Part shown: positions 1 to 64,000 of the stretch, one piece after another
Layout of the letters: each line of letters starts with the position of its first letter
Numbering within the stretch: the stretch's first letter is position 1
Assembly (NCBI GenBank): GCA_963812605.1
Contig: CAWEWF010000004.1
Span: 32,001-96,000, forward strand
Direction of reading: 5' to 3'
DNA from: an uncultured Verrucomicrobiae bacterium
GTDB taxonomy: Bacteria > Verrucomicrobiota > Verrucomicrobiia > Palsa-1439
Length of the DNA stretch: 64,000 bases
Position numbers and translations under genes: made by a program
Notes under the pieces: model-generated
What the model was told of the DNA's origin: nothing
Database searches by the model: none
The model's input: only the letters and a program-made list of their open reading frames with translations

Positions 1-32
1 CGCGAGGGATTGCCGTATAAGCGGGGCGCTTT

Positions 33-506
33 ATGAGGCATACCCTTTCAGTCCTGGTCGAGAATAAATTCGGCGTGTTGACCCGCATCTCGGGGCTGTT
101 CAGCGGCCGCGGGTTCAACATCGACACGCTCAACGTCGCCCCGACGCAGGACCCGACGCAGTCCCGCATGACCATCGTGGTCAAGGGCGATGACACCGTG
201 CTCGAGCAGGTCACCAAACAGCTCAATAAACTCGTCAACGTCATCAAGGTGCAGGATTTCCCGGAAGGCGAATATGTCGACCGTGAGCTGGTACTGATCA
301 AGGTCAATGCGGACAACAAGACGCGTTCCGAGATCATGCAGATCTGCGATATTTTCCGCGCGAAGATCGTCGACGTGGCGCACAAGGCCCTGACCATCGA
401 GATCACGGGCAACGAATCGAAGGTCAGCAAGTTCTTGGACTTGATGGAACCGTTCGGCGTCCGCGACATCACGCGCACCGGCAAAGTGGCGATGCCCAGG
501 AAATGA
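33..506 (+). CDS. ilvN: Acetolactate synthase small (regulatory) subunit
   Basis: N-terminus MRHTLSVLVENKFGVLTRISGLFSGRGFNI is the typical ACT-domain start of IlvN/IlvH; lies upstream of ilvC. Confidence 0.97.
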   Translation: MRHTLSVLVENKFGVLTRISGLFSGRGFNIDTLNVAPTQDPTQSRMTIVVKGDDTVLEQVTKQLNKLVNVIKVQDFPEGEYVDRELVLIKVNADNKTRSEIMQICDIFRAKIVDVAHKALTIEITGNESKVSKFLDLMEPFGVRDITRTGKVAMPRK

Positions 507-544
507 CACCGCCCCGCGGTGTCATCCTGAGCGAAGCAAAGGAT
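503..544. repeat. Intergenic palindrome (ATGACACCGC...GCGGTGTCAT hairpin plus TGTCATCCTGAGCGAAGCAAAGGAT unit)
   Basis: Hairpin seen directly; the second part resembles a widespread GTCATCCTGAGCGAAGCGAAGGA repeat family recalled from other bacteria. Confidence 0.5.
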
Positions 545-566
545 TTCACACAAGTAAGGAAAAATC

Positions 567-1592
567 ATGGCAGCTAGAATCTATCACGACAAAGATGCGG
601 ACCTGAAATATCTCAAGGGCAAGACCTGCGCCGTCATCGGTTACGGCTCGCAGGGCCACGCCCATGCGCTCAACCTCAAGGACAGCGGCGTGAAAGTCGT
701 CGTGGGCCTCTACGAGGGCAGCAAATCCGCCGCCGTCGCCAAGAGCCAGGGTATCGAAGTTCTTTCCGTCGCCGACGCGGCAAAGGCGGCCGACGTGATC
801 ATGATCACGATCCCCGACACGCGCCATGGCGAGACGTATCGCCGTGACATCGCGCCGCACCTGAAAAAAGGCAAGGCTCTCGGCGTTGCGCATGGGTTCT
901 CGCTGCATTTCGGCCAGATCGTTCCGCCCGAGGACGTCGACGTATTTCTCGTCGCCCCGAAAGGGCCCGGCCACCTCGTTCGCCGCATGTACACCGAAGG
1001 CAAAGGTGTCCCCTCCCTGGTCGCGGTGCACCAGAATGCCACCGGCAAAGCCAAACAAATCGCGCTCGCGTGGGCCAAGGGCATCGGCGCGACCCGCGCC
1101 GCGGTGTTTGAGACGACGATTCGCGAAGAAACCGAAACGGATCTTTTCGGCGAGCAGGCCGTCCTTTGCGGCGGTTGCTCGGAATTGATCCTGGCGGGTT
1201 TCGAAACGCTCGTCGAGGCCGGTTACGCTCCTGAAATGGCCTATTTTGAATGTCTGCATGAAATGAAACTCATCGTCGATCTCATCTACGAAGCGGGCAT
1301 CAGCGGCATGCGGTTCTCGATCAGCGACACCGCGAAGTACGGCGACATCACGCGCGGCAAACGCATCATCACCGATAAAACCCGCGCCGAGATGAAGAAG
1401 ATTCTCGGCGAAATCCAAAGCGGCGTCTTTGCGAAGGAATGGATCACCGAAAACCAGGCGGGCCGTCCCGTGTACAACGCGCTCATGAAGCGCGGCGCCG
1501 AACATCCCATCGAGAAGCTCGGCGAGGAAATTCGCGCCAACTTCCCGTGGATGAAGAAACGCAAACTCGGCGGCGCGCAGGCCGCGTATTGA
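567..1592 (+). CDS. ilvC: Ketol-acid reductoisomerase
   Basis: [39 protein letters not shown] and YFECLHE motifs. Confidence 0.98.
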
Positions 1593-1602
1593 GGAGGTTT
1601 CC

Positions 1603-1863
1603 ATGCGCAAGCGGATCAACATCATCGCGGTCGCCGTCGTGCTGGCGATTCTCAGCTTCGCCTACGCGCGCTACGACTATACCAACAATAACAGCACGAC
1701 CTTGACGAATCCCTTCGGCAACCACGAGAGCACCACCGTTGCCAATCCCTTTATGGACAAGTCGCTCTTTGGGGACTGGATGAAGAAGGAAGTGACTTTC
1801 TCGATGGTTGTACCCGCCGCGCTCATCGCCGTCGGGTTGGGGCTCGCCATCGGCAAGAAGTAG
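1603..1863 (+). CDS. Small hypothetical membrane protein
   Basis: GAGGAGG RBS; two hydrophobic segments. Confidence 0.7.
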   Translation: MRKRINIIAVAVVLAILSFAYARYDYTNNNSTTLTNPFGNHESTTVANPFMDKSLFGDWMKKEVTFSMVVPAALIAVGLGLAIGKK

Positions 1864-1900
1864 GCTCTTGCGGGTCAGGTCGTGGATCGGACGGGAGCGC

Positions 1901-2380
1901 ATGCGCAAAATTAACACGAAGGACATCGCTGAGGTGTCCTGGTCGTCGCCCAAGGGAAAGTTCGTCGGCGCTGGCAAGGAGGTCTCGGAGGAATTGGGCC
2001 GCAAACCGCAATCGACCGACCTCAAGGAGCGGCACCCTTTCGATGTCGAAATCTGCCGCATCCCGCCGGGCAAGACCCCCTACCCCTATCACTCCCACAG
2101 CGCGCAATGGGAGTTTTACCACGTGATCTCCGGCAAAGGCATCGTCCGCCACAAGGACGGAACGACCGCCATTGAAACCGGCGACGCTTTCCTCTTCCAC
2201 CCCGGCGAACCCCATCAGATTACCAATGACGGCTCCGAAGATCTCATCCTCTACGTCGTCGCGGACAATCCGATTGGCGAATCCTATTACTACCCCGACA
2301 GCAGGAAATGGAGCGTCGCTTCACCCGAGCGCCGAATCATCCGCTCCGATGCCCTCGACTACTACGACGGCGAGGAGTGA
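1901..2380 (+). CDS. Cupin-domain protein
   Basis: PYHSHSAQWEFYHVISG and GDAFLFHPGEPHQITN cupin motifs; start moved to ATG 1901. Confidence 0.9.
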   Translation: MRKINTKDIAEVSWSSPKGKFVGAGKEVSEELGRKPQSTDLKERHPFDVEICRIPPGKTPYPYHSHSAQWEFYHVISGKGIVRHKDGTTAIETGDAFLFHPGEPHQITNDGSEDLILYVVADNPIGESYYYPDSRKWSVASPERRIIRSDALDYYDGEE

Positions 2381-2396
2381 GCCCGTCCCAACTTCT

Positions 2397-3707
2397 TCAG
2401 CGATACGCGATCGCAGCTTCCAGCGCCGGGTCGCGTCCCGCAAGCACGTTCTGCCACGAAGTCGGCGTCGCAATATCCGGCAGACGTGAAGGAGGGTCAT
2501 CCCCGGTGGTAATCTTGAAGTGTTTGGTGGAATAACGCACCTGCAACTTGGAATTCGGCAGTTCCAATACGCGAACGTCACCATAACCGTTGGGTTTGCC
2601 CCCGGTGGGTTCGCCAATCAGGATGGCCTGGAAATGGAACCGCTTCGCATCGTCGGCAAAACTGTTATGAAATTGCTCCGCCACCCATTCCCCGGAGGAA
2701 AAGGTCGACGGTCCAATCAGCACAAAGAGATGGCCGGTCGCATTAATGGCGGGATTGGATGAGACGGCTTCCAGCAACGGCCGCACAACGTCAGAGTTCC
2801 CTCCTCCGTTATAACGGACATCGATCACCAAACGGCCCACCGAGTGAGCGCCAATAAATGCAAACGTCTCTTTTACGAATTCCTGGAAAGACTGTTTCGG
2901 ATCGTCTTCGCACACGTTGTATTGAAGGAACAATGTCTGCGAATCCGGCAAATACTCGCGCCAGTAAAACGCTGTTGGATTACGGCGACTGAGCCGCGTC
3001 GGCAGCTCCAGGGCCTCTGTGACCGTGACTCGTCCGTTTGCGTTTGTGCTCGCGCTCCAGTCCGATGGCGAGACAGAAAGAGACCAGACATTGGTTCCCG
3101 CATCCGCAAAGGCAAGTTCGAGAGATCCATTCGACGCGGCCTGCAGGTGCTGCAATAATTCAGCCGACATCATGTACTCGGGACTTTGTTCCCGCAGCCA
3201 GGTTTCATTTTCATGTGCAATGTAGGGGGCAAGATTTGTCAGCAGTTGCTCCGGCGTCATTTTACCGATTCGAACCACGCGCTTCCCCAACGCCCGCCGA
3301 TACTCGGGCGCAGCAGCAATCACATAGCATCCGTCGGAATACCAGCGCAGCCACAATGGATACCGCTGAAAGGCGAGCGCGCCGGAGGTCGGCAGCGCGA
3401 GTCGCGTGTGCGAAACTCCGGCGGCCGCAACCAACCGTAGCAGGCGAATCACGATCTCCGTGTCGGAAAGTTGTGCGACAGAGTTTTTGATCTGCGCGAT
3501 CTCGCTCTGGAACGTTTCCTTCGGAACAAGCTTGTAAAAGTCCTTGTGCTTCTCCGGCAGGTTCGTCCCCAGGAAATCGAGGTCCTGACGCCAGTGCTCT
3601 TCGCGAACAGCGTTGTTCGTGTACGTTTGCGCTTGAATCAGTGGTCCCGAAACGCCAACGGCCGCAGAGACAACCAGAGGAATTAACTTTATGAATCTGG
3701 TTTGCAT
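2397..3707 (-). CDS. Secreted S41-family-like peptidase
   Basis: Signal peptide; LVIDVRYNGGG, TFSSG and IGEPTGG motifs. Confidence 0.8.
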   Translation of the reverse strand: MQTRFIKLIPLVVSAAVGVSGPLIQAQTYTNNAVREEHWRQDLDFLGTNLPEKHKDFYKLVPKETFQSEIAQIKNSVAQLSDTEIVIRLLRLVAAAGVSHTRLALPTSGALAFQRYPLWLRWYSDGCYVIAAAPEYRRALGKRVVRIGKMTPEQLLTNLAPYIAHENETWLREQSPEYMMSAELLQHLQAASNGSLELAFADAGTNVWSLSVSPSDWSASTNANGRVTVTEALELPTRLSRRNPTAFYWREYLPDSQTLFLQYNVCEDDPKQSFQEFVKETFAFIGAHSVGRLVIDVRYNGGGNSDVVRPLLEAVSSNPAINATGHLFVLIGPSTFSSGEWVAEQFHNSFADDAKRFHFQAILIGEPTGGKPNGYGDVRVLELPNSKLQVRYSTKHFKITTGDDPPSRLPDIATPTSWQNVLAGRDPALEAAIAYR

Positions 3708-3791
3708 AAGCCAAGTGCCTCCGAATTAGCCGGGCGAGTGCGGCGATTCAAGACTAATCTGGGAAACGGCTTGCACTTCCTTTGCTCTGCT

Positions 3792-3844
3792 GACAGCAAC
3801 AAATCCGCTCCAACGCCCTCGACTATTACGACGGCGAAGAGTGA
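3792..3844 (+). pseudogene. Diverged copy of the cupin 3' end (DSNK//IRSNALDYYDGEE*)
   Basis: 3803-3844 matches 2339-2380 at 38/42 nt including the stop; 3792-3802 matches ~2297-2308. Confidence 0.9.
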
Positions 3845-3868
3845 ACAGGCTCCGTAGTTTATCACTAA

Positions 3869-3962
3869 TTGGAGGGCGAGCCTCTCGGCAAGCCGCACCT
3901 CTCGATAATTTCCTCTCCCCATTTCCAAGCCGATTGTAGGGCGAGCGCGTCGCTTGCCGTCA
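3869..3962. repeat. Two REP-like palindromes (GGAGGGCGAGCCTCTCGGCAAGCC; GTAGGGCGAGCGCGTCGCTTGCCGTCA)
   Basis: GTAG-led hairpin; the second is nearly identical to 38334-38360. Confidence 0.75.
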
Positions 3963-4048
3963 TTCGCGTCGCTCTTTTATGCTTTCCTCGCGGTTCCGTC
4001 AGGGGTTTAATTACAAGGAGGTATTTGGATCACCATCCAGTGATATTT

Positions 4049-4579
4049 ATGAAAGCTCCCAAGCCAGAGAAACCAAATGGTGCACCCGAAGGCACAATCT
4101 GGTTTGGTGGCCCCATCGCATGGTTTAGCATCGACTTGAGGATCTTCGGTGAACATCTGAATCCCGAGGAGGTCAGCGCCATTTTGGGATGCCAGCCGAC
4201 CAGTTTCGAGCGTAAGGGACAGCCTGTTTTGCGACCCGATGGAACTGTCGCTCGCATTGGAAGGACCGGTGCGTGGCGCCTGCAATTAAGTCCAGCCGAC
4301 ACTGACGAATGGGACTGCGGCGAGGCCATGATGGTGTTGATGTCGCGTTTGCCGGCGAAGGTAGAGATATGGAAGAGCCTGACCAAGCGGTTCAGGGTCG
4401 ATTTCTCCGTCGCGTTATCGATGGAGTCGCGGAATAAGGGCTTCTGCTTGTCCCCAGAGATCATGAGCTATCTTGGCGAGCGAGGTATTAACGTGGGGTT
4501 TGACGTTTATTACGAAGACGAAGCTAAGGCCGAACCATCCGCTGGAGGAAACACTACTCTTCCCCCTTCCTCAGCATGA
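4049..4579 (+). CDS. DUF4279-like protein
   Basis: LRIFGEHLNPEEVSAILGCQPT ... W ... YLGERGINVGFDVY pattern. Confidence 0.7.
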   Translation: MKAPKPEKPNGAPEGTIWFGGPIAWFSIDLRIFGEHLNPEEVSAILGCQPTSFERKGQPVLRPDGTVARIGRTGAWRLQLSPADTDEWDCGEAMMVLMSRLPAKVEIWKSLTKRFRVDFSVALSMESRNKGFCLSPEIMSYLGERGINVGFDVYYEDEAKAEPSAGGNTTLPPSSA

Positions 4580-4623
4580 TCGCCGTGGTCAGATCCAGAC
4601 GCTACCCCATTTACGATCTCAGC

Positions 4624-5100
4624 ATGAGCGGGCTCATCATTCCGGAATTCGGGCGGGGATATTGGCAGCGTTTCCCAGCGGCGGCACTGCTGGTTACGGG
4701 CGTCGGCCTGCTGGTCTGGGTGCACTGCCACGCCGCCCATGTCTCCGCTTGGGTCGTCGTCCTGGACATCTTCGTTCCCTTTCTGTCGATAATCGCAGGA
4801 CTGCTGATGGCCCGCCAAGGGGTCGGTCTCTTGGATTTCAGTTGCGCCATTGCGGTCGGTGGATTGGGCATCTTCGGGATGGGCCTGCAGGGATTGCGGC
4901 GGGGCTATATCGCGCCTTCACGAGGACCCTATGGTTCTGGCCGATATTACAGTTTGTATCCGCCGGAGTTTTGGGAAACCGCGAAGCACTACATTTCGAA
5001 ACCAGAAGCCTGGGATTTAATCCTCTACGGCTGCGCGATCTTCGCTCTCGGGCTGTCGCTCGCTCTTATAGCTTGGATTCGACAGAGGGAAGCCATCTAA
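4624..5100 (+). CDS. Hypothetical membrane protein
   Basis: About four TM segments; TACGAT -10 box 6 nt before ATG 4624. Confidence 0.6.
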   Translation: MSGLIIPEFGRGYWQRFPAAALLVTGVGLLVWVHCHAAHVSAWVVVLDIFVPFLSIIAGLLMARQGVGLLDFSCAIAVGGLGIFGMGLQGLRRGYIAPSRGPYGSGRYYSLYPPEFWETAKHYISKPEAWDLILYGCAIFALGLSLALIAWIRQREAI

Positions 5101-5202
5101 TAAGCCATCCCCCACATCCGGCCAAGCCTGCGGTTCTTCTTCTACAGGCTTGCTTTTTACTGCCTCGCAGGGTAGTCTCAGCACCCTAGGCGCATCCGTA
5201 CC

Positions 5203-5496
5203 ATGAACACGTTCGCTCTCTACGCAACCCTCAGCCCATTGGTCTGCGCTTTTGTTGGCGCCGGCGTGGCCCATAGCCAAAGCGCCGGGCCCTGGACAGT
5301 CATCCTGTTTGCGATCATCGGCTTGGTCTTCGGTGGGATTGCGGGCGCTTATTCGCTGGGAATTGAGAAGTGGCTCATCAAATCGAAGCGGGTGACTTCA
5401 TCGAAATGGGCCCTGACTTATCCGGTATTCTCATTCTTGGGGGTAACGTTGCTGACCGGTTTGCTGACGTTTTGGCTCGTCGGGCTCACGCTCTGA
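5203..5496 (+). CDS. Small hypothetical membrane protein
   Basis: Three hydrophobic segments. Confidence 0.6.
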   Translation: MNTFALYATLSPLVCAFVGAGVAHSQSAGPWTVILFAIIGLVFGGIAGAYSLGIEKWLIKSKRVTSSKWALTYPVFSFLGVTLLTGLLTFWLVGLTL

Positions 5497-5568
5497 GTGA
5501 CGGGTCGATTACCGGAAGTCATCGACATCCAAGCCGCTACACGATCGCGTACCGCGCCGTAAGCCGCG

Positions 5569-6270
5569 TCAGTGTGCTGGCAGTGGCACGACCGATTTGT
5601 TGGTGGTTGTTTGCTCATTCCCCGGTTCGATGGCTTTCAGGGTCGCGCCCACGAACGGAGCAATTGCTTCCGCCGTCTTCTTAAACTGAAGAAACTCTCT
5701 TGCGGATACCGGCTGCAACAAACCGTCAGCATCTCTTTGAAAACACTCCACAAATTCCCCGTCATCTTTCATCAATAAAAGCTCGTCAAACTTGCCGTCT
5801 GCATTTTTGCTGATAAATGTGACAGAGATATTCGGCACACCAGGTGTAAATACCGAGCTTTTAGGTTCCTTGCCAGTTTTGGCACTGCTCCTCGTTAAAG
5901 CCGCACAAACCTTTTTGTCCGCACGAAACATTTCCATGTACAGATCAATCTGGCCGTCATTGTCAGTGTCTCGTTCGATATACTCTTTGATCTCCCGATC
6001 TCCGCGAAATGTTCTGTAGGAAATCATTTTGATCTTACCGGTCTTCTCCGACATGGTTACGTGTTTCTCGACACGAATCACATTTCCAGTAAGCTCCGCC
6101 GGAGTCGGCTCATAATTCTGCAAATCCTCGATTTGCCCCATCGTTTGGGTGTGAGCTTTCACGATTTCCTTGAGTCGGTCATCTGTTTTGGGGTTGTCCG
6201 CAGCCGCACAAATGCTCGTAACCATGCTGAGAATGATCAGGCCCGCGAAACGGGAACGGGTATTGCGCAT
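5569..6270 (-). CDS. Secreted hypothetical protein (lower GC)
   Basis: Signal peptide, AGGAGA RBS, DTDNDGQID Ca-loop-like motif. Confidence 0.7.
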   Translation of the reverse strand: MRNTRSRFAGLIILSMVTSICAAADNPKTDDRLKEIVKAHTQTMGQIEDLQNYEPTPAELTGNVIRVEKHVTMSEKTGKIKMISYRTFRGDREIKEYIERDTDNDGQIDLYMEMFRADKKVCAALTRSSAKTGKEPKSSVFTPGVPNISVTFISKNADGKFDELLLMKDDGEFVECFQRDADGLLQPVSAREFLQFKKTAEAIAPFVGATLKAIEPGNEQTTTNKSVVPLPAH

Positions 6271-6374
6271 ATTTCTCCTAATACCGAGAACTCAGCCACG
6301 GTGGAGTTGTGATGTCAATCGCCGAATAGCTCCCCCTTGACTTCCGGCCCGGCCCCTGCTACAGATACCCCGTA

Positions 6375-6443
6375 ATGAATTGCAACCTCGGTCTATCACT
6401 GGCTCTGCTGGCTCTCCGATTCGCGTCGGAGACGGTGGGCTGA
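6375..6443 (+). CDS. Leu leader peptide MNCNLGLSLALLALRFASETVG
   Basis: 6 Leu codons within 10 codons (including CTA), directly upstream of the terminator and leuA. Confidence 0.8.
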   Translation: MNCNLGLSLALLALRFASETVG

Positions 6444-6463
6444 GGTCTAGACACAGAACTTCG

Positions 6464-6504
6464 AACCCATCCCGGCGCGAGCGTCGGGGTGGGTTTTTTA
6501 TTTT
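6464..6504 (+). terminator. Attenuator intrinsic terminator
   Basis: AACCCATCCCGGCG-loop-CGTCGGGGTGGGTT followed by TTTTATTTT. Confidence 0.85.
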
Positions 6505-6538
6505 CCCGCCGCCCCGTTTGCGTTAGAAATGTACAGTC

Positions 6539-8116
6539 ATGAGTGAGCACATATTGATATTCGACACGACGTTGCGCGACGGCGAGCAATGCCCCGGCGC
6601 GTCGATGAACATCCGCGAGAAACTCGAGGTCGCGCGGCAGTTGGCGCGCTTGCGCGTGGACATCATCGAAGCGGGCTTTCCCATTGCCAGCGATGGCGAT
6701 TTCGAGGCCGTCAAGGCTATTGCCGCCGAGGTGCAAGGCCCGCGTATTGCCGGCTTGGCCCGTTGTGTCGACAAGGACATCGACCGCGCCGCGGAAGCCG
6801 TGAAGCCGGCGGGCGACCGCGCCCGCATTCACGTTTTTCTCGCCACCAGCGCCATCCATCGCGAGCACAAGCTCAAGATGGCCCAGAGCGAGATCCTCAA
6901 GCGCAGCGTGGAAGGCGTGAAACGCGCGCTCGGCCACTGCCCGGACGTGGAGTTTTCGCCCGAAGACGCCTCGCGCACGGAACCCGAGTTTTTGGCCGAG
7001 GTGACGCACGCGGTCATCGAGGCGGGCGCGCGGACGGTCAATATCCCAGACACGGTCGGCTATGCCGCGCCACACCAGTTCGGCGCGCTCATCAACCACC
7101 TCTTCAACCACGTGCCCAACATTCACGACGCCGTTATCAGCGTGCATTGCCACAACGACCTCGGCCTCGCGGTCGCCAACTCCCTCGCCGCGATCCAGAA
7201 TGGCGCCCGGCAGATCGAGTGCACCATCAATGGCATCGGCGAACGCGCGGGCAATGCGTCGCTTGAAGAAATCGTCATGGCACTCAAGGTGCGCCAAGAT
7301 GCGTACAGTGGTTATCAGACGAACATCGACAGCGCGCAGATCTACCGCAGCAGCCGTCTCGTTTCGCACATGACCGGCATGATCGTCCAGCGCAACAAGG
7401 CCATCGTCGGGGACAACGCCTTCGCCCACGAAGCCGGCATCCACCAGCACGGCATGATGGCCAACCGCGAAACCTACGAGATCATGCGTGCCGAGGACGT
7501 GGGCCGCTCCAGCGAACTCACCTGGGGCAAACACATGGGCCACCATGCCGTTGGCAAAAAGCTCGAGGAGATGGGCTATAAACTCAGCGAAGAGGAAGTC
7601 CGCCGCGTCACCGACCAGATCAAGACGCTCGCCGACAAAAAGAAGCAGGTGTACGATGAGGACGTGACCGCCATCGTCGAAGGCCAGTTCAGCGAAGTGC
7701 CGCAGGTCTGGAAGCTCGGTTACCTCAGCGTCATGACCGGCGAAATCCCGACTGCCTCGGTGCGTCTCATCAACGCCGACAAGAAGGAGCCCATTGCCGA
7801 CGCCGGTACCGGCGATGGCCCGATTGACGCGATGCTCAAGACCATCGACCGCATCACCGGCCTCCGCGGCAGTCTCGTCGATTACAGCGTCAACAGCGTC
7901 ACGCGCGGCAAGGACGCCATCGGCGAGGTTACCGTCCGCGTCACGTTCAATAGCCGGGCGGGCGTCTCTCCCGCCGAGGGCGAAAGCAAGATCGTCACCG
8001 GCAAAGGCGCCTCGACCGACATCATCGAAGCCAGCGCCCTCGCCTACCTGAATGCGCTCAACCGGAATCTCTACGAACACCGCCGCATCATCGAGGCCGA
8101 AAGCCCGACGTTGTGA
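6539..8116 (+). CDS. leuA: 2-isopropylmalate synthase
   Basis: [36 protein letters not shown] and C-terminal STDIIEAS regulatory domain. Confidence 0.97.
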
Positions 8117-8325
8117 AAAGGTCGCGCGCCAATGATCGTCCGCAGGCCGCCTTTGCAGCGAAGGATGACGCGTGGGCTGCTGCCGCCGCCTACGGCTGCG
8201 ACACGAGCCTGCTGGAAGCCAGCCTGCGCCGAACACCTGCGGAACGGGTCCGTGTTCATCGCAGTGCGCTCGCGCTCTTCGAGGCCCTGCAAGGGGCCGG
8301 CAAGCGGCTCTATGGCAAACCTTGA
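8113..8325 (+). CDS. Small hypothetical protein (partner of nucleotidyltransferase)
   Basis: GTGA overlap with the leuA stop; DxSLLEASLRRTPAERV motif; overlaps the next gene. Confidence 0.55.
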   Translation: MKRSRANDRPQAAFAAKDDAWAAAAAYGCDTSLLEASLRRTPAERVRVHRSALALFEALQGAGKRLYGKP

Positions 8326-8818
8326 AGCGTTGCTCGGGCGATTAGTGAAGCATGACGTCGACTTCGTCATTATCGGCGCCTATGCCTCGGTGGTGCACGG
8401 CGCGACTTTGGTTACGCATGACGTGGACATTTGTTGCTCGTTCACTTCTCGAAATCTCCTGAAGTTGCAAAACGCGATGGCCGGCTTGCATCCGGTTCAC
8501 CGGCTCACGCCGAAACGTCTGCCGTTGCAACTTACGCCCGCGCACTGTCGCGGCTTAAAGAACCTTTACTTGGAAACCGACCTGGGAGTCATTGATTGTC
8601 TCGGTGAAGTGCTCGGCTTGGGGGGTTTTCCAGTCGTGAAAAGACAGAGCGTAATCATCAATCTGGACTTCGGCAAATGTCGCGTCTTGGGACTCGAAGC
8701 GCTCATCAAGGCAAAACGGGCCATGAACCGTCCACGAGATCGCGAAGCGATCGTTCAACTGGAAGCTTTGCGCGTTCGCCAGCGCCGCAACGCCCAAAAA
8801 AAGAAACCAATGGTGTAG
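8312..8818 (+). CDS. Nucleotidyltransferase-family protein
   Basis: FVIIGAYA..HG....THDVDI (GA/DxD) and LIKAKRAMNRPRDRE motifs. Confidence 0.8.
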   Translation: MANLEALLGRLVKHDVDFVIIGAYASVVHGATLVTHDVDICCSFTSRNLLKLQNAMAGLHPVHRLTPKRLPLQLTPAHCRGLKNLYLETDLGVIDCLGEVLGLGGFPVVKRQSVIINLDFGKCRVLGLEALIKAKRAMNRPRDREAIVQLEALRVRQRRNAQKKKPMV

Positions 8819-8833
8819 AAAGTCGGCAAATCC

Positions 8834-10390
8834 ATGAAGCGGTTCGGAATAGCTTTGCTGATTCTGCTTGCCTTGGGCTCGCTGCCAAACGGCCAGGCGC
8901 AAGTCAGCGTGCTGACGTATCACAATGACAATTTCCGCACGGGCGCGAATACCAACGAAACGATTCTCACGCCGGCCAACGTCAGCTCGAATATCTTCGG
9001 GCGGCTGTTCACACGCAGTGTGGATGGGTATGTGTATGCGCAGCCGCTTGTGGCTGCGGGCGTCAATGTCCCGCGCTTCGGCCCGCGCAACGTCGTCTAT
9101 GTCGCCACCGAGCACGATAGCGTGTACGCGTTCGACGCGGACACCGGCCACAGTTACTGGCACGCCAAACTGCTCCCCAAGCACGGCAAACCTGTGTCGT
9201 CAGTCAAGGACGCAAATTGCACCGACCTTATCCCCGAGATCGGCGTCACCAGCACGCCGGTGATCGATCCATCCACGAGCACGATTTACGTCGTGGAGAA
9301 GGGCAAGACCAATACGGTCTTCTTCCAGCGCCTCCACGCGCTCGACCTCGCTACCGGAGCGGAAAAATTCGGCGGCCCGGTCAACGTGACGGCCAGCGTG
9401 CCGGGCAGCGGTGGGGACAACGTCAACGGCACCATTACTTACAATGCGCTCAGCCAGAACCAACGCCCCGCTCTCCTGCTGCTCAATGGCGTGGTTTACA
9501 TCGCCTCGGCCTCGCATTGCGACAACGACCCCTACCACGGCTGGCTCCTGGGCTACAGCGCCTCCGATCTCGCGCAGGTCGCCGTCTTCAATGCCACGCC
9601 CAACGGCGCGCGCGGCGGCTTCTGGATGTCCGGGTGCGGAGCGGCCGCGGACGCGAGTAACAACATTTACATCAGCACCGGCAATGGCGATTTCGATGCC
9701 GATACGGGCGGCAGCGACTACGGCGACACCACCCTTAAACTCAGCACCAGCAGCGGCCTCGTTGTGACCGATTATTTCACGCCGTTTGACCAGGCCACTC
9801 TTGACGTCAACGACAACGACCACGGCGCCGGCGGAGTTCTCTTGTTGCCCGACCAGCCCGGAGCGCACACGCACCTCGCGATTCAGGGCAGCAAGGAAGG
9901 GAGCCTCTACGTCATGGATCGCGACAATCTGGGGCACTTCCAAAGCGGCAGCGACACCCAGATCGTTCAATCGTTGCCCACCATCATCACCTCCATCTTT
10001 TGCACGCCCGCGTATTTCAACGGGAATATTTACCTCAACGGGATCAATGACGCGCTCAAGGAGTTTGCCCTCACCAATGGCCTGCTTTCCAGCAGCCCCG
10101 TCTCGCAGTCCACCAACAGCATTGGCTTCCCCGGCGCCACGCCCAGCGTCTCCGCCAACGGCATCAGTAATGCCATTGTGTGGACGTTGGACACGCGCGC
10201 TTCCAAGGTGGTGAATGGCCAGGCGGTTCTCTATGCCTACGACGCCACGGACCTGACGCATCAACTCTACAGCAGCGCCGTCAGCCGCCAACCGCCGGGG
10301 CCCGCCGTAAAATTCGCCGTGCCCACGATCGTCAACGGCAAGGTTTATGTGGGCGCCGTCCGCCGCCTGGCCGTGTATGGGCTGCGCTAG
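8834..10390 (+). CDS. Secreted PQQ-like beta-propeller protein
   Basis: Signal peptide, VLTYHNDNFRTGAN, YAQPL, VYVATEHDSVYAFDAD, KFAVPTIVNGKVYV. Confidence 0.8.
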   Translation: MKRFGIALLILLALGSLPNGQAQVSVLTYHNDNFRTGANTNETILTPANVSSNIFGRLFTRSVDGYVYAQPLVAAGVNVPRFGPRNVVYVATEHDSVYAFDADTGHSYWHAKLLPKHGKPVSSVKDANCTDLIPEIGVTSTPVIDPSTSTIYVVEKGKTNTVFFQRLHALDLATGAEKFGGPVNVTASVPGSGGDNVNGTITYNALSQNQRPALLLLNGVVYIASASHCDNDPYHGWLLGYSASDLAQVAVFNATPNGARGGFWMSGCGAAADASNNIYISTGNGDFDADTGGSDYGDTTLKLSTSSGLVVTDYFTPFDQATLDVNDNDHGAGGVLLLPDQPGAHTHLAIQGSKEGSLYVMDRDNLGHFQSGSDTQIVQSLPTIITSIFCTPAYFNGNIYLNGINDALKEFALTNGLLSSSPVSQSTNSIGFPGATPSVSANGISNAIVWTLDTRASKVVNGQAVLYAYDATDLTHQLYSSAVSRQPPGPAVKFAVPTIVNGKVYVGAVRRLAVYGLR

Positions 10391-10396
10391 CATCAC

Positions 10397-10423
10397 GTAG
10401 AACGGGCGAGACGCCCATTCTAC
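10397..10423. repeat. REP-like palindrome GTAGAACGGGCGAGACGCCCATTCTAC between convergent genes
   Basis: Inverted repeat bounded by GTAG...CTAC. Confidence 0.75.
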
Positions 10424-10432
10424 TTTCCGGCG

Positions 10433-11224
10433 CTATCCGCGAGCCGCTTTAACAAGCGCGGCCACCCGCCGCGGATCCACCGGGTGAAAGAGTCTGCCGC
10501 CCTTTTTCAATGATGTCCCGACGATCACCCCATCGGCGTGGCGGAGAAACTCGCGGACGTTGCCAAGGGTAATGCCGCTGCCCAGGAGAATCTTCGCATT
10601 CGGACAAGCGCGCCGCACCCGCTGCACGTCGCTAATGTTCGCCGCGACGCCGGTGCCGGTTCCCGAAATAATGAGTGCGTCAGCCAAGCCCCGTTCCAGC
10701 GTGTCGTGGGCCGAGTCTTCGATCTCGAAATTCCCCAGCGGCACCGCGTGCTTCACGTGCACATCGGCAAAAATGGACACGGCGGGGCAAATCCGTTCAC
10801 GATAGCGGACTGTTTCGTACGCGTTGCCCTCGATGATGCCCTGGTCGGTGAGCATTGCGCCGGTGTGGACGTTGACGCGGATAAAGCTGCCGCCACACGC
10901 CGCGCAAAGCGCCAGCGCGGCCCGGGCATCGTTGCGGAGAACATTGAAGCCCAAGGGCAGATCGATGGCGGCGCGCACGGAGGAACCCGCCGCCGACATC
11001 GTGGCGATCGTCTCGGGGTCGACACCGGCCTTGGTGAAAGGCGCATCGCCGAAATTCTCCACGATGACCGCATCCACCCCGCCGCGTTCATAGGCCCTAG
11101 CGTCGATAAGAGCGTGGTCGATGACCGACTTGAGGTTGCCGCCCCATCGGGGCGAGCCGGGGAGGGGCTGAAGATGGATGACACCGATGACCAGCTTGTG
11201 TTTGGGACGAAAAGGCGCGCTCAT
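10433..11224 (-). CDS. btpA: BtpA/SgcQ family protein
   Basis: GVIHLQPLPGSP, ENFGDAPF, NVLRND and ADVHVKH motifs. Confidence 0.92.
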   Translation of the reverse strand: MSAPFRPKHKLVIGVIHLQPLPGSPRWGGNLKSVIDHALIDARAYERGGVDAVIVENFGDAPFTKAGVDPETIATMSAAGSSVRAAIDLPLGFNVLRNDARAALALCAACGGSFIRVNVHTGAMLTDQGIIEGNAYETVRYRERICPAVSIFADVHVKHAVPLGNFEIEDSAHDTLERGLADALIISGTGTGVAANISDVQRVRRACPNAKILLGSGITLGNVREFLRHADGVIVGTSLKKGGRLFHPVDPRRVAALVKAARG

Positions 11225-11318
11225 TTATGCGCCAGTGTGTCAAAAATGAGCGCGAAAGGGCAGGTTTTTTTACAAAACCGAGAGCGCCGTGTAGGCGTAT
11301 GGTCAACCCGTCAGTTGT

Positions 11319-11501
11319 CTACTCTACGACAACGTGATGTCCGTGGAACTCCCCTTCCAGACGTACTTTACGTGAATTGATGAGGTCGGCCACGATGTAC
11401 GCGCCGAGCTGCTCGTCACGCGTCAATTCGTTGACTGTGGAGATCAATTCCGCCAGTGTTGGAGGGCTCTTACGGGTGGACTTCGTTCCATTCTGTTTCA
11501 T
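11319..11501 (-). CDS. Small hypothetical protein
   Basis: 60-aa ORF TLAELISTVNELT...VADLINSRKVRL. Confidence 0.5.
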   Translation of the reverse strand: MKQNGTKSTRKSPPTLAELISTVNELTRDEQLGAYIVADLINSRKVRLEGEFHGHHVVVE

Positions 11502-11628
11502 GCGTGAGTATTTAGCAGGCGACGTGCCATGTCCCGTTCTCGGGGCTCCGAGCACGGAGTTGCGAGGGACGGGCTTGGTAGCTTGACTCAGGGGGGTATT
11601 TTTGGAATGGTTCCGCTGCACAACGGCT

Positions 11629-11704
11629 GGGGATGTAGCTCAATTGGTAGAGCGCCTCGTTCGCAACGAGGAGGTCAGGGGTTCGAATCCCCTCATCTCC
11701 ACCA
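11629..11704 (+). tRNA. tRNA-Ala(CGC)
   Basis: GGGGATG acceptor stem with G3:U70, anticodon loop TT-CGC-AA, GTTCGAATCC T-loop, encoded CCA. Confidence 0.97.
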
Positions 11705-11721
11705 GTCCTTTTATCCATGAC

Positions 11722-12658
11722 ATGGGCGACACTTCACTTCTGCCTTCGTCGGACACCGACGCGCTGTTGCGCACGATTGGCAACACGCCGCTCATCCCGC
11801 TCCTGCGCATCGGCCGGGAATTCCCCGGCGTCCGCATTTTCGCCAAGGCCGAGTGGTTTAATCCCGGCGGCTCGGTGAAAGACCGCGCGGCTTACCGCAT
11901 GATTCGCGCCGCCGAGTTGTCGGGCCGGCTCACGCCGGGCAGAATCATCCTCGACGCCACGAGCGGCAATACCGGTATCGCCTACGCGATGATCGCCGCG
12001 CGGCGCGGGTACCGCTGCAAATTACTGATGCCCGCCAATGCCAGCACCGAACGCAAGAAACTCCTCCAGGCGTATGGCGCTGAGGTTGTTCTCACGGACC
12101 CCAGCGAAGGCAGCGACGGCGCGTTCTTCGCAGGCGCAGCGTCTTTACAAGGAGCAACCGGATCTCTACGTGTATCCCGACCAGTACGGGAACACTGAAA
12201 ACCCGCGCGCTCACTACGAAACCACCGGCCCCGAGATCATCGAGCAGACCGCCGGCAAGATTACGCATTTCCTCGCCGGTCTCGGCACGAGCGGTACCAT
12301 GATGGGCACGGGGAAGCGGCTCCGCGAGTTTAACCGCGACATCAAGCTCGTTGCCGTCCAGCCCGATGGCCCGTTTCACGGACTCGAAGGACTCAAGCAC
12401 ATGGAAACGACGTCGCACATCCCCGATTTATACGACGCCAAAGTTCCCGACCAAATCGTCGGTATCTCCACGGAAGCCGCGCAGCAAATGGCCAAACGCC
12501 TGACCCACGAAGAGGGCCTTTATGTCGGCGTGAGCGCCGGCGCCGCCATTTGCGCCGCGCTGAAGATCGCGGCCACGATTCAGGAAGGCGCGCTCGTCGC
12601 CATTTGTCCCGACGCCGGCAACCGTTACCAAAGCGAGAAATTCTGGGAGACTGCATGA
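11722..12658 (+). CDS. PLP-dependent cysteine synthase (CysM-like); frameshift near 12130
   Basis: IGNTPL, KAEWFNPGGSVKDR, ATSGNTG in one frame; QYGN..N..AHYETTGPEI and GLGTSGT in the next. Confidence 0.9.
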
Positions 12659-12673
12659 ACGCACACAGTCAAG

Positions 12674-12770
12674 CCCCTCACCCTAACCCTCTCCCTCAAG
12701 GGGAGAGGGGACCGGCGAGCAGACAGCAGTTTCCTCTCCCCTCCGGGGGAGAGGATCAAGGTGAGGGGGG
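12674..12770. repeat. Inverted pair of CCCTCACCCTAACCCTCTCCC...GGGAGAGGG palindromic units
   Basis: Two hairpin units in opposite orientation forming a larger inverted repeat. Confidence 0.8.
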
Positions 12771-12788
12771 CGGAGCGGTTCGTTGCAC

Positions 12789-13193
12789 ATGAAACTCTCT
12801 CAACAACTCCTGCATCAAATCCGCCAACACCTCGAAGCGGGGTATCCGAACGAGGCTTGCGGCGTGATGCTGGGGCAAAATGGGATCGTCAGCGAAGTGG
12901 TTTCCGCGGACAATCAGCGCACCGATAGCGCCCGCAATAGGTATCTCATCGATCCGCTGATCTACCTGAAGATCGAGCGGGAGGCCGACAAGCGCGGGTT
13001 GCAAGTGCTCGGCATTTATCATTCGCATCCCGATGTCGCGGCCCGGCCATCGCAGTTTGACCTCGATCACGCGTGGCCCGATTTTTCGTACCTGATCATT
13101 TCGGTCGTCAAAGGCAAAGCGATGGAATCGAATTCCTGGCGGTTGCGGGACGACCGTTCGGCCTTCGACCAGGAGAACATCGAAGTTTTATAA
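12789..13193 (+). CDS. JAMM/MPN+ (M67, Mec-like) metallopeptidase
   Basis: YPNEACG and YHSHPD...PSQFD JAMM motif; lies in a sulfur-carrier cluster. Confidence 0.92.
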   Translation: MKLSQQLLHQIRQHLEAGYPNEACGVMLGQNGIVSEVVSADNQRTDSARNRYLIDPLIYLKIEREADKRGLQVLGIYHSHPDVAARPSQFDLDHAWPDFSYLIISVVKGKAMESNSWRLRDDRSAFDQENIEVL

Positions 13194-13210
13194 AGGCAAC
13201 AGCCGTCTCA

Positions 13211-14269
13211 ATGAGATCTATGGGCAACCACGCGTCCGGTTTTGATTGGGCTGACGGGCTGCACCGATTCAAATTATTCAAACGGCGTTTTGGTCACGGC
13301 CGGGTGCCTGCATACTGGGAAGACGACCCTATTCTGGCCTGGTGGGCAGCCAGGCTGCGCACGCGTTTGGATCGCTTGACACAGGAACAGATCAGGCAAT
13401 TGTATGGCCTAGGTTTTTATTTTGGGTCGGTGCTGACGGCGTGGGTGGGACGTTACTTGGATTTGGCCAAATACCGGACCAGGAACGGTCATTGCAACGT
13501 GACCGAAAGAGTAGACATGTCCCTAGGGCGCTGGGTGCAACATCAACGTGCCCTCAAACATCGCCTGGATGCGCAACGTCTCAAACTGCTAAACCGCCTC
13601 GGATTCGACTGGTCTCCCATCAACACGCTTTGGGGAGAGAGGGTGGCAGAGCTACACACATTTAAGCAAGGACATGGCCATTGCCGCGTGCCACACCATT
13701 ACCCGGAGTATCCCCATCTGGGAATTTGGGTGAGCAACGTGCGCAGGAAGCGCGATAAGCTTTCTCCGCTACGCCGCCGCCAACTGGATCGGATGGGCCT
13801 AAACTGGGCGCCGCTCGCCTCCTCGTGGGAGGCGCGGGTTCAGGAAGCGGTAATGTGGCGAAAGCTTCACGGCAACTGCCAACCACCGTTCGAGTCTCCA
13901 TTAGGGCGCTGGCTGGCCAAGCGACGGGCAGCCTTTGCGGCCGGGAAGCTCAGTCAGCAGCGCAAGCGGCGATTGGAAAAGCTGGGGGTTGAGCTTAGAC
14001 CATTCCAGTCAAGGTGGGAAAGGCGGTTTACAGAACTCAAAGCCTACAGGGCGCGCCATGGTCACTGCAATGTGCCCCGATCCTGCCCAAAGAATCCTGC
14101 TTTGGGTTTTTGGGTAAGCAAGCAACGCTACTTCAAAGATCGTCTCACTCGCAAGCAGATCGTCCGCCTCAACCAACTCGGCTTCCGCTGGCGGATCCGC
14201 CCGCCGAGACCGCCGCGCGGCCGTCACAGTTCGACCTCGGTCACGCGTGGCCCGATTTTTCGTACCTGA
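13211..14269 (+). CDS. Helicase-associated (HA) domain repeat protein
   Basis: About five repeats of W...L..F/Y...GHCxVP...LG.WV..QR...L..LGF.W; no helicase motifs. Confidence 0.8.
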   Translation: MRSMGNHASGFDWADGLHRFKLFKRRFGHGRVPAYWEDDPILAWWAARLRTRLDRLTQEQIRQLYGLGFYFGSVLTAWVGRYLDLAKYRTRNGHCNVTERVDMSLGRWVQHQRALKHRLDAQRLKLLNRLGFDWSPINTLWGERVAELHTFKQGHGHCRVPHHYPEYPHLGIWVSNVRRKRDKLSPLRRRQLDRMGLNWAPLASSWEARVQEAVMWRKLHGNCQPPFESPLGRWLAKRRAAFAAGKLSQQRKRRLEKLGVELRPFQSRWERRFTELKAYRARHGHCNVPRSCPKNPALGFWVSKQRYFKDRLTRKQIVRLNQLGFRWRIRPPRPPRGRHSSTSVTRGPIFRT

Positions 14270-14370
14270 TCATTTCAGTCGTCAAGGGCAAGGCTGTGGA
14301 GTCGAATTCCTGGCGGCTGCGGGACGACCGTTCGGCGTTCGACCAAGAGGCTGTTGAAATTCTCGCGTAG
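14212..14370 (+). pseudogene. Diverged copy 1 of the JAMM peptidase 3' end
   Basis: AARPSQFDLGHAWPDFSYLIISVVKGKAVESNSWRLRDDRSAFDQEAVEILA* versus 13038-13193. Confidence 0.95.
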
Positions 14371-14408
14371 ATTATCACCAGCGCCTACGTAGATCCGTGC
14401 GGCGATTA

Positions 14409-14635
14409 TCAACGCAGATTCCGGGAAAATTCCTCCGGGGACAGTCGGATATCCTTGATAATCTGTCGGAGAAGAAACGGCGAAACGTCTCGACCCGCAT
14501 GAAAGGGAACAGTCGTTCCGCGACCGTCAGCATGACGATACTGCTTGTGCGAACCGCGCTGACGGACCTCGACGAACCCAAGTCTTTCAGGACCTTTTCC
14601 ACCTCACGCGCCTTCAGTACCGGGAGCCGGGCCAT
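14409..14635 (-). CDS. hicA: HicA toxin (frameshift in a G run near 14578)
   Basis: Restoring one G gives MARLPVLKAREVEKVLKDLGFVEVRQRGSHKQYRHADGRGTTVPFH. Confidence 0.85.
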
Positions 14636-14641
14636 GCATGC

Positions 14642-14848
14642 CTAGACGCTGATGGCTTGCGTTCCGATGAACTCAGCTTCGAGCTGCGGCTCGCCGTCCT
14701 CCAGAAGCATCCCAACAACCTCCTTCAGATTGTCACGCAACTCTTCAAGTGTCGCGCCCTGAGAGTGTGCACCGGGAAACCCGGGAATATATCCCACGAA
14801 CAGGTTCGTCTCCGGGTCACGTTCGACAACGGCGGTGAAGTTTCTCAT
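14642..14848 (-). CDS. hicB: HicB antitoxin
   Basis: FVGYIPGFPGAHSQGATLEELRDNLKE motif; leaderless promoter upstream. Confidence 0.9.
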   Translation of the reverse strand: MRNFTAVVERDPETNLFVGYIPGFPGAHSQGATLEELRDNLKEVVGMLLEDGEPQLEAEFIGTQAISV

Positions 14849-14854
14849 GCCCAG

Positions 14855-14883
14855 AAAGTACCGTTCCACAAGGGAAACGTCAA
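14855..14883 (-). promoter_or_regulatory. sigma70-like promoter of hicBA (leaderless)
   Basis: TTGACG-17-TACTTT, 6 nt before ATG. Confidence 0.7.
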
Positions 14884-14899
14884 CCCCACCGCCAAGTTA

Positions 14900-14928
14900 A
14901 AGAGGCTGTTGAAATTCTGGGGCGATAG
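14900..14928 (+). pseudogene. Copy 2 of the JAMM peptidase 3' end (EAVEILGR*)
   Basis: 19-nt exact repeat AAGAGGCTGTTGAAATTCT of 14345-14363, followed by an in-frame TAG. Confidence 0.7.
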
Positions 14929-14960
14929 GCTAGACTGGGTCTTGCGGGTAATAGCGAATT

Positions 14961-15019
14961 GTAGGGCAAGCGGCCCGCTTGCCACTTATTAATAGCGCCA
15001 ACCGGGCCGGTTGGCCTAC
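14961..15019. repeat. Inverted REP pair (REPIN-like)
   Basis: GTAGGGCAAGCGGCCCGCTTGCC ... GCCAACCGGGCCGGTTGGCCTAC. Confidence 0.8.
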
Positions 15020-15049
15020 AAATCGTGTTTGCAAAAAATGGAGAGAACG

Positions 15050-16537
15050 ATGGCTATTAAAGTCACAATTCCAACGGCCTTGCGTCGCTTTGCCAACGGA
15101 CAGACGACGGTCGAGGTGGCCGGCGTAACGATCAACGAGGTGCTCGGCAACCTGACCGCAGAGCATGCCCAGTTGCGGCCCCATCTCTACAGCGAGGACG
15201 GCAAGCTGCGGAATTTCGTGCGCGTGTACGTCAATGACGAGGACATTCGCGCCCGGGGCGACAATGCGCCCGTCAACGAAGGCGACGAGATTTCCATCGT
15301 GCCGTCGATTGCGGGTGGCAACCTTGCCAAACTTGAGCCGATCATCAAAGATCGCGCGAAGCTGACCAATGACGATATCAAGCGGTATTCGCGACACCTG
15401 ATCCTGCCGGAAGTCGGCGTCGAGGGCCAGGAGCGGCTCAAGGCGGCGAAAGTATTGCTCATCGGCTCGGGTGGACTTGGTTCGCCGATCGCGCTATATC
15501 TGACGGCGGCGGGAATTGGGACGATTGGGATGGTCGAGTTCGACACGGTCGATTTCAGCAATCTCCAGCGGCAGATCATTCATTTCACGGGCGACGTGGG
15601 GAAACACAAGCTCCAGAGCGCCGAGGAAAAACTCAAGGCGATCAACCCGAACCTCAATTTCATCCCCCACCCCGTCAAGCTGACGAGCGAGAACGCGCTC
15701 GACATTATCAAGGACTATGACCTCGTCCTCGACGGCACGGACAACTTCCCGACGCGTTATTTGGTCAATGACGCGTGCGTGATGCTCAAAAAGCCGAATG
15801 TGTACGGCTCGATCTTCCGCTGGGAAGGCATGGCCAGCGTGTTCGCGCCGCACCTGGGTGGTCCCTGCTATCGTTGCTGGTATCCCGAACCGCCGCCGCC
15901 GGGGCTCGTTCCGAGTTGCGCGGAGGGCGGCGTGCTCGGCGTCATCTGCGGCATCATTGGCAACATCCAGGCGAACGAAGCCGTCAAGCTCATCATCGGC
16001 AAGGGCAAACCGCTCATGGGCCGGTTGCTGCGGTTTGACGCGATGGACATGAGCTTCCGCGAGTACAAAATTCCGCGCGACCCGAATTGTCCCGTGTGCG
16101 GCAAGAATCCGACCGTAACCGAACTAATTGACTACAACCAATTCTGCGGCATCGGCCGCGGAGAGGACGAAGGTTCCTCAGGAGATTCCATCGTGGAAAA
16201 AGTTGACACGGGCCTCGGCCCCGACGATATCAGCGTCGAGACGCTCAAACAAATGCGCGACCGCAAAGACGATTTTGTCCTCGTCGATGTCCGCAATCCC
16301 GACGAGTTCGAGATTTGCGTCATCGACGGTTCGGTGAAACTTCCCTTACCGGAGTTGCCGCAGCGGTTTCAGGAACTGCCGAAGGACAAGCTCGTGGTCC
16401 TGCACTGCAAGTCCGGTGGCCGTAGCGGCCGCGCGGTGAAATTCCTCAAGACGCAGGGCTACAGTAAGGTCAAGAACGTCGCCGGCGGCATCAATGCCTG
16501 GGCCGAACGCATCGACCCGGACGTGCCGCAGTATTAA
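15050..16537 (+). CDS. moeB: MoaD/ThiS-like sulfur carrier fused to MoeB/MoeZ adenylyltransferase and rhodanese
   Basis: Ubiquitin-like domain ending IVPSIAGG, then RYSRH, GSGGLG, SNLQRQ, CYRC, SCAEGG, and rhodanese HCKSGGRS. Confidence 0.93.
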   Translation: MAIKVTIPTALRRFANGQTTVEVAGVTINEVLGNLTAEHAQLRPHLYSEDGKLRNFVRVYVNDEDIRARGDNAPVNEGDEISIVPSIAGGNLAKLEPIIKDRAKLTNDDIKRYSRHLILPEVGVEGQERLKAAKVLLIGSGGLGSPIALYLTAAGIGTIGMVEFDTVDFSNLQRQIIHFTGDVGKHKLQSAEEKLKAINPNLNFIPHPVKLTSENALDIIKDYDLVLDGTDNFPTRYLVNDACVMLKKPNVYGSIFRWEGMASVFAPHLGGPCYRCWYPEPPPPGLVPSCAEGGVLGVICGIIGNIQANEAVKLIIGKGKPLMGRLLRFDAMDMSFREYKIPRDPNCPVCGKNPTVTELIDYNQFCGIGRGEDEGSSGDSIVEKVDTGLGPDDISVETLKQMRDRKDDFVLVDVRNPDEFEICVIDGSVKLPLPELPQRFQELPKDKLVVLHCKSGGRSGRAVKFLKTQGYSKVKNVAGGINAWAERIDPDVPQY

Positions 16538-16619
16538 GCGGCGGTTCAGGGTTCTCGGTTCTAGGTTGTAGAATCCTACGACGTACTTCCGGTCAATGGC
16601 CTCTGGGAGCGCGGACGAT

Positions 16620-17303
16620 TTAATCTCTAGCTGTTTTGATCAATTTCTTAAGCCACCATGGTGACCACAATGTCCAATTGGAACGCCCAAGAAGAAGCCC
16701 CGTGATGATGAAAATCATCCAGTTCGCGTAAAACGCCCACCACGAAAGATCCAGCCGATCGCTGAGGAAAAACCCTGTATCGCTTCTGTGAAACACAAAC
16801 AGACGGACCAACTTCACCATGATTGTGCCAATTAAACCAAGGCTGCTGATCCATAACAAAGTCCATTTGGTATGCCAACGGGCAAAGCCAATAACAAGGC
16901 CACTGATGGTAAAAGTCGTAAAAGTAACGTAATTCGGAAGCCAGACCGCCCGCGACGGATGTGAAAGCGAATCCAAGCCGCTCGTATGCCAGATGAATGA
17001 CGTGCCCAAGCTCAACATCGGTGTCATCACCAAACCGAGGACGCCCGTCCAAAACAACGACCATTGGGGTAATACACACGCCATTCCGCAGATTTTCTTG
17101 AACTCGACCTTGAGTTCGTCGGCATGACCCATTCGCTGAACCGAATTCTCAAAGGCTTGTGGCGGATTTGTCCCCGCTTTCATCTGAAGCTCAATTTCTT
17201 CCCGCAAATGAATTTCCAGTTCTTCCAGCGGCACGGGCGTTTTGATTCCGGCGGCGAGCATTTGTTTTCGCCAATCAGCAATTGATTGTTCGAGATCAAA
17301 CAT
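16620..17303 (-). CDS. Permease-prefix-domain membrane protein (PadR partner)
   Basis: MFDLEQSIADWR...LEELEIHLREEI N-terminus plus TM segments. Confidence 0.75.
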   Translation of the reverse strand: MFDLEQSIADWRKQMLAAGIKTPVPLEELEIHLREEIELQMKAGTNPPQAFENSVQRMGHADELKVEFKKICGMACVLPQWSLFWTGVLGLVMTPMLSLGTSFIWHTSGLDSLSHPSRAVWLPNYVTFTTFTISGLVIGFARWHTKWTLLWISSLGLIGTIMVKLVRLFVFHRSDTGFFLSDRLDLSWWAFYANWMIFIITGLLLGRSNWTLWSPWWLKKLIKTARD

Positions 17304-17628
17304 ATTGCTCCTTTTTCAAGCCGGCCAAAACGGAATGCACCAGCGACCATTGTTCGTGATGCTTGGCCATCGCCGTTTTGCCGTCCTTTTTGAGCAAGTA
17401 ATATTTCCGCTTCCGCCCGGTCTCGCTTTCCGCCCATCGCGACTTGATCAAGCCCCGGTGTTCCATGCGGTGCAGCACCGGGTACAGCATGCCGTCCGTC
17501 CAGTTTAGTTTGCCATCCGAGCGCTCTTTGACTTCTTGAATGATGGCGTAACCGTAACTCTCGCCCTTGGCGAGCAGCGACAAAATCAGCGGTTCAGCCG
17601 ATGCGGCGACCAGTTCTTTGCGAATCAT
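17296..17628 (-). CDS. PadR family transcriptional regulator
   Basis: ESYGYAI, GMLYPVLHRME and RKRKYY motifs. Confidence 0.92.
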   Translation of the reverse strand: MIRKELVAASAEPLILSLLAKGESYGYAIIQEVKERSDGKLNWTDGMLYPVLHRMEHRGLIKSRWAESETGRKRKYYLLKKDGKTAMAKHHEQWSLVHSVLAGLKKEQYV

Positions 17629-17634
17629 AGAGAC

Positions 17635-17663
17635 ACGATACATAGACGTTATATGTATGTCAA
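17635..17663 (-). promoter_or_regulatory. Leaderless promoter of padR with inverted repeat in the spacer (possible operator)
   Basis: TTGACA-17-TATCGT, 6 nt before ATG; TACATA...TATGTA palindrome. Confidence 0.7.
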
Positions 17664-17676
17664 GCGGGAAAAATGA

Positions 17677-17718
17677 GGCTCGGTGAAACTCCTGTTACCG
17701 GAGTTGCCACAGTACTAG
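17677..17718 (+). pseudogene. moeB 3'-end remnant 1 (GSVKLLLPELPQY*)
   Basis: Matches 16328-16363 (GSVKLPLPELPQ) fused to the terminal QY-stop. Confidence 0.8.
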
Positions 17719-17760
17719 AAGTCGGCAGGTTGTGTAGCGGCCAGCGACACCGCTCCGCGA

Positions 17761-18393
17761 CTACACGGGCTGCGGGGTGTAGCGAAGATACGGCTTCACT
17801 TTGCGAACGCCTTTGGGAAATAATTTCTCCGCATCCGTGTCGGACACCGCTGTCACGACGATGCAGTCCTGCCCTTGTTTCCAGTCCGCCGGCGTGGCCA
17901 GCTTGTGACGAGCCGTTAATTGCAGCGAATCGATCACCCGCAGGATTTCGGCAAAATTGCGGCCCGTGCTGGCCGGGTACGTCAGGGTCAATTTGATCTT
18001 CTTGTCGGGGCCAATGACAAACACCGACCGCACCGTGGCCTTGTCGTCCGCGTTCGGATGAATCATGTCATACGCCGTCGCGACCTGGCGTTTTTCATCC
18101 GCGATCACCGGGAAGTTCATCGTGCAGGCTTGCGTTTCATTGATGTCCTCGATCCAGTCGTGGTGCTTTTCCAGCGGGTCCACGCTGACCGCCATCACCT
18201 TGACATTCCGCTTTTCAAATTCGGTCTTGATCTTGGCCACCGTTCCGAGTTCGGTGGTGCAAACGGGAGTGAAATCGGCCGGATGCGAGAACAGGACGCC
18301 CCAGGAATCGCCCAGCCATCGGTGAAACTCAATCATCCCTTCGGTGGTGGGGGCTATAAAATTGGGAGCAACATCGCCTAATCGTAATGCCAT
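17761..18393 (-). CDS. 1-Cys peroxiredoxin (Prx6 family)
   Basis: FSHPADFTPVCTTE, YPASTGRNF and ATPADW motifs. Confidence 0.95.
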   Translation of the reverse strand: MALRLGDVAPNFIAPTTEGMIEFHRWLGDSWGVLFSHPADFTPVCTTELGTVAKIKTEFEKRNVKVMAVSVDPLEKHHDWIEDINETQACTMNFPVIADEKRQVATAYDMIHPNADDKATVRSVFVIGPDKKIKLTLTYPASTGRNFAEILRVIDSLQLTARHKLATPADWKQGQDCIVVTAVSDTDAEKLFPKGVRKVKPYLRYTPQPV

Positions 18394-18500
18394 AGTGGTA
18401 CCCTTCTCTTGTCGGACATTTCTGGATTGCTTACGTCCCGCGACTCTCGCTCGCCACATAGTATCCCCTCGCACAGTGCTTTCAAGTTTTTTGTGGGCCA

Positions 18501-18587
18501 CCGAAAGACATGCTCGTGGTCCTGCACTGCCATTCTGGTGACCGCAGTACTAGGGCACGGTTTTGGGTTCGCGGTTCACGGTTCACG
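18501..18587 (+). pseudogene. moeB 3'-end remnant 2 (PKDMLVVLHCHSG//PQY*) plus 3'-UTR homolog
   Basis: Matches 16379-16418, then CCGCAGTACTAG, then GGTTC repeats like 16540-16566. Confidence 0.85.
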
Positions 18588-18593
18588 ATCATT

Positions 18594-18620
18594 GTAGCCG
18601 CGAATCGCATTCGCGGCTAC
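18594..18620. repeat. REP-like palindrome GTAGCCGCGAATCGCATTCGCGGCTAC
   Basis: Perfect 12-bp stem bounded by GTAG/CTAC. Confidence 0.8.
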
Positions 18621-18726
18621 AAACGGCGGCTGGCTCGTCAATGGCCGTGTCCAGATGCGCCCGCATGTTCCTGCCACGATTCTGTGCGCTTGCCGGCATC
18701 TGGCCGCGTTGGCATACTCCGCGTCA

Positions 18727-19305
18727 ATGGCTTCGGAGAAAGACTTGGCGATTTCGGTTGAACGGCTCGGCGGTCTCATCTACGAGATTCGCGGCCAGAA
18801 GGTGATGCTTGACCGCGATTTGGCGATCGTCTATGGCGTCGCAACCCGAGATCTGAATAAGGCCGTGAAACGCAACCGCGACCGGTTCCCGGCGGATTTC
18901 GCATTTCAGCTTACCCGGCAAGAGGTTGCAGACTTGAAGTTCCAAATTGGAACATCAAGTTCGCAGCACGGTGGCCGGCGCAAACCGCCATGGGCGTTCA
19001 CCGAGCACGGCGCGATCATGGCCGCCAACGTGCTCAACAGCCCACGCGCCGCGCAGATGAGCGTCTTCGTAGTCCGCGCGTTCGTGAAGATGCGCGCGGT
19101 GCTATCAGACAACCGGGAACTCGCCGGCAAACTCGCTGCCTTGGAGAAGGAGCTTAAGGACCGCCTCGGCGTTCACGAAGCCGCCATCGTCACGATTCTC
19201 CAGCGCGTCATGGACATCATCGACCCGCCCGCCTTGCCGGAGCCGCCGAAGAAGGGCATCGGATTTCAGGTGAAGCAAGCCAAAACACGCTATCTGGTCC
19301 GCTAG
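18727..19305 (+). CDS. ORF6N (KilA-N-like) domain protein
   Basis: IRGQKVMLDRDLA..YGV, AVKRNRDRFPADF, AFTEHGA and VRAF motifs. Confidence 0.9.
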   Translation: MASEKDLAISVERLGGLIYEIRGQKVMLDRDLAIVYGVATRDLNKAVKRNRDRFPADFAFQLTRQEVADLKFQIGTSSSQHGGRRKPPWAFTEHGAIMAANVLNSPRAAQMSVFVVRAFVKMRAVLSDNRELAGKLAALEKELKDRLGVHEAAIVTILQRVMDIIDPPALPEPPKKGIGFQVKQAKTRYLVR

Positions 19306-19322
19306 CACGACTCGGGGCAAGT

Positions 19323-19391
19323 ACCGGGGGAATCGACGCCTGGGCCGAACGCATCGACCCGAACGTCCCGCAGTACTGAGGCGGTTGCAGG
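19323..19391 (+). pseudogene. moeB 3'-end remnant 3 (TGGIDAWAERIDPNVPQY*)
   Basis: Matches 16481-16537 (AGGINAWAERIDPDVPQY*) and the following GGCGGTT.CAGG. Confidence 0.95.
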
Positions 19392-19415
19392 AAACATGGT
19401 GCACCTTAACAATAT

Positions 19416-20030
19416 ATGAAACTGGCTAAGCTGCAAGAAACCAAGTCCACGATTCGCTTCCGTGCCAAGTTGTTTCGGCCCAAGGCAACCGAAAAGATTG
19501 GATCGTGGACCCTGCTAACTCTGCCCAAGAACGCGAGTGCGAAGCTTCCATCACGAGGCATGACGATGGTTGAGGGAACTATCAATGGCTTTCCTTTTCG
19601 AGCCGCTCTCGAACCAGACGGGAAAGGAAGTCACCGGCTCAGGGTTAACAAAGCCATGCACGATGCTGCAGACGCAGACGCTGGAGACACGGTAACGGTG
19701 GAGATTACGCGGGCCGGGGAAGAACCGGAGATCCGGGTGCCAATGGATCTACGCCAAGCCCTGGCAGCTGCCCCGCTGGCGCAGGCAGGGTGGGAGGACA
19801 TCACACCCATGGCGCGCCGGGACTGGATTTTCTCGATAAGCTCAGCCAAGCAACCGGAAACGCGTCGGCGCCGGATCGAGAAAGCGTGCGACATGCTGGC
19901 CTCTGGAAAGCGACGATTATGTTGTTTTCCCGGTATAAAGTGGCTTATGAAAAAAAACGCAAAATCATGCGGAATGTGGCTTCCCTTGCCGAACTCAAAA
20001 AATCGTTTTTCGTCGAGATCGACAAAGTAG
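19416..20030 (+). CDS. DUF1905 plus YdeI/OmpD-associated domain protein
   Basis: LPSRG...VEGTING, VPMDLRQAL, WI..AKQPETRRRRI motifs. Confidence 0.85.
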   Translation: MKLAKLQETKSTIRFRAKLFRPKATEKIGSWTLLTLPKNASAKLPSRGMTMVEGTINGFPFRAALEPDGKGSHRLRVNKAMHDAADADAGDTVTVEITRAGEEPEIRVPMDLRQALAAAPLAQAGWEDITPMARRDWIFSISSAKQPETRRRRIEKACDMLASGKRRLCCFPGIKWLMKKNAKSCGMWLPLPNSKNRFSSRSTK

Positions 20031-20099
20031 AAAACCGCCAAGATTTGGAGAAACTGCGCGTGAAGTATTTGAGTCATTGGTCACTGGGTCAACCCAGTA

Positions 20100-20240
20100 G
20101 AGGCCGTTGAAAAACCAATGAATCTTTGCCTCCGGTTGTAGGCCGACTCTGTGAGTCGGCGATTTCTTTAAGGATTTCGCCGCTTCGCAGAAGCGGCCTA
20201 CAGGCCGGGCGGTCGGAATGTGACATTTTTCAACAGCCTC
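20100..20240. mobile_element. MITE (141 bp) with 15-bp TIRs, AGTA target duplication and internal REP pair
   Basis: GAGGCCGTTGAAAAA ... TTTTTCAACAGCCTC (14/15); AGTA at 20096-20099 and 20241-20244. Confidence 0.8.
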
Positions 20241-20446
20241 AGTACACTGGGCAGTTGACGTAACTGGGACCCGCGCCCCTACAGGAAACTGACCGATTGC
20301 CGCAAAGCCGAGTCCGCGAGACCTGCGCAGCAAAACCATATTGTGGCGAGTCGTGCCGCGAATGTTGCGCTCCGATATCGTAAACCGATAATTTTGCTGG
20401 ACAGCGTGTTGGGGGATGGATATAGTCGGGGAACCGGGAACAAATG

Positions 20447-20820
20447 AACGCTCAACTTCCAACGCTCAACGCCCAATTTTCATGGGACCGGGGTAAAGGC
20501 GTCCGACTTCGCGAGGGCAGCAAATACCCCTCACCTCAATCCTTTTCCGTACACGACAACGGGTTTGCCGCGGAAGCACAACGTGCGGCGTCTCGCGGAC
20601 TCGGCTCGTCCAACTCGGCTCCCCCAAGAGGAGAGACAGGAGGCGAGCGGAGCGGCAAAGCTGCGACAAGTCGCAGCACTCCAAAGGGGGACGCCGGGCC
20701 GACCCGAAAGGCTACAGGCGGGACGCCTGTTCAACTCGAAAACGGAAGGACACGGGCGGGACGCCCGCGCCACTATCAGAGGGGAAGAGCCCCCCTATAT
20801 GTTTTTGCGAAACGAACCCA
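20447..20820. repeat. Cluster of short repeats and palindromes in a long intergenic region
   Basis: AACGCTC heptamers at 20447-20474; hairpins at 20657-20685, 20714-20736 and 20750-20775. Confidence 0.65.
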
Positions 20821-21015
20821 CCGGGAGGGGGTTTTGAGGGTCCTTTTTAATGAAAAGTGGATTTGTTTACGAAGAATAAAGCCATGTCGCGGGTACAAAG
20901 GACGGTGTTCGCGGAACGCCAACAGTCTTGTGATTCTGTGGCGCTCTCGGTAATGTCTGGCGAACCGATGGCGGCGATCCATCGGGTTCGAAACGCAATT
21001 AACGAGGATTCCATC

Positions 21016-22509
21016 ATGATCGACCAACCCATGACCCGTCGTGAAGCGTTGAAGACGGCGACTGCCATCGGCGTTTCTGCGGCGCTGTCTCCCCTGGCCG
21101 CGCTGGCGGACGCGGCCACGACCGAACCGGCGGTCCGCAGGGCCGCCACCATCTCCATTGCGACGAGCCCGGCTCCGTTTGCGCGCCAGGACGTCGGCAA
21201 GCTGCTCGACGACCTCCAACAACGGGCGGGCGTGAATGTGATCCTCCCGTTCATGTATACCCACGGAGCGGTGCGGGCGGGTCTGCCGGCGGAGGGATTT
21301 CGCGGCGGAAATTTCGCCATCCCGCACATGGAATATTACAAGGACACGGGCCTCACGTACGACGATATGCGCGGCACGGAATTTGGCGATGTGGATGTGT
21401 TCGCCCGCCTGATTCCCGCGGCCCACAAACGCGGCATCAAGACTTTCGGGTGGATCATCGAGGACAACCGACGCCCCGCCATCCCGCATTGGGAACCGCT
21501 GTACGAGGTTGATTTCTATGGCCGGCGCGCGGAAAGCCATCCCGGCGGCCCGTGCTACAATAATCCCCGCTATCGCGCCTGGCTTCTGGGACTCGTGGAA
21601 GATTACGCCCATTCCTATGAAATCGATGGCATCATGTGGGGATCGGAACGGCAGGGCGCATTCTTCAATGCGCTCGGCGCCCAGCTTGATGGCGCAAAGA
21701 CCGATCCCGGCAAGGTCACCTGCTTCTGCATATACTGTGTGAAGAAAGCCGAGGGCCTGGGGATCGACGTTGAGCGGGCGCGGCGCGGGTTCGGGGAACT
21801 GGAAACGTTCGTCCGCAACGGCCGGGCCAATCAGCGTCCCCGGGACGGATACTTTGTCGTTTTCTGGCGGCTGTTGCTAAAGTACCCCGAACTGCTGGCG
21901 TGGGACAACCTGTGGGTCACCAGCCGTCATGAAATGCAACGCGATCTTTACCAGAAGATCAAATCGATCAAGCCGTCGCTCATCGTCGGCTGGCACTTGT
22001 GGCACAATTTGTCGTTCAGCCCATTTCACCGGGCGGAAGAAGACTACGCGGAGATGACCGGCTGGTCTGATTTCATCCGGCCCGCGCTGTATAGCAATTG
22101 CGCCGGCGAACGCATGCGCAGCTTCGTGGACAGCACGCATGGCAACGTCTTTGGCGACGTGCCTCCCGGCCAAACGCTCGATCTGCTGTACCGGGTGCTC
22201 GATTACCAGGAAGCACCGTACGACAAGGTGACGTCCACGGGGTTCACTGCCGACTATGTTCTGCGGGAAACCCGGCGTACGCTGGAAGGCGTCGCCGGCA
22301 CGTCGACGCAGGTCTGGCCGGGGATCGACATCGACGTACCCGTGCACGCTGGTACCAGCCAATGCACGCCGGAGAGCGTCAAACAGGAAGTGCTCGCCGT
22401 CTTCAAGGCCGGCGCCCAGGGAATCATGCTCTCACGCAACTATGTTGAGATGAAACCCGAGAACCTCGCCGGTGCCGGCGCCGCATTGCGGGAACTCGGA
22501 CTGCGTTGA
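21016..22509 (+). CDS. Tat-exported hypothetical protein (glycoside-hydrolase-like TIM barrel)
   Basis: TRREALK twin-arginine signal; CYNNP.YR and YEIDGIMWGSER motifs. Confidence 0.7.
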   Translation: MIDQPMTRREALKTATAIGVSAALSPLAALADAATTEPAVRRAATISIATSPAPFARQDVGKLLDDLQQRAGVNVILPFMYTHGAVRAGLPAEGFRGGNFAIPHMEYYKDTGLTYDDMRGTEFGDVDVFARLIPAAHKRGIKTFGWIIEDNRRPAIPHWEPLYEVDFYGRRAESHPGGPCYNNPRYRAWLLGLVEDYAHSYEIDGIMWGSERQGAFFNALGAQLDGAKTDPGKVTCFCIYCVKKAEGLGIDVERARRGFGELETFVRNGRANQRPRDGYFVVFWRLLLKYPELLAWDNLWVTSRHEMQRDLYQKIKSIKPSLIVGWHLWHNLSFSPFHRAEEDYAEMTGWSDFIRPALYSNCAGERMRSFVDSTHGNVFGDVPPGQTLDLLYRVLDYQEAPYDKVTSTGFTADYVLRETRRTLEGVAGTSTQVWPGIDIDVPVHAGTSQCTPESVKQEVLAVFKAGAQGIMLSRNYVEMKPENLAGAGAALRELGLR

Positions 22510-22525
22510 CCACGAGGAGAATTGT

Positions 22526-23509
22526 ATGCGCTATCGGAATTTGGGGCGGACAGGTTGGAAAGTTTCTGAAATCAGCTTCGGCGCTTGGGCCATCGGCGGA
22601 ACCTGGGGAGCTGTCGACGACCAGGAATCGATTGCGGCGCTTCATCGCGCAATCGATCTGGGCATAAACTTCATCGACACCGCTGACGTGTACGGCGACG
22701 GGCGTAGCGAGCGGCTTGTCGGCAAAGTGGTCCGGGAACGTTCCGAGAAGATCATCGTGGCGACAAAAGCGGGCCGGCGTCTTTCGCCACACACTGCGGA
22801 CGGCTACAACAAGCGCAATCTCACCGGCTTCATCGAACGCAGCCTGCGGAATCTCGGCACCGATTGTCTCGACCTGCTGCAATTGCACTGTCCGCCAACG
22901 GAAGTGTATTACCGGCCGGAAGTTTTCGAGGCATTGGACGACATCGCGAAGGCCGGCAAGATCCATCATTACGGCGTCAGCGTCGCGACCGTGGAAGAAG
23001 GACTGAAAGCCATCGATTACCCGCATGTCCAGAGCGTGCAGATTATCTTCAACATGTTCCGGCATCGTCCCGCCGAATTGTTCTTCGCGGAGGCCAAACG
23101 CCGCAAGGTCGGCATTTTAGCGCGTGTCCCGCTCGCGAGCGGTTTGCTGACCGGTAAGATGACGCGGCAAACAAAATTCAGCGCGGACGATCACCGGAAG
23201 TTTAATCGTCACGGCGAAGCTTTCGACCGCGGCGAAACTTTCTCCGGCGTGGACTACGAGACCGGATTGAAAGCCGTGGAAGAACTGAAACGGCTCACCC
23301 CGAAAGGCGCGACCCTCGCACAATTCGCGCTGCGTTGGATTCTCATGTTCGACGCCGTAACCTGCGCCATCCCCGGCGCCAAACGTCCCGACCAAGCCGA
23401 GCAAAACATCCGCGCCTCTTCACTTCCCCGCCTGAACCGCGCCACGATGCTGAAAGTCGAGGCCATCTACAACAAATACATTCGCCCCCAAGTGCATCAT
23501 CGATGGTAA
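22526..23509 (+). CDS. Aldo/keto reductase
   Basis: GINFIDTADVYG, SLRNLGTDCLDLLQLH and PLASGLLTGK motifs. Confidence 0.95.
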   Translation: MRYRNLGRTGWKVSEISFGAWAIGGTWGAVDDQESIAALHRAIDLGINFIDTADVYGDGRSERLVGKVVRERSEKIIVATKAGRRLSPHTADGYNKRNLTGFIERSLRNLGTDCLDLLQLHCPPTEVYYRPEVFEALDDIAKAGKIHHYGVSVATVEEGLKAIDYPHVQSVQIIFNMFRHRPAELFFAEAKRRKVGILARVPLASGLLTGKMTRQTKFSADDHRKFNRHGEAFDRGETFSGVDYETGLKAVEELKRLTPKGATLAQFALRWILMFDAVTCAIPGAKRPDQAEQNIRASSLPRLNRATMLKVEAIYNKYIRPQVHHRW

Positions 23510-23514
23510 GGGAC

Positions 23515-23832
23515 TCACAACTCCGTGGCAAAGCGGAGCGCCAGCTTGATCTTGGCAAGCAAGTCCGGGCTCAGCGTGCCGATCTTACGTTCCAGTCGCA
23601 CGGTAGGCACCGAGCCGATGCCCTGCACGTTGGCCACCGTTTTTTCTTTCAGGAAAGTCTGATCACCGAGAACGACTTCGTAAGAGCTGTCGCGATTTTG
23701 CGTCGTGAGAGGGACATAAATGACCAGAGCACGCGGAGCCTGGGGATCGTAACGGGAAAGAATGACAACAGGGCGGGTCTTCGCAGCCAAGCCGAGATCG
23801 GCCATCCAGACTTCACCGGGTTTCGCGTTCAT
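23515..23832 (-). CDS. PemK/MazF family toxin
   Basis: GEVWMADLG..AKTRPVVILS...VPLTT. Confidence 0.85.
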   Translation of the reverse strand: MNAKPGEVWMADLGLAAKTRPVVILSRYDPQAPRALVIYVPLTTQNRDSSYEVVLGDQTFLKEKTVANVQGIGSVPTVRLERKIGTLSPDLLAKIKLALRFATEL

Positions 23833-23998
23833 CGAGAATATTGAGCACGTCTTGCTCGGCTTCCCGCGAGCGCGCCACATCCAGCGCATCGCGATCAGCC
23901 AACTCTATGATCTCGGCGACGCGACGCTCCACTTCCTTGGCGGTCTGTGGCTGCCATTGCTTCAGCTTGTCGTCGAGCTTTTGGGCGATTGCCGTCAT
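23813..23998 (-). CDS. Putative antitoxin
   Basis: 61-aa ORF overlapping the toxin start. Confidence 0.6.
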   Translation of the reverse strand: MTAIAQKLDDKLKQWQPQTAKEVERRVAEIIELADRDALDVARSREAEQDVLNILDERETR

Positions 23999-24048
23999 GC
24001 GCCTGTAAGATTAGTCCGTATTCCATCCAACGTTAATCCGCGCTACGA

Positions 24049-25248
24049 CTACTCTTTTGCCCCGTGTTGGCGCAACAAATCGACTGCGTCCATCCGTTTG
24101 ATTTGCAGGGCAAATTGCAGCGGCGTTTTGCCATCCGGCCCCTTGGCGTTTGGATCAGCGCCGGCCTGCAAGAGGTAGGCAAGATTTTCGGCCGTTCGCT
24201 GTCCCGCGGCTCTCATCAACGCAGTCTGCCCGCGCCCGTCGGCCGCATTGACATTGCCACCGGCCTGCACGAAAGCCCGGAGCCAATCGAGGTCGGCCAT
24301 GGCGGCGTGCACGGTGACTTGATCCAGCAATTGCGGTGCAGCCGTGGCCACCAGACCGGCCAGTTCCGCGGGTCCTTTGTCCGCCGCCGCCAGTAGCGCT
24401 TCACCCGACGGCCATTGCGGGGCGGCACATTGCTTGACCATCCTCTTAATCGATGAGTCCATCTTCTTTCGCACCTGGGCCAGAACGGCCTGGCTATTGG
24501 CACCCGGTATCGCCGCCAGACCGGCGGCAAGAGCGTGCGAACTCCGGGCCGACATCATCATTCCGATGGCCAGACAATAAAGCTCTGCCGTTGCTGGGCT
24601 TTTCGCCGCGGGGGGAGCGGCTGCGGCGGCCTCCGCAATTCTCTCCTGATCGTCAACTCGCTCCGCTTCCGTAATGCCCTTGCCAACGAGGCGGAACGTT
24701 TGCGCGTCTTCCAGGCTTTCGGCTCCTTCCTCCTTGAAGTATTTGAAGCCCAAGTGAAGCCGCGCCTGGTCCATGCCCAGCAGCGGCGCGAGGTCCACCA
24801 GGATCTCCTCGGCAAACCCGTATTCGTCCGGACGATGAAGTATCTTGTCAACGTCTTCGAGCCGCGTGCCGCTGACGCAATGGTTCAGAATCGCCTGCGG
24901 GTTGCCACGACACCGTTTCCGCGTCTTCTCATTCGCGGGTTCAAAATAATCCGGATTCGAATTATATTCGTCCGCAATCTCACCCCGCTCATAAAGGTAA
25001 TAAATCAGGATGTCGCTATCGTGGTCGAGAAAGGCGAAGACCGTCGTGGAAAGCTCCTTGGAAATGACCTTGGCGAGACGTTGCAGCTCTCGCTCGTCCT
25101 GGTCGTCGGAAGTCTCGTCATAGACGGTCACCCAGCCATCTTTTGGAGGGGAAACATAGGCGCGCGTCTTTACTGAACGAGCCACGACATCCATCACCTT
25201 TTCCGCCGAATCGGAACGCACCTGATAATTTGTGAAGAATGCACCCAT
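24049..25248 (-). CDS. Ankyrin-repeat protein with unknown N-terminal domain
   Basis: GQTALMRAA, GADPNAK and GKTPL ankyrin motifs. Confidence 0.8.
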   Translation of the reverse strand: MGAFFTNYQVRSDSAEKVMDVVARSVKTRAYVSPPKDGWVTVYDETSDDQDERELQRLAKVISKELSTTVFAFLDHDSDILIYYLYERGEIADEYNSNPDYFEPANEKTRKRCRGNPQAILNHCVSGTRLEDVDKILHRPDEYGFAEEILVDLAPLLGMDQARLHLGFKYFKEEGAESLEDAQTFRLVGKGITEAERVDDQERIAEAAAAAPPAAKSPATAELYCLAIGMMMSARSSHALAAGLAAIPGANSQAVLAQVRKKMDSSIKRMVKQCAAPQWPSGEALLAAADKGPAELAGLVATAAPQLLDQVTVHAAMADLDWLRAFVQAGGNVNAADGRGQTALMRAAGQRTAENLAYLLQAGADPNAKGPDGKTPLQFALQIKRMDAVDLLRQHGAKE

Positions 25249-25301
25249 GGTTGCCGGTAGAAGTTTAAGACAGCGAACGCCTCGAAGGTCAACGGCAGAT
25301 T

Positions 25302-25326
25302 CGGCGCTTCACAGAACCGCCGCTAC
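25302..25326. repeat. REP-like unit CGGCGCTTCACAGAACCGCCGCTAC
   Basis: Same family as 57280-57304 and the MITE-internal units. Confidence 0.7.
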
Positions 25327-25343
25327 AACAGTATATTGCCAAC

Positions 25344-26129
25344 ATGTCCATTCATCCGACAGCCATCATCAGCAAGACGGCGGAACTCGATTCGTCGGTT
25401 GACGTGGGAGCGAATGCGATCATCGAGGAGCACGTGAAGATTGGCGCGGGGACGCGGATTTGGGCGAATGCGTATCTCACGGGACACACGGAGATCGGGC
25501 GGGACAATGAAATCCACATGGGCGCGGTGATCGGGCATGAACCGCAGGATTTGAAATTCGACCGCACATGCCGCAGTTATTTGAAGATCGGCGACCGCAA
25601 CGTATTTCGCGAATATTGCACGGTGCATCGCGGGACGGAGCCGGAGAGCGCGACGGTCATCGGCAACGAGTGCTACCTGATGGCGACGGCGCATGTCGGC
25701 CACAATTGCGTCATCGGCAACCACGTGATCATCTGCAATTGCGCCTTGGTCGCGGGGCATGTCCATATCGGCGACCGCGCGTTCATTTCCGGCGGTGTGG
25801 TGATTCACCAATTCACGCGTGTGGGACGCCTGGCGATGTTTTCGGGCAACGCGCGCGTCTCGATGGACGTGCCGCCGTTCACACTGGCGGCGGAGCGAAA
25901 CGAGATTCACGCGCTGAACCTGGTGGGCCTGCGGCGGATGAAAATCTCTCGCGAAGCAATTGCGGAATTGAAGCAACTTTACCAGTTGTTCTATCTATCA
26001 GGTTCAAACGGCACACAAGCCTTGAAGGAAGCATCGGCGGATGGCGCGTACAAAACAACCGAGGCCCGGGAATTCATCGAGTTCGTGCGCCACTCGCCGA
26101 ACGGGATTTGTCCACCGCCGCGGACGTAA
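25344..26129 (+). CDS. lpxA: Acyl-ACP:UDP-GlcNAc O-acyltransferase
   Basis: IHPTAII, PQDLKF, VHRGT, AHVGHNC and IHQF hexapeptide-repeat motifs. Confidence 0.92.
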   Translation: MSIHPTAIISKTAELDSSVDVGANAIIEEHVKIGAGTRIWANAYLTGHTEIGRDNEIHMGAVIGHEPQDLKFDRTCRSYLKIGDRNVFREYCTVHRGTEPESATVIGNECYLMATAHVGHNCVIGNHVIICNCALVAGHVHIGDRAFISGGVVIHQFTRVGRLAMFSGNARVSMDVPPFTLAAERNEIHALNLVGLRRMKISREAIAELKQLYQLFYLSGSNGTQALKEASADGAYKTTEAREFIEFVRHSPNGICPPPRT

Positions 26130-26195
26130 GTTGGCTTGTAAGAAACGGGCGCCACACCGACACGCAAGCCAATTATTATACGGATTGCATGGATA

Positions 26196-26840
26196 TTAGT
26201 TGATTTTTGATTTCTCCTCCAGGAACTGTCTTGTGCGGGGCTTGCGACCCAGCTCCGCATCCCAAAGCCCCCACATAACCTGCTGACCCGCGATGATTTG
26301 TTCGCCGCTTAAGCGGACGCGCTCGGCTCCTTTCAGTGATGCGCCCGCCAATGAACGAAGCACTTTGCTTACTCCCGCTGCTGCCTCCCATTTGGGCGCC
26401 CAACCCGCAGCGGACAACAACTGAATTTCGAACCAGATCAATAAAACCGCATTGGTTCGCCGTTCCAGCGCATCCAGGATTGCCGCTAATAGCAAATAGA
26501 TCCTCACGTTCGGATCTTCGCGTTCCGTCGCCATTTCGACCAGTTCGCAGGCATAAGACGCGGCGGCCAATGACTCGACCGACTCTCGCAATCGCCTATG
26601 CGGCTCTTCCAGGAAGCAATCGTGCAAGAGATGTAAATCGCTTCGCCGGCTCGGCAAAAAAACAATCTCATCGCAGTAGAACAGATCGATCTTTCCCTGA
26701 AACGGCCCTTTCGGTCGACGAGCGCCTTTCGCCAGCGTCTTCAGTTTGCCAAATTCCCGCGTGTACCACGTGACAATCAGGCTGGACTCCGTGACGGATT
26801 GACGACGCAAGACGATCCCTTCGGCGCGCTCAGTATCCAT
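26196..26840 (-). CDS. recO: DNA repair protein RecO
   Basis: GIVLR...ESSLIV..YTREFGK...AKGARR. Confidence 0.9.
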   Translation of the reverse strand: MDTERAEGIVLRRQSVTESSLIVTWYTREFGKLKTLAKGARRPKGPFQGKIDLFYCDEIVFLPSRRSDLHLLHDCFLEEPHRRLRESVESLAAASYACELVEMATEREDPNVRIYLLLAAILDALERRTNAVLLIWFEIQLLSAAGWAPKWEAAAGVSKVLRSLAGASLKGAERVRLSGEQIIAGQQVMWGLWDAELGRKPRTRQFLEEKSKIN

Positions 26841-26847
26841 GCGCGGG

Positions 26848-27490
26848 TTACCGCACCAACGGCGCAACCGCTGGTTGTGTCTTCGGCATGTACGGCGGCA
26901 TGACTGAACCGCACGAAATGATCATTTTCATGCCCTCCGCCACGCTCATATGCAACTCGATCAACTCCGCGCGCGGGATGAAAAGCAGAATGCCGCTCGT
27001 GGGGTTCGGCGTCGCCGGCACAAACACATTGACCAGCGTTTCGCGCATCTTCTCCTGGACCTCGCCGCCCGTCTCGCTCGTCACGAAACCGATCGTATAC
27101 ATGCCCGGCCCGCGGAAATTCCACCAGTACCACGCGCTGGAACATCGTCTTTTTCCCGGAAAGCAGCGTCTGGCTGATTTCCTTCATGAACCCATACGTC
27201 TTGTTCAGCAAAGGCACGTGCGTGATGAGCGATTCGGTGGCCGACACGATCCGCTTGCCCATCACCAAACGCGTCACCCGCCCCACAAAAATCGTGAACA
27301 CCACAAACAGGACCAGCGCGATGATTCGATACAGCGGCGTCAACATCTGCCTGTGCAAGAACTCGGGCAGCATGAAATCGGTCACCCAGGTGAAGATCCC
27401 GAGGAGAATGAGCACCGAGGCAGCCACCGGCACGACGACGAGCAAACCCGCAAAGAAGGAATTCCGCAGATTCTTGAGCGTCTCGTTCAT
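26848..27490 (-). CDS. DUF502 membrane protein (frameshift near 27105)
   Basis: FFAGLLVVVP, VVLVEFPR, then IGFVT and VFVPATPNPTSG in another frame. Confidence 0.88.
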
Positions 27491-27499
27491 GTCCCCGCC

Positions 27500-27528
27500 A
27501 TCGTAAACGCCGACGGCAGCGCTGTCAA
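27500..27528 (-). promoter_or_regulatory. sigma70-like promoter of DUF502-recO
   Basis: TTGACA-17-TACGAT, 9 nt before ATG. Confidence 0.7.
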
Positions 27529-27538
27529 CGCGCGGAAC

Positions 27539-30500
27539 TCAGGGTTGAAGACGAATGCGGTAATAACGCGACGGGACATTGGTGGCGGCACCGCTATCGA
27601 GATAGTTGGTGGTGGCGTCGCCGCTGCCTGAGATGATAATCAACGGGCTCAGATCCAGGAAGTTCGTCGCATAGGAACCGTCCGGCAGACCGGTGGCTGC
27701 CTGCACCACGTTGGTGTGCCCGCCGGCCGTTGTCCAGGTTACCAGCACGTCGCTGCTCTGCTGCACCACCGAGGTAACCCGGAACGCCGAGGCCGGGTTG
27801 GTTGGGTTGATGCCCGCCAAGAACTGGTTGAGGTTATCCATCCCTTTGCCCAACGGATCAGCGTTCGCCGCTGCGGCCGGATTGGTGGTGCTGCCGAAAT
27901 ACTGTACCTGCCAGGCCTGGAATGGCGTCCATACCGTGACGCAATTCACCTGCGTGTTGGTGCCCGATCCGGCGGGTCCGCTGACGATTTCCATCACGCT
28001 ATAGACGCCGGCGGCGTTGTAGGTGTAGAGCACGCTGTTGGTCGCGATATTGGTCGTGCCGCCATCGCCAAAACTCCAGAACCAATTGGTGACACTGCCG
28101 GTTGAGGTGTCGGTGAACGTTACGGCCAGGGGGACAACGCCGCTGGCCGGATTGTTGGTGAAACTCGCCACGGGCGGCGAAGTCGACACCGTGATGTAAT
28201 TCGCCTGCGTATTGGTGCTCGATCCGCCAGGACCGCTGACGATTTCCTGCACGCTGTAGACTCCGGCGGCGTTGTAGGTATAGAGCACGGTGTTCGTCGC
28301 AAGATTGGTCGTGCCGCCATCGCCAAAGCTCCAGAACCAATTGGTGATGGTGCCGGCTGATGTGTCGTTGAACGTCACGGCCAGCGGGGAAACGCCGTTG
28401 GTCGGGCTTCCGCTGAAACTGGCCACGGGCGTACCGAGCAAATCGTTATAAACGGTCCCGAAGTTGTCCCCGACGACGACTTTGCCGATCAGGCCGCCGG
28501 CGCTGGGGATCGTGCCGCTGTCCAACTGGGAGATCGCGATGGAACCCACCGAGGAGGCCGCGCCGCTCGTGATGATGTTCTTGGCATACGGCGTCTGGTT
28601 TCCGATGTTCCCGCTGGTTGGATTCACGAACGCGATCACATTGGTGAAACCCGCCACCGCCTCGACGATCACGCGATACTGGACCCCGTAGCTAAGGCCA
28701 GTGGTGCCAAAAGTGTAGCCGTCTGTCGGAGCGGGCGTGATACGGACACCCAGCACGTAATTCGTTTTGGCCGCATTGGGTGACTCGGCGGCCAGACGGA
28801 ACTCGGCGGTACCGGTGCCGTTGCCGCTCGTATACAGCGCCACGAAGTACGGAACACCGTTGGTGTTCGGCGCGTTGGTCACGATCAGGGTCAGGCCATA
28901 GAACACGGCTTCGTTGGTCAGCGTGAAGTTTTTGTACGGGGTTTGGTTATTGGCGGTCAGCCCGCCGGTAAATCCCGCCTGGCCTCCGCTGATCTGCACC
29001 GGCACACTGGATATCGCACCCAATTGGGTCCAGCTTTGTTGGCCGACGAGATTACCGGAAGCTGAACGTGCTGAAGTTGTCGTAGAACCCGAAGTTACCG
29101 ATGTTGAGAGACACAGCGCGCGTCGTATTGCCAGCGCCGTTGGTGGTGTTGGTAAATCCAATCGTGTCGGAGTAGCCCCCGGTCGCCAGGCTGTTGGCGT
29201 TGGCGTTGAGAGAGGCGGTGACGTTTATGCCAGTATCCGAGGCCAACGTCCCATTTGTGGCGGAAAGCGTCAACCAGGTGGAAGAGTTGTTTGCCGTCCA
29301 GTTCACCGACGCTCCTCCCGCATTGCTTACCGCGTAGGTCTGGCTGATCGGGTTGAAGGGTCCGCCCGGCGGACCCCCGGAGCTGAATCCTCCCGTAGGA
29401 GCGACGATCAACTGCCCGGACGCGTTGCTGATGTTCAGATTGACAGGTTCCGTCGTGTTGCCGGAGCCATTGGATGTGGCAAACACAACCGTGTCCGAAT
29501 AAGAGCCACTCAGCAGTGTATTCGCGTTGGCATTGAGAGAAACGGTGATGTTGGTGGTAGCGGTTGGCGCCAGTGTGCCGCTGGTCGCGGAAATAGTCAG
29601 CCAGTTGAAGGTGTTGGTCACCGACCAAACCATTGTCACGCCACCCGTATTGCTCAGTGTATATGTCTGGCTGGTAGGACTAAATGGTCCGCCCGCGCCA
29701 CCGCTGGAGCTAAATCCGGACGCCGGGCTGACAACGAGTTGCGCCCCGAAGATGAATAGATCGCTGAGATCAGTCGCGTTGATCGCATCACCCAGCGCGG
29801 CCCCACGTTGAAAATCTCCTGCATCGTCAGCAAGGTGGAGCTGTGCGTGTAGTGGAGGGTATTGGAATAGCCGCCGCCCTTGGCCAGTGGCGACATCACG
29901 ATCATGCCGATCGGACCGTCCTCGCCCTCTCCTTCATCCCATGTGACAAAGATAACGCCGTTATTGCTGTACGCCTGGGAACCCACGATCTCGGCGACCG
30001 TGTTGGAGAGCCAGGTGTCACCCGCCGTCAGCAGCGCATTGCCGGTGAGGCATCCCGTATTGCCGTGCATGTCGTCGCAGAGGTTCGGGGTGATCCAAAC
30101 ATACCGCGCAACCGTGTTGCTCTGGAGATCCCCCGCCAATTCGGTAAACGGTCGCACATCGGAGATGCAGTACGTCGAGCCGGTGTTGTTCGTGTTCGTG
30201 ACGTCATCGAAATGCACCATGGGATTGTGCTTCGCCACGTATTGGCCGCTATCCGTAAGTGGGCACGTGGTTCCAGTGATGCCCTCTTGGAAGGAAGTCC
30301 AGGAGATTCCGGCGTTCTTGAGCAGCGTGACCAGGTGGTTGGTGGTGCTCTCGTGGTAGGTCAAGGCGTCGCCATCAGCGAGGATGCCAAAGTTCGTGCC
30401 CGCCTCCAGCCACAGGTAGTTCGGCAAACTCGGGTGGTTGCCCGGAGGATTGTAATACTGCAAGGTATACGAGGACTTCGGTAGCAGCCCGTTGTTGATG

Positions 30501-31825
30501 TACGGGCACGCCGCATTGCCGCTGATCGAAGCCCAGTTCTGGTTTTCCTCCAGGATGATGAAGACGGTTTGGATGCTTTGCGCCGCCTGTACGACGTTGT
30601 AATCCCCGACGATAGGATAATGATCGCTCCCGTTGAAGCTGTTGCCGCTGCCGGTTTCTACCAGATCGGTATTAACGGTCGCGGCGCTCGGGACCGTGTT
30701 GGTGAGATCATCCAGGGAGTGGTTGCTGGGACTCGTTGGCTCACCGCCCAACGGTGTCGTACCGTTGTTGCCAAAGACCTCGAACGCATACGGATATTGC
30801 GCCGACGGAAAGTTTGAGCTGTCAAACGGGTCTGACCTGTCCGGCGCGAGTTGCACTCCGCCCTGGCTGTTGTAAGCGCCGAACATCGGGGCATTGGGCA
30901 GTTGAATGTCAATGCGCGAGCTCATCGCGAAGGATCCTTCCGTCGCATCGTCATAGAGATAGGGGGCATTGTCCCCTGAAACGTTAGCCCAAGTAGTGGT
31001 GGTCGGCGGCGTGGTCTTTGACGTGGGATCGTATCCCTGCGTCTGGTTGGTGTTGGCCCAGATCGCGCTGGTGTCACTCCAGTTGATGCCATCGGAGGTG
31101 GTCTGCCCCGTGAGGCATTTGTAGGCGTTCTCCCCGCTCCCGTTGAACAGATTCCAATCCCCGCCATAAAGTATATGCGCCCCGGCTGGCAGGTTGTATT
31201 TCGCGTCGCTGCGAACTTCCTGCGCCTCGGCGTAGCGCGCGTCTCCGACCGAGTCGTCGCTCGTGCTCCGCGCGTGGCTGACGTAAAAGTAAAAATCGTC
31301 GTTCGTCCCGAGGCCGACGGGCCGGAGACGATACACCATCGGCGCGCGGTCGGGGCCGTTCACTCCGCCACCGGGGGAATGGGCCGCCGTGTAACTGCCG
31401 TTCGACTGCAAGAGCACGTTCTGCCCGGTCAGCAGCGCCCGCGCCGACACGACCTGCACCGTGTTCGTCCGGTAAATCAACCCGTCGGGCCCGCCGCCGG
31501 TATTTGGATCAGTAGTCGGATCGAACGCGTAAGTTCCTGCGCCGTAAATAGCGTTGAGCTGCGCGACAAAGTTTGCCAGCGTCGTCGAATTCAACTCTTC
31601 ACAGCTCATCACATCAACGGGCTGCGCGTTGCTGCCAATATGGTGCAGTCCGATCCCTTGAACCACCGTCGGCAAGCTATGCGCTGCGCCGGTGATGTTG
31701 TTGTCGCTGCTCTGGTCGGCGCAATCGATATTATAGGAGACAATGCGAAGCGTCCGGCCCCACGCTCCGGAGGCACAAACCCCGATTCCCAACAAAACCG
31801 CACTGATGCATCGTCTTGAATACAT
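27539..31825 (-). CDS. Large secreted multidomain protein: EEP-like nuclease/phosphatase + phosphoesterase + BACON-like + PKD (two frameshifts)
   Basis: YNI...GDWN...SDHYP; IILEEN...HPSLPNYL...YVAKHNP; PKD WFWSFGDG repeats; three overlapping ORFs join near 29800 and 29060. Confidence 0.75.
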
Positions 31826-32050
31826 TGATACTTACCCTCATTCCCTACTAACAGTTTATACCTGGCAAACAGAGTTTGACGCGACGTTCTGATATTATTG
31901 GCAGACACCCCAAAAAAAGTCAAGCTATCTGAGTCGGGGGTAGTGCATTCGTGCGGTTTCCGGTGACCGCGGTGACGCGGCAATCGCCTCGTCTTTAGTG
32001 CCTTTTCCCTTCATCCCGTTAAATCCTTTTCCCTTGCGGAGAGCAGATCG

Positions 32051-32524
32051 CTATCGTTCCGCCATTCGTTGTGAAATCAGCGCGTTGAATTCAAAATCTT
32101 GACCCAATCGTGACATAAGTCGTCGCTCCGCCGCGCGCATGCGCCGCCGCTCGTTTGGTGTTTGGTCATCGTGACCGTGCAGATGCAGGATACCGTGGAC
32201 GACATACAGCAAGAGTTCCCGCGCCGGCGTAGTGCGAAAGCGCTTCGCCTGGCGGACGGCGCACTCGACGGAGATGATCAGTTCGTGCTGCCCTTCCCCG
32301 TAATCAAAGCTGAGCACATCGGTCGGGCCGGACGTGGCGTGGTATTGCGCGTTGAGCCTGGCGATGGTGATGTCGTTCACCAGCACGATGCCAAGGCGGG
32401 AGTCGGAATCATGGACAAGATCGAGCGCATGACGAGCGATTCTGGCCAGCGCCCGAGTATCGACCTTTCGTCGGCGCTGGCGGTTGCTCACCGCGACGCC
32501 CATCCCCCTGTCATCGGGGGTCAT
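32051..32524 (-). CDS. ybeY: rRNA maturation endoribonuclease YbeY
   Basis: PTDVLSF and HGILHLHGHD motifs. Confidence 0.93.
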   Translation of the reverse strand: MTPDDRGMGVAVSNRQRRRKVDTRALARIARHALDLVHDSDSRLGIVLVNDITIARLNAQYHATSGPTDVLSFDYGEGQHELIISVECAVRQAKRFRTTPARELLLYVVHGILHLHGHDDQTPNERRRMRAAERRLMSRLGQDFEFNALISQRMAER

Positions 32525-33531
32525 GCGGCGGGTGGTTTGCCGTTGCCGTTTGCCGCGGTTTCCTGCCGGCGTCGTTCGCGTTCCTCTTTGAACTTGGCAT
32601 AAGCGGCGACGATCTTCTGCACAAGTTCATGGCGGACCACGTCGTGTTCGTCGAAGTACGCGATCTCCAAACCCGGAATTCCCTTGAGGACGCCCTGCAC
32701 TTCAATCAATCCCGAGGTCTTGTGGCCGGGCAGGTCCACCTGCGTGATGTCGCCCGTGATCACCACCTTGGAATCGAACCCCATCCGCGTGAGGAACATC
32801 AGCATCTGTTCGCTGGTCGCGTTCTGCGCCTCGTCCAAAATCACAAACGCGTTGTTGAGCGTGCGCCCGCGCATGTACGCCAGCGGCGCGATTTCAATGA
32901 CGCCGCGCTCCACGTTGCGCTGGATCTCGTCGGGATCCATCATGTCGTGGAGCGCATCGTACAGCGGACGCAAATATGGGCTGACTTTTTCCTCCAGTGT
33001 CCCGGGCAGAAATCCCAGCGCCTCCCCGGCTTCGACAGCGGGCCGGGCCAGGATGATCCGGCCCACGCGGTCGCTGCGCAATGCGTGGACGGCCATCGCC
33101 ATCGCCAGGTACGTCTTGCCGGTGCCCGCAGGGCCGATGCCAATCACGATGTCGTTCTTGCGGATTGCTTCAAGGTAGCGCTTCTGGCCCTGCGTCTTGG
33201 GCACGATGGGCCGCTTGCGGGTGGAAACGTCGACGCGTCCTTCGTGAAGCTCCTGCATCTTCAGCGGTTCGCCGCGCGAGATGGCGCTGACGGCGCGGCT
33301 GAATTCCTGCCGTCGAATGGACGTGCCGCGAGCGACGGCTTGTTGCAACTCGGTGAAGAGGGATTTACCGCGCTCAACGTCGCTGGGGGCGCCTTCGATA
33401 TTGATCCAGCCGTCACGGGCTGTAACCTTGAGATTAAACAGGTCTTCGACGAGGCGAAGATTTTTCGGTTCGTTGGCGTAGAGCGATTGCGCCTGACGCG
33501 CATTGTCGAAATGCAGTGTTTCGCTTGCCAT
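32521..33531 (-). CDS. phoH: PhoH family protein
   Basis: GPAGTGKT, RPAVEAGE and YMRGRTL motifs. Confidence 0.95.
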   Translation of the reverse strand: MASETLHFDNARQAQSLYANEPKNLRLVEDLFNLKVTARDGWINIEGAPSDVERGKSLFTELQQAVARGTSIRRQEFSRAVSAISRGEPLKMQELHEGRVDVSTRKRPIVPKTQGQKRYLEAIRKNDIVIGIGPAGTGKTYLAMAMAVHALRSDRVGRIILARPAVEAGEALGFLPGTLEEKVSPYLRPLYDALHDMMDPDEIQRNVERGVIEIAPLAYMRGRTLNNAFVILDEAQNATSEQMLMFLTRMGFDSKVVITGDITQVDLPGHKTSGLIEVQGVLKGIPGLEIAYFDEHDVVRHELVQKIVAAYAKFKEERERRRQETAANGNGKPPAA

Positions 33532-33618
33532 GTGTCAGCTAACGCGTCGCTCCCTCATGCGCCCCAAACATACTGCATTTGCCTGCCCTTGGCAATCGAA
33601 CCGACCCCATGCAGCCCG

Positions 33619-34170
33619 CTAATCCTCAGGAATGATCAGGACCTGATTGGCGTAGATCTTGTTCGGGTTCTTGATCTTTTCCTTGTTCGCGCGGTAGATA
33701 CGGGGCCATTTCAGCGGATTGTGATAAACCTTGCCCGCAATCTTCCAAAGTGAGTCACCCTTCTTCACCACGTACTTCGACGGCTTTTCAGGCGCCTCGA
33801 TCTTCGGCGGCTCCGTCTCGACGATGGTTGGCGGGGCCGCCTGCGCGGGAGGCAGCGGCGTCATGGTCGTCTCCACCACCGGCTCCGCTTCCGCGGTCGG
33901 GCGACCGACCACATAACCGCGGTTCCCCCATTGGCCGCGATCCACCCAGTAGTGGCGGCGCCAGTTCGGATAATGGTCCTTTACGAAGTCCGCCCACTCG
34001 GGCTCCAGTTCCGGCTTCTCCACCACATCCATACCCTTGAGGAACTCACTCTTTTGTTGATCATTGACGGGCTGCATGCGCTTCTGTTGTGTCGCGCAGC
34101 CGTTGAAAATCAACACCGCACCCCCAATGACGCACCACGACAGGAAAATCCTTGCCAGACTCTTCATCAT
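33619..34170 (-). CDS. LysM-domain lipoprotein
   Basis: Lipobox FNGC; YVVKKGDSLWKIA LysM motif. Confidence 0.9.
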   Translation of the reverse strand: MMKSLARIFLSWCVIGGAVLIFNGCATQQKRMQPVNDQQKSEFLKGMDVVEKPELEPEWADFVKDHYPNWRRHYWVDRGQWGNRGYVVGRPTAEAEPVVETTMTPLPPAQAAPPTIVETEPPKIEAPEKPSKYVVKKGDSLWKIAGKVYHNPLKWPRIYRANKEKIKNPNKIYANQVLIIPED

Positions 34171-34429
34171 ATCAACGCCTTCCTCCTTGCATTACGCCTT
34201 GGTGATAACACCATCGCCCACTACCGTCAACGCTTTTTAAAACAAGCTTCCGCTTGGCAATCCGCAGGTTACGTCGCCCGAGCGAATCGCCTACGAACGG
34301 CCCAAAACAGTTCCCCGAGATTGAAGGCTCTCAGGTCAAAGCGGGACGGTCAATTGTCGATTTCATGTATCGCGTTGCTGCCGATACTTAGGGCTTGAAT
34401 AAGCCAAGTGGACTTGGGAGACTGTATTT

Positions 34430-36484
34430 GTGAGGCCTGCAGGACTTATTTCGTTTGCCTTCTGGGTATCGGTGACGGGACTGTGTCTGCCCCGGTTGTG
34501 CACGGCCGAAACTTCTCTATGGGTCACCGGACGTGAAGAAGACTACATCAGTGGCGGCGGCCAATTCTTCTATAGTGCTCCGCCGGCTGCGATCAACAGT
34601 TTCTACGTTTCGCCATACATTGTTGAATGCGGGGTCGATTACTTGGCGGATGACTGGTTTCTAATCTTTGCGTCCACCAACGGCCTGCCCCTGACCGTGG
34701 GAACATATGCCCCCGCGGTCTCCCCGGTCCAGAATTCCCAGTACAACTGGCTCAATGTCAGCGGCGCCGGTCGAGGCTGCGACACCAGCATCGGTTCTTT
34801 CGAGGTGAAGCAGGTCGAGTATAGCACCAACTCCATGATGACGTCTTTCTGGGCCACGTTTGTCCAACACTGTGAGGAAGCCTGGCCGGCGACCTGGGGT
34901 GAAATCCGCTACAACGTATCCTTCCCGGTCGCGATTGCGGCCCCGAAACGCCAGGACATGAACTGGGGCGACTCGGTCAGCATGGTGATCACGGCTGCGC
35001 CGGCCATCGGTGGGCTCGCGACGCTCAGCGCCCCGAACCTGCCTAACGGAGCCAGCTTCACCGATAACGGCGATAACACCGGCCTGTTTACGTGGACTCC
35101 GGCGCTCAATCAGATCGGCCCGCACTACGTCAGCTTTCTTGGCGCGGATGGACAGGGCCAGTCCCACGCCGAGTCTGTCTTGCTCACGGTAAACGGTGTG
35201 ACCAGTCTCCGGATGGCCACTGACCCGGATAATTTGCTGGGCCAGAGCGCAGCGTCTTACACCACCGGCACCAACGCCGTCTGGACGGCCTATTACAACG
35301 GTAATGTGGTCGAATTCCATGGACCCAGCATATCGGCAGACCTCCTCTCTGCCAGCAACGTGTTGGCCGTCGGGCGCTACGACGGCGCCCAGCGCGCCTA
35401 TTTTCAACCACCGGGCACCCCGGGAATCGACATCGAAGGCGACTGCAACTCGATCACGGGCAGTTTCGAGATCAAACAGTTGGACCTGATCGACACCAAC
35501 GGGTGGTTCGCGTTTTCCGTAGTTTTTGAACAGTACTGCGACGGGTCCGGCCAGGCTCTCCGCGGGGAACTTCGTTACAACACTTCTCCACTCGTCGAAA
35601 TCCGCCCTCCCCTTTTCGTGGGGATACGCGCCGGTCAGCCCTCCACATTTCAGGTCGAGGCCAGTGACGCCTCGAGCAACGTCGTCCACCTCACCGCTGG
35701 GGCCCTTCCCTCCGGCAGCAGTTTCTCCGACAATGGCGATGGAACGGGAGTTTTCTCATGGACGCCCGCCACCAACCAGGTCGGAGCGTACGACGTGACC
35801 TTTTATGCTTCCAACAACGCGGCAATCACCGATCACAATCCCACGCACATTAGCGTCAACGCACCGGATCGTCCGCCCGTACCTGCGACGAGCGGGCCGT
35901 ATGTGGGAGATATTGGGCAGGCCGTCGCCTTTGACGCAAGTTCGTCTTCTGACCCGGATGGGGATGCGCTCACGTACGCGTGGAATTATGGGGACGGCAC
36001 CACGGGAACCGGCTCGATGTCCACGCACGCGTATTCCGCGCGCGGCATTTATTTGGCCACGCTGACCGCGAATGATGGCTGGCTTTCGGCAAGCACCACC
36101 ACTTCCGTGCGCGTCGGTAGTCTCGTTCCCGCGCAGATTTCCGTGACCAACAAACGGGGACTGCAAAGCTTTGGGAAAGGCCAATGGTCCTTCGTGCAGT
36201 TGCAAAATCAGGACGGGGATTTCAACCTCGCGGACATCGATCTTTCATCCGTACGCATGACTGTTGCCACCAACAGCGCGATCGCCTTTGCCCCTGTGAT
36301 CACTGCCAAGACGCACGCCAGCAAAGGCAAGGGCCGCAAGCCGATAAAACTTTGCTTTAGCAAGTATGATCTCCACTTGCTCTTCTGGTACCTGCAGGGA
36401 GCACCCGGCCCCGTCACCGTTACCATTACGGGTTATCTCACAACCGGCGACCGTTTCGAAGCCACTGTGGCAACGAACATCTAG
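34430..36484 (+). CDS. Secreted PKD/Ig-repeat protein
   Basis: Signal peptide, duplicated G.FE.KQ...F.Q.C module, two LP.G.SF.DNGD.TG Ig repeats, PKD WNYGDG. Confidence 0.8.
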   Translation: MRPAGLISFAFWVSVTGLCLPRLCTAETSLWVTGREEDYISGGGQFFYSAPPAAINSFYVSPYIVECGVDYLADDWFLIFASTNGLPLTVGTYAPAVSPVQNSQYNWLNVSGAGRGCDTSIGSFEVKQVEYSTNSMMTSFWATFVQHCEEAWPATWGEIRYNVSFPVAIAAPKRQDMNWGDSVSMVITAAPAIGGLATLSAPNLPNGASFTDNGDNTGLFTWTPALNQIGPHYVSFLGADGQGQSHAESVLLTVNGVTSLRMATDPDNLLGQSAASYTTGTNAVWTAYYNGNVVEFHGPSISADLLSASNVLAVGRYDGAQRAYFQPPGTPGIDIEGDCNSITGSFEIKQLDLIDTNGWFAFSVVFEQYCDGSGQALRGELRYNTSPLVEIRPPLFVGIRAGQPSTFQVEASDASSNVVHLTAGALPSGSSFSDNGDGTGVFSWTPATNQVGAYDVTFYASNNAAITDHNPTHISVNAPDRPPVPATSGPYVGDIGQAVAFDASSSSDPDGDALTYAWNYGDGTTGTGSMSTHAYSARGIYLATLTANDGWLSASTTTSVRVGSLVPAQISVTNKRGLQSFGKGQWSFVQLQNQDGDFNLADIDLSSVRMTVATNSAIAFAPVITAKTHASKGKGRKPIKLCFSKYDLHLLFWYLQGAPGPVTVTITGYLTTGDRFEATVATNI

Positions 36485-36556
36485 TTTTCGGCCAGTCTCC
36501 CAAAATAGGCTTCCGCTGGCTGATTCGCTGGTTACAATGCCGCGAACGGAGACGCC

Positions 36557-37840
36557 ATGGACCTGATTCTTCGCAACGCGCGCGTACGCGGACACGACCA
36601 CAACGTCGATATCGCTGTCAACGATGGCCTTATCGCCAGAATCGCCCCGAAGATCACCGCGCGCCCGCGTCAGGTTATCGATTGCGCCAGTAAACTCGTC
36701 TCGCCGCCGTTCACCGATATCCATGTCCACCTCGACGCCGCACTCACCGTGGGACAACCGCGCTTCAACCAGAGCGGCACGCTCATCGAAGGCATCGAGA
36801 TTTGGGCGGAACGCAAGCGGACGCTCACGTTCGACGACGTGAAGCGCCGCGCCACGCTTGCTGTGAAATGGGAACTCGCCCATGGCGTCACGCGCATCCG
36901 CAGCCATGTCGATGTCTGCGATCCGCAACTCACCGCCGTCAAGGCGCTGCTTGAGGTGAAGAAAGAATTCGCGGGCCTCGTGGATATTCAACTCGTCGCG
37001 TTTCCGCAGGATGGCATCTACGCGTTTCCCAACGGCGAGCGGCTCATGGACCAGGCGATGGAACTCGGCTGCGACATCGTCGGCGGCATCCCGCATCATG
37101 AAATGACCCGCGAGGACGGTGTGGCCGATGTGAAGTTCGCCTGCGATCTCGCGCAGCAATATCACAAGCCGCTCGACCTCCATATCGACGAGACCGATGA
37201 CCCGAATTCGCGCTTCACGGAAGTATTAGCCGCCGAAACCATCAAACGCGGCCTCGGCGGACGCGTTACCGCCAGTCACACCACCTCCATGCACAGCGTC
37301 GACAATGCCTACGCTTTCAAACTCATTCGCCTCATTAAACGCGCCGGCCTGCACATGGTTACCAATCCGTGCGACAACAGCGTCCTTCAGGGCCGCTTTG
37401 ACACCTACCCCAAACGCCGCGGCCACACGCGCGTGAAAGAACTGCTCGCCGCCGGCGTCAATGTCGGCATCGGCCACGACTCGATCATGGATCCGTGGTA
37501 TCCGCTCGGCATTGGCGATCCCTTGCAAGTCGCTTTCGTCTGGATCCATTACGGCCAAATGAGCGGCGCCAACGAAATCCCGCAAGTGTGGGACATGATC
37601 ACGAAAAATCCGGCAAAGGCCTTCGGTGCCACCGACAAAGATTACGGCCTCATCGTTGGCAACCCCGCCGACCTGATTCTCCTCGACGCCGCCACCGAAT
37701 TCGACGCCCTCCGCCGCATCGCCCCCCGCCTGTTGGTAATGCGCCGCGGCCAAATCGTAGCCCGCACCACCCCGAGTGAAACCGTCCTCTGTCCGAAAGG
37801 GTGGAAGAAGGAAGTGATTGATTTCACGGTGCACGGATGA
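36557..37840 (+). CDS. codA: Cytosine deaminase
   Basis: HVHLD, NQSGTL.EGI..W, AFPQDG, HIDETDD and DSIMDPWYPLG motifs. Confidence 0.93.
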   Translation: MDLILRNARVRGHDHNVDIAVNDGLIARIAPKITARPRQVIDCASKLVSPPFTDIHVHLDAALTVGQPRFNQSGTLIEGIEIWAERKRTLTFDDVKRRATLAVKWELAHGVTRIRSHVDVCDPQLTAVKALLEVKKEFAGLVDIQLVAFPQDGIYAFPNGERLMDQAMELGCDIVGGIPHHEMTREDGVADVKFACDLAQQYHKPLDLHIDETDDPNSRFTEVLAAETIKRGLGGRVTASHTTSMHSVDNAYAFKLIRLIKRAGLHMVTNPCDNSVLQGRFDTYPKRRGHTRVKELLAAGVNVGIGHDSIMDPWYPLGIGDPLQVAFVWIHYGQMSGANEIPQVWDMITKNPAKAFGATDKDYGLIVGNPADLILLDAATEFDALRRIAPRLLVMRRGQIVARTTPSETVLCPKGWKKEVIDFTVHG

Positions 37841-38022
37841 AGGTTCGCGAAGTCCTCAGATTATTACGTGACGACGGTTGGTACCTGGCGCGGCAGCGCG
37901 GAAGCCACCAACAATATAAGCATCCCACAAAACGCGGGCTGGTCACGGTCGCCGGCAAACCGAACGACGACCTTGCGCCCGGCACATTAAACAGTATACT
38001 AAAGCAAGGGGAGCTAAAATGA
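37837..38022 (+). CDS. hicA: HicA toxin
   Basis: DGWYLARQRGSHQQYKHP; ATGA overlap with codA. Confidence 0.9.
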   Translation: MKVREVLRLLRDDGWYLARQRGSHQQYKHPTKRGLVTVAGKPNDDLAPGTLNSILKQGELK

Positions 38023-38234
38023 CGAAGTATCTCATCGTTGTCGAAAAGACATCAACGGGCTATTCAGCCTTCTCGCCCGATTTGCCCGGCTGCATTGCCA
38101 CGGGCGCAACGCACGAGGAAGTTGAAGGAACAATGCGCGAGGCGGTTCAATTCCATCTCGACGGTCTCCGCGAAGAAGGTCTGGACATTCCCTTACCTCA
38201 CAGCTACTCGACGTACTGCGAACTCCCCGCCTAA
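38019..38234 (+). CDS. hicB: HicB antitoxin
   Basis: YSAFSPDLPGCIATG..EE....REA..HL.GL. Confidence 0.9.
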   Translation: MTKYLIVVEKTSTGYSAFSPDLPGCIATGATHEEVEGTMREAVQFHLDGLREEGLDIPLPHSYSTYCELPA

Positions 38235-38241
38235 CGCAGGC

Positions 38242-38337
38242 GGCCAAATCGTCGCCCGCACCACCCCGAGCGAAACCGTCCTGTGTCCGAAGGGCTGGAA
38301 GAAGGAAGTGATTACGTTCGCCCCGGCACATCGGTAG
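38242..38337 (+). pseudogene. Diverged copy of the codA 3' end
   Basis: GQIVARTTPSETVLCPKGWKKEVI(TFAPAHR*) versus 37748-37840. Confidence 0.95.
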
Positions 38338-38360
38338 GGCGAGCGTCCCGCTTGCCGTCA
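38334..38360. repeat. REP GTAGGGCGAGCGTCCCGCTTGCCGTCA overlapping the remnant stop
   Basis: Near-identical to 3936-3962. Confidence 0.8.
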
Positions 38361-38373
38361 CGGATTACCGCAG

Positions 38374-38607
38374 ATGAATTTCGAATTATTAAGCGAGATT
38401 GCGGAAATCGAAACGATTGCCCGAGGATCGGGCATCCGTGACCTTCCCCGTCTGCGCCGCCTCTACGGACCAGGAAACTGGCGGAAACTCAAGGGCGTTG
38501 CTCGCATTCGTCTAGCCAGCGGGAGGATTAGAATCGCCTAGTTGCATTGGTATGAAGCTCATGGTACTGGTAAAAAGGAAATGAAGCGAAAACGCTACCG
38601 GGACTGA
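38374..38607 (+). pseudogene. Small conserved-looking protein with in-frame TAG at 38539
   Basis: MNFELLSEIAEIETIARG...WRKLKGVA...IA*LHWYEAHGTGKKE. Confidence 0.65.
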
Positions 38608-38610
38608 AGC

Positions 38611-38841
38611 ATGCCCAAACGACCGCACATGAAACCTGAGTTCGTTATTTGCATCAATAACGAAGGCTATCCTGCGTCGTTGGAGTTGCACAAAGTTTAC
38701 CGCGTGATTCCCGATGCGGAGGCCGCTGCCGACGACGATATTCGGGTCGTGGACGAATCCGGCGAAGACTACTTGTATCCCGCTTCGTTTTTTGTCCTGA
38801 TCCAAGTCCCGGCCCCTGTGGAACGCGCCCTGTCGGCATGA
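38611..38841 (+). CDS. Small hypothetical protein
   Basis: CINNEGYPASLE..KVY...IRVVDESGEDYLYP; 3 nt after the previous ORF. Confidence 0.75.
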   Translation: MPKRPHMKPEFVICINNEGYPASLELHKVYRVIPDAEAAADDDIRVVDESGEDYLYPASFFVLIQVPAPVERALSA

Positions 38842-38956
38842 GCGGCCGAATCATCCCCGCCGTTCACCGAATGAGAGTGTCCTCTGGGTGAAGGGTGAAA
38901 GAGCGGAATGATCGGCTTTGATTGAAGTTGTGAATGACAATTGAGGGGTATCGCCG

Positions 38957-39487
38957 ATGAAATTCTCGACGCCTCCGTCCAAGACAGTGCCCTTCTATGC
39001 ACACCCGACCTTGGTGATACTTGTATCGACCATAGGGCTAATCTCTGGCATTCTCGCCGTATACACAGTTCGATTGGCCTCACAACTGTCAAGCCTGCCC
39101 TTGGGTGATCTAGGATGGCTTGGTCGGCTGTTTGAAATCGTCTGGTCCCCGCGTGCTCCTTGGGTGTCCTTCGCTGTCGGAATTGCTGTTGGCTTGGTCA
39201 TTATATCAGTGCAAAAACGCTTGTTGCGCTCTCATATCCTCTTCTATGCCGACTTTTTCACGATGCCCCTCTTGGAGCGGCTTCGTTGGGATGTGCTGAG
39301 CACCAATCTTACGGCGTGCCTACCGACGGTGGTCGGTCCATTGGTGGCGGCAGGCGTAGCCTGCGCCTTACAAATCAGCCCTTGGCCCGCTTTTTTCGGT
39401 CCAAGCATCTGTTCCTTTCTCGTCTACCCCGAGCAGAAGTTGATCTACGAAGCGACCAAGTCGCGCCTCGTATCACAAGAGGCATGA
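38957..39487 (+). CDS. Hypothetical membrane protein
   Basis: Several TM segments; lower GC. Confidence 0.55.
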   Translation: MKFSTPPSKTVPFYAHPTLVILVSTIGLISGILAVYTVRLASQLSSLPLGDLGWLGRLFEIVWSPRAPWVSFAVGIAVGLVIISVQKRLLRSHILFYADFFTMPLLERLRWDVLSTNLTACLPTVVGPLVAAGVACALQISPWPAFFGPSICSFLVYPEQKLIYEATKSRLVSQEA

Positions 39488-39489
39488 AC

Positions 39490-39575
39490 ATGAAACTCCG
39501 CTACTCGACCACATCGATTTCCGCGTGCGCAATGTCGCGCGGGCAGGGAAGTTTTATGTGCCGCTGCTTGCCGTA
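39490..39575 (+). pseudogene. Truncated VOC/glyoxalase-family 5' fragment
   Basis: LLDHIDFRVRNVARAGKFYVPLL then ends. Confidence 0.5.
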
Positions 39576-39580
39576 TTTGC

Positions 39581-40492
39581 CTAATCCGGCGTGATGCGCC
39601 TGGCGCTGGGCAGGGGGGCGGCGTAGCCGCTCGTTAGGAACGCGCGCACTTCGGAGTCCAACACGAACGGCGGATCCAGTTTCGGGTCGCGTTCGGGCAA
39701 CAGCGTGTCCACGCCCAAGCCCTCGTCGCGCAACGCCTGGCCGTAGCTGAGCGGGTCCGCAGGGTCTTTCACCTTCAGGTTCATCGCCCGCGCGCACGTC
39801 ACGTAGACATTGTCCACGGTCACGCATGTGCCGAGGTGCCAGCCACCGAGCGGTCCGATGGCGAGCTTCGTCAATGCCTTGAGGCAATCTTCCGGCGTCG
39901 CTTGGGGATCGAGTTTCAAATCCATTGCGCGCGTCAACAAGGCGGCGAACTGCTCGTGATGCAGGCAGGTCTGCCCGGTGCGCTCGACAAATCGTCGCTT
40001 GACCGGTGCTAACGGTGACCGCGGGATGATTTTAATATCGGTCGTGATCGGAGCGTTTGTTGCGACCGGCGGAATTTCTTGCGGAGGTGTGGCCGGGAGA
40101 GCGAGACTGGCGGCGCATCCTTGGGCTTCGAGGAGTAATTTCTCCGCGCGCTCGCAGGAAATCCTCACGTTGCCGAGGTAGTCCACCGCTTTGTCCGGGT
40201 CCGCCGCTCGAATGGCTTTCTGGGTGTCTCGCTGGGCCTCCTCCGTCAATTCGAGCAAACCTTTGATCTTCAGCGCGCGCGAGTGGACGCAATCCGCCAG
40301 CGCGGCCTGTTCCGGCGGTATTTTTTCCTCCAACCGGGACGCCTCGTCATAGATTTCGCGCAAACGATGCACGCAGGCGTCGGATTGCTGCAGCGGCTCG
40401 GGATTATTCGTCGGCGACTCAGCGCGTCCCGGCCGAATGCCGAGCAGGATCGCGAGCGCGATCACCCACGTCCCTTGGAACCTTTGCCGCAT
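39581..40492 (-). CDS. Secreted hypothetical protein
   Basis: Signal peptide, helical N-domain, good coding pattern. Confidence 0.65.
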   Translation of the reverse strand: MRQRFQGTWVIALAILLGIRPGRAESPTNNPEPLQQSDACVHRLREIYDEASRLEEKIPPEQAALADCVHSRALKIKGLLELTEEAQRDTQKAIRAADPDKAVDYLGNVRISCERAEKLLLEAQGCAASLALPATPPQEIPPVATNAPITTDIKIIPRSPLAPVKRRFVERTGQTCLHHEQFAALLTRAMDLKLDPQATPEDCLKALTKLAIGPLGGWHLGTCVTVDNVYVTCARAMNLKVKDPADPLSYGQALRDEGLGVDTLLPERDPKLDPPFVLDSEVRAFLTSGYAAPLPSARRITPD

Positions 40493-40654
40493 GGGTTCGC
40501 AGTGTACCCGGGGCGATGAAAAGCGCAAGCTGCTCGTATCCCCGCGACGTTTTGTCCAAAGAAGTTTGAATACGCCCGCGCCCGTTATGTCTAACTGGCA
40601 AACCGAACCCACGGCCTTTTTCGTTGTAACCTGCGGGAGGCGTTCCTATACTTC

Positions 40655-41512
40655 ATGCAACACAGCTTTGTGAAGAGACTTACGGCAATTCTTGGACTGT
40701 TTCTCGTTCTGTCCGGCGCGGCGCGCGCGGATGGCGACGAGGCGATCCCCTTTTCCGTCGGCGAAAAGCTTACCTACCAGATTTTTTGGGGGCCGTTCGT
40801 CGTCGGGCGCGCCACGCTGGAAGTGGCGGGCATCGAGCCGGTGGACGGTCACGACTGCTATCATCTCGTTGCGAAGGCGAGGACCAGCGGGTTGGCCGAA
40901 TTGCTGTTCTCGGTCGATAGCACCGCCGAGAGCTGGCTCGACCGCGACGGACTGTTCACCCGCCAGTATCATGAAGACCGCACGGAGGGCAAGCACCACC
41001 GCAATAACTACACGCACTTCAATTACGCGGCCAAGGAAACGGTCACCAAGAACCAGGTCAACGGTCGTGAGCACCATACCCCGCTTGATCAGCACGTGCT
41101 CGACGTGGTCTCGTCGCTGTACTACGTGCGCACGCAAAAACTGATGCTCGACTCCGAGCAGTCGTTCATGATCAACGCCGGCGACACGAACTATAACGTC
41201 ACCATCCGCCCCGATATGCGCAAGACAATGTGGGTGCGCCCGGTGGGCGATATCCAGGCGCTACGGATCGAGCCGACGCCGACGCTGAACATCATTTCCG
41301 CCAACAACGGCCACATGTGGTTCTGGGTCAGCGACGACGTGCGTCGCCTGCCGCTGTTGGTCAACTCCGAGTTGAAACTCGGCACTGCGAAGTTGGTGCT
41401 CTTCAGCATCACCCCGGGCAAACCTTCGTCGGGGACGACCAACAAACCCATCGACTCGGTCAAGTCCGCGCCGTTGGGCACGGCTGGCGGCGCCCTCATG
41501 TCGGAACGTTGA
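40655..41512 (+). CDS. DUF3108-domain protein
   Basis: PFSVGEKLTY...VGRATL...LYYVR...WVSDD.RRLP. Confidence 0.8.
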   Translation: MQHSFVKRLTAILGLFLVLSGAARADGDEAIPFSVGEKLTYQIFWGPFVVGRATLEVAGIEPVDGHDCYHLVAKARTSGLAELLFSVDSTAESWLDRDGLFTRQYHEDRTEGKHHRNNYTHFNYAAKETVTKNQVNGREHHTPLDQHVLDVVSSLYYVRTQKLMLDSEQSFMINAGDTNYNVTIRPDMRKTMWVRPVGDIQALRIEPTPTLNIISANNGHMWFWVSDDVRRLPLLVNSELKLGTAKLVLFSITPGKPSSGTTNKPIDSVKSAPLGTAGGALMSER

Positions 41513-41513
41513 C

Positions 41514-42458
41514 ATGGAATTTCCCCCGCTCGACTTCGATCGCATCCGCACCTACCCGATTCGCGAACGACCGAACAAAGTCCATCTCGACGAACTGGCG
41601 CGCGTCTGGAAAGCCGGCGGCAGTTTCGCGCAGTTCCTGGACTCGCTGCCGCACATCCTCGTGGGCAACGATTTCCGCGCGATCGTTGACGCGACCGTCA
41701 CGGCGGTCCGCAACCGGCGGCCCGTTGTGGTGATGATGGGCGCGCACACCATCAAATGCGGCCTCAACCCGATTTTCATCGACCTCATCCAACGCGGCAT
41801 CGTCTCGGCCATCGCTTTCAACGGCGCGGGCGCCATCCATGATTTCGAATTCGCCTACATCGGCGAGACCAGCGAAGACGTCCAGCGCGGCCTTGACGAC
41901 GGCAGTTTCGGCATGATCGATGAAACGGGGCGGCTGATGAACCAGGCGCTTGCCGCCGGGGTAAAACAGGGCCTTGGCGCGGGCCGCGCGCTCGGCGAGG
42001 CCATCGTCACCGGGCAATTCCGCAATCGCGAGTTCAGCATCCTGCACCAGAGCGTCGTCAGCAACATTCCCGCCACGGTCCATATCGCCATTGGCACGGA
42101 CATCATCCATCAGCACCCGACCGCGGACGGCAGCGTTCTCGGGGAATCGACATACCTCGACTTCCAGAAGTTCGCCGCCGTCGTCGCCCAACTCGAGGGC
42201 GGCATCGTGCTGAATATCGGCTCCGCGGTGATCATGCCCGAGGTCTTCCTCAAAGCGCTCACCATCGCCCGCAATCTCGGCCACACCGTTGAGAATTTCA
42301 CCGCCGTCACGTTCGACATGATCCGCCACTATCGCCCCGCCGAGAACGTCGTCCGTCGCCCCACCCACAAGGGCGGCCATGGCTACTACATCGTCGGCCA
42401 TCACGAATTGCTCGTTCCATTATGGGCGGCAGCGGTGGTGGAGGAACGCGGTGAGTAG
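41514..42458 (+). CDS. Conserved hypothetical protein (deoxyhypusine-synthase-like fold)
   Basis: MGAHTIKCGL, NGAGAIHDFE, TVHIAIGTDI, GSAVIMPEVFLK and GHHE motifs. Confidence 0.75.
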   Translation: MEFPPLDFDRIRTYPIRERPNKVHLDELARVWKAGGSFAQFLDSLPHILVGNDFRAIVDATVTAVRNRRPVVVMMGAHTIKCGLNPIFIDLIQRGIVSAIAFNGAGAIHDFEFAYIGETSEDVQRGLDDGSFGMIDETGRLMNQALAAGVKQGLGAGRALGEAIVTGQFRNREFSILHQSVVSNIPATVHIAIGTDIIHQHPTADGSVLGESTYLDFQKFAAVVAQLEGGIVLNIGSAVIMPEVFLKALTIARNLGHTVENFTAVTFDMIRHYRPAENVVRRPTHKGGHGYYIVGHHELLVPLWAAAVVEERGE

Positions 42459-42486
42459 CCAGCAACCAGTAACCAAGTAGCCAAGG
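42453..42486. repeat. Left array of AGTARCC(A) units
   Basis: AGTAGCC AGCAACC AGTAACCA AGTAGCCA. Confidence 0.75.
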
Positions 42487-42496
42487 GAACGACCCG

Positions 42497-42853
42497 ATGT
42501 CCACGATACGAACTTTTCGGGATCCGACTGTGTGGCAAAAGGCTCATCAGTTCGCGTTGGTGATTTATCGTCTCACGCGGACCTTTCCCAATGACGAGAA
42601 GTTCGGCTTGACCTCCCAGATGCGGCGTGCGGCGGTTTCGACCGCAGCCAACATCGCAGAAGGCTCCGTCCGTTTTGGCAAACAGGGCAAGCTTCGTTTT
42701 TATAATATCGCCCAAGGATCGCTCGAGGAAGCGAAGTATTACTTGATACTCGCAAGAGACCTCGGCTATACGAAGAACATCGCGGAAGAGGGTAAACTGG
42801 CGGGTGATGTTGGTCGCCTGCTGCATGCCCTCATGGTTTCGATCAAGCAATGA
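42497..42853 (+). CDS. Four-helix-bundle protein (23S rRNA IVP / Avd-like family)
   Basis: VWQKAH...IY.LT..FP..EKFGLTSQMRRAAVS..ANIAEG...IAQGSLEE. Confidence 0.92.
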   Translation: MSTIRTFRDPTVWQKAHQFALVIYRLTRTFPNDEKFGLTSQMRRAAVSTAANIAEGSVRFGKQGKLRFYNIAQGSLEEAKYYLILARDLGYTKNIAEEGKLAGDVGRLLHALMVSIKQ

Positions 42854-42861
42854 ACCGAATC

Positions 42862-42894
42862 CTCGGCTACTGGCTACTCGGTTACTTGGCTACT
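42862..42894. repeat. Right array, inverted relative to the left
   Basis: GGCTACT GGCTACT CGGTTACT TGGCTACT. Confidence 0.75.
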
Positions 42895-42902
42895 TGACCC
42901 CC

Positions 42903-43920
42903 ATGCAAACTCTCTCCACAAAACGTCTCGACAAAATCCTTTCTCGCTTTCCCCGCCAACGCATTCTTGTCGTCGGCGATGTGATGCTTGATCAATTTCT
43001 TTGGGGCAAGGTGTCGCGCATCTCGCCCGAGGCTCCGGTGCCTGTAGTGGAGATCACCCGGGAATCGTTCTTTCCCGGCGGCGCGGCGAACGTCGCCCGC
43101 AATCTGCGCGCGCTCGACTCGTCGGTCAGTCTGCTCGGCGTGCTCGGGGACGATGACGCGGGCGCGGAGTTGCGCGGCCTGCTCGACCAGCAGGGCGTCG
43201 ATACCGCCGGCCTGATTGTGGACCCCAACCGACCCACGACGGTCAAGACGCGCATCGTCGCCCACCACCAGCAAATGGTTCGCTTCGACCGCGAACAATG
43301 TCTTGGGCTATCATCTGCGCTGGAGCGCAAGGTCTTGGAAAGCTTCGAGTCACATCTGAAAAACGTTCTCGGCGGTCATCTTCGAGGACTACGCCAAAGG
43401 CGTTTTGTCGCAAAAGCTGCTCAACGTCCTGCAACGACGGGCGCACCGAGCGCGCAAGATTACGGCGGCGGACCCGAATTCGCGTCAGCGGCTCCATTAC
43501 TCCGGGCTCACCGTGGTCACGCCGAACCGCAGCGAGGCATTCGCGGCAGCCGGCCTGCCGTACGTCGAGCCGGACACCGAGGTGCTGCGCGATGAAGCGC
43601 TGCTGCGCGTGGGGCAAAAATTATTGCGCACCTGGAAACCGCGCAACCTGCTGGTCACGCTCGGCGAACACGGCGTCTGCCTGTTTCGTCCCGGCAAAAA
43701 GCCGCATCACATCCCGACGGTCGCGCAGGAGGTGTTCGACGTGTCGGGCGCCGGCGACACGGTGATTGCGACGCTCGTGCTCGCGTTGGCCGCCGGGGCC
43801 GATCCGATTGAAGCGGCGGAAATCTCCAACCACGCCGCCGGCATCGTCGTCGGCAAAGTCGGCACCGCCACCTGCTCGCCGGATGAACTAGTGGAAAGCT
43901 TCGAGAGAGAGCGGCGCTAG
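42903..43920 (+). CDS. rfaE1: D-glycero-beta-D-manno-heptose-7-phosphate kinase (frameshift near 43365)
   Basis: VVGDVMLD, RISPEAPVP, GGAANVA and DVSGAGDT motifs. Confidence 0.9.
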
Positions 43921-43931
43921 AGCCGGCCCGC

Positions 43932-44548
43932 TTACTTGCAGACCACTTCCTGGTCGAGCTTGAGGCGCTCGAGTTCGGGCTTCACGATCTTGTCGCGGCA
44001 ATCGGGGCAGATGCCGTGGGTGAACTGCGCCTCGGAGTGGTCGGCCACGTAGGTGTCCACCTGCTGCCAGTAGTTTTTGTCGTCGCGGATTTTTTTGCAG
44101 TAGCAACAAATCGGCAACAATCCCTGCAACAGCTTGACATTGGCGAGCGCGAGTTCGAGTTCCTTCACGCGCGCGGCCAGTTCGGCTTGCAGGCGGAGGA
44201 TGCGTTCGCCGGCGTTGATGCGCGCCTTCAACTCGGCGCGGTCAAACGGCTTGATCACGTAATCGTCCGCGCCCGCCGTGAGGCCCTGGACAATGTCTTC
44301 CTTGCGGCCCTTGGCGGTGAGCAAAATCATGTAGAGGAGCCGTTCACCGGCCAACTCGCGAGCTTTAACACAGACCTGCGAGCCATCGAGGCCCGGCATC
44401 ATCCAGTCCAGGATTGCCAGCGAAGGCGCATCGGCCTGGCTCAGGGCTTCGAGGGCCTGCAAGCCATCGGTGGTCACGACAACCTCATACCCCCACTTGG
44501 CAAGGGTCGCCTCCAAGAGGTGGCGTGACACCGCGTCGTCTTCCGCAA

Positions 44549-44561
<13 letters not shown>
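43932..44561 (-). CDS. Response regulator with C-terminal Cys-rich (CxxC...HGxCxxC) module
   Basis: REC domain; [13 protein letters not shown]...FTHGICPDC. Confidence 0.9.
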
Positions 44562-47257
<2,696 letters not shown>

Positions 47258-47545
47258 CGTCAAAATCCCTGGCGGTCCGCTTCGCCGCCACAATAATCCA
47301 AGGGCTGGTTCATCCCCCCAAAGTCAAGCAGCACCAATGCCACACAATGGCTGGCGCGGTCTTTCAAGCGAAATCCTGCGGATTCCAAGCGGGTTCGTCT
47401 CGCCAGATTTGGGAGACCGCGTTGCTGGTGCGTACAATCCTGAACGAGCAGACCGGGATTCCCAGAAAAGCGGCCATGCGCGCGGGTGGCCGACCGTGGC
47501 GCCAGCCGGACCGCTGATGACTCTCCCGGGTCTTCTTCCATGGCG

Positions 47546-47965
47546 CTACGCCACGGACACGTTGTTCGTGGTTCTGCTCGGACGCGCCAGATGTCGATCA
47601 ATACATTCGATGACTTTTCCAATGCTGGCGGGCTTCGAGAGGAATTCATATCCCCCGCGCTGGACGGTCTTGCTGGCTTCCTGCCCGGAGACGAGTGATG
47701 TAAGAAAAATGATCGGTGTTGAGCGCAGGGACGGATCATCGTGAATCTGGAAAGCAACGTCGCCTCCATCCGCCCCGGGCATGCACACATCAAGCAGAAT
47801 CAAATCGGGATGAAACTCGCGCGCCCGGCCAAAGGCGTGGGTCGCGCTGTTCTCAACTTTCACCTCGAATGCACCGGTTTTTTCCAGTCCCAAACCGAGC
47901 AACCGGCTGGCCGCCATATCGTCGTCCACGATTAAAATCTTCGTCTTGCGCATAAAACTGCCCAT
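47546..47965 (-). CDS. Single-domain response regulator
   Basis: ILIVDDD, PDLILLDVCMP and FLSKP motifs. Confidence 0.9.
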   Translation of the reverse strand: MGSFMRKTKILIVDDDMAASRLLGLGLEKTGAFEVKVENSATHAFGRAREFHPDLILLDVCMPGADGGDVAFQIHDDPSLRSTPIIFLTSLVSGQEASKTVQRGGYEFLSKPASIGKVIECIDRHLARPSRTTNNVSVA

Positions 47966-48005
47966 CCCTTCCTCAACGCCTGCTTTTAAGCAGTTTACGT
48001 TCCAT

Positions 48006-50237
48006 CTAGGAACCGCTGGCGGGGGCTTGGTTCAATTGCTGCACCTTTGGAGGCAGGGCCAAAACCCTCGCAATCGCCTGGTGTAAAGCCATCTGCGTGA
48101 TTGGTTTGCGCAGGACGAGATCAGGGCGGCGCTTTGCTTCGATGTCGTCCATCGGCATGTCGGCAAAACCGGTGACCATAACCACCGGTGTACCGGGGGA
48201 AACCAGCTTGATAGCCTCCGTCATTTGGTCTCCGTTCATTTCGGGCATCGCGCGGTCCGCGACAACAACGTCGAAATGGCCGCCCTTGAATTGCTTCAGG
48301 CCCTGATACCCATCCAGCGCGGTCTCGACAAAGTGCCCATCGCCCCGCAAGTACTCCGCCTGGATATCACAGACCTGCGGTTCATCCTCGACCAACAGAA
48401 CCCGCAACGGACGCCATGGCGCGGCGGTCGTTGGCGGCACGTCGCCGCTCTCGAACGTCAACGCCGGCAAGCGAACAACAACGACCGTTCCCTTCCCCTC
48501 CTGACTCTCGATGTTGATCGTGCCGCCATGGCGCTGCACGATCCCGTACACAATCGCCAGGCCCAGTCCCGTGCCGCGCTCACCCTTGGTCGTGAAGAAC
48601 GGTTCGAAACAGCGTTGCCGGACCTCCTCGGTCATCCCACGCCCCGTGTCGCGGACTTCGGCGACGATGGAGTCGCTTTCGGCGCGCGTGCCGATCGTAA
48701 CCAGGCCGCCTTGTGGCATGGCGTCGACCGCGTTGAAGAGCAAGTTGACGAACACCTCGCGCAGATCCGACTCGCTGCCGCGGATGGCCAGCACATCGCG
48801 CAGGTCCGTGTCGATCACCACGGTCGCGCCGCTGGCCATCATCTGGTCCTTCCACTTGGGTTGCGTGAGGACGACCGCTTGCGCGATGGTTTCGTTAAGG
48901 TCCATGGATTGGTAAACGTCCGACTCTTTGCGATGACGGTAGAATTCGCGGAGGCGATTGACGATGCTGACGGCCTCCTGCGCGGCGGCGCTGGTCATTT
49001 GGAGATACTTTTTGACCTTTTCCTTGTCGTTGAGGTTTTCGGGCCACGCCAGGAGCAGTTCATTAAATCCGAGGATCTTGGCGAGAACATTGTTGAAATC
49101 GTGCGCGACACCGCTGGCCATCTGCGCGAGGGCCCGCAACCGTTCCTGCTGGACAACCTGTTTCTGTGTTTCGCGAAGTTCCGCCACGGTGCTGCCGAGT
49201 TCCCGCGTGCTTTCGCGGAGAGATTGCTCTGTTCGCTTGCGCGCGGTGATATCGTGCATGGTGAGCATCAATACGTCCCCCTTGGGACAGTGGACGAGAT
49301 CCGCGCGTCCTTCACAGAAAAGTTCACTGCCATCCGGGTGCCGGAGGAGAACCTCGCGGTTGGGTTCGCTGGCCATGGGCGTGGTGATGTCCGCCGGCAC
49401 GGACATCGGCGGCAGACGGTCACAGAACTCCAAAAGCGCTCTCCCCACCAGTTCCTCCGCCTTCCGTCCGCTCAAGCGTGACGCGGTGCGGTTGGCTTCC
49501 AACACCTGGAGCTTTTTGGAATCGAGCAGAAAGATTGCGTCACCGGATGAGTCGAACAGGGCGTGGTAATCAACCTCGGAGGCGTGCGCGCTGTCCTCGA
49601 CGACCATCCCCACCACAATGAGCAGCGCCAGGATGGCCGAGGTCAAATACGCTCCCGCCATCAGGACTTGGGAACCGCTGGCCAGGGGAAAACCGAGCAG
49701 GTGGACTCCCCAGAGCAGGAATCCAACCCCGAGAATGACGCTCCCGCGAGACCGTCGGCGGGTCCGCATGTAGAGGATCCCTGTGTACACGCCGGCGCCT
49801 GCCAGGAGGAGGAACACCGGGAGTGTAATCCAGCGTTCATCCTGGACTCGATAAGCGCCGACGTAGCTCCAGATCACCATCATTACGCTTCCCAGTGCGA
49901 TTTCGCGCTGGTCGCGCTTGGATTTTGTGAGCTGGAAGCTGCCCCAGAACATGAACAGCGCGCTAATGCCGATGCAGGCCCGCGAGACCATCACCAGCAG
50001 CGCCGTATGCGGAGATTCCTCCAGTCCGATCGATGCGGCGAGGTACACGGAATAGAACATCCACCCAACGGTCCAAAGGCTGAGATGCGGCCGTCGTGTC
50101 GAGTAATTCATGTAGGTGAACAACCCGATCACCATCCACACGCTGATCAATGCCAGCACGAGCGCCGACTTGATCCATTCCGGTGGGAAGAAGAGCAGGG
50201 ACTGATCGAGAAAACCGAGGTTGAGCGCGTTGTTCAT
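48006..50237 (-). CDS. Membrane (7TM)-PAS hybrid histidine kinase
   Basis: TM N-domain, [15 protein letters not shown] and REC domain. Confidence 0.93.
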   Translation of the reverse strand: MNNALNLGFLDQSLLFFPPEWIKSALVLALISVWMVIGLFTYMNYSTRRPHLSLWTVGWMFYSVYLAASIGLEESPHTALLVMVSRACIGISALFMFWGSFQLTKSKRDQREIALGSVMMVIWSYVGAYRVQDERWITLPVFLLLAGAGVYTGILYMRTRRRSRGSVILGVGFLLWGVHLLGFPLASGSQVLMAGAYLTSAILALLIVVGMVVEDSAHASEVDYHALFDSSGDAIFLLDSKKLQVLEANRTASRLSGRKAEELVGRALLEFCDRLPPMSVPADITTPMASEPNREVLLRHPDGSELFCEGRADLVHCPKGDVLMLTMHDITARKRTEQSLRESTRELGSTVAELRETQKQVVQQERLRALAQMASGVAHDFNNVLAKILGFNELLLAWPENLNDKEKVKKYLQMTSAAAQEAVSIVNRLREFYRHRKESDVYQSMDLNETIAQAVVLTQPKWKDQMMASGATVVIDTDLRDVLAIRGSESDLREVFVNLLFNAVDAMPQGGLVTIGTRAESDSIVAEVRDTGRGMTEEVRQRCFEPFFTTKGERGTGLGLAIVYGIVQRHGGTINIESQEGKGTVVVVRLPALTFESGDVPPTTAAPWRPLRVLLVEDEPQVCDIQAEYLRGDGHFVETALDGYQGLKQFKGGHFDVVVADRAMPEMNGDQMTEAIKLVSPGTPVVMVTGFADMPMDDIEAKRRPDLVLRKPITQMALHQAIARVLALPPKVQQLNQAPASGS

Positions 50238-53227
50238 GGCTGGCTTCGCCCGGTGGGCACAGATTCGGCCGTCCCCTCGTCCAGAATCTCGCGCACTCGG
50301 TGGGCCAACACCGCCGGCGTGTACGGCTTTTCAAGGAATGCGATCCGATCTTCCACGATTCCGCGCCGGAGGATCGCATCCGCGGTATAGCCGGAAGTAA
50401 ATAAAACCTTCGTCACTGGCCGCGTCGCCCCGAACCAATCGGCCAACTGTTTCCCATCCATTTGCGGCATCACCACGTCCGTAAAGAGCAAATCGATTTT
50501 CTCGTCCGGGTCCTCCGTGGCCGCGCGCATGCCTTCCTCGCCATTGCCGGCCTCGATCACGTGGTAGCCGAGGCCGCGCAGCACATCGACCGTCAGCTTG
50601 CGGACACCGGGTTCATCCTCCGCAACCAGGATCGTCTCCTGGCCGCTGGGAAGCTCCTGCAGTTTCGGTCGGGCCGGCTGCGGATCGGCGTGGGCTTCAA
50701 CCCGCGGGAGGTAAATCTTGAAGGTCGTGCCGTGACCCGGCTCGGTGTGGACCTGGATGTGACCGCCGCTTTGCTTGACGATGCCGTAGCAGGTGGCGAG
50801 GCCGAGTCCCGTGCCCTCCCCTTGCGGCTTGGTCGTAAAGAACGGCTCAAAAATGTGCTCCTTCACTTCCTCGTTCATCCCCACGCCCGTGTCTCTCACG
50901 GTGAGTAACACGTATTCGCCAGGCTGGATCCCGACATGGAGCCGCGCGTAGTCTTCGCCGAGCGTGGCATTGGCGACCTCGATGATGAGCTTGCCGCCCT
51001 TGGGCATCGCATCGCGGGCATTGAGCGCCAGGTTCAGGATGACCTGCTCGATCTGCGCGGGATCGGCCTTCACGTGGCCAACGGCGGCGCCGCGAATCGT
51101 GTGCAGTTCGATGTCCTCACCGATCAGTCGCCGCAACATTTTCTCGATGTCGCTGACCGCGTTGCTCAAATCGAGCACGCGCGCTTGGAGCGTCTGTTTG
51201 CGGCTGAACGCCAGCAATTGCCGGGTCAGCCCACTCGCGCGCTCGGTCGCCTTGAGGACCTGGTCCACGTGGCGATAGAGCGGATCACTCGAGGAAAGCC
51301 GGCGCATCATCAATTCGGCATAACCCCCGATCGCGGTGAGGATGTTGTTGAAGTCGTGGGCCACGCCGCCCGCGAGCCGCCCAACCGCCTCGACTTTCTG
51401 CGCCTGCAGGAACTGTTCTTGCAGGTTTTTTTGTTCGGTAATGTCTTCCTTGATCGCAATGAAATGCCCAATCTCACCACGGTCGTCGGTGACCGGCGTA
51501 ATGGTCATCCGCTCGGTGTAAGGCGTGCCGTCCTTGCGGCGGTTGACCAGTTCACCCTGCCACACTTCGCCGGCCAGGATCGTCCGCCAGATTCCGTCGG
51601 AAAACGACGGGTCGACGCCTCCGGACTTTAACACGGACCAGGATTCCCCGTAGGCTTCCGCAAAACTGTAACCGGTGAGCTTGCTATACGCCGGGTTGAC
51701 CCATTCCACCACGCCGGTGCGGTTGGTCAGCACAATGGCGTTGGCGGCGGACTCCAGCGCTGCGCCCTGGAGACGAAGACGGTCAGCGGCGAGTTTTTGT
51801 TGTGTAACGTCGGAAATAAAACCCTCCCGGAACTCGACCGCGCCGTTCGCCGAGACGATTCCCAGCCCTTCCTCCCAGACGGCCTTTGTCTGGCCCCGTG
51901 CGGTGGCAATGCGGTATTGCAAATGGAACGGTCGATTCGCCAGCACCGCTTCGTTCACTTCCTGACGGATGCGCTCGCGATCCTCCGGGAGTATCAATTG
52001 CGTGTAGGAAATCTTTTTATCGCGCTGGAACTCTTCCGGTTGGTACCCGGTCAATTCGATACAACCTTCGCTGGCGAACTCGATGATGCCTTCCTCGTCG
52101 TGACGACAGCGATAGACCATGCCCGGCAAATTGCTCATCAACGAGGACAATTGCCGCTGGCTCTCCCGCAACTCGCCCTGCGAATGCTGGAGCGCGCCGA
52201 GCATCTTGTTCAGTGCGTTCGCCAAACCGGTCAACTCATCGGAGCCGCTGACTGTTACCCGCGCGCCAACATCGCTGCTGGCCCCGATCCGGTCCACGTC
52301 CATAATGAGCCGTGACAGCCGCGCCAGCACCAACCGCTCCATCAGCGCCACCATCGCAAGTCCAAAACACAATCCGATCACCAAAAGCCAGGTCACGAGG
52401 TACCGGATGGTTTCGCGCCCATGGGCGGAGATCTCACGCGGCATGTCCACCCGCAGCAACAACGCCGGCTTCCCAAAGATGTCGTTCCAGATCGTGTAAC
52501 CGCTGATGAAATCTTCCTCCAGCGCTTCCACGCGCACGGCGCCGGCGTTGGGAATCTCGGCGCGGACCTGGCGGAAGTCGGCGGGTAACTGCGGATCGTC
52601 GACACGACGCATGGCCAACATCAGGTGCATGGCGCCGCCGAGCCGCCGCATCGCCCGCGCATCAAGGAAACGCCCAAAAATCACTGAACCGCGGATCGGT
52701 CCGGTATGGTGGCCCGTCACGATCGGCCGCGAAACCACCCAGGTTGGCCCCTCGGCCAGCAGCACCATGCCCGCGTGAACGCTGTCAACACTCGCGTGTC
52801 GTAGCAGCGGGCTGCCGCTGTCGAGCAATCGCAGGAAGCCCGGGGGGACGGGTGTCGCCTTCCGCGCATCCAGGTCAAAGCCCTTGCTCCACACGACCTC
52901 TCCTTTGCGGTTCACAAAGACGATGAAGTTCACCTGTAGCTCGGTGAAATCCGTGTCATCGAGATGGTAGCGAATATAGTCCTGATTGTGATCTTCGACG
53001 AATTGATACGCGTCGTCCCAAACCGCCCAACTGGTCAATTTGTCGTTGAGATTGGCCGATCTTTCGCGCAACTCGCTTTCCACCCATCTCACGTCGCGGC
53101 TGATGTCGCGTTCTTCAAGACGGGCAAAATCCTTCAAGAGGATCGATGAGGAAACCGCGTAGAACCCGACGATGAGGGCCACCAGTGTTGCCCCGAGGAT
53201 AACAAAGATTCGATGACGAAGCGTCAC
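50234..53227 (-). CDS. CHASE4-HAMP-PAS hybrid histidine kinase (CckA-like core)
   Basis: [15 protein letters not shown]4, two PAS domains, GGVAHDFNN and REC. Confidence 0.93.
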
Positions 53228-53481
53228 GGTTGACGCCCTCTTCGACCGAGTCTTGACAAATTCATTTGCATTGACTGAGGAATCGAGCGTCCGTCCAAAC
53301 CGCAAGAATCCCGATCCCAAAGCTCTCGGAGGCGCATTAAGTGTGCCATTACAAAGTAGATGCGTTCGCAGCCGAAGAAGCCAAAGCCCTCCGAATCAAG
53401 CACCGTCGCAACCTCCTGCAATTGCGGATCAAGCGCCCGGTGGGCCGTTCGCAGGGGTGTGCCCGCAGACTGGTGCACGCC

Positions 53482-53510
53482 TTGACTTGGCACGCGCCTT
53501 TCGCCATAGT
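53482..53510 (+). promoter_or_regulatory. sigma70-like promoter of glyQS
   Basis: TTGACT-17-CATAGT, 11 nt before ATG. Confidence 0.65.
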
Positions 53511-53521
53511 CCGCCGTTGCC

Positions 53522-55064
53522 ATGACGGACAAGAAACAATCGCCGCCGCTAATGGAAAAAATCGTCGCGCTTTGCAAGCGGCGCGGGTTCGTTTTCCAGT
53601 CGTCGGAGATTTACGGCGGCATCAACGGCTTCTGGGACTACGGCCCGCTCGGGGCAGAGTTGAAGAAGAACATCCGCGATTGCTGGTGGAACGACATGGT
53701 TCGCGGCCGTGACGACGTCGTGGGCATCGAGAACGTCAATCATCATGCACCCGAAGGTGTGGGAAGCTTCCGGCCATGTGGGCGGGTTCACCGACCCGAT
53801 GGTGGACTGCAAATCTTCCAAACAGCGTTTTCGCGCCGACGAAATCTGGTTTTCTCCCGTGATCGTCGATGGCAAGGTCGTGGGGTATGTGAGCCTCCTG
53901 GAAACCGAGCGGACCACGGAGGACTTGCAGGAGAAGGCCGAAACGCTGAAACGAAAGAAGGCGATCCAGGGGAAGTTGGAACCGGTCCAGCCGCGTGATT
54001 TCACGCAGGCCACGCCCGAGGAAATCCCGCTGGTGCCTTCGCCCGCCACCGGCGAGCCCGGCAGTCTCACCCCCGCGCGCAATTTCAACATGATGTTCGA
54101 GACGTATGTGGGCGCGCTGCGCGAGGAGTCCGAAAAAACTTATCTGCGTCCCGAGACGGCGCAAGGCATGTTTGCCGATTTCAAGGCGGTGCTCGATACG
54201 GGACGGGTAAAAATCCCTTTCGGCATCGCGCAGATCGGCAAATCCTTTCGTAACGAAATCACCCCGCGCAACTTCATCTTCCGCAGTCGCGAGTTCGAGC
54301 AGATGGAGATGGAGTTCTTTATCAGTGACGAAGACGACTGGGAAAAATGGCACCGGTACTGGATCGATTGGTGTCGCAACTGGCTGCTTTCCGTCGGGCT
54401 CTCCGCCTCGCACCTTTCCGAATACAACCACCCCAGGGAGAAACTGGCCTTCTACTCGAAAGGCACGACCGACATCATGTTCCGCTACCCGTTCGGCGTG
54501 CAGGAATTGTGGGGCATTGCCGCCCGGGGTTGTTATGATCTTTCCCAGCACGCCAAATTCAGCGGTGCGTCGTTGGATTACTTTGACGAGGAGAAGAAGC
54601 GTCGATACGTGCCGCACGTCATCGAGCCGGCCGTGGGCGTCGATCGCATCACGCTGGCGATCTTCTGCAGCGCCTACGCCGAAGAAACCACGACCGATGA
54701 GAAAGGCCAGTCCGAAACCCGTGTCGTCATGCGGTTCGCGCCGCGCATCGCGCCGATCAAGGTTGCGGTGTTTCCGCTGTTGCGGAACAAGCCGGCGCTC
54801 GTGGAGAAAGCGAAAGAAGTCTTCAAGCTCCTCCAGCCGCATTTCACCACCGAATGGGACGACCGCGGCAACATCGGCAAACGCTATCGCTACCAGGACG
54901 AACAAGGCACCCCGTGGTGCGTGACCATCGACTTCGAAACGCTCGGCGAAAAAGGCCTCGAACTTCAAGACACAGTGACCCTGCGCGACCGTGACACGAT
55001 GAAACAGGATCGCGTGAAGATCGCCGAGTTGCTGCCGCTAATCAGCGGCAAGCTGCGCGGCTGA
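53522..55064 (+). CDS. glyQS: Glycine--tRNA ligase, alpha2 type (frameshift near 53730)
   Basis: [33 protein letters not shown] and PHVIEP motifs. Confidence 0.95.
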
Positions 55065-55072
55065 CGCAAAAC

Positions 55073-55625
55073 TTAATTGGCGCCACGCGGATCTGCCGCA
55101 AGCTCCCACGTCAGCACTTCCCGGTGTTTTGGGACTTCCACCAAACTGATCTCCTTGATTTGGGTTATCAACGGAAGCGTGAATCGGGAACACACTTCAA
55201 CCGCCCCGGGAATCGCAGCGATTGAAAGTCCGTAAGCCAGCGTGCAATGCGGGACCCAGTTTCCCGGAAGGTAATAGGGGCGAACGCCCGTCACCTGCCC
55301 GGCGCAGACGACTCGTAAACTCGCTATGAATGGAAAGCAGTTGTTCGGTAACGACTGCGCCCAGGTACACTACTCCCTCCGGCCGGGGAAAAATGCCCAG
55401 ATAATCGAGTTTGATCGGGAACGCGATGCGCTTTTCAGTAAAGAAATGAAGCTCGTTTTCAAATTCCGGCGAAGAGTATTTCTCGAACACGCCCAAAGTG
55501 ACGTGGGGCCGATAGCCGCCATCGATCATGAAGGAATTGACCCTCGCTTGCGCCAGGTCGCCCCAAACCTTCCGCACGAGCTTGTCGGCGCTCTCATCAA
55601 AAAACATTTCCACGGCAAAGGGCAT
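55073..55625 (-). CDS. 2H phosphoesterase / 2'-5' RNA ligase family protein (frameshift near 55295)
   Basis: PHVTL and WVPHCTL HxT motifs in two frames. Confidence 0.8.
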
Positions 55626-55726
55626 GTTTCATCATGAAAACAAAACCGCGCGTCCGCTGCAAGGGTTCTTCTTTTTAATTCCACGCCGGACGGATAGCCG
55701 GTAGAATGATTCGCGATGACGATTTT

Positions 55727-56942
55727 ATGCACCACGAAGCGGCACTGATCGAGACGCTGGCCATCAGCCTGGCGTTTGCGTTTGTCGGCGGTTTTCTTGC
55801 GGTCCGCTTGCGCCTGCCGCCGCTGGTGGGCTACTTGCTGGCCGGGCATTGTTGTCGGACCGTTTACACCGGGGTTCGTGGTCAACGTCAAGCTGGCGCC
55901 GCAACTGGCCGAGGTCGGGGTCATTCTTCTTATGTTCGGCGTGGGGATGCACTTTTCCATTGACGATCTACTGGCGGTGCGCGGCATTGCCGTGCCGGGC
56001 GCAGTGGCGCAGATTGTGATCGCGACAGCCATGGGCGCGGGCGTCGCCCTGGTATGGGGTTGGTCAATCGGCGCCGGATTGGTGTTCGGCCTGGCCTTGT
56101 CGGTCGCGAGCACGGTCGTCTTGTTGCGGCAGTTGGAAGCACAGGGCAATTTGAAAACGCGCGACGGTCAGATTGCGGTTGGCTGGCTCGTGGTGGAAGA
56201 TTTGGCAATGGTCCTGACATTGGTCCTGTTGCCGGCCCTCGCGGGTGTGATGGGCGGACACGCGGCAGATCCGAGCCATGGCGCCGCGCCCGGCAACCTC
56301 TGGATGACGCTCGGACTGACGCTCGGCCGCGTTGCGTTATTCGTCTTTCTCATCCTGTTGGTGGGACCGCGCGTGGTTCCGTGGTTGTTGAAACAAGTGG
56401 AACGCACCGGCTCGCGCGAGTTGTTCACGCTGGCCGTGATCGCACTGGCGCTTGGCGTGGCATTCGGCTCCGCGGAATTTTTCGGCGTCTCGTTCGCCCT
56501 CGGCGCGTTCTTTGCCGGGATGGTCATCAACGAGTCCGACCTAAGCCATCGCGCCGCGACCGACCTGCAGCCGTTGCAAGACGCATTTGCCGCGCTCTTT
56601 TTCGTGGCAGTGGGAATGCTCTTCGACCCCGCCATCCTGACGCGCGAACCGCTGCGCGTGTTGATCGTAGTGGCGATCATTGTCGTCGGCAAATTTCTCG
56701 CCGCGCTGGGGATCGTGCTCGCGTTGCGGTATTCGCTGGGTACCGCCCTCACGGTCTCGGCCGCGCTGTCGCAGATCGGGGAATTCTCCTTTATCCTGGT
56801 CGGAATGGGAATCACCCTTGGCCTCCTGCCAGCCGAGGGGCGAGACCTGATATTGGCGGGCGCGCTGCTGTCGATCACGTTGAATCCCTTGGTCTTCGGC
56901 ATCGTCGCCAAACTCCGACCGATCCCCGTCGGCTCCCGCTAG
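55727..56942 (+). CDS. CPA2 cation:proton antiporter (YbaL/RosB-like; frameshift near 55845)
   Basis: LPPLVGYLLAG, LAEVGVILLMFGVG, LFFVAVGM and QIGEFSF motifs. Confidence 0.9.
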
Positions 56943-57023
56943 CCCTGGCGAAGAATCCTCTTGCGGCCACGGCATTTTTTGGTTATCGTGTGCGACTCTT
57001 ACAGGAAGACGGAGTAACGAACT

Positions 57024-57275
57024 ATGTCTCGACGTTGTGAAATTTGTGGCAAAGGCCAGGTCCGCGGCAATCACATTCTCCGCCGTGGTCAGGCGAAGAA
57101 AACCGGTGGTATCGGTCAGCACGTGACAGCGGTCACGCCGCGGATCTTCAAGCCCAATATCCAGGTGGTCCATGCCGTCGTCGATGGCGTGCGCCGCCGG
57201 GTCAAAGCCTGCGCGAACTGCATCAAGAGCGGTCGCGTGGTCCGGAAGAGTCCCCGCGTGCTCCAAGCGGCGTAA
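57024..57275 (+). CDS. rpmB: 50S ribosomal protein L28 (Zn-ribbon form)
   Basis: MSRRCEICGK...R.FKPNIQ...CANC. Confidence 0.95.
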   Translation: MSRRCEICGKGQVRGNHILRRGQAKKTGGIGQHVTAVTPRIFKPNIQVVHAVVDGVRRRVKACANCIKSGRVVRKSPRVLQAA

Positions 57276-57279
57276 TTCG

Positions 57280-57304
57280 CGGCGCTTCACAGAAGCGCCT
57301 CTAC
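57280..57304. repeat. REP-like unit between convergent rpmB and recJ
   Basis: CGGCGCTTCACAGAAGCGCCTCTAC; CTA overlaps the recJ stop. Confidence 0.7.
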
Positions 57305-58985
57305 AATGGCTCTCGAATATCGCGCACTTTCAGTTGGACGCTTTCCGTGCCGCCGTACTCATTCAGTTCGGGCGTGAACGCGATATCGAACGCGCCTTCG
57401 GGGAATTCAAAATCGCCCTTTCCCCACCAAATCGCCTGTACGGTTGTATCGCCATCGGTCACACTGAAGCGCAGGTGATTCTTGCCGACGATGCGGGGCT
57501 TGCCACGCAAATGTACGCCTTCCGCCGCAAACAGCGGCGTCGGGTTTTCCGTCCCACACGGTTCCAGCCGCTCCAGTTGCTCGAAAAAATCCGCGTCCAG
57601 ATCGTCAAGTTTGACCAGGGAGTCGATCCGCACCTGCGGTTGAAGATCCTCGTCCTTGAGCATTCTGCCCGCAAATTCGTTCAACATCTCGCGCAGTCCG
57701 TCAATCTTGTCCGCTTTCACGCTCAATCCCGCCGCCATCTCGTGTCCGCCAAATTTTTCCAAGAGCGGCGCGCAATGTTGCAACGCGCCAACGATGGAAA
57801 AGCCCGACACGCTCCGGCACGACCCCTTCCCCATTCCCTCCTCAATCCCGATTACCACGGTCGGTCGATGGTAGACCTGCAACACGCGCGAAGCCACGAT
57901 ACCGATGACACCCACATGCCAGCCCTCCTTCGCCAGCACGAGTATCCGGTCGCTGGAATTTGTCCGCGCTATGGCGATTGCTTCTTCCACTATTTGTCCT
58001 TCAATGCCCTGGCGCCTGGCGTTGTGCTCGTTGAGCAGTTTCGCCAATTCCGCGGCCCGCGTAGCGTCGTCGGTCAACAGCAATTTCAGCGCGGCCATTG
58101 CGTCGGCCAGTCGGCCGGCGGCATTAAGCCGCGGCCCGATGCGAAAACCTACGTGATACGGACTTACCTTGTCCGGCACATCCGCCATCTTCATTAAGGC
58201 GCGCAATCCGATTTTCTGCCGTCTGCTGGCAACCGCTCCAAACCGGCCCGCACCAGAATGCGATTCTCGCCCGTAAGCGGAACCAGGTCCGCGACGGTCC
58301 CGACGGCCACAAGATCCAGATGCTCGCGCAGATCGATCCGTTCCGCCAATCGCTTTTCGCGCTTCAAGAGGGCGTGCGCGAGCTTGAAAGCAACGCCGAC
58401 GCTGGCCAGCACACCCAGCGGTGAACCGGCAATTCTCTTGGGATTTACCACGGCGACGCATTCGGGCAATTTCTCCGGGGGCTCGTGATGGTCGAGCACT
58501 ATCGTATCGACGCCGTGCTTGTGGAGATCCGCAATTTCGCGCACGGAACTTGTGCCGCAATCCACCGCGATGAGCAACTGTGGTTGATGCTCCTTGAGGC
58601 AGCGCGCGATGCCGTCCGCACTGAGACCGTACCCTTCTTCCGCGCGTTGCGGCAGAAAGTTGGCGACCGTTGCCCCCGCCGTTTGCAGGACGCGCCGCAG
58701 CAAAGCGCTGGAAGTTACCCCGTCCACATCGTAGTCGCCGTAAATGACGATGCGCTCCTTGTTCGCAATCGCGACAAGGATGCGCTCGACCGCCGCGCCC
58801 ATGTCTGGCAGATCGAACGGATCGCCAAGCTGACGAAGCTGGGGGTTAAGAAAGGACGACGCGGCTGCGGCCGTGCGATAACCACGATTGATCAGGACCT
58901 GCGTGATGGACAGCGCGAGGTGTAGTTCGCGGGCCAGCGTTTCCGCCAGCGCTGGTTCGGGTTTGGCAATGACCCAGCGCTTCAT
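57301..58985 (-). CDS. recJ: ssDNA exonuclease RecJ (frameshift near 58215)
   Basis: YGDYDVDG, VDCG, DHH, GPRLNAAGR, KGSCRS and GGH.MAAG motifs. Confidence 0.95.
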
Positions 58986-58997
58986 CGACGAACGGCC

Positions 58998-61286
58998 TCA
59001 CGCTTTCGCCGGTTGCGGCTTCTTCACGGCGGCCTGGCTCGTGCGGACCGATTCCTTGCGGTGGAACCAGAGCACGACCGGGCTGGCGATATAGATGGAG
59101 GAATACGTGCCCGTCAGCACGCCCACCACGAAGCAGAAGGCGAAATCATTGAGCACGCGCCCGCCAAAACCATAGAGCGCGACCGAGCAGAGGAACACCG
59201 TGCCGGCCGTGAGGATCGTCCGCGACAGCGTTTCGTTTACGCTGCGGTTGATCAGGTCAAAATAGCTGAGTTTGCCGCCGGTGAGCTTCTTGGTTTCACG
59301 AATCCGGTCGAATACGACGATGGTGTCATTGATCGAATAGCCGATCAGCGTCAACACCGCGGCGACGACGGGCATGGAGAACGTGCGATGCGGCCACGGC
59401 CAAAGACAGAACAGGCCGACGGTCATCAGCACGTCGTGGACCAGTGAAACCAGCGCGCCCAATCCGTAGGAGATTTCACCAAAGCGCAGGGCGATGTAGA
59501 CCATGATCGCGATGAGCGACAAGGCCACGGCCTTCAGGGCATCGTTGAGCAACTCCTTGCCAACGATGGCCCCGACGCGTTCGGTGCTGAGCACCTTGAA
59601 CTGCGCCTGGGGATATTGATCCTGAAGATGCTTGACCACATCCTCCGTCTTGCCCTCGGGAAGCCTCAATTGCAGCACCTCCGAACCGCCGGCCAAATCG
59701 CGTTCGTACTGGATGTAGGCCTCGTCGAAATGGTTTGCGTCCAGGTTATGGCGAATCTCGTCCACGTCGATACGCTGTTGGAAACCCAGCGTCGCGGTGT
59801 CGCCGCCCTTGAAATCAATGCCGTACACTTCGCCCACGCCAACTTTCAGGCCGCCACGGTTCACGAACACCACCATGCCGGTGATGATGAGCGCCCAGGA
59901 AAGCGCGAAGGCAACTTTCCAGACGCCGAGGAAGTTGATGTGCGGCAGGCGGCGAAACACATGGAGCATGTGGAACGACTTCAGCCAGCCCCGGTCCACG
60001 AGCCAGTCGAAGATCAGCCGGGTCACGAACACGCCGGAGAAAAGGTTGGCCAGCAAACCAATGACCAGCGTGACGCCGAAGCCCTTCACCGGGCCGCTGC
60101 CCATGGAGATCAAGATGGCCGCCGTCAGGATCGCGGTAAAGTGCGCGTCGAAAATCACCCGAAACGCGCGGGAATAGCCCGCGGCCAGCGCCGCGCGCAA
60201 CGCTTTTTTCGCGGCCAATTCCTCGCGGACTCGCTCATAGATCAGCACGTTGGTGTCCACCGCCATGCCGATGGTCAAGACAATGCCGGCGATGCCGGGC
60301 ATGGTGAGCGTGAACTTGAACATCGCCAACACGCCCATCGTGATGAGAATGTTGAATAACAGCGCCAGGTTCGCGACGACTCCCGCCGCCTGATAATACA
60401 CTGCCATAAAAATAATCACGGCCGCCGCGCCGATCAACGCCGCCCGAATACCGCTCTTGACGGAGTCCCGGCCCAGCGACGGGTCGACGCTGCGCGTCTC
60501 GATGACCTTGATGGGCGCCTCGAGGGGGTTTTCCAGCACGTTGGCCAGTTCCTGCGCCTCGGTTTGGCTGAAGCTGCCGCTAATCTGCGCGTTGCCGCCC
60601 GTAATCGCATCCCGGATCACCGGCGCGGAGTAAAGTTCGCCATCCAGCACGATGGCCAATTGCCGTCCGACGTTCGCCGAAGTGATCCGGCCAAAAATCG
60701 CCGCCCCTTCCGGGTCAAAGCTCAGCGCCACGTAGGGTCGCCCCAGGTCGTCGGGCAGCACGTAGGCCCGGGCCACGTGCCTGCCGGTCATCTCCGGGCG
60801 CACTTTCACGAAGTACGTCTGCTTGGTCGGTTGCCCGTTGCGGTTCTCTTCATGGACCAATTTCTTGTATCCCACGGGTTCCACGAACCGTGGATCGGAA
60901 ACGGATTCCTCCACCAGCTTATCGTTGTCCTCATGCACGAGCCGAAATTCGAGGTAGGCCGTTTTCTCGATGGTCTTCCGCGCTTCAATCTGTTTCGCTT
61001 CGTCGAGGCCCGGCAATTGGACCAGGAGCCGATCCGGCGGGATGGGCTGGATCACCGGCTCCGCCACGCCGAAGCGATCGACGCGCTTCCGCAGGATTTC
61101 CACCGCCTGCGCCAGCGCCGTCGCGCGGCCGGTCGAATCGATTTTGCTGAGGTCCATTTGCAGCAGGAAGGAGGTGCCGCCCTTGATATCCAGACCAAGC
61201 TTGATGCCGTAGTTATAAATCGACCAGGTGGCAAGGGCCAGGACCGCGGCAACCAAAGTGGATTTCCAGGGGAATTGCTTGTTCAT
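58998..61286 (-). CDS. secDF: Fused protein translocase SecDF
   Basis: LGLDIKGG, GMAVD.NVLIYER, GIDFKGG and GYSINDTIVVFDRIRE motifs. Confidence 0.97.
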   Translation of the reverse strand: MNKQFPWKSTLVAAVLALATWSIYNYGIKLGLDIKGGTSFLLQMDLSKIDSTGRATALAQAVEILRKRVDRFGVAEPVIQPIPPDRLLVQLPGLDEAKQIEARKTIEKTAYLEFRLVHEDNDKLVEESVSDPRFVEPVGYKKLVHEENRNGQPTKQTYFVKVRPEMTGRHVARAYVLPDDLGRPYVALSFDPEGAAIFGRITSANVGRQLAIVLDGELYSAPVIRDAITGGNAQISGSFSQTEAQELANVLENPLEAPIKVIETRSVDPSLGRDSVKSGIRAALIGAAAVIIFMAVYYQAAGVVANLALLFNILITMGVLAMFKFTLTMPGIAGIVLTIGMAVDTNVLIYERVREELAAKKALRAALAAGYSRAFRVIFDAHFTAILTAAILISMGSGPVKGFGVTLVIGLLANLFSGVFVTRLIFDWLVDRGWLKSFHMLHVFRRLPHINFLGVWKVAFALSWALIITGMVVFVNRGGLKVGVGEVYGIDFKGGDTATLGFQQRIDVDEIRHNLDANHFDEAYIQYERDLAGGSEVLQLRLPEGKTEDVVKHLQDQYPQAQFKVLSTERVGAIVGKELLNDALKAVALSLIAIMVYIALRFGEISYGLGALVSLVHDVLMTVGLFCLWPWPHRTFSMPVVAAVLTLIGYSINDTIVVFDRIRETKKLTGGKLSYFDLINRSVNETLSRTILTAGTVFLCSVALYGFGGRVLNDFAFCFVVGVLTGTYSSIYIASPVVLWFHRKESVRTSQAAVKKPQPAKA

Positions 61287-61297
61287 GATGGCTCGGG

Positions 61298-64000
<2,703 letters not shown>

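Follow-up and report, generated by a model that had tools for sequence, protein, structure and literature searches.

Diverged copies of gene 3' ends lie behind accessory cargo at ordinary genes of a soil Verrucomicrobia genome

About 1 gene in 100 in the genome of a soil Verrucomicrobia bacterium is followed by a cargo block and, beyond it, by an allele-like repeat of the gene's terminal 25-240 bases. We analyzed a 64,000-nucleotide window of this metagenome-assembled genome (G000; 4.17 Mb, 90% complete, 2.4% contamination), together with the rest of the genome and related genomes. A preliminary description of the window had reported four genes with the layout intact gene, cargo, and 3'-end copy of the same gene including a stop. 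This layout is real, and self-BLAST, local alignment, and reading by eye recovered all seven of the tails (7/7) at their coordinates. We somewhat favor a reading in which resident 3' ends were displaced by accessory DNA recombined in from another lineage of the genus, with no dedicated element involved.

At the cupin locus, the live gene (1808-2380, plus strand; Pfam Cupin_2, E 4e-16) ends in a 42-nt repeat, R1 (2339-2380), and the tail (3803-3844, plus strand) is identical to this end at 38 of 42 positions, with its TGA at the same place. The cargo between them encodes a 436-aa protein (2397-3707, minus strand), and this stretch had no match among the 17 genomes of the genus. Its match to Pfam Peptidase_S41 (E 7e-8) was weak. 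Pfam also backed the cupin, Prok-JAB, ThiS-ThiF-rhodanese, amidohydrolase, HA-repeat, PadR, peroxiredoxin, and ORF6N assignments.

The JAMM gene (12783-13193, plus strand; Pfam Prok-JAB, E 1.4e-25; R1 at 13037-13175) has two tails. Its first cargo encodes an HA-domain repeat protein (13073-14269, plus strand; Pfam HA, E 1.2e-71), and the ORF as listed starts within JAMM and ends within the first tail in another frame; we treat the 13073-14269 stretch as an insert because JAMM adjoins the moeB-like gene in relatives (in the 22 of 23 related loci where both genes were aligned, the remaining one, L029, having no JAMM match). Tail 1 (14211-14370, plus strand) matches R1 at 124 of 139 positions (14211-14349 against 13037-13175; self-BLAST E 2.5e-46), has its stop at 14370, and ends in ..QEAVEILA, the type used by the live genes of relatives. 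In the same comparison of end types, the last 18 nt of the live gene (..ENIEVL, then the stop) were unlike the genus type. The second cargo (14375-14869, minus strand) contains a HicB/UPF0150-like gene (14642-14869) and an 86-aa partner (14375-14635). Tail 2 (14900-14928, plus strand), read by eye, repeats the final ~20 nt of tail 1, with 19 identical bases before a stop; local alignment of tail 2 with the live gene gave no copy of the live end and only a chance 8-nt match elsewhere.

The live ThiS-ThiF-rhodanese gene, called moeB here (15011-16537, plus strand; Pfam ThiF, E 5e-79, plus Rhodanese and ThiS), has a counterpart in all 17 of 17 genomes of the genus and is followed by three units. 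Cargo 1 (16620-17643, minus strand) comprises a PadR regulator (17296-17643) and a 227-aa ORF without a family, cargo 2 is a peroxiredoxin gene (17761-18501, minus strand; Pfam AhpC-TSA, E 8e-31), and cargo 3 encodes an ORF6N-domain protein (18655-19305, plus strand; Pfam ORF6N, E 7e-32). Tail 3 (19324-19380, plus strand; 16482-16538 against 19324-19380, self-BLAST E 1e-12) holds the last 56 nt and the stop. Tail 1 (17677-17718, plus strand; 16328-16363 against 17677-17712, self-BLAST E 5e-4) and tail 2 (18501-18553, plus strand; 16379-16425 against 18501-18547, self-BLAST E 3e-7) also end in a stop, as originally reported, but they are not plain copies. Both are internally deleted, with a start piece fused at CCGYAG microhomology to the terminal '..CAG TAC TAG': in tail 1, gene positions -210..-174 meet the terminal TAC TAG at TGCCGCAG/TGCCACAG, and in tail 2, positions -159..-112 meet TAC TAG at CCGYAG. 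The three tails thus start at -210, -159, and -56. A GGTTC-rich stretch 3' of tail 2 resembles the 3' flank of live moeB.

The live codA-like amidohydrolase gene (36557-37840, plus strand; Pfam Amidohydro_3, E 1e-50; R1 at 37746-37819) ends in ..EVIDFTVHG and a TGA that overlaps the hicA ATG. The cargo (37837-38234, plus strand) consists of hicA (37837-38022; HicA_toxin, E 7e-23) and hicB (38019-38234; HicB_lk_antitox, E 1.3e-10), so that one of two proposed HicAB pairs is established; at the other, behind JAMM, only the HicB/UPF0150-like gene is backed, its 86-aa partner having no Pfam family. The codA tail (38240-38337, plus strand) matches the live gene at 69 of 74 positions (38240-38313 against 37746-37819; E 1.3e-24) and then runs into a diverged end, ..EVITFAPAHR, with its stop at 38337. 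A REP-like GC-rich palindrome (38338-38356) abuts the TAG of this tail and a second lies behind JAMM tail 2 (14965-14983); the palindrome gave 5 matches, both strands counted, versus 0.10 expected.

Tails of this kind occur throughout the genome, beyond what chance would give, and have a polarity. A scan of all 4.17 Mb, crude in that gene calls came from a simple ORF scorer and the control sample was small, found 31 genes with a partial 3'-end copy downstream versus 5 with one upstream, counting copies outside large genes; head-type partial copies, counted likewise, numbered 13 upstream and 10 downstream. Inverted copies were nearly absent, and gene fragments within 6 kb were mostly direct (135 downstream and 110 upstream; inverted, 10 and 15). 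An in-frame stop fell at exactly the same offset in 20 of the 31 loci, and within 3 nt at JAMM and codA.

The tails diverge from the live genes as alleles do. As the preliminary description had held, differences were mostly synonymous (300 in 2736 aligned nt, with 57, 47, and 196 at the three codon positions). For 25 robust loci, pN/pS between tail and live gene was 0.126 (bootstrap 0.08-0.18) and pS was 0.32, against pN/pS 0.05-0.08 and pS 0.36-0.43 for between-species orthologues of the genus; by our reasoning, a locally made copy left to drift should show pN/pS of ~0.5. Both codA end types, moreover, are live in relatives, the ..IDF.. type in G006 and five other genomes and the ..ITF.P.. 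type in G012 and four others (including G002, G015, and G011); in our genome the ..IDF.. type is live and the ..ITF.P.. type is the tail, which is identical to the live gene of G004 at 71 of 74 positions. These results bear on an alternative in which 25-240 nt of target were duplicated on the spot, with the copies diverging later or the live gene being overwritten by recombination. Such duplication would agree in layout and empty-site test with a published class of insertions (Furuta, Abe & Kobayashi 2010, PMC2853133), and a few pairs are near-identical (C6:57407, 97%; C8:32802, 97%; C6:367716, 98%), but the pooled divergence is unlike that of one drifting copy, and the extreme ends of live gene and tail differ at JAMM and codA, with both types live elsewhere. 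We therefore regard it as highly improbable.

Comparison with relatives revealed that cargo presence and order vary, in support of the preliminary interpretation. Empty sites exist: codA lies directly next to the conserved downstream gene in G006, and moeB lies directly next to the next core gene in L028, L034, and L040. Junctions are shared: the same peroxiredoxin gene runs through the same junction into a moeB tail in G006, ORF6N plus moeB tail 3 is collinear with G012/L013 (88.8% over 716 nt), both of these junctions being identical across different genomes, and the junction of hicB with the codA tail recurs in G012. Arrays also occur in intermediate states, with moeB-ORF6N-tail in G012, moeB-X-peroxiredoxin-tail-ORF6N' in G006, and three units in our genome. 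This series, with multi-tail arrays elsewhere, bears out the proposal that units stack with older ones further downstream. A DEAD helicase gene just upstream of the window has two full tails (starts at -73 and -71), and lpxC-fabZ has five tails behind it in G004 and four in G012.

Shared junctions also speak to the possibility that a strain-mixed metagenome assembly placed two alleles in series. The genome is metagenome-assembled and carries some contamination, and the C14:166250 locus is present a second time on contig C15, in a copy of 89% identity that may derive from another strain. However, three junctions (ORF6N to tail in G012, peroxiredoxin to tail in G006, and hicB to tail in G012) recur in independent assemblies of other species. 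Unitigs from public runs, possibly of the same source study, span ORF6N through tail 3 into downstream sequence and tail 1 into the next cargo with no difference, and one short-read unitig covers moeB tail 3 (19084-19430) with zero differences. A cargo-to-mid-gene junction present in no read is, moreover, beyond any assembler's invention. We consider an artefact extremely improbable.

No recombinase or shared recombination site accompanies the tails. Tyrosine recombinases, serine recombinases, and Y1 transposases are all absent from the 426-kb contig that contains the window, extending the earlier statement that the window has no integrase or transposase. The whole genome encodes ~10 tyrosine recombinases, 2 serine recombinases, and 4 Y1 transposases; none of 12 PF00589 matches lay within 10 kb of any tail locus when coordinates were compared, and Pfam scans found no recombinase in ~10 cargo ORFs of the window, 30 from other loci of the genome (of 52 listed ORFs of at least 60 aa outside the window), or 10 from G004 and G006 arrays. 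Cargo edges shared no 8-mer beyond random controls, repeat starts of about 25 different host genes shared no motif, and cargo ORFs compared with each other shared no family, with one weak pair over 29 aa. The integron-like route proposed earlier is thus unsupported in its stated form, since nothing strictly integron-like turned up: an integrase was absent, cargo edges carried no conserved site for recombination, and cassettes lacked defined ends. Homology begins abruptly at the right-hand junctions, and several cargo ORFs either are truncated by the tail or continue into it; these junctions look illegitimate.

Islands that integrases insert at the 3' ends of genes or tRNAs (CIMEs, SCC composites, tycheposons) accrete in tandem, and like the loci here they restore the 3' end, leave a partial target copy at the far side, and form arrays that include integrase-less units. 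The cargo blocks might accordingly be integrase-less satellites, like CIMEs, pseudo-SCC elements, or tycheposon cargo, that carry a replacement 3' end and are integrated at 3'-end att sites by an integrase acting in trans. Integrases that target and restore 3' ends are textbook, the genome encodes the recombinases noted above, and tail starts cluster at lpxC-fabZ (9 of 11 from four genomes start between -85 and -102, within 18 nt, at a GC-rich palindrome) and at the DEAD helicase. Integrase islands, however, depend on a cognate integrase and on a conserved att core, and neither of these was found here: about 25 host genes lack a common repeat-start sequence, cargo edges lack a shared motif, many pairs lack an identical core, moeB starts vary, no recombinase occurs within 10 kb or in the cargo examined in G000, G004, and G006, and the junction truncates cargo genes. 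Integration in trans is therefore quite unlikely.

Ordinary recombination suffices to account for the layout, with anchoring by homology, an illegitimate join, and then exchange between homologous sequences. Under the displacement reading, incoming DNA carrying a host-gene allele with its own 3' end and cargo would pair with the resident gene, RecA-type homologous recombination providing the anchor, and its far, non-homologous end would be joined illegitimately inside the resident gene, within ~25-240 nt of its end. The second step would be homology-facilitated illegitimate recombination, with the same logic as 'C-terminal displacement'. The imported allele would become the working 3' end and the resident end would persist downstream of the cargo as a silent tail; the gene would be kept intact by the imported end, and the event would therefore survive selection. 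Repetition at one gene would stack units, the oldest furthest downstream, whole units could pass between species by plain homologous exchange, and deletions between short repeats, through microhomology, would erode tails and cargo. The genome encodes ComEC, DprA, and Ku, which are enabling genes. We infer the anchor-plus-join step, the identity of the imported copy, and the route of DNA entry.

Several results bear on these steps. Repeat identity ranges from 83 to 97%, and 30 of 42 pairs lack an exact run of at least 25 nt (the longest run in cupin is 11); a crossover inside the repeat is therefore improbable, consistent with an anchor that lies farther upstream in the gene. In sliding comparisons of live moeB and codA with relatives, all of them 80-90% identical, identity did not switch at the repeat, so that support for the proposal that the live end is the import comes from the end types of two loci; the live alleles of relatives are about as near to R1 as to the tail copies (R2). 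Against the displacement reading, tail starts at lpxC-fabZ and the DEAD helicase are non-random, which a random illegitimate join would not predict, although the lpxC-fabZ clustering partly reflects common descent of junctions, because three of the tails have ~50 nt of upstream sequence in common. The codA order in our genome (hicAB-tail-X, versus codA-X-hicB-tail in G012, G011, and G015) also requires either repeated events or one more crossover, within the 98-nt tail. Finally, laboratory cases of homology-facilitated illegitimate recombination usually involve loss of recipient DNA, with no overlapping tail left behind, which also counts against this reading.

A circle containing the gene's 3' part and cargo could produce exactly the same gene-cargo-tail layout, and stacking, by a single Campbell-type crossover that duplicates the 3' region, with the reverse crossover regenerating the circle. 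It would account for recurrent tail length within one gene and for hicB plus tail and ORF6N plus tail traveling as units in differing downstream contexts, and the same two-step circle has been outlined for rhs tips (PMC2935791). The crossover must, however, fall in the short, diverged repeats described above, and no circular junction (0) was seen in the public runs, which are only short low-depth unitigs. We consider the circle unlikely.

Homology-facilitated illegitimate recombination in transformable bacteria, reportedly the subject of work by de Vries and Wackernagel in 2002, Prudhomme et al. in 2002, and Meier and Wackernagel in 2003, likewise combines a homologous anchor with an illegitimate join and no element-encoded enzyme. 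It is a rare laboratory phenomenon, whereas here an overlapping recipient tail is retained regularly and genome-wide in nature, for which those papers are not cited. Insertion with long target duplication is said to have been first reported by Nobusato et al. in 2000. In this class, as presented in a later paper on recombinase-free insertion of restriction-modification genes, blocks of <20 kb without mobility genes are flanked by 30-420 bp direct repeats that are single in the empty-site genome and that in some cases overlap a gene 3' end, mostly in naturally competent species (PMC2853133). Its repeats are mostly 90-100% identical and read as target duplication, its cargo is restriction-modification genes, and a handful of cases are described per genome comparison (PMC2853133), whereas here the cargo is mixed, the repeats are diverged like alleles of different species, and about 25-31 loci, including stacked arrays, occur in one genome.

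The preliminary description also held the phenomenon to be undescribed, which overstates the case; the nearest known systems are long target duplication and the displacement of gene ends at rhs and T6SS loci. The architecture and a displacement model are in print for rhs loci (C-terminal displacement; Jackson et al. 2009, PMC2935791) and T6SS effector-immunity modules (sequential displacement; Kirchberger et al. 2017, PMC5361080), but the same layout at ordinary housekeeping genes, at this density, was not found in the literature searched. As outlined for both systems, and as here, an incoming module recombines via a conserved gene part and brings a new 3' end, the old end and its neighbors shift downstream, and repetition builds arrays, without any known integrase; the mechanisms put forward are homology-facilitated illegitimate recombination or a circle combined with homologous recombination (PMC2935791, PMC5361080). 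There the host gene encodes a polymorphic toxin, the tip that is shifted downstream specifies a different toxin domain, and its immunity gene forms the cargo, whereas here the displaced end is an allele with the same function and the cargo bears no relation to its host gene. The hosts here are ordinary genes, including lpxC-fabZ, a pheA-type chorismate mutase/prephenate dehydratase gene, and genes for a ThiF-family enzyme, an amidohydrolase, and a DEAD helicase. If the circle reading were true, the unit would be a recombinase-free mobile cassette. As they stand, the tails look like scars left when genes were gained through recombination with related species.

Four genes in the window, encoding a cupin, a JAMM (Prok-JAB) peptidase, a moeB-like ThiS-ThiF-rhodanese fusion, and a codA-like amidohydrolase, were followed by cargo and then by a tail, a diverged copy of the 3′ end of the intact (live) gene with its stop. 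Repeat finding and self-BLAST recovered six of the seven tails listed in the preliminary description, which was thus confirmed and, genome-wide, extended. The repeat pairs of live 3′ end and tail lay at 2339–2380 and 3803–3844 for the cupin gene, 13037–13175 and 14211–14349 for JAMM, and 37746–37819 and 38240–38313 for codA, and three tail pieces were recovered behind moeB. A second JAMM tail (14900–14928) repeats the last ~20 nt of the first tail and not of the live gene. Pfam supported the gene names that had been assigned, except that a HicB-like gene only was supported for the second pair called HicAB. Live moeB contains three CCGYAG sites, and moeB tails 1 and 2 ran from their starts to an inner CCGYAG site before jumping to the terminal ..CAG TAC TAG, with the stop kept in each. 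Both are once-full tails that later lost 100–165 nt via deletion between microhomologies.

Several other features of this region were observed. A PALP (cysteine-synthase-like) gene, the JAMM peptidase gene, and the ThiS-ThiF-rhodanese fusion form a cluster conserved among relatives (11722–16537), which resembles a CysO/MoaD-type sulfur-carrier pathway in which the carrier and the enzyme that activates it are fused. A 297-nt segment repeated in tandem at 67% identity (29094–29717) comprises the last 64 nt of a 723-aa gene (29654–31825, minus strand) and ~230 nt downstream; it was not listed in the preliminary description and could represent a tail that is older or of another kind. Two tandem 250-nt units (84% identity, 27927–28431) lie inside a 540-aa gene (27539–29161, minus strand). 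In several units of cargo plus tail, the host TGA overlaps the ATG of the first cargo gene as ATGA (37837–37840 in the window, and C5:160496, C7:12369, and C5:338980 elsewhere in the source genome), which suggests that the cargo is co-transcribed with, and translationally coupled to, the host gene.

We scanned the source-genome assembly (G000; 4.17 Mb, 15 contigs), in which our own simple ORF scorer called 3906 ORFs, by comparing each gene of at least 300 nt with the flanking 6 kb in each direction and on both strands, from ungapped seeds (10-mer seed, score of at least 40); as a consequence of this seeding, short or gapped tails, such as the second JAMM tail, are missed. Direct partial matches numbered 135 downstream and 110 upstream, versus 10 and 15 inverted matches. 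After removal of whole-gene paralogues and of matches within other large genes, fragments ending within 30 nt of the stop were found 31 times downstream and 5 times upstream (3328 genes of at least 100 aa). An in-frame stop fell exactly at the offset of the live gene in 20 of these 31 tail loci and at most 3 nt away for JAMM and codA. Leaving out doubtful loci (internal repeats at C9:5041, a 29-nt spacer at C14:311936, two perfect matches of 26–27 nt, one 75% match, and C15:3862) gave a robust set of 25. C15:3862 is a second copy, 89% identical, of C14:166250, and the two were counted as one event; precise cassette ends, which a DUF6883/DUF4926 pair behind two genes had seemed to indicate, were dropped for the same reason. 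The duplicated segment spans 1.9 kb (host 3′ part, DUF6883/DUF4926 pair, and tail; C15:3262–6559 and C14:164910–167392), and the C15 copy, on a 29-kb contig, represents a true paralogous segment or else a related strain's contig binned into the assembly. Further hosts with tails in G000 included lpxC-fabZ, a pheA-type enzyme, a DEAD-box helicase, an ABC transporter, and dehydrogenases. The DEAD-box helicase gene lies just upstream of the window (C4:29203–31888) and carries two stacked units, each ending in a ~72-nt tail with a stop. For a mirror process at 5′ ends we make no claim: many of the 13 head-type upstream candidates turned out to be internal repeats, overlapping ORFs that had been mis-called, or N-termini conserved within paralogue families.

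The preliminary description had proposed comparing tail frequency among taxa, and in the samples scanned it was higher in G000. The same scan found two tail-type downstream copies in 0.66 Mb of G009, from the same genus, none in 0.93 Mb of three genomes from other families of the class (G035, G033, and G028), and one in 0.48 Mb of moeB-centred loci from other phyla. Outside the genus, one tail was thus found in 1.41 Mb versus 10.5 expected at the G000 rate of 7.4 per Mb (Poisson P(≤1) ~3e-4). Given such small samples and crude gene calls, we regard an excess of tails in the genus as likely, not settled.

What are the tails? Across all 31 loci, tail and live end differed at 300 of 2736 nt, distributed 57/47/196 over the three codon positions, and in the 25 robust loci pN/pS was 0.126 (bootstrap 0.08–0.18) with pS 0.32. 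Whole moeB and codA genes compared with those of other species of the genus gave pN/pS of 0.05–0.08 and pS of 0.36–0.43. Tails were about as similar to the live genes of relatives as the live copies were; identity to relatives therefore left the native copy undecided, both copies being equally allele-like, and end types alone were informative. At codA, the live end (..EVIDFTVHG*) and the tail end (..EVITFAPAHR*) are both natural end classes in the genus; at JAMM, the tail end (..QEAVEILA*) is the genus type and the live end (..QENIEVL*) is that of more distant relatives. These end types decide the allele question at those two loci and, together with the low pN/pS, bear out the suggestion that the tails are orthologous alleles. 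To judge from the substitution pattern, then, tails are probably alleles and not decayed duplicates, live end and tail are as distant as species of the genus, and the incoming DNA would have carried a homologue of the resident gene as an anchor. Duplication of the target on the spot, for which an insertion of restriction-modification genes with a long target duplication provides a precedent (PMC2853133), would produce a similar layout, as repeats longer than 30 bp (42–139 nt) flank the insert and are single in genomes with empty sites (G006 for codA, relatives for JAMM). That model predicts near-identical copies at birth, however, and appears very unlikely given that the copies differ (pS 0.32, pN/pS 0.13) and that the codA and JAMM ends, live versus tail, fall into different natural allele classes. 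A diversity-generating retroelement, with a template/variable repeat at the 3′ end of a gene, was also considered and dropped; differences fall at third codon positions, and no reverse transcriptase was seen among the scanned cargo.

Element machinery was not found near the tails. The 12 matches to PF00589, used to look for an IntI-type tyrosine recombinase, in G000 included none on contig C4 and none within 10 kb of the 31 tail loci, and a screen for tyrosine recombinases, serine recombinases, and Y1 transposases was likewise negative for C4 and for the 10 kb around each tail locus, in line with the earlier remark that the window has no integrase or transposase. An 8-mer comparison of cargo edges, looking for an attC-like shared end, found no 8-mer in common beyond random controls, junctions cut cargo ORFs, and no motif at repeat starts was common to different host genes. 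Of the "integron-like" interpretation, the layout and stacking stand and membership among integrons is not supported, there being neither an adjacent IntI-type recombinase nor a shared cargo-edge 8-mer. No recombinase family was detected in the cargo ORFs scanned from G000, G004, and G006, many of which lacked any family, and cargo ORFs did not recur. Where cargo matched a family, it encoded toxin-antitoxin-like pairs, a small GIY-YIG nuclease, regulators, redox enzymes, or surface proteins; most had no match. The 113-aa GIY-YIG nuclease ORF (C6:329227–329568) is cargo behind one host, reads into the tail, and ends at the tail's stop. Among 42 repeat pairs, 30 lacked an exact run of at least 25 nt, the longest being 11 nt for cupin and 10–14 nt for several others. 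This lack of an identical core at both insert ends counts against an integrase-mediated island, although a short core could have eroded through later divergence. The same 30 pairs make it hard to credit that a circle was integrated by crossover within the repeat itself, an account that we consider doubtful even though later divergence weakens the argument.

Comparison with relatives supported repeated gain, as variation in cargo presence and order, empty sites, shared junctions, and stacking were all found. JAMM adjoins moeB in 22 of 23 related loci, namely all those where both genes were aligned (locus L029 had no JAMM match), and the next core gene (25343 in the window) lay at a variable distance of 0 to ~5 kb from moeB. 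G012 has moeB-ORF6N-tail, collinear at 88.8% with the third moeB unit of G000, and G006 has moeB-X-peroxiredoxin-tail-ORF6N′, with the same peroxiredoxin–tail junction as G000. At codA, G006 has an empty site, with codA directly against the core gene that follows, and the order codA-X-hicB-(tail) in G012, G011, and G015 contrasts with codA-hicA-hicB-tail-X in G000; the hicB–tail junction is common to G000 and G012. Throughout the genus, the essential fusion gene lpxC-fabZ serves as a hot spot for docking, having one tail in G000 (C14:575417–579122), five in G004 (C81:1267–6051), four in G012 (contig C36), and one in G006 (contig C8), and certain units are common to several genomes. Mapping breakpoints of live genes against relatives gave no signal because the relatives are too distant (80–90% identical). 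In public sequencing runs, the window appeared in four runs of one study as short, low-depth unitigs, none of which spans an array; two joints listed in these runs each came from a single contig whose shorter side was under 30 nt, and they were given no weight.

The simplest account, and the one toward which we lean, is homology-anchored illegitimate acquisition. A donor allele would pair with the resident gene as the anchor, and the non-homologous far end would be joined inside the last part of the resident gene, so that the donor 3′ end would remain in service and the resident end would be left behind the cargo. Repeated events would build stacks, which microhomology deletions and further one-sided events (e.g., X joined to hicB in G012) would erode and reshuffle. 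Selection for an intact gene would explain the polarity, and inter-species donors the allele-level divergence. That the second junction is illegitimate, with a few bases of microhomology, has indirect support in junctions that are abrupt and motif-free. G000 has genes for DprA, Ku, and ComEC, the last matched in two adjacent frames. Its "Competence" domain is split into two pieces that occupy different open frames with 4 nt between them (C10:147033–147879), which could be a frameshift, either real or an assembly error.

Some observations keep a larger role for the tail open. First, 9 of 11 lpxC-fabZ tail starts lie between –85 and –102, at the GC-rich palindrome GCCGCGCCCGCGGC within the coding sequence, and the two DEAD-box helicase tails start at –73 and –71, no more than 2 nt apart. 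Second, a family of GC-rich REP-like palindromes (consensus roughly GTAGGGC[GA]AGCG..CCGCTTGCC; 66 pattern hits in G000, including 14965–14983 and 38338–38356 in the window), which often begin at a gene's TAG, follows 5 of 42 tails within ~130 nt versus 13 of 3328 genes within ~100 nt, making it ~30 times commoner after tails. G000 also has four Y1-transposase (RAYT/IS200-like) genes. Third, additional events or a crossover within the tail are required to arrive at the codA order in G000. Based on these features, the tail might be a homology arm, more than a scar and the functional portion of a mobile unit that needs no recombinase, although we think this unlikely. Flanked on both sides by the same core gene, a block of cargo and tail would be able to home by homologous recombination into any relative with that gene, whatever lies downstream, and it could also exit through recombination between the two repeats. 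In a stronger form, to which the clustered lpxC-fabZ and helicase starts and the palindrome excess point, an unrecognised activity may act at particular structures inside gene 3′ ends, and the arrays may be a new acquisition system with ordinary genes as docking sites.

Related phenomena have been described. They include displacement of rhs C-termini (PMC2935791) and, at T6SS loci, sequential displacement through homology-facilitated illegitimate recombination (PMC5361080), and the formation of small variable segments by homology-assisted illegitimate recombination has been proposed in general terms. In rhs, CDI, and T6SS displacement, the host is a polymorphic toxin with variable C-terminal tips and immunity genes, whereas the hosts here are metabolic and housekeeping enzymes. 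Searches of full-text literature that covers few subscription journals gave no description of this architecture across a genome at ordinary genes.

Gain of small accessory genes at "hot spots" in bacteria without obvious mobile elements has largely been inferred, not observed. As each event retains the displaced allele, arrays of tails record the order of acquisitions, and this readable record shows exchange of alleles as distant as species of the genus, with docking points that include essential genes (e.g., lpxC-fabZ). Should the pattern be upheld in proper pangenome data, any genome could be searched for such events by a simple signature, a core gene followed by a tail that has an in-frame stop, and annotators could treat tail fragments as real and not as assembly errors or random pseudogenes. 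Illegitimate recombination with a homologous anchor, known chiefly from toxin loci and from transformation in the laboratory, would then be a routine way for the abundant, uncultured Verrucomicrobia of soil to gain genes.

Follow-up and report, generated by a model that had tools for sequence, protein, structure and literature searches.

Spare copies of a JAMM peptidase gene end mark two probable insertions ahead of thiS-moeB, in codons that may double as a promoter

How did a helicase-associated (HA) repeat gene and a toxin-antitoxin pair come to lie between two genes of a biosynthetic operon, and why does the 3' end of the gene upstream of them occur three times? In a 64,000-nt stretch of DNA from a Verrucomicrobiia bacterium (the window, within which all positions are counted), we found one gene cluster that is predicted by Pfam to encode a PLP-dependent cysteine synthase B, a JAMM peptidase, a ThiS-like carrier ending in GG and a MoeB-rhodanese activator. 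The region is the cysM-mec(JAMM)-thiS/moeB sulfur-carrier cysteine operon of this bacterium (Table 1). The thiS-moeB-rhodanese fusion, which has its GG at residues 89–90, is 86–93% identical to relatives. A first-pass annotation of this DNA had proposed that two insertions separate the peptidase from moeB without damaging either gene; this holds for the JAMM gene and moeB, which are both intact ORFs, but not elsewhere, where hicA and the upstream cysM are frameshifted. In cysM, the PALP domain is divided between two ORFs (profile positions 3–115 and 117–294 by Pfam) and alignment with L001–L004 places a 1-nt insertion in the gene; the truncated 158-aa product is found on 1 contig only, and its cluster mates are 279–314 aa long, mostly 311–314 aa. 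When we scanned positions 11400–15300 with Rfam, the sole match above the gathering score was a tRNA at 11629–11701. An inverted repeat at 12673–12774 gave sub-threshold miRNA-precursor matches only and was set aside as a plain hairpin.

Table 1. Features of the cysM-JAMM-moeB region, with positions counted from the first letter of the window.
Feature	Position	Strand	Basis
cysM (PLP-dependent cysteine synthase B)	11722–12658	+	Two ORFs from one extra base near 12132
JAMM/Mec-type peptidase, intact ORF, C-terminus DQENIEVL*	12789–13193	+	Prok-JAB E 1.3e-25
Tail 1, JAMM 3' end in current use (AARPS..ENIEVL*), contiguous with the HA gene	13038–13193	+	Repeat and alignment
HA (helicase-associated domain) repeat gene, 5 repeats	13211–14269	+	PF03457 E 5e-72, 5 stretches
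Illegitimate junction, HA unit / displaced JAMM 3' end	14206–14212		Homology starts at 14212
Tail 2, displaced JAMM 3' end (AARPS..DQEAVEILA*), 159 nt	14212–14370	+	Repeat at 86% identity to tail 1
Left 19-mer copy, codons ..QEAVEIL of tail 2	14345–14363	+	Exact repeat
hicA toxin gene, frameshift near 14578–14582 (first 19 codons in one frame, other 56 in another)	14409–14635	-	Three-frame translation
hicB antitoxin gene, short UPF0150/HicB-like form, ATG at 14848	14642–14869	-	PF21748 1.2e-06, PF15919 7.8e-05
Tail 3, syntenic remnant of the original JAMM end, 29 nt (19-mer 14900–14918, then ..GR*)	14900–14928	+	Runs on into native intergenic sequence
Predicted sigma-70-like promoter site for thiS-moeB, TTGAAA-16 nt-TAGACT	14909–14936	+	Scan tool; -35 = V-E-I codons of the JAMM tail
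REP-like double hairpin (TGTAGG..CCTACA), inserted in the moeB leader	14950–15025		Relatives without the hairpin
thiS(cysO-like)-moeB/moeZ-rhodanese fusion gene, intact	15050–16537	+	ThiS 1e-12, ThiF 5.1e-79, Rhodanese 1.3e-20

We found that the parts follow one another as tail 1, HA gene, tail 2, hicBA and tail 3, where each tail is a copy of the JAMM 3' end; the tails are arranged in series and are not nested, as had been claimed. Positions 13021–13175 recur at 14195–14349 as a direct repeat, 86% identical over 155 nt. Within it, JAMM-frame homology between tails 1 and 2 begins at AARPS (13038 and 14212) and runs through the stop, and for this reason we delimit tail 2 at 159 nt, in agreement with the diverged tail of that length described behind the HA-repeat gene. 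The ENIE ending of tail 1 is found in 2 of the best 120 of 1094 JAMM homologs (E ≤ 0.001). The 64-kb window has two exact copies of the 19-mer AAGAGGCTGTTGAAATTCT, at 14345–14363 and 14900–14918, and no further occurrence at up to 3 mismatches; a match arose in 0 of 100 shuffles. The second copy reads EAVEILGR followed by TAG at 14926–14928, and the account of an inverted hicBA bracketed by an exact 19-mer was correct. The hicBA pair sits within the last JAMM codons, flanked by this 19-nt duplication. The presence of displaced JAMM 3' ends behind the JAMM gene is real, and all sequence statements made about them hold.

To see the locus in its native state, we used 11 related Verrucomicrobiia loci (L001–L011), 9 of which have moeB downstream of JAMM. 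The start of moeB lies only 7–99 nt past the JAMM stop in 7 of these 9. L009 was uninformative as a comparison here, as its JAMM gene is followed by Pup-proteasome genes in a different context. By alignment, tail 3 of the window runs on into intergenic sequence that is shared with relatives (..GATAGGCTAGACTGGG). Since the interval is short in relatives and tail 3 is the native continuation, about 1.7 kb has been inserted in the window, and the comparison of the peptidase-moeB interval that the first-pass annotation called for favours its insertion reading. Orthologs ending in EAVEIL, for which it had also proposed to look, exist: among the best 120 of 1094 homologs, JAMM C-termini read EAVEI in 41, EAVEIL in 6 and xVEI in 77. 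These EAVEI-type C-termini indicate that the 19-mer is native coding sequence, and the same sequence is the native JAMM coding end in L001, L002 and L004. A 19-mer present in many copies, together with orthologs that never end in EAVEIL, would speak against insertions behind the peptidase; instead, the ending exists and the 19-mer is not multicopy within the window. The earlier interpretation of insertions behind the peptidase is therefore supported. Judging from these sequences, the ancestral state is a JAMM gene ending in ..EAVEIL(GR)*, a leader, of about 50 nt in most relatives, and then moeB.

The same data bear on whether the 19-mer is instead the end of an IS or MITE family, such as the element at 20094–20252, with hicBA moved by the transposase of that element. 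The 13-mer GAGGCTGTTGAAA is present in both MITE-like inverted ends (exact on the minus strand at 20228–20240, and with 1 mismatch at 20100), so the likeness to the MITE end at 20100 that had been pointed out is there; the resemblance is weak, however. Against such an origin, the two 19-mers are direct rather than inverted and are the only two in 64 kb, three relatives have the same sequence as their native JAMM coding end, and the EAVEI ending recurs in 41 of the 120 homologs. Within the related loci, the core motif GAGGCNGTTGAA was found at JAMM tails only; the other loci gave 3 scattered matches (929 kb, loci plus window), and these imply that a chance match in 64 kb is not rare. We also considered the leader insert beside tail 3 (14925–15049) as kin of the MITE and rejected it: the two align poorly and have only the TGTAGG..CCTACA pattern in common. 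No transposase was found in the window. Taken together, these data make an IS or MITE origin of the 19-mer very improbable.

The HA gene starts 17 nt past the JAMM stop, and its ORF has no stop before the junction; its last 19 codons come from tail 2, read in another frame. This is as first described (stop at 14269) and fits an illegitimate downstream junction, which we place at 14206–14212. HSHPDV is common to all homolog variants listed, whereas in tail 2 ..PAET precedes AARPS, and for this reason homology begins at 14212. The proposal that full-length HA homologs would locate a truncation point yielded no placement: the best homologs are 38–40% identical and repeat number varies, with some relatives ending just past the same point and others having two more repeats. 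As there is no close homolog and the endings of relatives vary, we cannot say from these sequences that the HA gene is truncated.

When we compared tails 1 and 2, we found that 23 of 153 nt differ, 16 of them synonymous and 7 non-synonymous, with dS 0.67, omega 0.09 and a binomial p of 4e-6 against neutrality. Over 135 nt, the two tails are 88.9% identical at the nucleotide level, close to the 89.6% between the species representatives L001 and L002. Because the differences are mostly synonymous, the two tails come from two lineages, joined at the one illegitimate junction. We also considered a tandem duplication in situ with later decay, and a chimera assembled from two strains; in their favour, the record is probably a metagenome-assembled genome, with two frameshifted genes in the window. 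An omega of 0.09 with a dS of 0.67 is unlike a decaying local copy, however, there is no shared sequence at 14206–14212 on which an assembler could join, and an identical 352-aa HA product, including its junction-spanning end, is present on 2 contigs; we regard duplication in place or chimerism as extremely improbable.

Apart from the near-identical P0001, the closest listed homolog by gene body is P0007, with 76 of 83 positions identical, followed by P0002 (75 of 83) and P0005 (73 of 83). The P0007 tail ends in EAVEILG and matches tail 2 at 50 of 51 positions and tail 1 at 47 of 51. We tried to name the foreign tail from such body and tail identities and abandoned this, as 76, 75 and 73 of 83 are too close. 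A mirror scenario, in which the side comprising tail 2, hicBA and moeB was the incoming one, fits equally well.

In the second insert, the hicA ORF as called matched 0 Pfam families; in its second frame (14412–14579, minus strand), we found HicA_toxin (PF07927) at 3.5e-15. The ATG-started form of hicB matches PF21748 at 9.5e-07 and PF15919 at 5.8e-05. Adjacent HicA and HicB domains, as expected of a HicAB module, are thus present, and an intact toxin ORF is absent, with the frameshift falling after codon 19. The full-length frameshifted hicA product is absent from the protein collection. An identical HicB is found on 2 contigs, and likewise an identical MoeB.

The slot between JAMM and moeB is also occupied in L005 and L007, each of which has one minus-strand gene there, of 520 or 530 aa. 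The two cargo proteins have no significant similarity to each other (BLASTP E 0.16), and for this reason we treat the two events as independent. By Pfam, the cargos contain only HA, HicAB, a beta-helix-like protein and a LamG protein. In L005, the tail repeat is 25 nt long at 88% identity. In L007, the decayed tail remnant aligns with the native tail of L008 at a score reached by 1 of 500 shuffles; against its own left copy, the score is not significant (reached by 27 of 500 shuffles). An ungapped 24-mer search for tail remnants in the 11 loci gave 13–17 of 24 matches, within the random range of 13–18, and was replaced by these alignments. The limits of the repeats are shifted by several nucleotides from one event to another (window, L005 and L007), and their lengths are 19, about 22, 25 and 159 nt. 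The locus is an ordinary insertion hotspot.

Integration into the 3' end of a gene, with the ORF restored, is the classical signature of integrase-borne islands, and entry at the end of JAMM resembles this. In three genomes, three unrelated cargos lie within the same stretch of about 25 nt, with sharp limits and direct repeats on either side, as they would if the JAMM tail were a recombinase attachment site, the cargos were small integrative cassettes that are mobilised in trans, and the repeats of 19–25 nt were attL/attR cores. A Pfam scan of 72 window ORFs turned up neither an integrase nor a transposase nor any other recombinase, and none was found inside any cargo. A search of the four cargos for a shared end motif or an attC-like element gave only chance-level matches of 9–14 nt. 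As regards an integron cassette, the window showed no integrase by Pfam and the cargo ends had no motif in common. The shifting repeat boundaries and unequal lengths also argue against an attachment site, and the repeat around the HA unit is a diverged xenologous copy rather than a core site. We therefore hold recombinase-driven entry to be quite unlikely.

What else could set this point in the operon apart? A scan predicted a sigma-70-like promoter in the moeB-side tail, where the -35 hexamer coincides with the V-E-I codons (Table 1). The promoter-like motif is present with an identical 16-nt spacing in 8 of the 9 relatives with moeB downstream, plus the window, and is lacking in L010, which has the 7-nt gap. 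TTGAAA-16-TA[G/C]ACT was the only site when we scanned 800 nt of L002, and likewise in 2.1 kb of L005. Column identity reaches 0.98 in the -35 hexamer and 0.94 in the -10 hexamer, as compared to 0.74 in the spacer and 0.57 in the sequence downstream. Each of the three genomes with an insertion has the promoter-like site on the moeB-side copy. In sequence, the site has what is expected of a sigma-70 promoter, namely hexamers at a spacing of 16–18 nt in a position conserved across species. The prediction is a match to the sigma-70 consensus only, which may not be the consensus of this clade, and conservation of the -35 hexamer in the native genes could stem from conservation of V-E-I alone. Synonymous conservation of the V-E-I codons is only modestly above the gene average (0.61–0.75 as compared to roughly 0.5 at the codon level), and the non-coding right-hand copies add support from 3 sequences.

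We think it probable, with moderate confidence, that there were two insertions at the JAMM-moeB boundary, each of which left a spare JAMM 3' end, and that the tail codons double as the thiS-moeB promoter. The boundary would have taken up foreign DNA twice. A JAMM 3' end from another lineage, together with the HA gene, is joined to the resident tail with one homologous side and one illegitimate junction, giving the 159-nt duplication. The last ~8 JAMM codons may serve as the -35 region of the thiS-moeB promoter as well. If so, an insertion between the genes would survive only if the overlapping stretch was duplicated, with the left copy preserving the C-terminus of the peptidase and the right copy preserving the promoter. 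Tail duplications of 19–25 nt would then recur in the same place in three lineages with unrelated cargo because only insertions that duplicate the overlap survive. Selection accounts for the retention of such duplications, not for their origin. After duplication, the copies could specialise: the left may lose its -35 hexamer (tail 1; the left copy of L007) and the right may lose its reading frame (tail 3; the right copy of L007).

As for the order of the two events, hicBA most likely entered first, when tail 2 was still the working end of the gene, and the HA unit second. The HA unit may have entered by single-crossover (Campbell-type) or homology-facilitated illegitimate recombination, with donor DNA from a related species in which HA presumably already lay directly behind JAMM. 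As a precedent in E. coli, duplications of 109–950 bp of the homologous locus arose from a single crossover of circular DNA (PMC3240628).

Such crossovers could also do more than bring in the HA unit. Tail-flanked single-gene cargo might be looped out by RecA, and the circle might re-enter the JAMM tails of relatives by a short-homology single crossover, with no recombinase of its own. At 19–25 nt, the repeats are just as long as the block conserved across species, and the HA unit came with the JAMM tail of another lineage, from which it follows that HA had earlier sat behind JAMM. Repeats of 19–25 nt only just reach, or fall short of, the length at which RecA is efficient, and an illegitimate event would still be required to capture each cargo in the first place. 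No cargo is seen twice, either; those of the window, L005 and L007 all differ. Single-crossover duplications have been documented (PMC3240628), as have hotspots that lack mobile elements but often recombine at their flanks (PMC5635113). On balance, we consider a RecA-borne circulation of cargo rather unlikely. If it were true, the block of coding and promoter sequence would be a generic landing pad, and the operon boundary a self-renewing cassette slot across this clade of Verrucomicrobiia.

On the reading that we prefer, two insertions that each left a spare JAMM 3' end, the locus is a clean natural record of foreign genes entering the middle of an operon without breaking it, in which the scars give the likely order of events and one piece comes from another species. 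It suggests a rule: where the last codons of a gene are also the promoter of the gene that follows, an insertion survives only if it duplicates the overlap, and the copies share the two jobs. If the promoter is confirmed, this rule could predict insertion-tolerant points in compact operons, and short 3'-end repeats elsewhere could be read as signs of hidden promoters.

Integrase-borne islands and prophages use the 3' ends of tRNA or protein genes; an incoming copy takes the place of the 3' end of the target, and the old end is pushed downstream, where it remains as a direct repeat, as is the case here. In contrast to such islands, the JAMM-moeB locus has no integrase, its cargo is 0.5–1.7 kb, and its repeat boundaries are not identical between events. 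As in HicAB type II toxin-antitoxin modules, hicA (PF07927) adjoins a small hicB in a compact unit between housekeeping genes; here, however, hicA is frameshifted and HicB is the short form, whose match covers the N-terminal part of the HicB profile alone. Another close system is the mycobacterial cysM-cysO-mec sulfur-carrier cysteine pathway with MoeZR (PMC3227635). There, as here, the genes for cysteine synthase B, a JAMM peptidase, a ThiS-like carrier and a MoeB-rhodanese activator lie together. In contrast to the mycobacterial genes, MoeB here has the carrier fused to its N-terminus, with a linker after the GG, and cysM is frameshifted in the assembly.

The event that brought in the HA unit resembles Campbell-type or homology-facilitated illegitimate recombination (PMC3240628) in having one homologous side and one illegitimate junction, and its 159-nt duplicated segment can be set beside the range of lengths given there; here, it is a natural event between sequences diverged at the species level (about 11% nucleotide divergence). 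The locus as a whole is most like the core-gene transfer hotspots without recognisable mobile elements that are described by Oliveira et al. (2017; PMC5635113): each genome has a different cargo between two conserved genes, there are no mobility genes, and the flanking core gene has signs of recombination, here the xenologous tail. In contrast to those hotspots, the insertion point at the JAMM-moeB boundary is resolved to about 25 nt inside a coding tail, each event has left a short duplication, and an overlap of coding sequence and promoter can be proposed as the functional reason.

In this region, which is a sulfur-carrier cysteine operon, the JAMM/Mec peptidase gene (JAMM) and the thiS-moeB-rhodanese fusion gene (moeB) are separated by a helicase-associated-repeat gene (HA), an inverted hicBA pair and two further copies of the JAMM 3' end; we call the end now in use tail 1 and the downstream copies tails 2 and 3. 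The named homologs and the closest loci all come from the Verrucomicrobiia, the source class of the window. Repeat searches and open reading frames bore out all the factual statements of the first-pass annotation: we found a long direct repeat (155 nt, 86% identity), an exact 19-mer on either side of hicBA (14345-14363 and 14900-14918) of which there is no third copy in 64 kb, even with three mismatches permitted (0 of 100 shuffles gave a match), and an HA open reading frame without its own stop, whose last 19 codons come from tail 2 in another frame. The tails had been described as nested; they lie in series.

Features between cysM and the thiS-moeB-rhodanese fusion gene, in window coordinates
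Feature	Position	Remarks
cysM	11722-12658	
JAMM/Mec peptidase gene	12789-13193	ends DQENIEVL*
HA-domain gene	13211-14269	five PF03457 repeats; begins 17 nt past JAMM stop
Tail 2 (second JAMM 3' end copy)	14212-14370	AARPS..DQEAVEILA*
hicA	14635-14409	minus strand
hicB	14869-14642	minus strand
Tail 3 (third, short JAMM end copy)	14900-14928	EAVEILGR*
Leader	14929-15049	121 nt
thiS-moeB-rhodanese fusion gene	15050-16537	

JAMM and thiS-moeB are both intact, as had been claimed; however, hicA and cysM are frameshifted. The first 19 codons of hicA are in one frame and the other 56, which carry the HicA domain (3.5e-15), are in another; hicB beside it is intact, and the pair looks like a decaying toxin-antitoxin module. 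The window's second toxin-antitoxin locus is a PemK/MazF-like toxin gene on the minus strand at 23518-23889. In cysM, one surplus base near 12132 (12120-12140) relative to the related loci L001-L004 splits the gene into two open reading frames. Because the truncated 158-aa product is found on one contig only (HA, HicB and MoeB are on two), this frameshift could be either strain-specific or a fault of the assembly; a genuine frameshift would leave the operon's first enzyme inactive. Immediately upstream of cysM lies a tRNA gene (76 bits; 11629-11701), and a 95-nt inverted repeat (12674-12768; 22-nt arms, 86% complementary) occupies the cysM-JAMM spacer, where the two genes almost abut in L003 and L004; in Rfam this repeat gave only sub-threshold miRNA-precursor matches, that is, a plain hairpin element. 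A ThiS/CysO-like carrier (15050-15340) is fused to the MoeB N-terminus, with GG at residues 89-90 and then a linker; judging from Mec and QbsD, release of the carrier's C-terminus may presumably need the neighbouring JAMM peptidase.

We fetched 11 related Verrucomicrobiia loci (L001-L011), and moeB is downstream of JAMM in nine of them. In seven of these nine, the gap between the JAMM stop and the moeB start is only 7-99 nt, in agreement with the earlier proposal that the intervening genes are insertions. The relatives' JAMM genes end ..GAGGC[A/T]GTTGAAATT.., and the intergenic ..GATAGACT.. that comes after them also follows tail 3 in the window. Among the best 120 of 1094 JAMM homologs (E <= 0.001), the C-terminus reads EAVEI in 41, EAVEIL (the ending anticipated for orthologs) in six and xVEI in 77, and the ENIE ending of the tail in use was present in two. 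Together, these counts and the relatives' gene ends show the 19-mer to be native coding sequence and not a mobile-element end, and the insertions to be real, with tail 3 as the original JAMM end. The alternative of a MITE-like end rests on a 13-mer likeness, noted previously, which does exist; however, the core motif of this 13-mer forms the native JAMM end in L001, L002 and L004, and chance matches are not rare, given three further occurrences in other loci (929 kb of loci plus window). The MITE-like element itself (about 160 nt, 20094-20252) has inverted ends CCCAGT..GAGGC[C/T]GTTGAAAAA and two internal hairpins. In L009 (6446-12369), the genes that come after JAMM are, in place of moeB, two of the Pup-ligase family, two for proteasome subunits and one for an AAA ATPase. 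P0002, a 92% identical JAMM homolog on a 703-nt contig, reads 19 residues beyond the usual ..EAIEFSA end, to its last listed residue, an extension that may be the trace of a further event at this site.

Of the 153 nt compared between tail 1 (13038-13190) and tail 2 (14212-14364), 23 differ, 15 of them at third codon positions. The Nei-Gojobori method counts 16 of the differences as synonymous and 7 as non-synonymous (dS 0.67, dN 0.06, omega 0.09; binomial p 4e-6 for the synonymous excess). Because decay in place would not give such an excess, the two tails come from different lineages, and each belonged to a working gene as they diverged; their identity of 88.9% over 135 nt is similar to that of the species representatives L001 and L002 (89.6%). 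In situ duplication or a chimeric assembly is contradicted by the omega of 0.09 and by the contigs: the HA protein is present in identical form on two, junction-spanning end included, as are HicB and MoeB, so an assembly artefact is an unlikely source of the structure. Since tail 2 homology begins exactly at AARPS and the preceding HSHPDV, present in all homolog variants listed, is replaced by unrelated sequence, one illegitimate junction can be placed, on alignment grounds, at 14206-14212. Tail 1 is contiguous with the HA gene and the two must have travelled together; the other unit is tail 2, hicBA, tail 3 and moeB. Leaving aside the near-identical P0001, the closest homolog by gene body is P0007 (76/83), which ends EAVEILG and matches tail 2 at 50/51 and tail 1 at 47/51. 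This better fit to tail 2 favours tail 2/3 as resident and tail 1 with HA as incoming; the mirror scenario, with tail 2/3 incoming and tail 1 with HA resident, is at most slightly less probable, as P0002 (75/83) and P0005 (73/83) are only slightly behind P0007 in gene-body identity. Integration of a circular molecule by a single crossover leaves just this geometry, with a homologous side, an illegitimate junction and the homologous segment in two copies; in E. coli, duplications of 109-950 bp are described for such integration (PMC3240628). No truncation of HA, whose position homologs had been expected to give, can be demonstrated: all five repeats are complete, its nearest homologs (487-494 aa, 38-40% identical) have two more repeats, and others stop at that point give or take a few residues.

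In L005 and L007, about 1.7 kb lies between JAMM and moeB, with one minus-strand gene apiece. One of these cargos encodes 520 aa with no Pfam family above threshold, whose repetitive sequence suggests a beta-helix protein, and the other 530 aa with two LamG domains; the two proteins show no relationship (E 0.16). The insertion in L005 is flanked by two copies of a 25-nt piece of the JAMM tail, 88% identical to each other. In L007, the moeB-proximal side is a decayed remnant that aligned with the native tail and intergenic sequence of L008 (1/500 shuffles reached the score); against its own left copy there was no significant match (27/500). When all junctions were aligned, the duplications (19 nt in the window, 25 nt in L005, about 22 nt in L007) covered ..CAAGAG..GTTGAAAT.., with boundaries that vary by a few nucleotides. 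A trans-acting recombinase with its att site here would explain this site specificity, but the reading is weakened because no recombinase or transposase was found among the 72 window ORFs scanned with Pfam or in the cargos, the cargo ends share no motif, and the junctions are not identical. A shuttle without recombinase, whose cargos would be excised as loops between their flanking repeats and reinserted through short homology, agrees with the repeat lengths and with the arrival of HA together with a JAMM tail, although no cargo was found in two genomes.

A promoter scan found a sigma-70-like consensus match, TTGAAA-16 nt-TAGACT, at 14909-14936; scans of 800 nt of L002 and of 2.1 kb of L005 each gave this site and no other. 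The motif precedes moeB with equal 16-nt spacing in the window and in eight of nine relatives; the exception is L010, whose JAMM stop and moeB start have only 7 nt between them. The V-E-I codons of the JAMM tail constitute the predicted -35 hexamer. Column identity across nine sequences is 0.98 in the -35, 0.94 in the -10, 0.74 in the spacer and 0.57 downstream, and synonymous-site conservation in V-E-I is only modestly raised (0.61-0.75 as compared to about 0.5). In the three occupied genomes the site is always on the moeB-adjacent copy: the hexamer is gone from tail 1 (..AACATCGAAGTT..) and from the L007 left copy (..GTGGAGATT..), both of which keep the reading frame, and the L007 right copy has lost the frame and kept TTGAAT, the spacing and TACACT. 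We infer that the peptidase C-terminus and the putative moeB promoter overlap. If so, an insertion between JAMM and moeB would be tolerated only if the overlap were duplicated, and this requirement would mean that hicBA entered first, when both 19-mer copies were needed, and the HA unit second; the copies would then divide labour, with the tail copies diverging as expected. In L007 (4098-4135), the end of the predicted -10 (TACACT) and the moeB ATG are 7 nt apart, giving a predicted leaderless transcript. In the window, a REP-like double hairpin (14950-15025, ends TGTAGG..CCTACA), absent from relatives, is inserted in the leader of moeB, after the predicted -10 and ahead of the ribosome-binding region; a minus-strand promoter-like site within it (14985-14958) points towards hicB.

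Taken together, the locus belongs with the insertion hotspots that lie between core genes and lack recognisable mobile elements, a class described at genome scale in PMC5635113. Its instructive feature is the proposed overlap of coding sequence and promoter, which would force a duplication whose copies then share out the roles, and one event here bears the signature of single-crossover or homology-facilitated recombination (compare PMC3240628).
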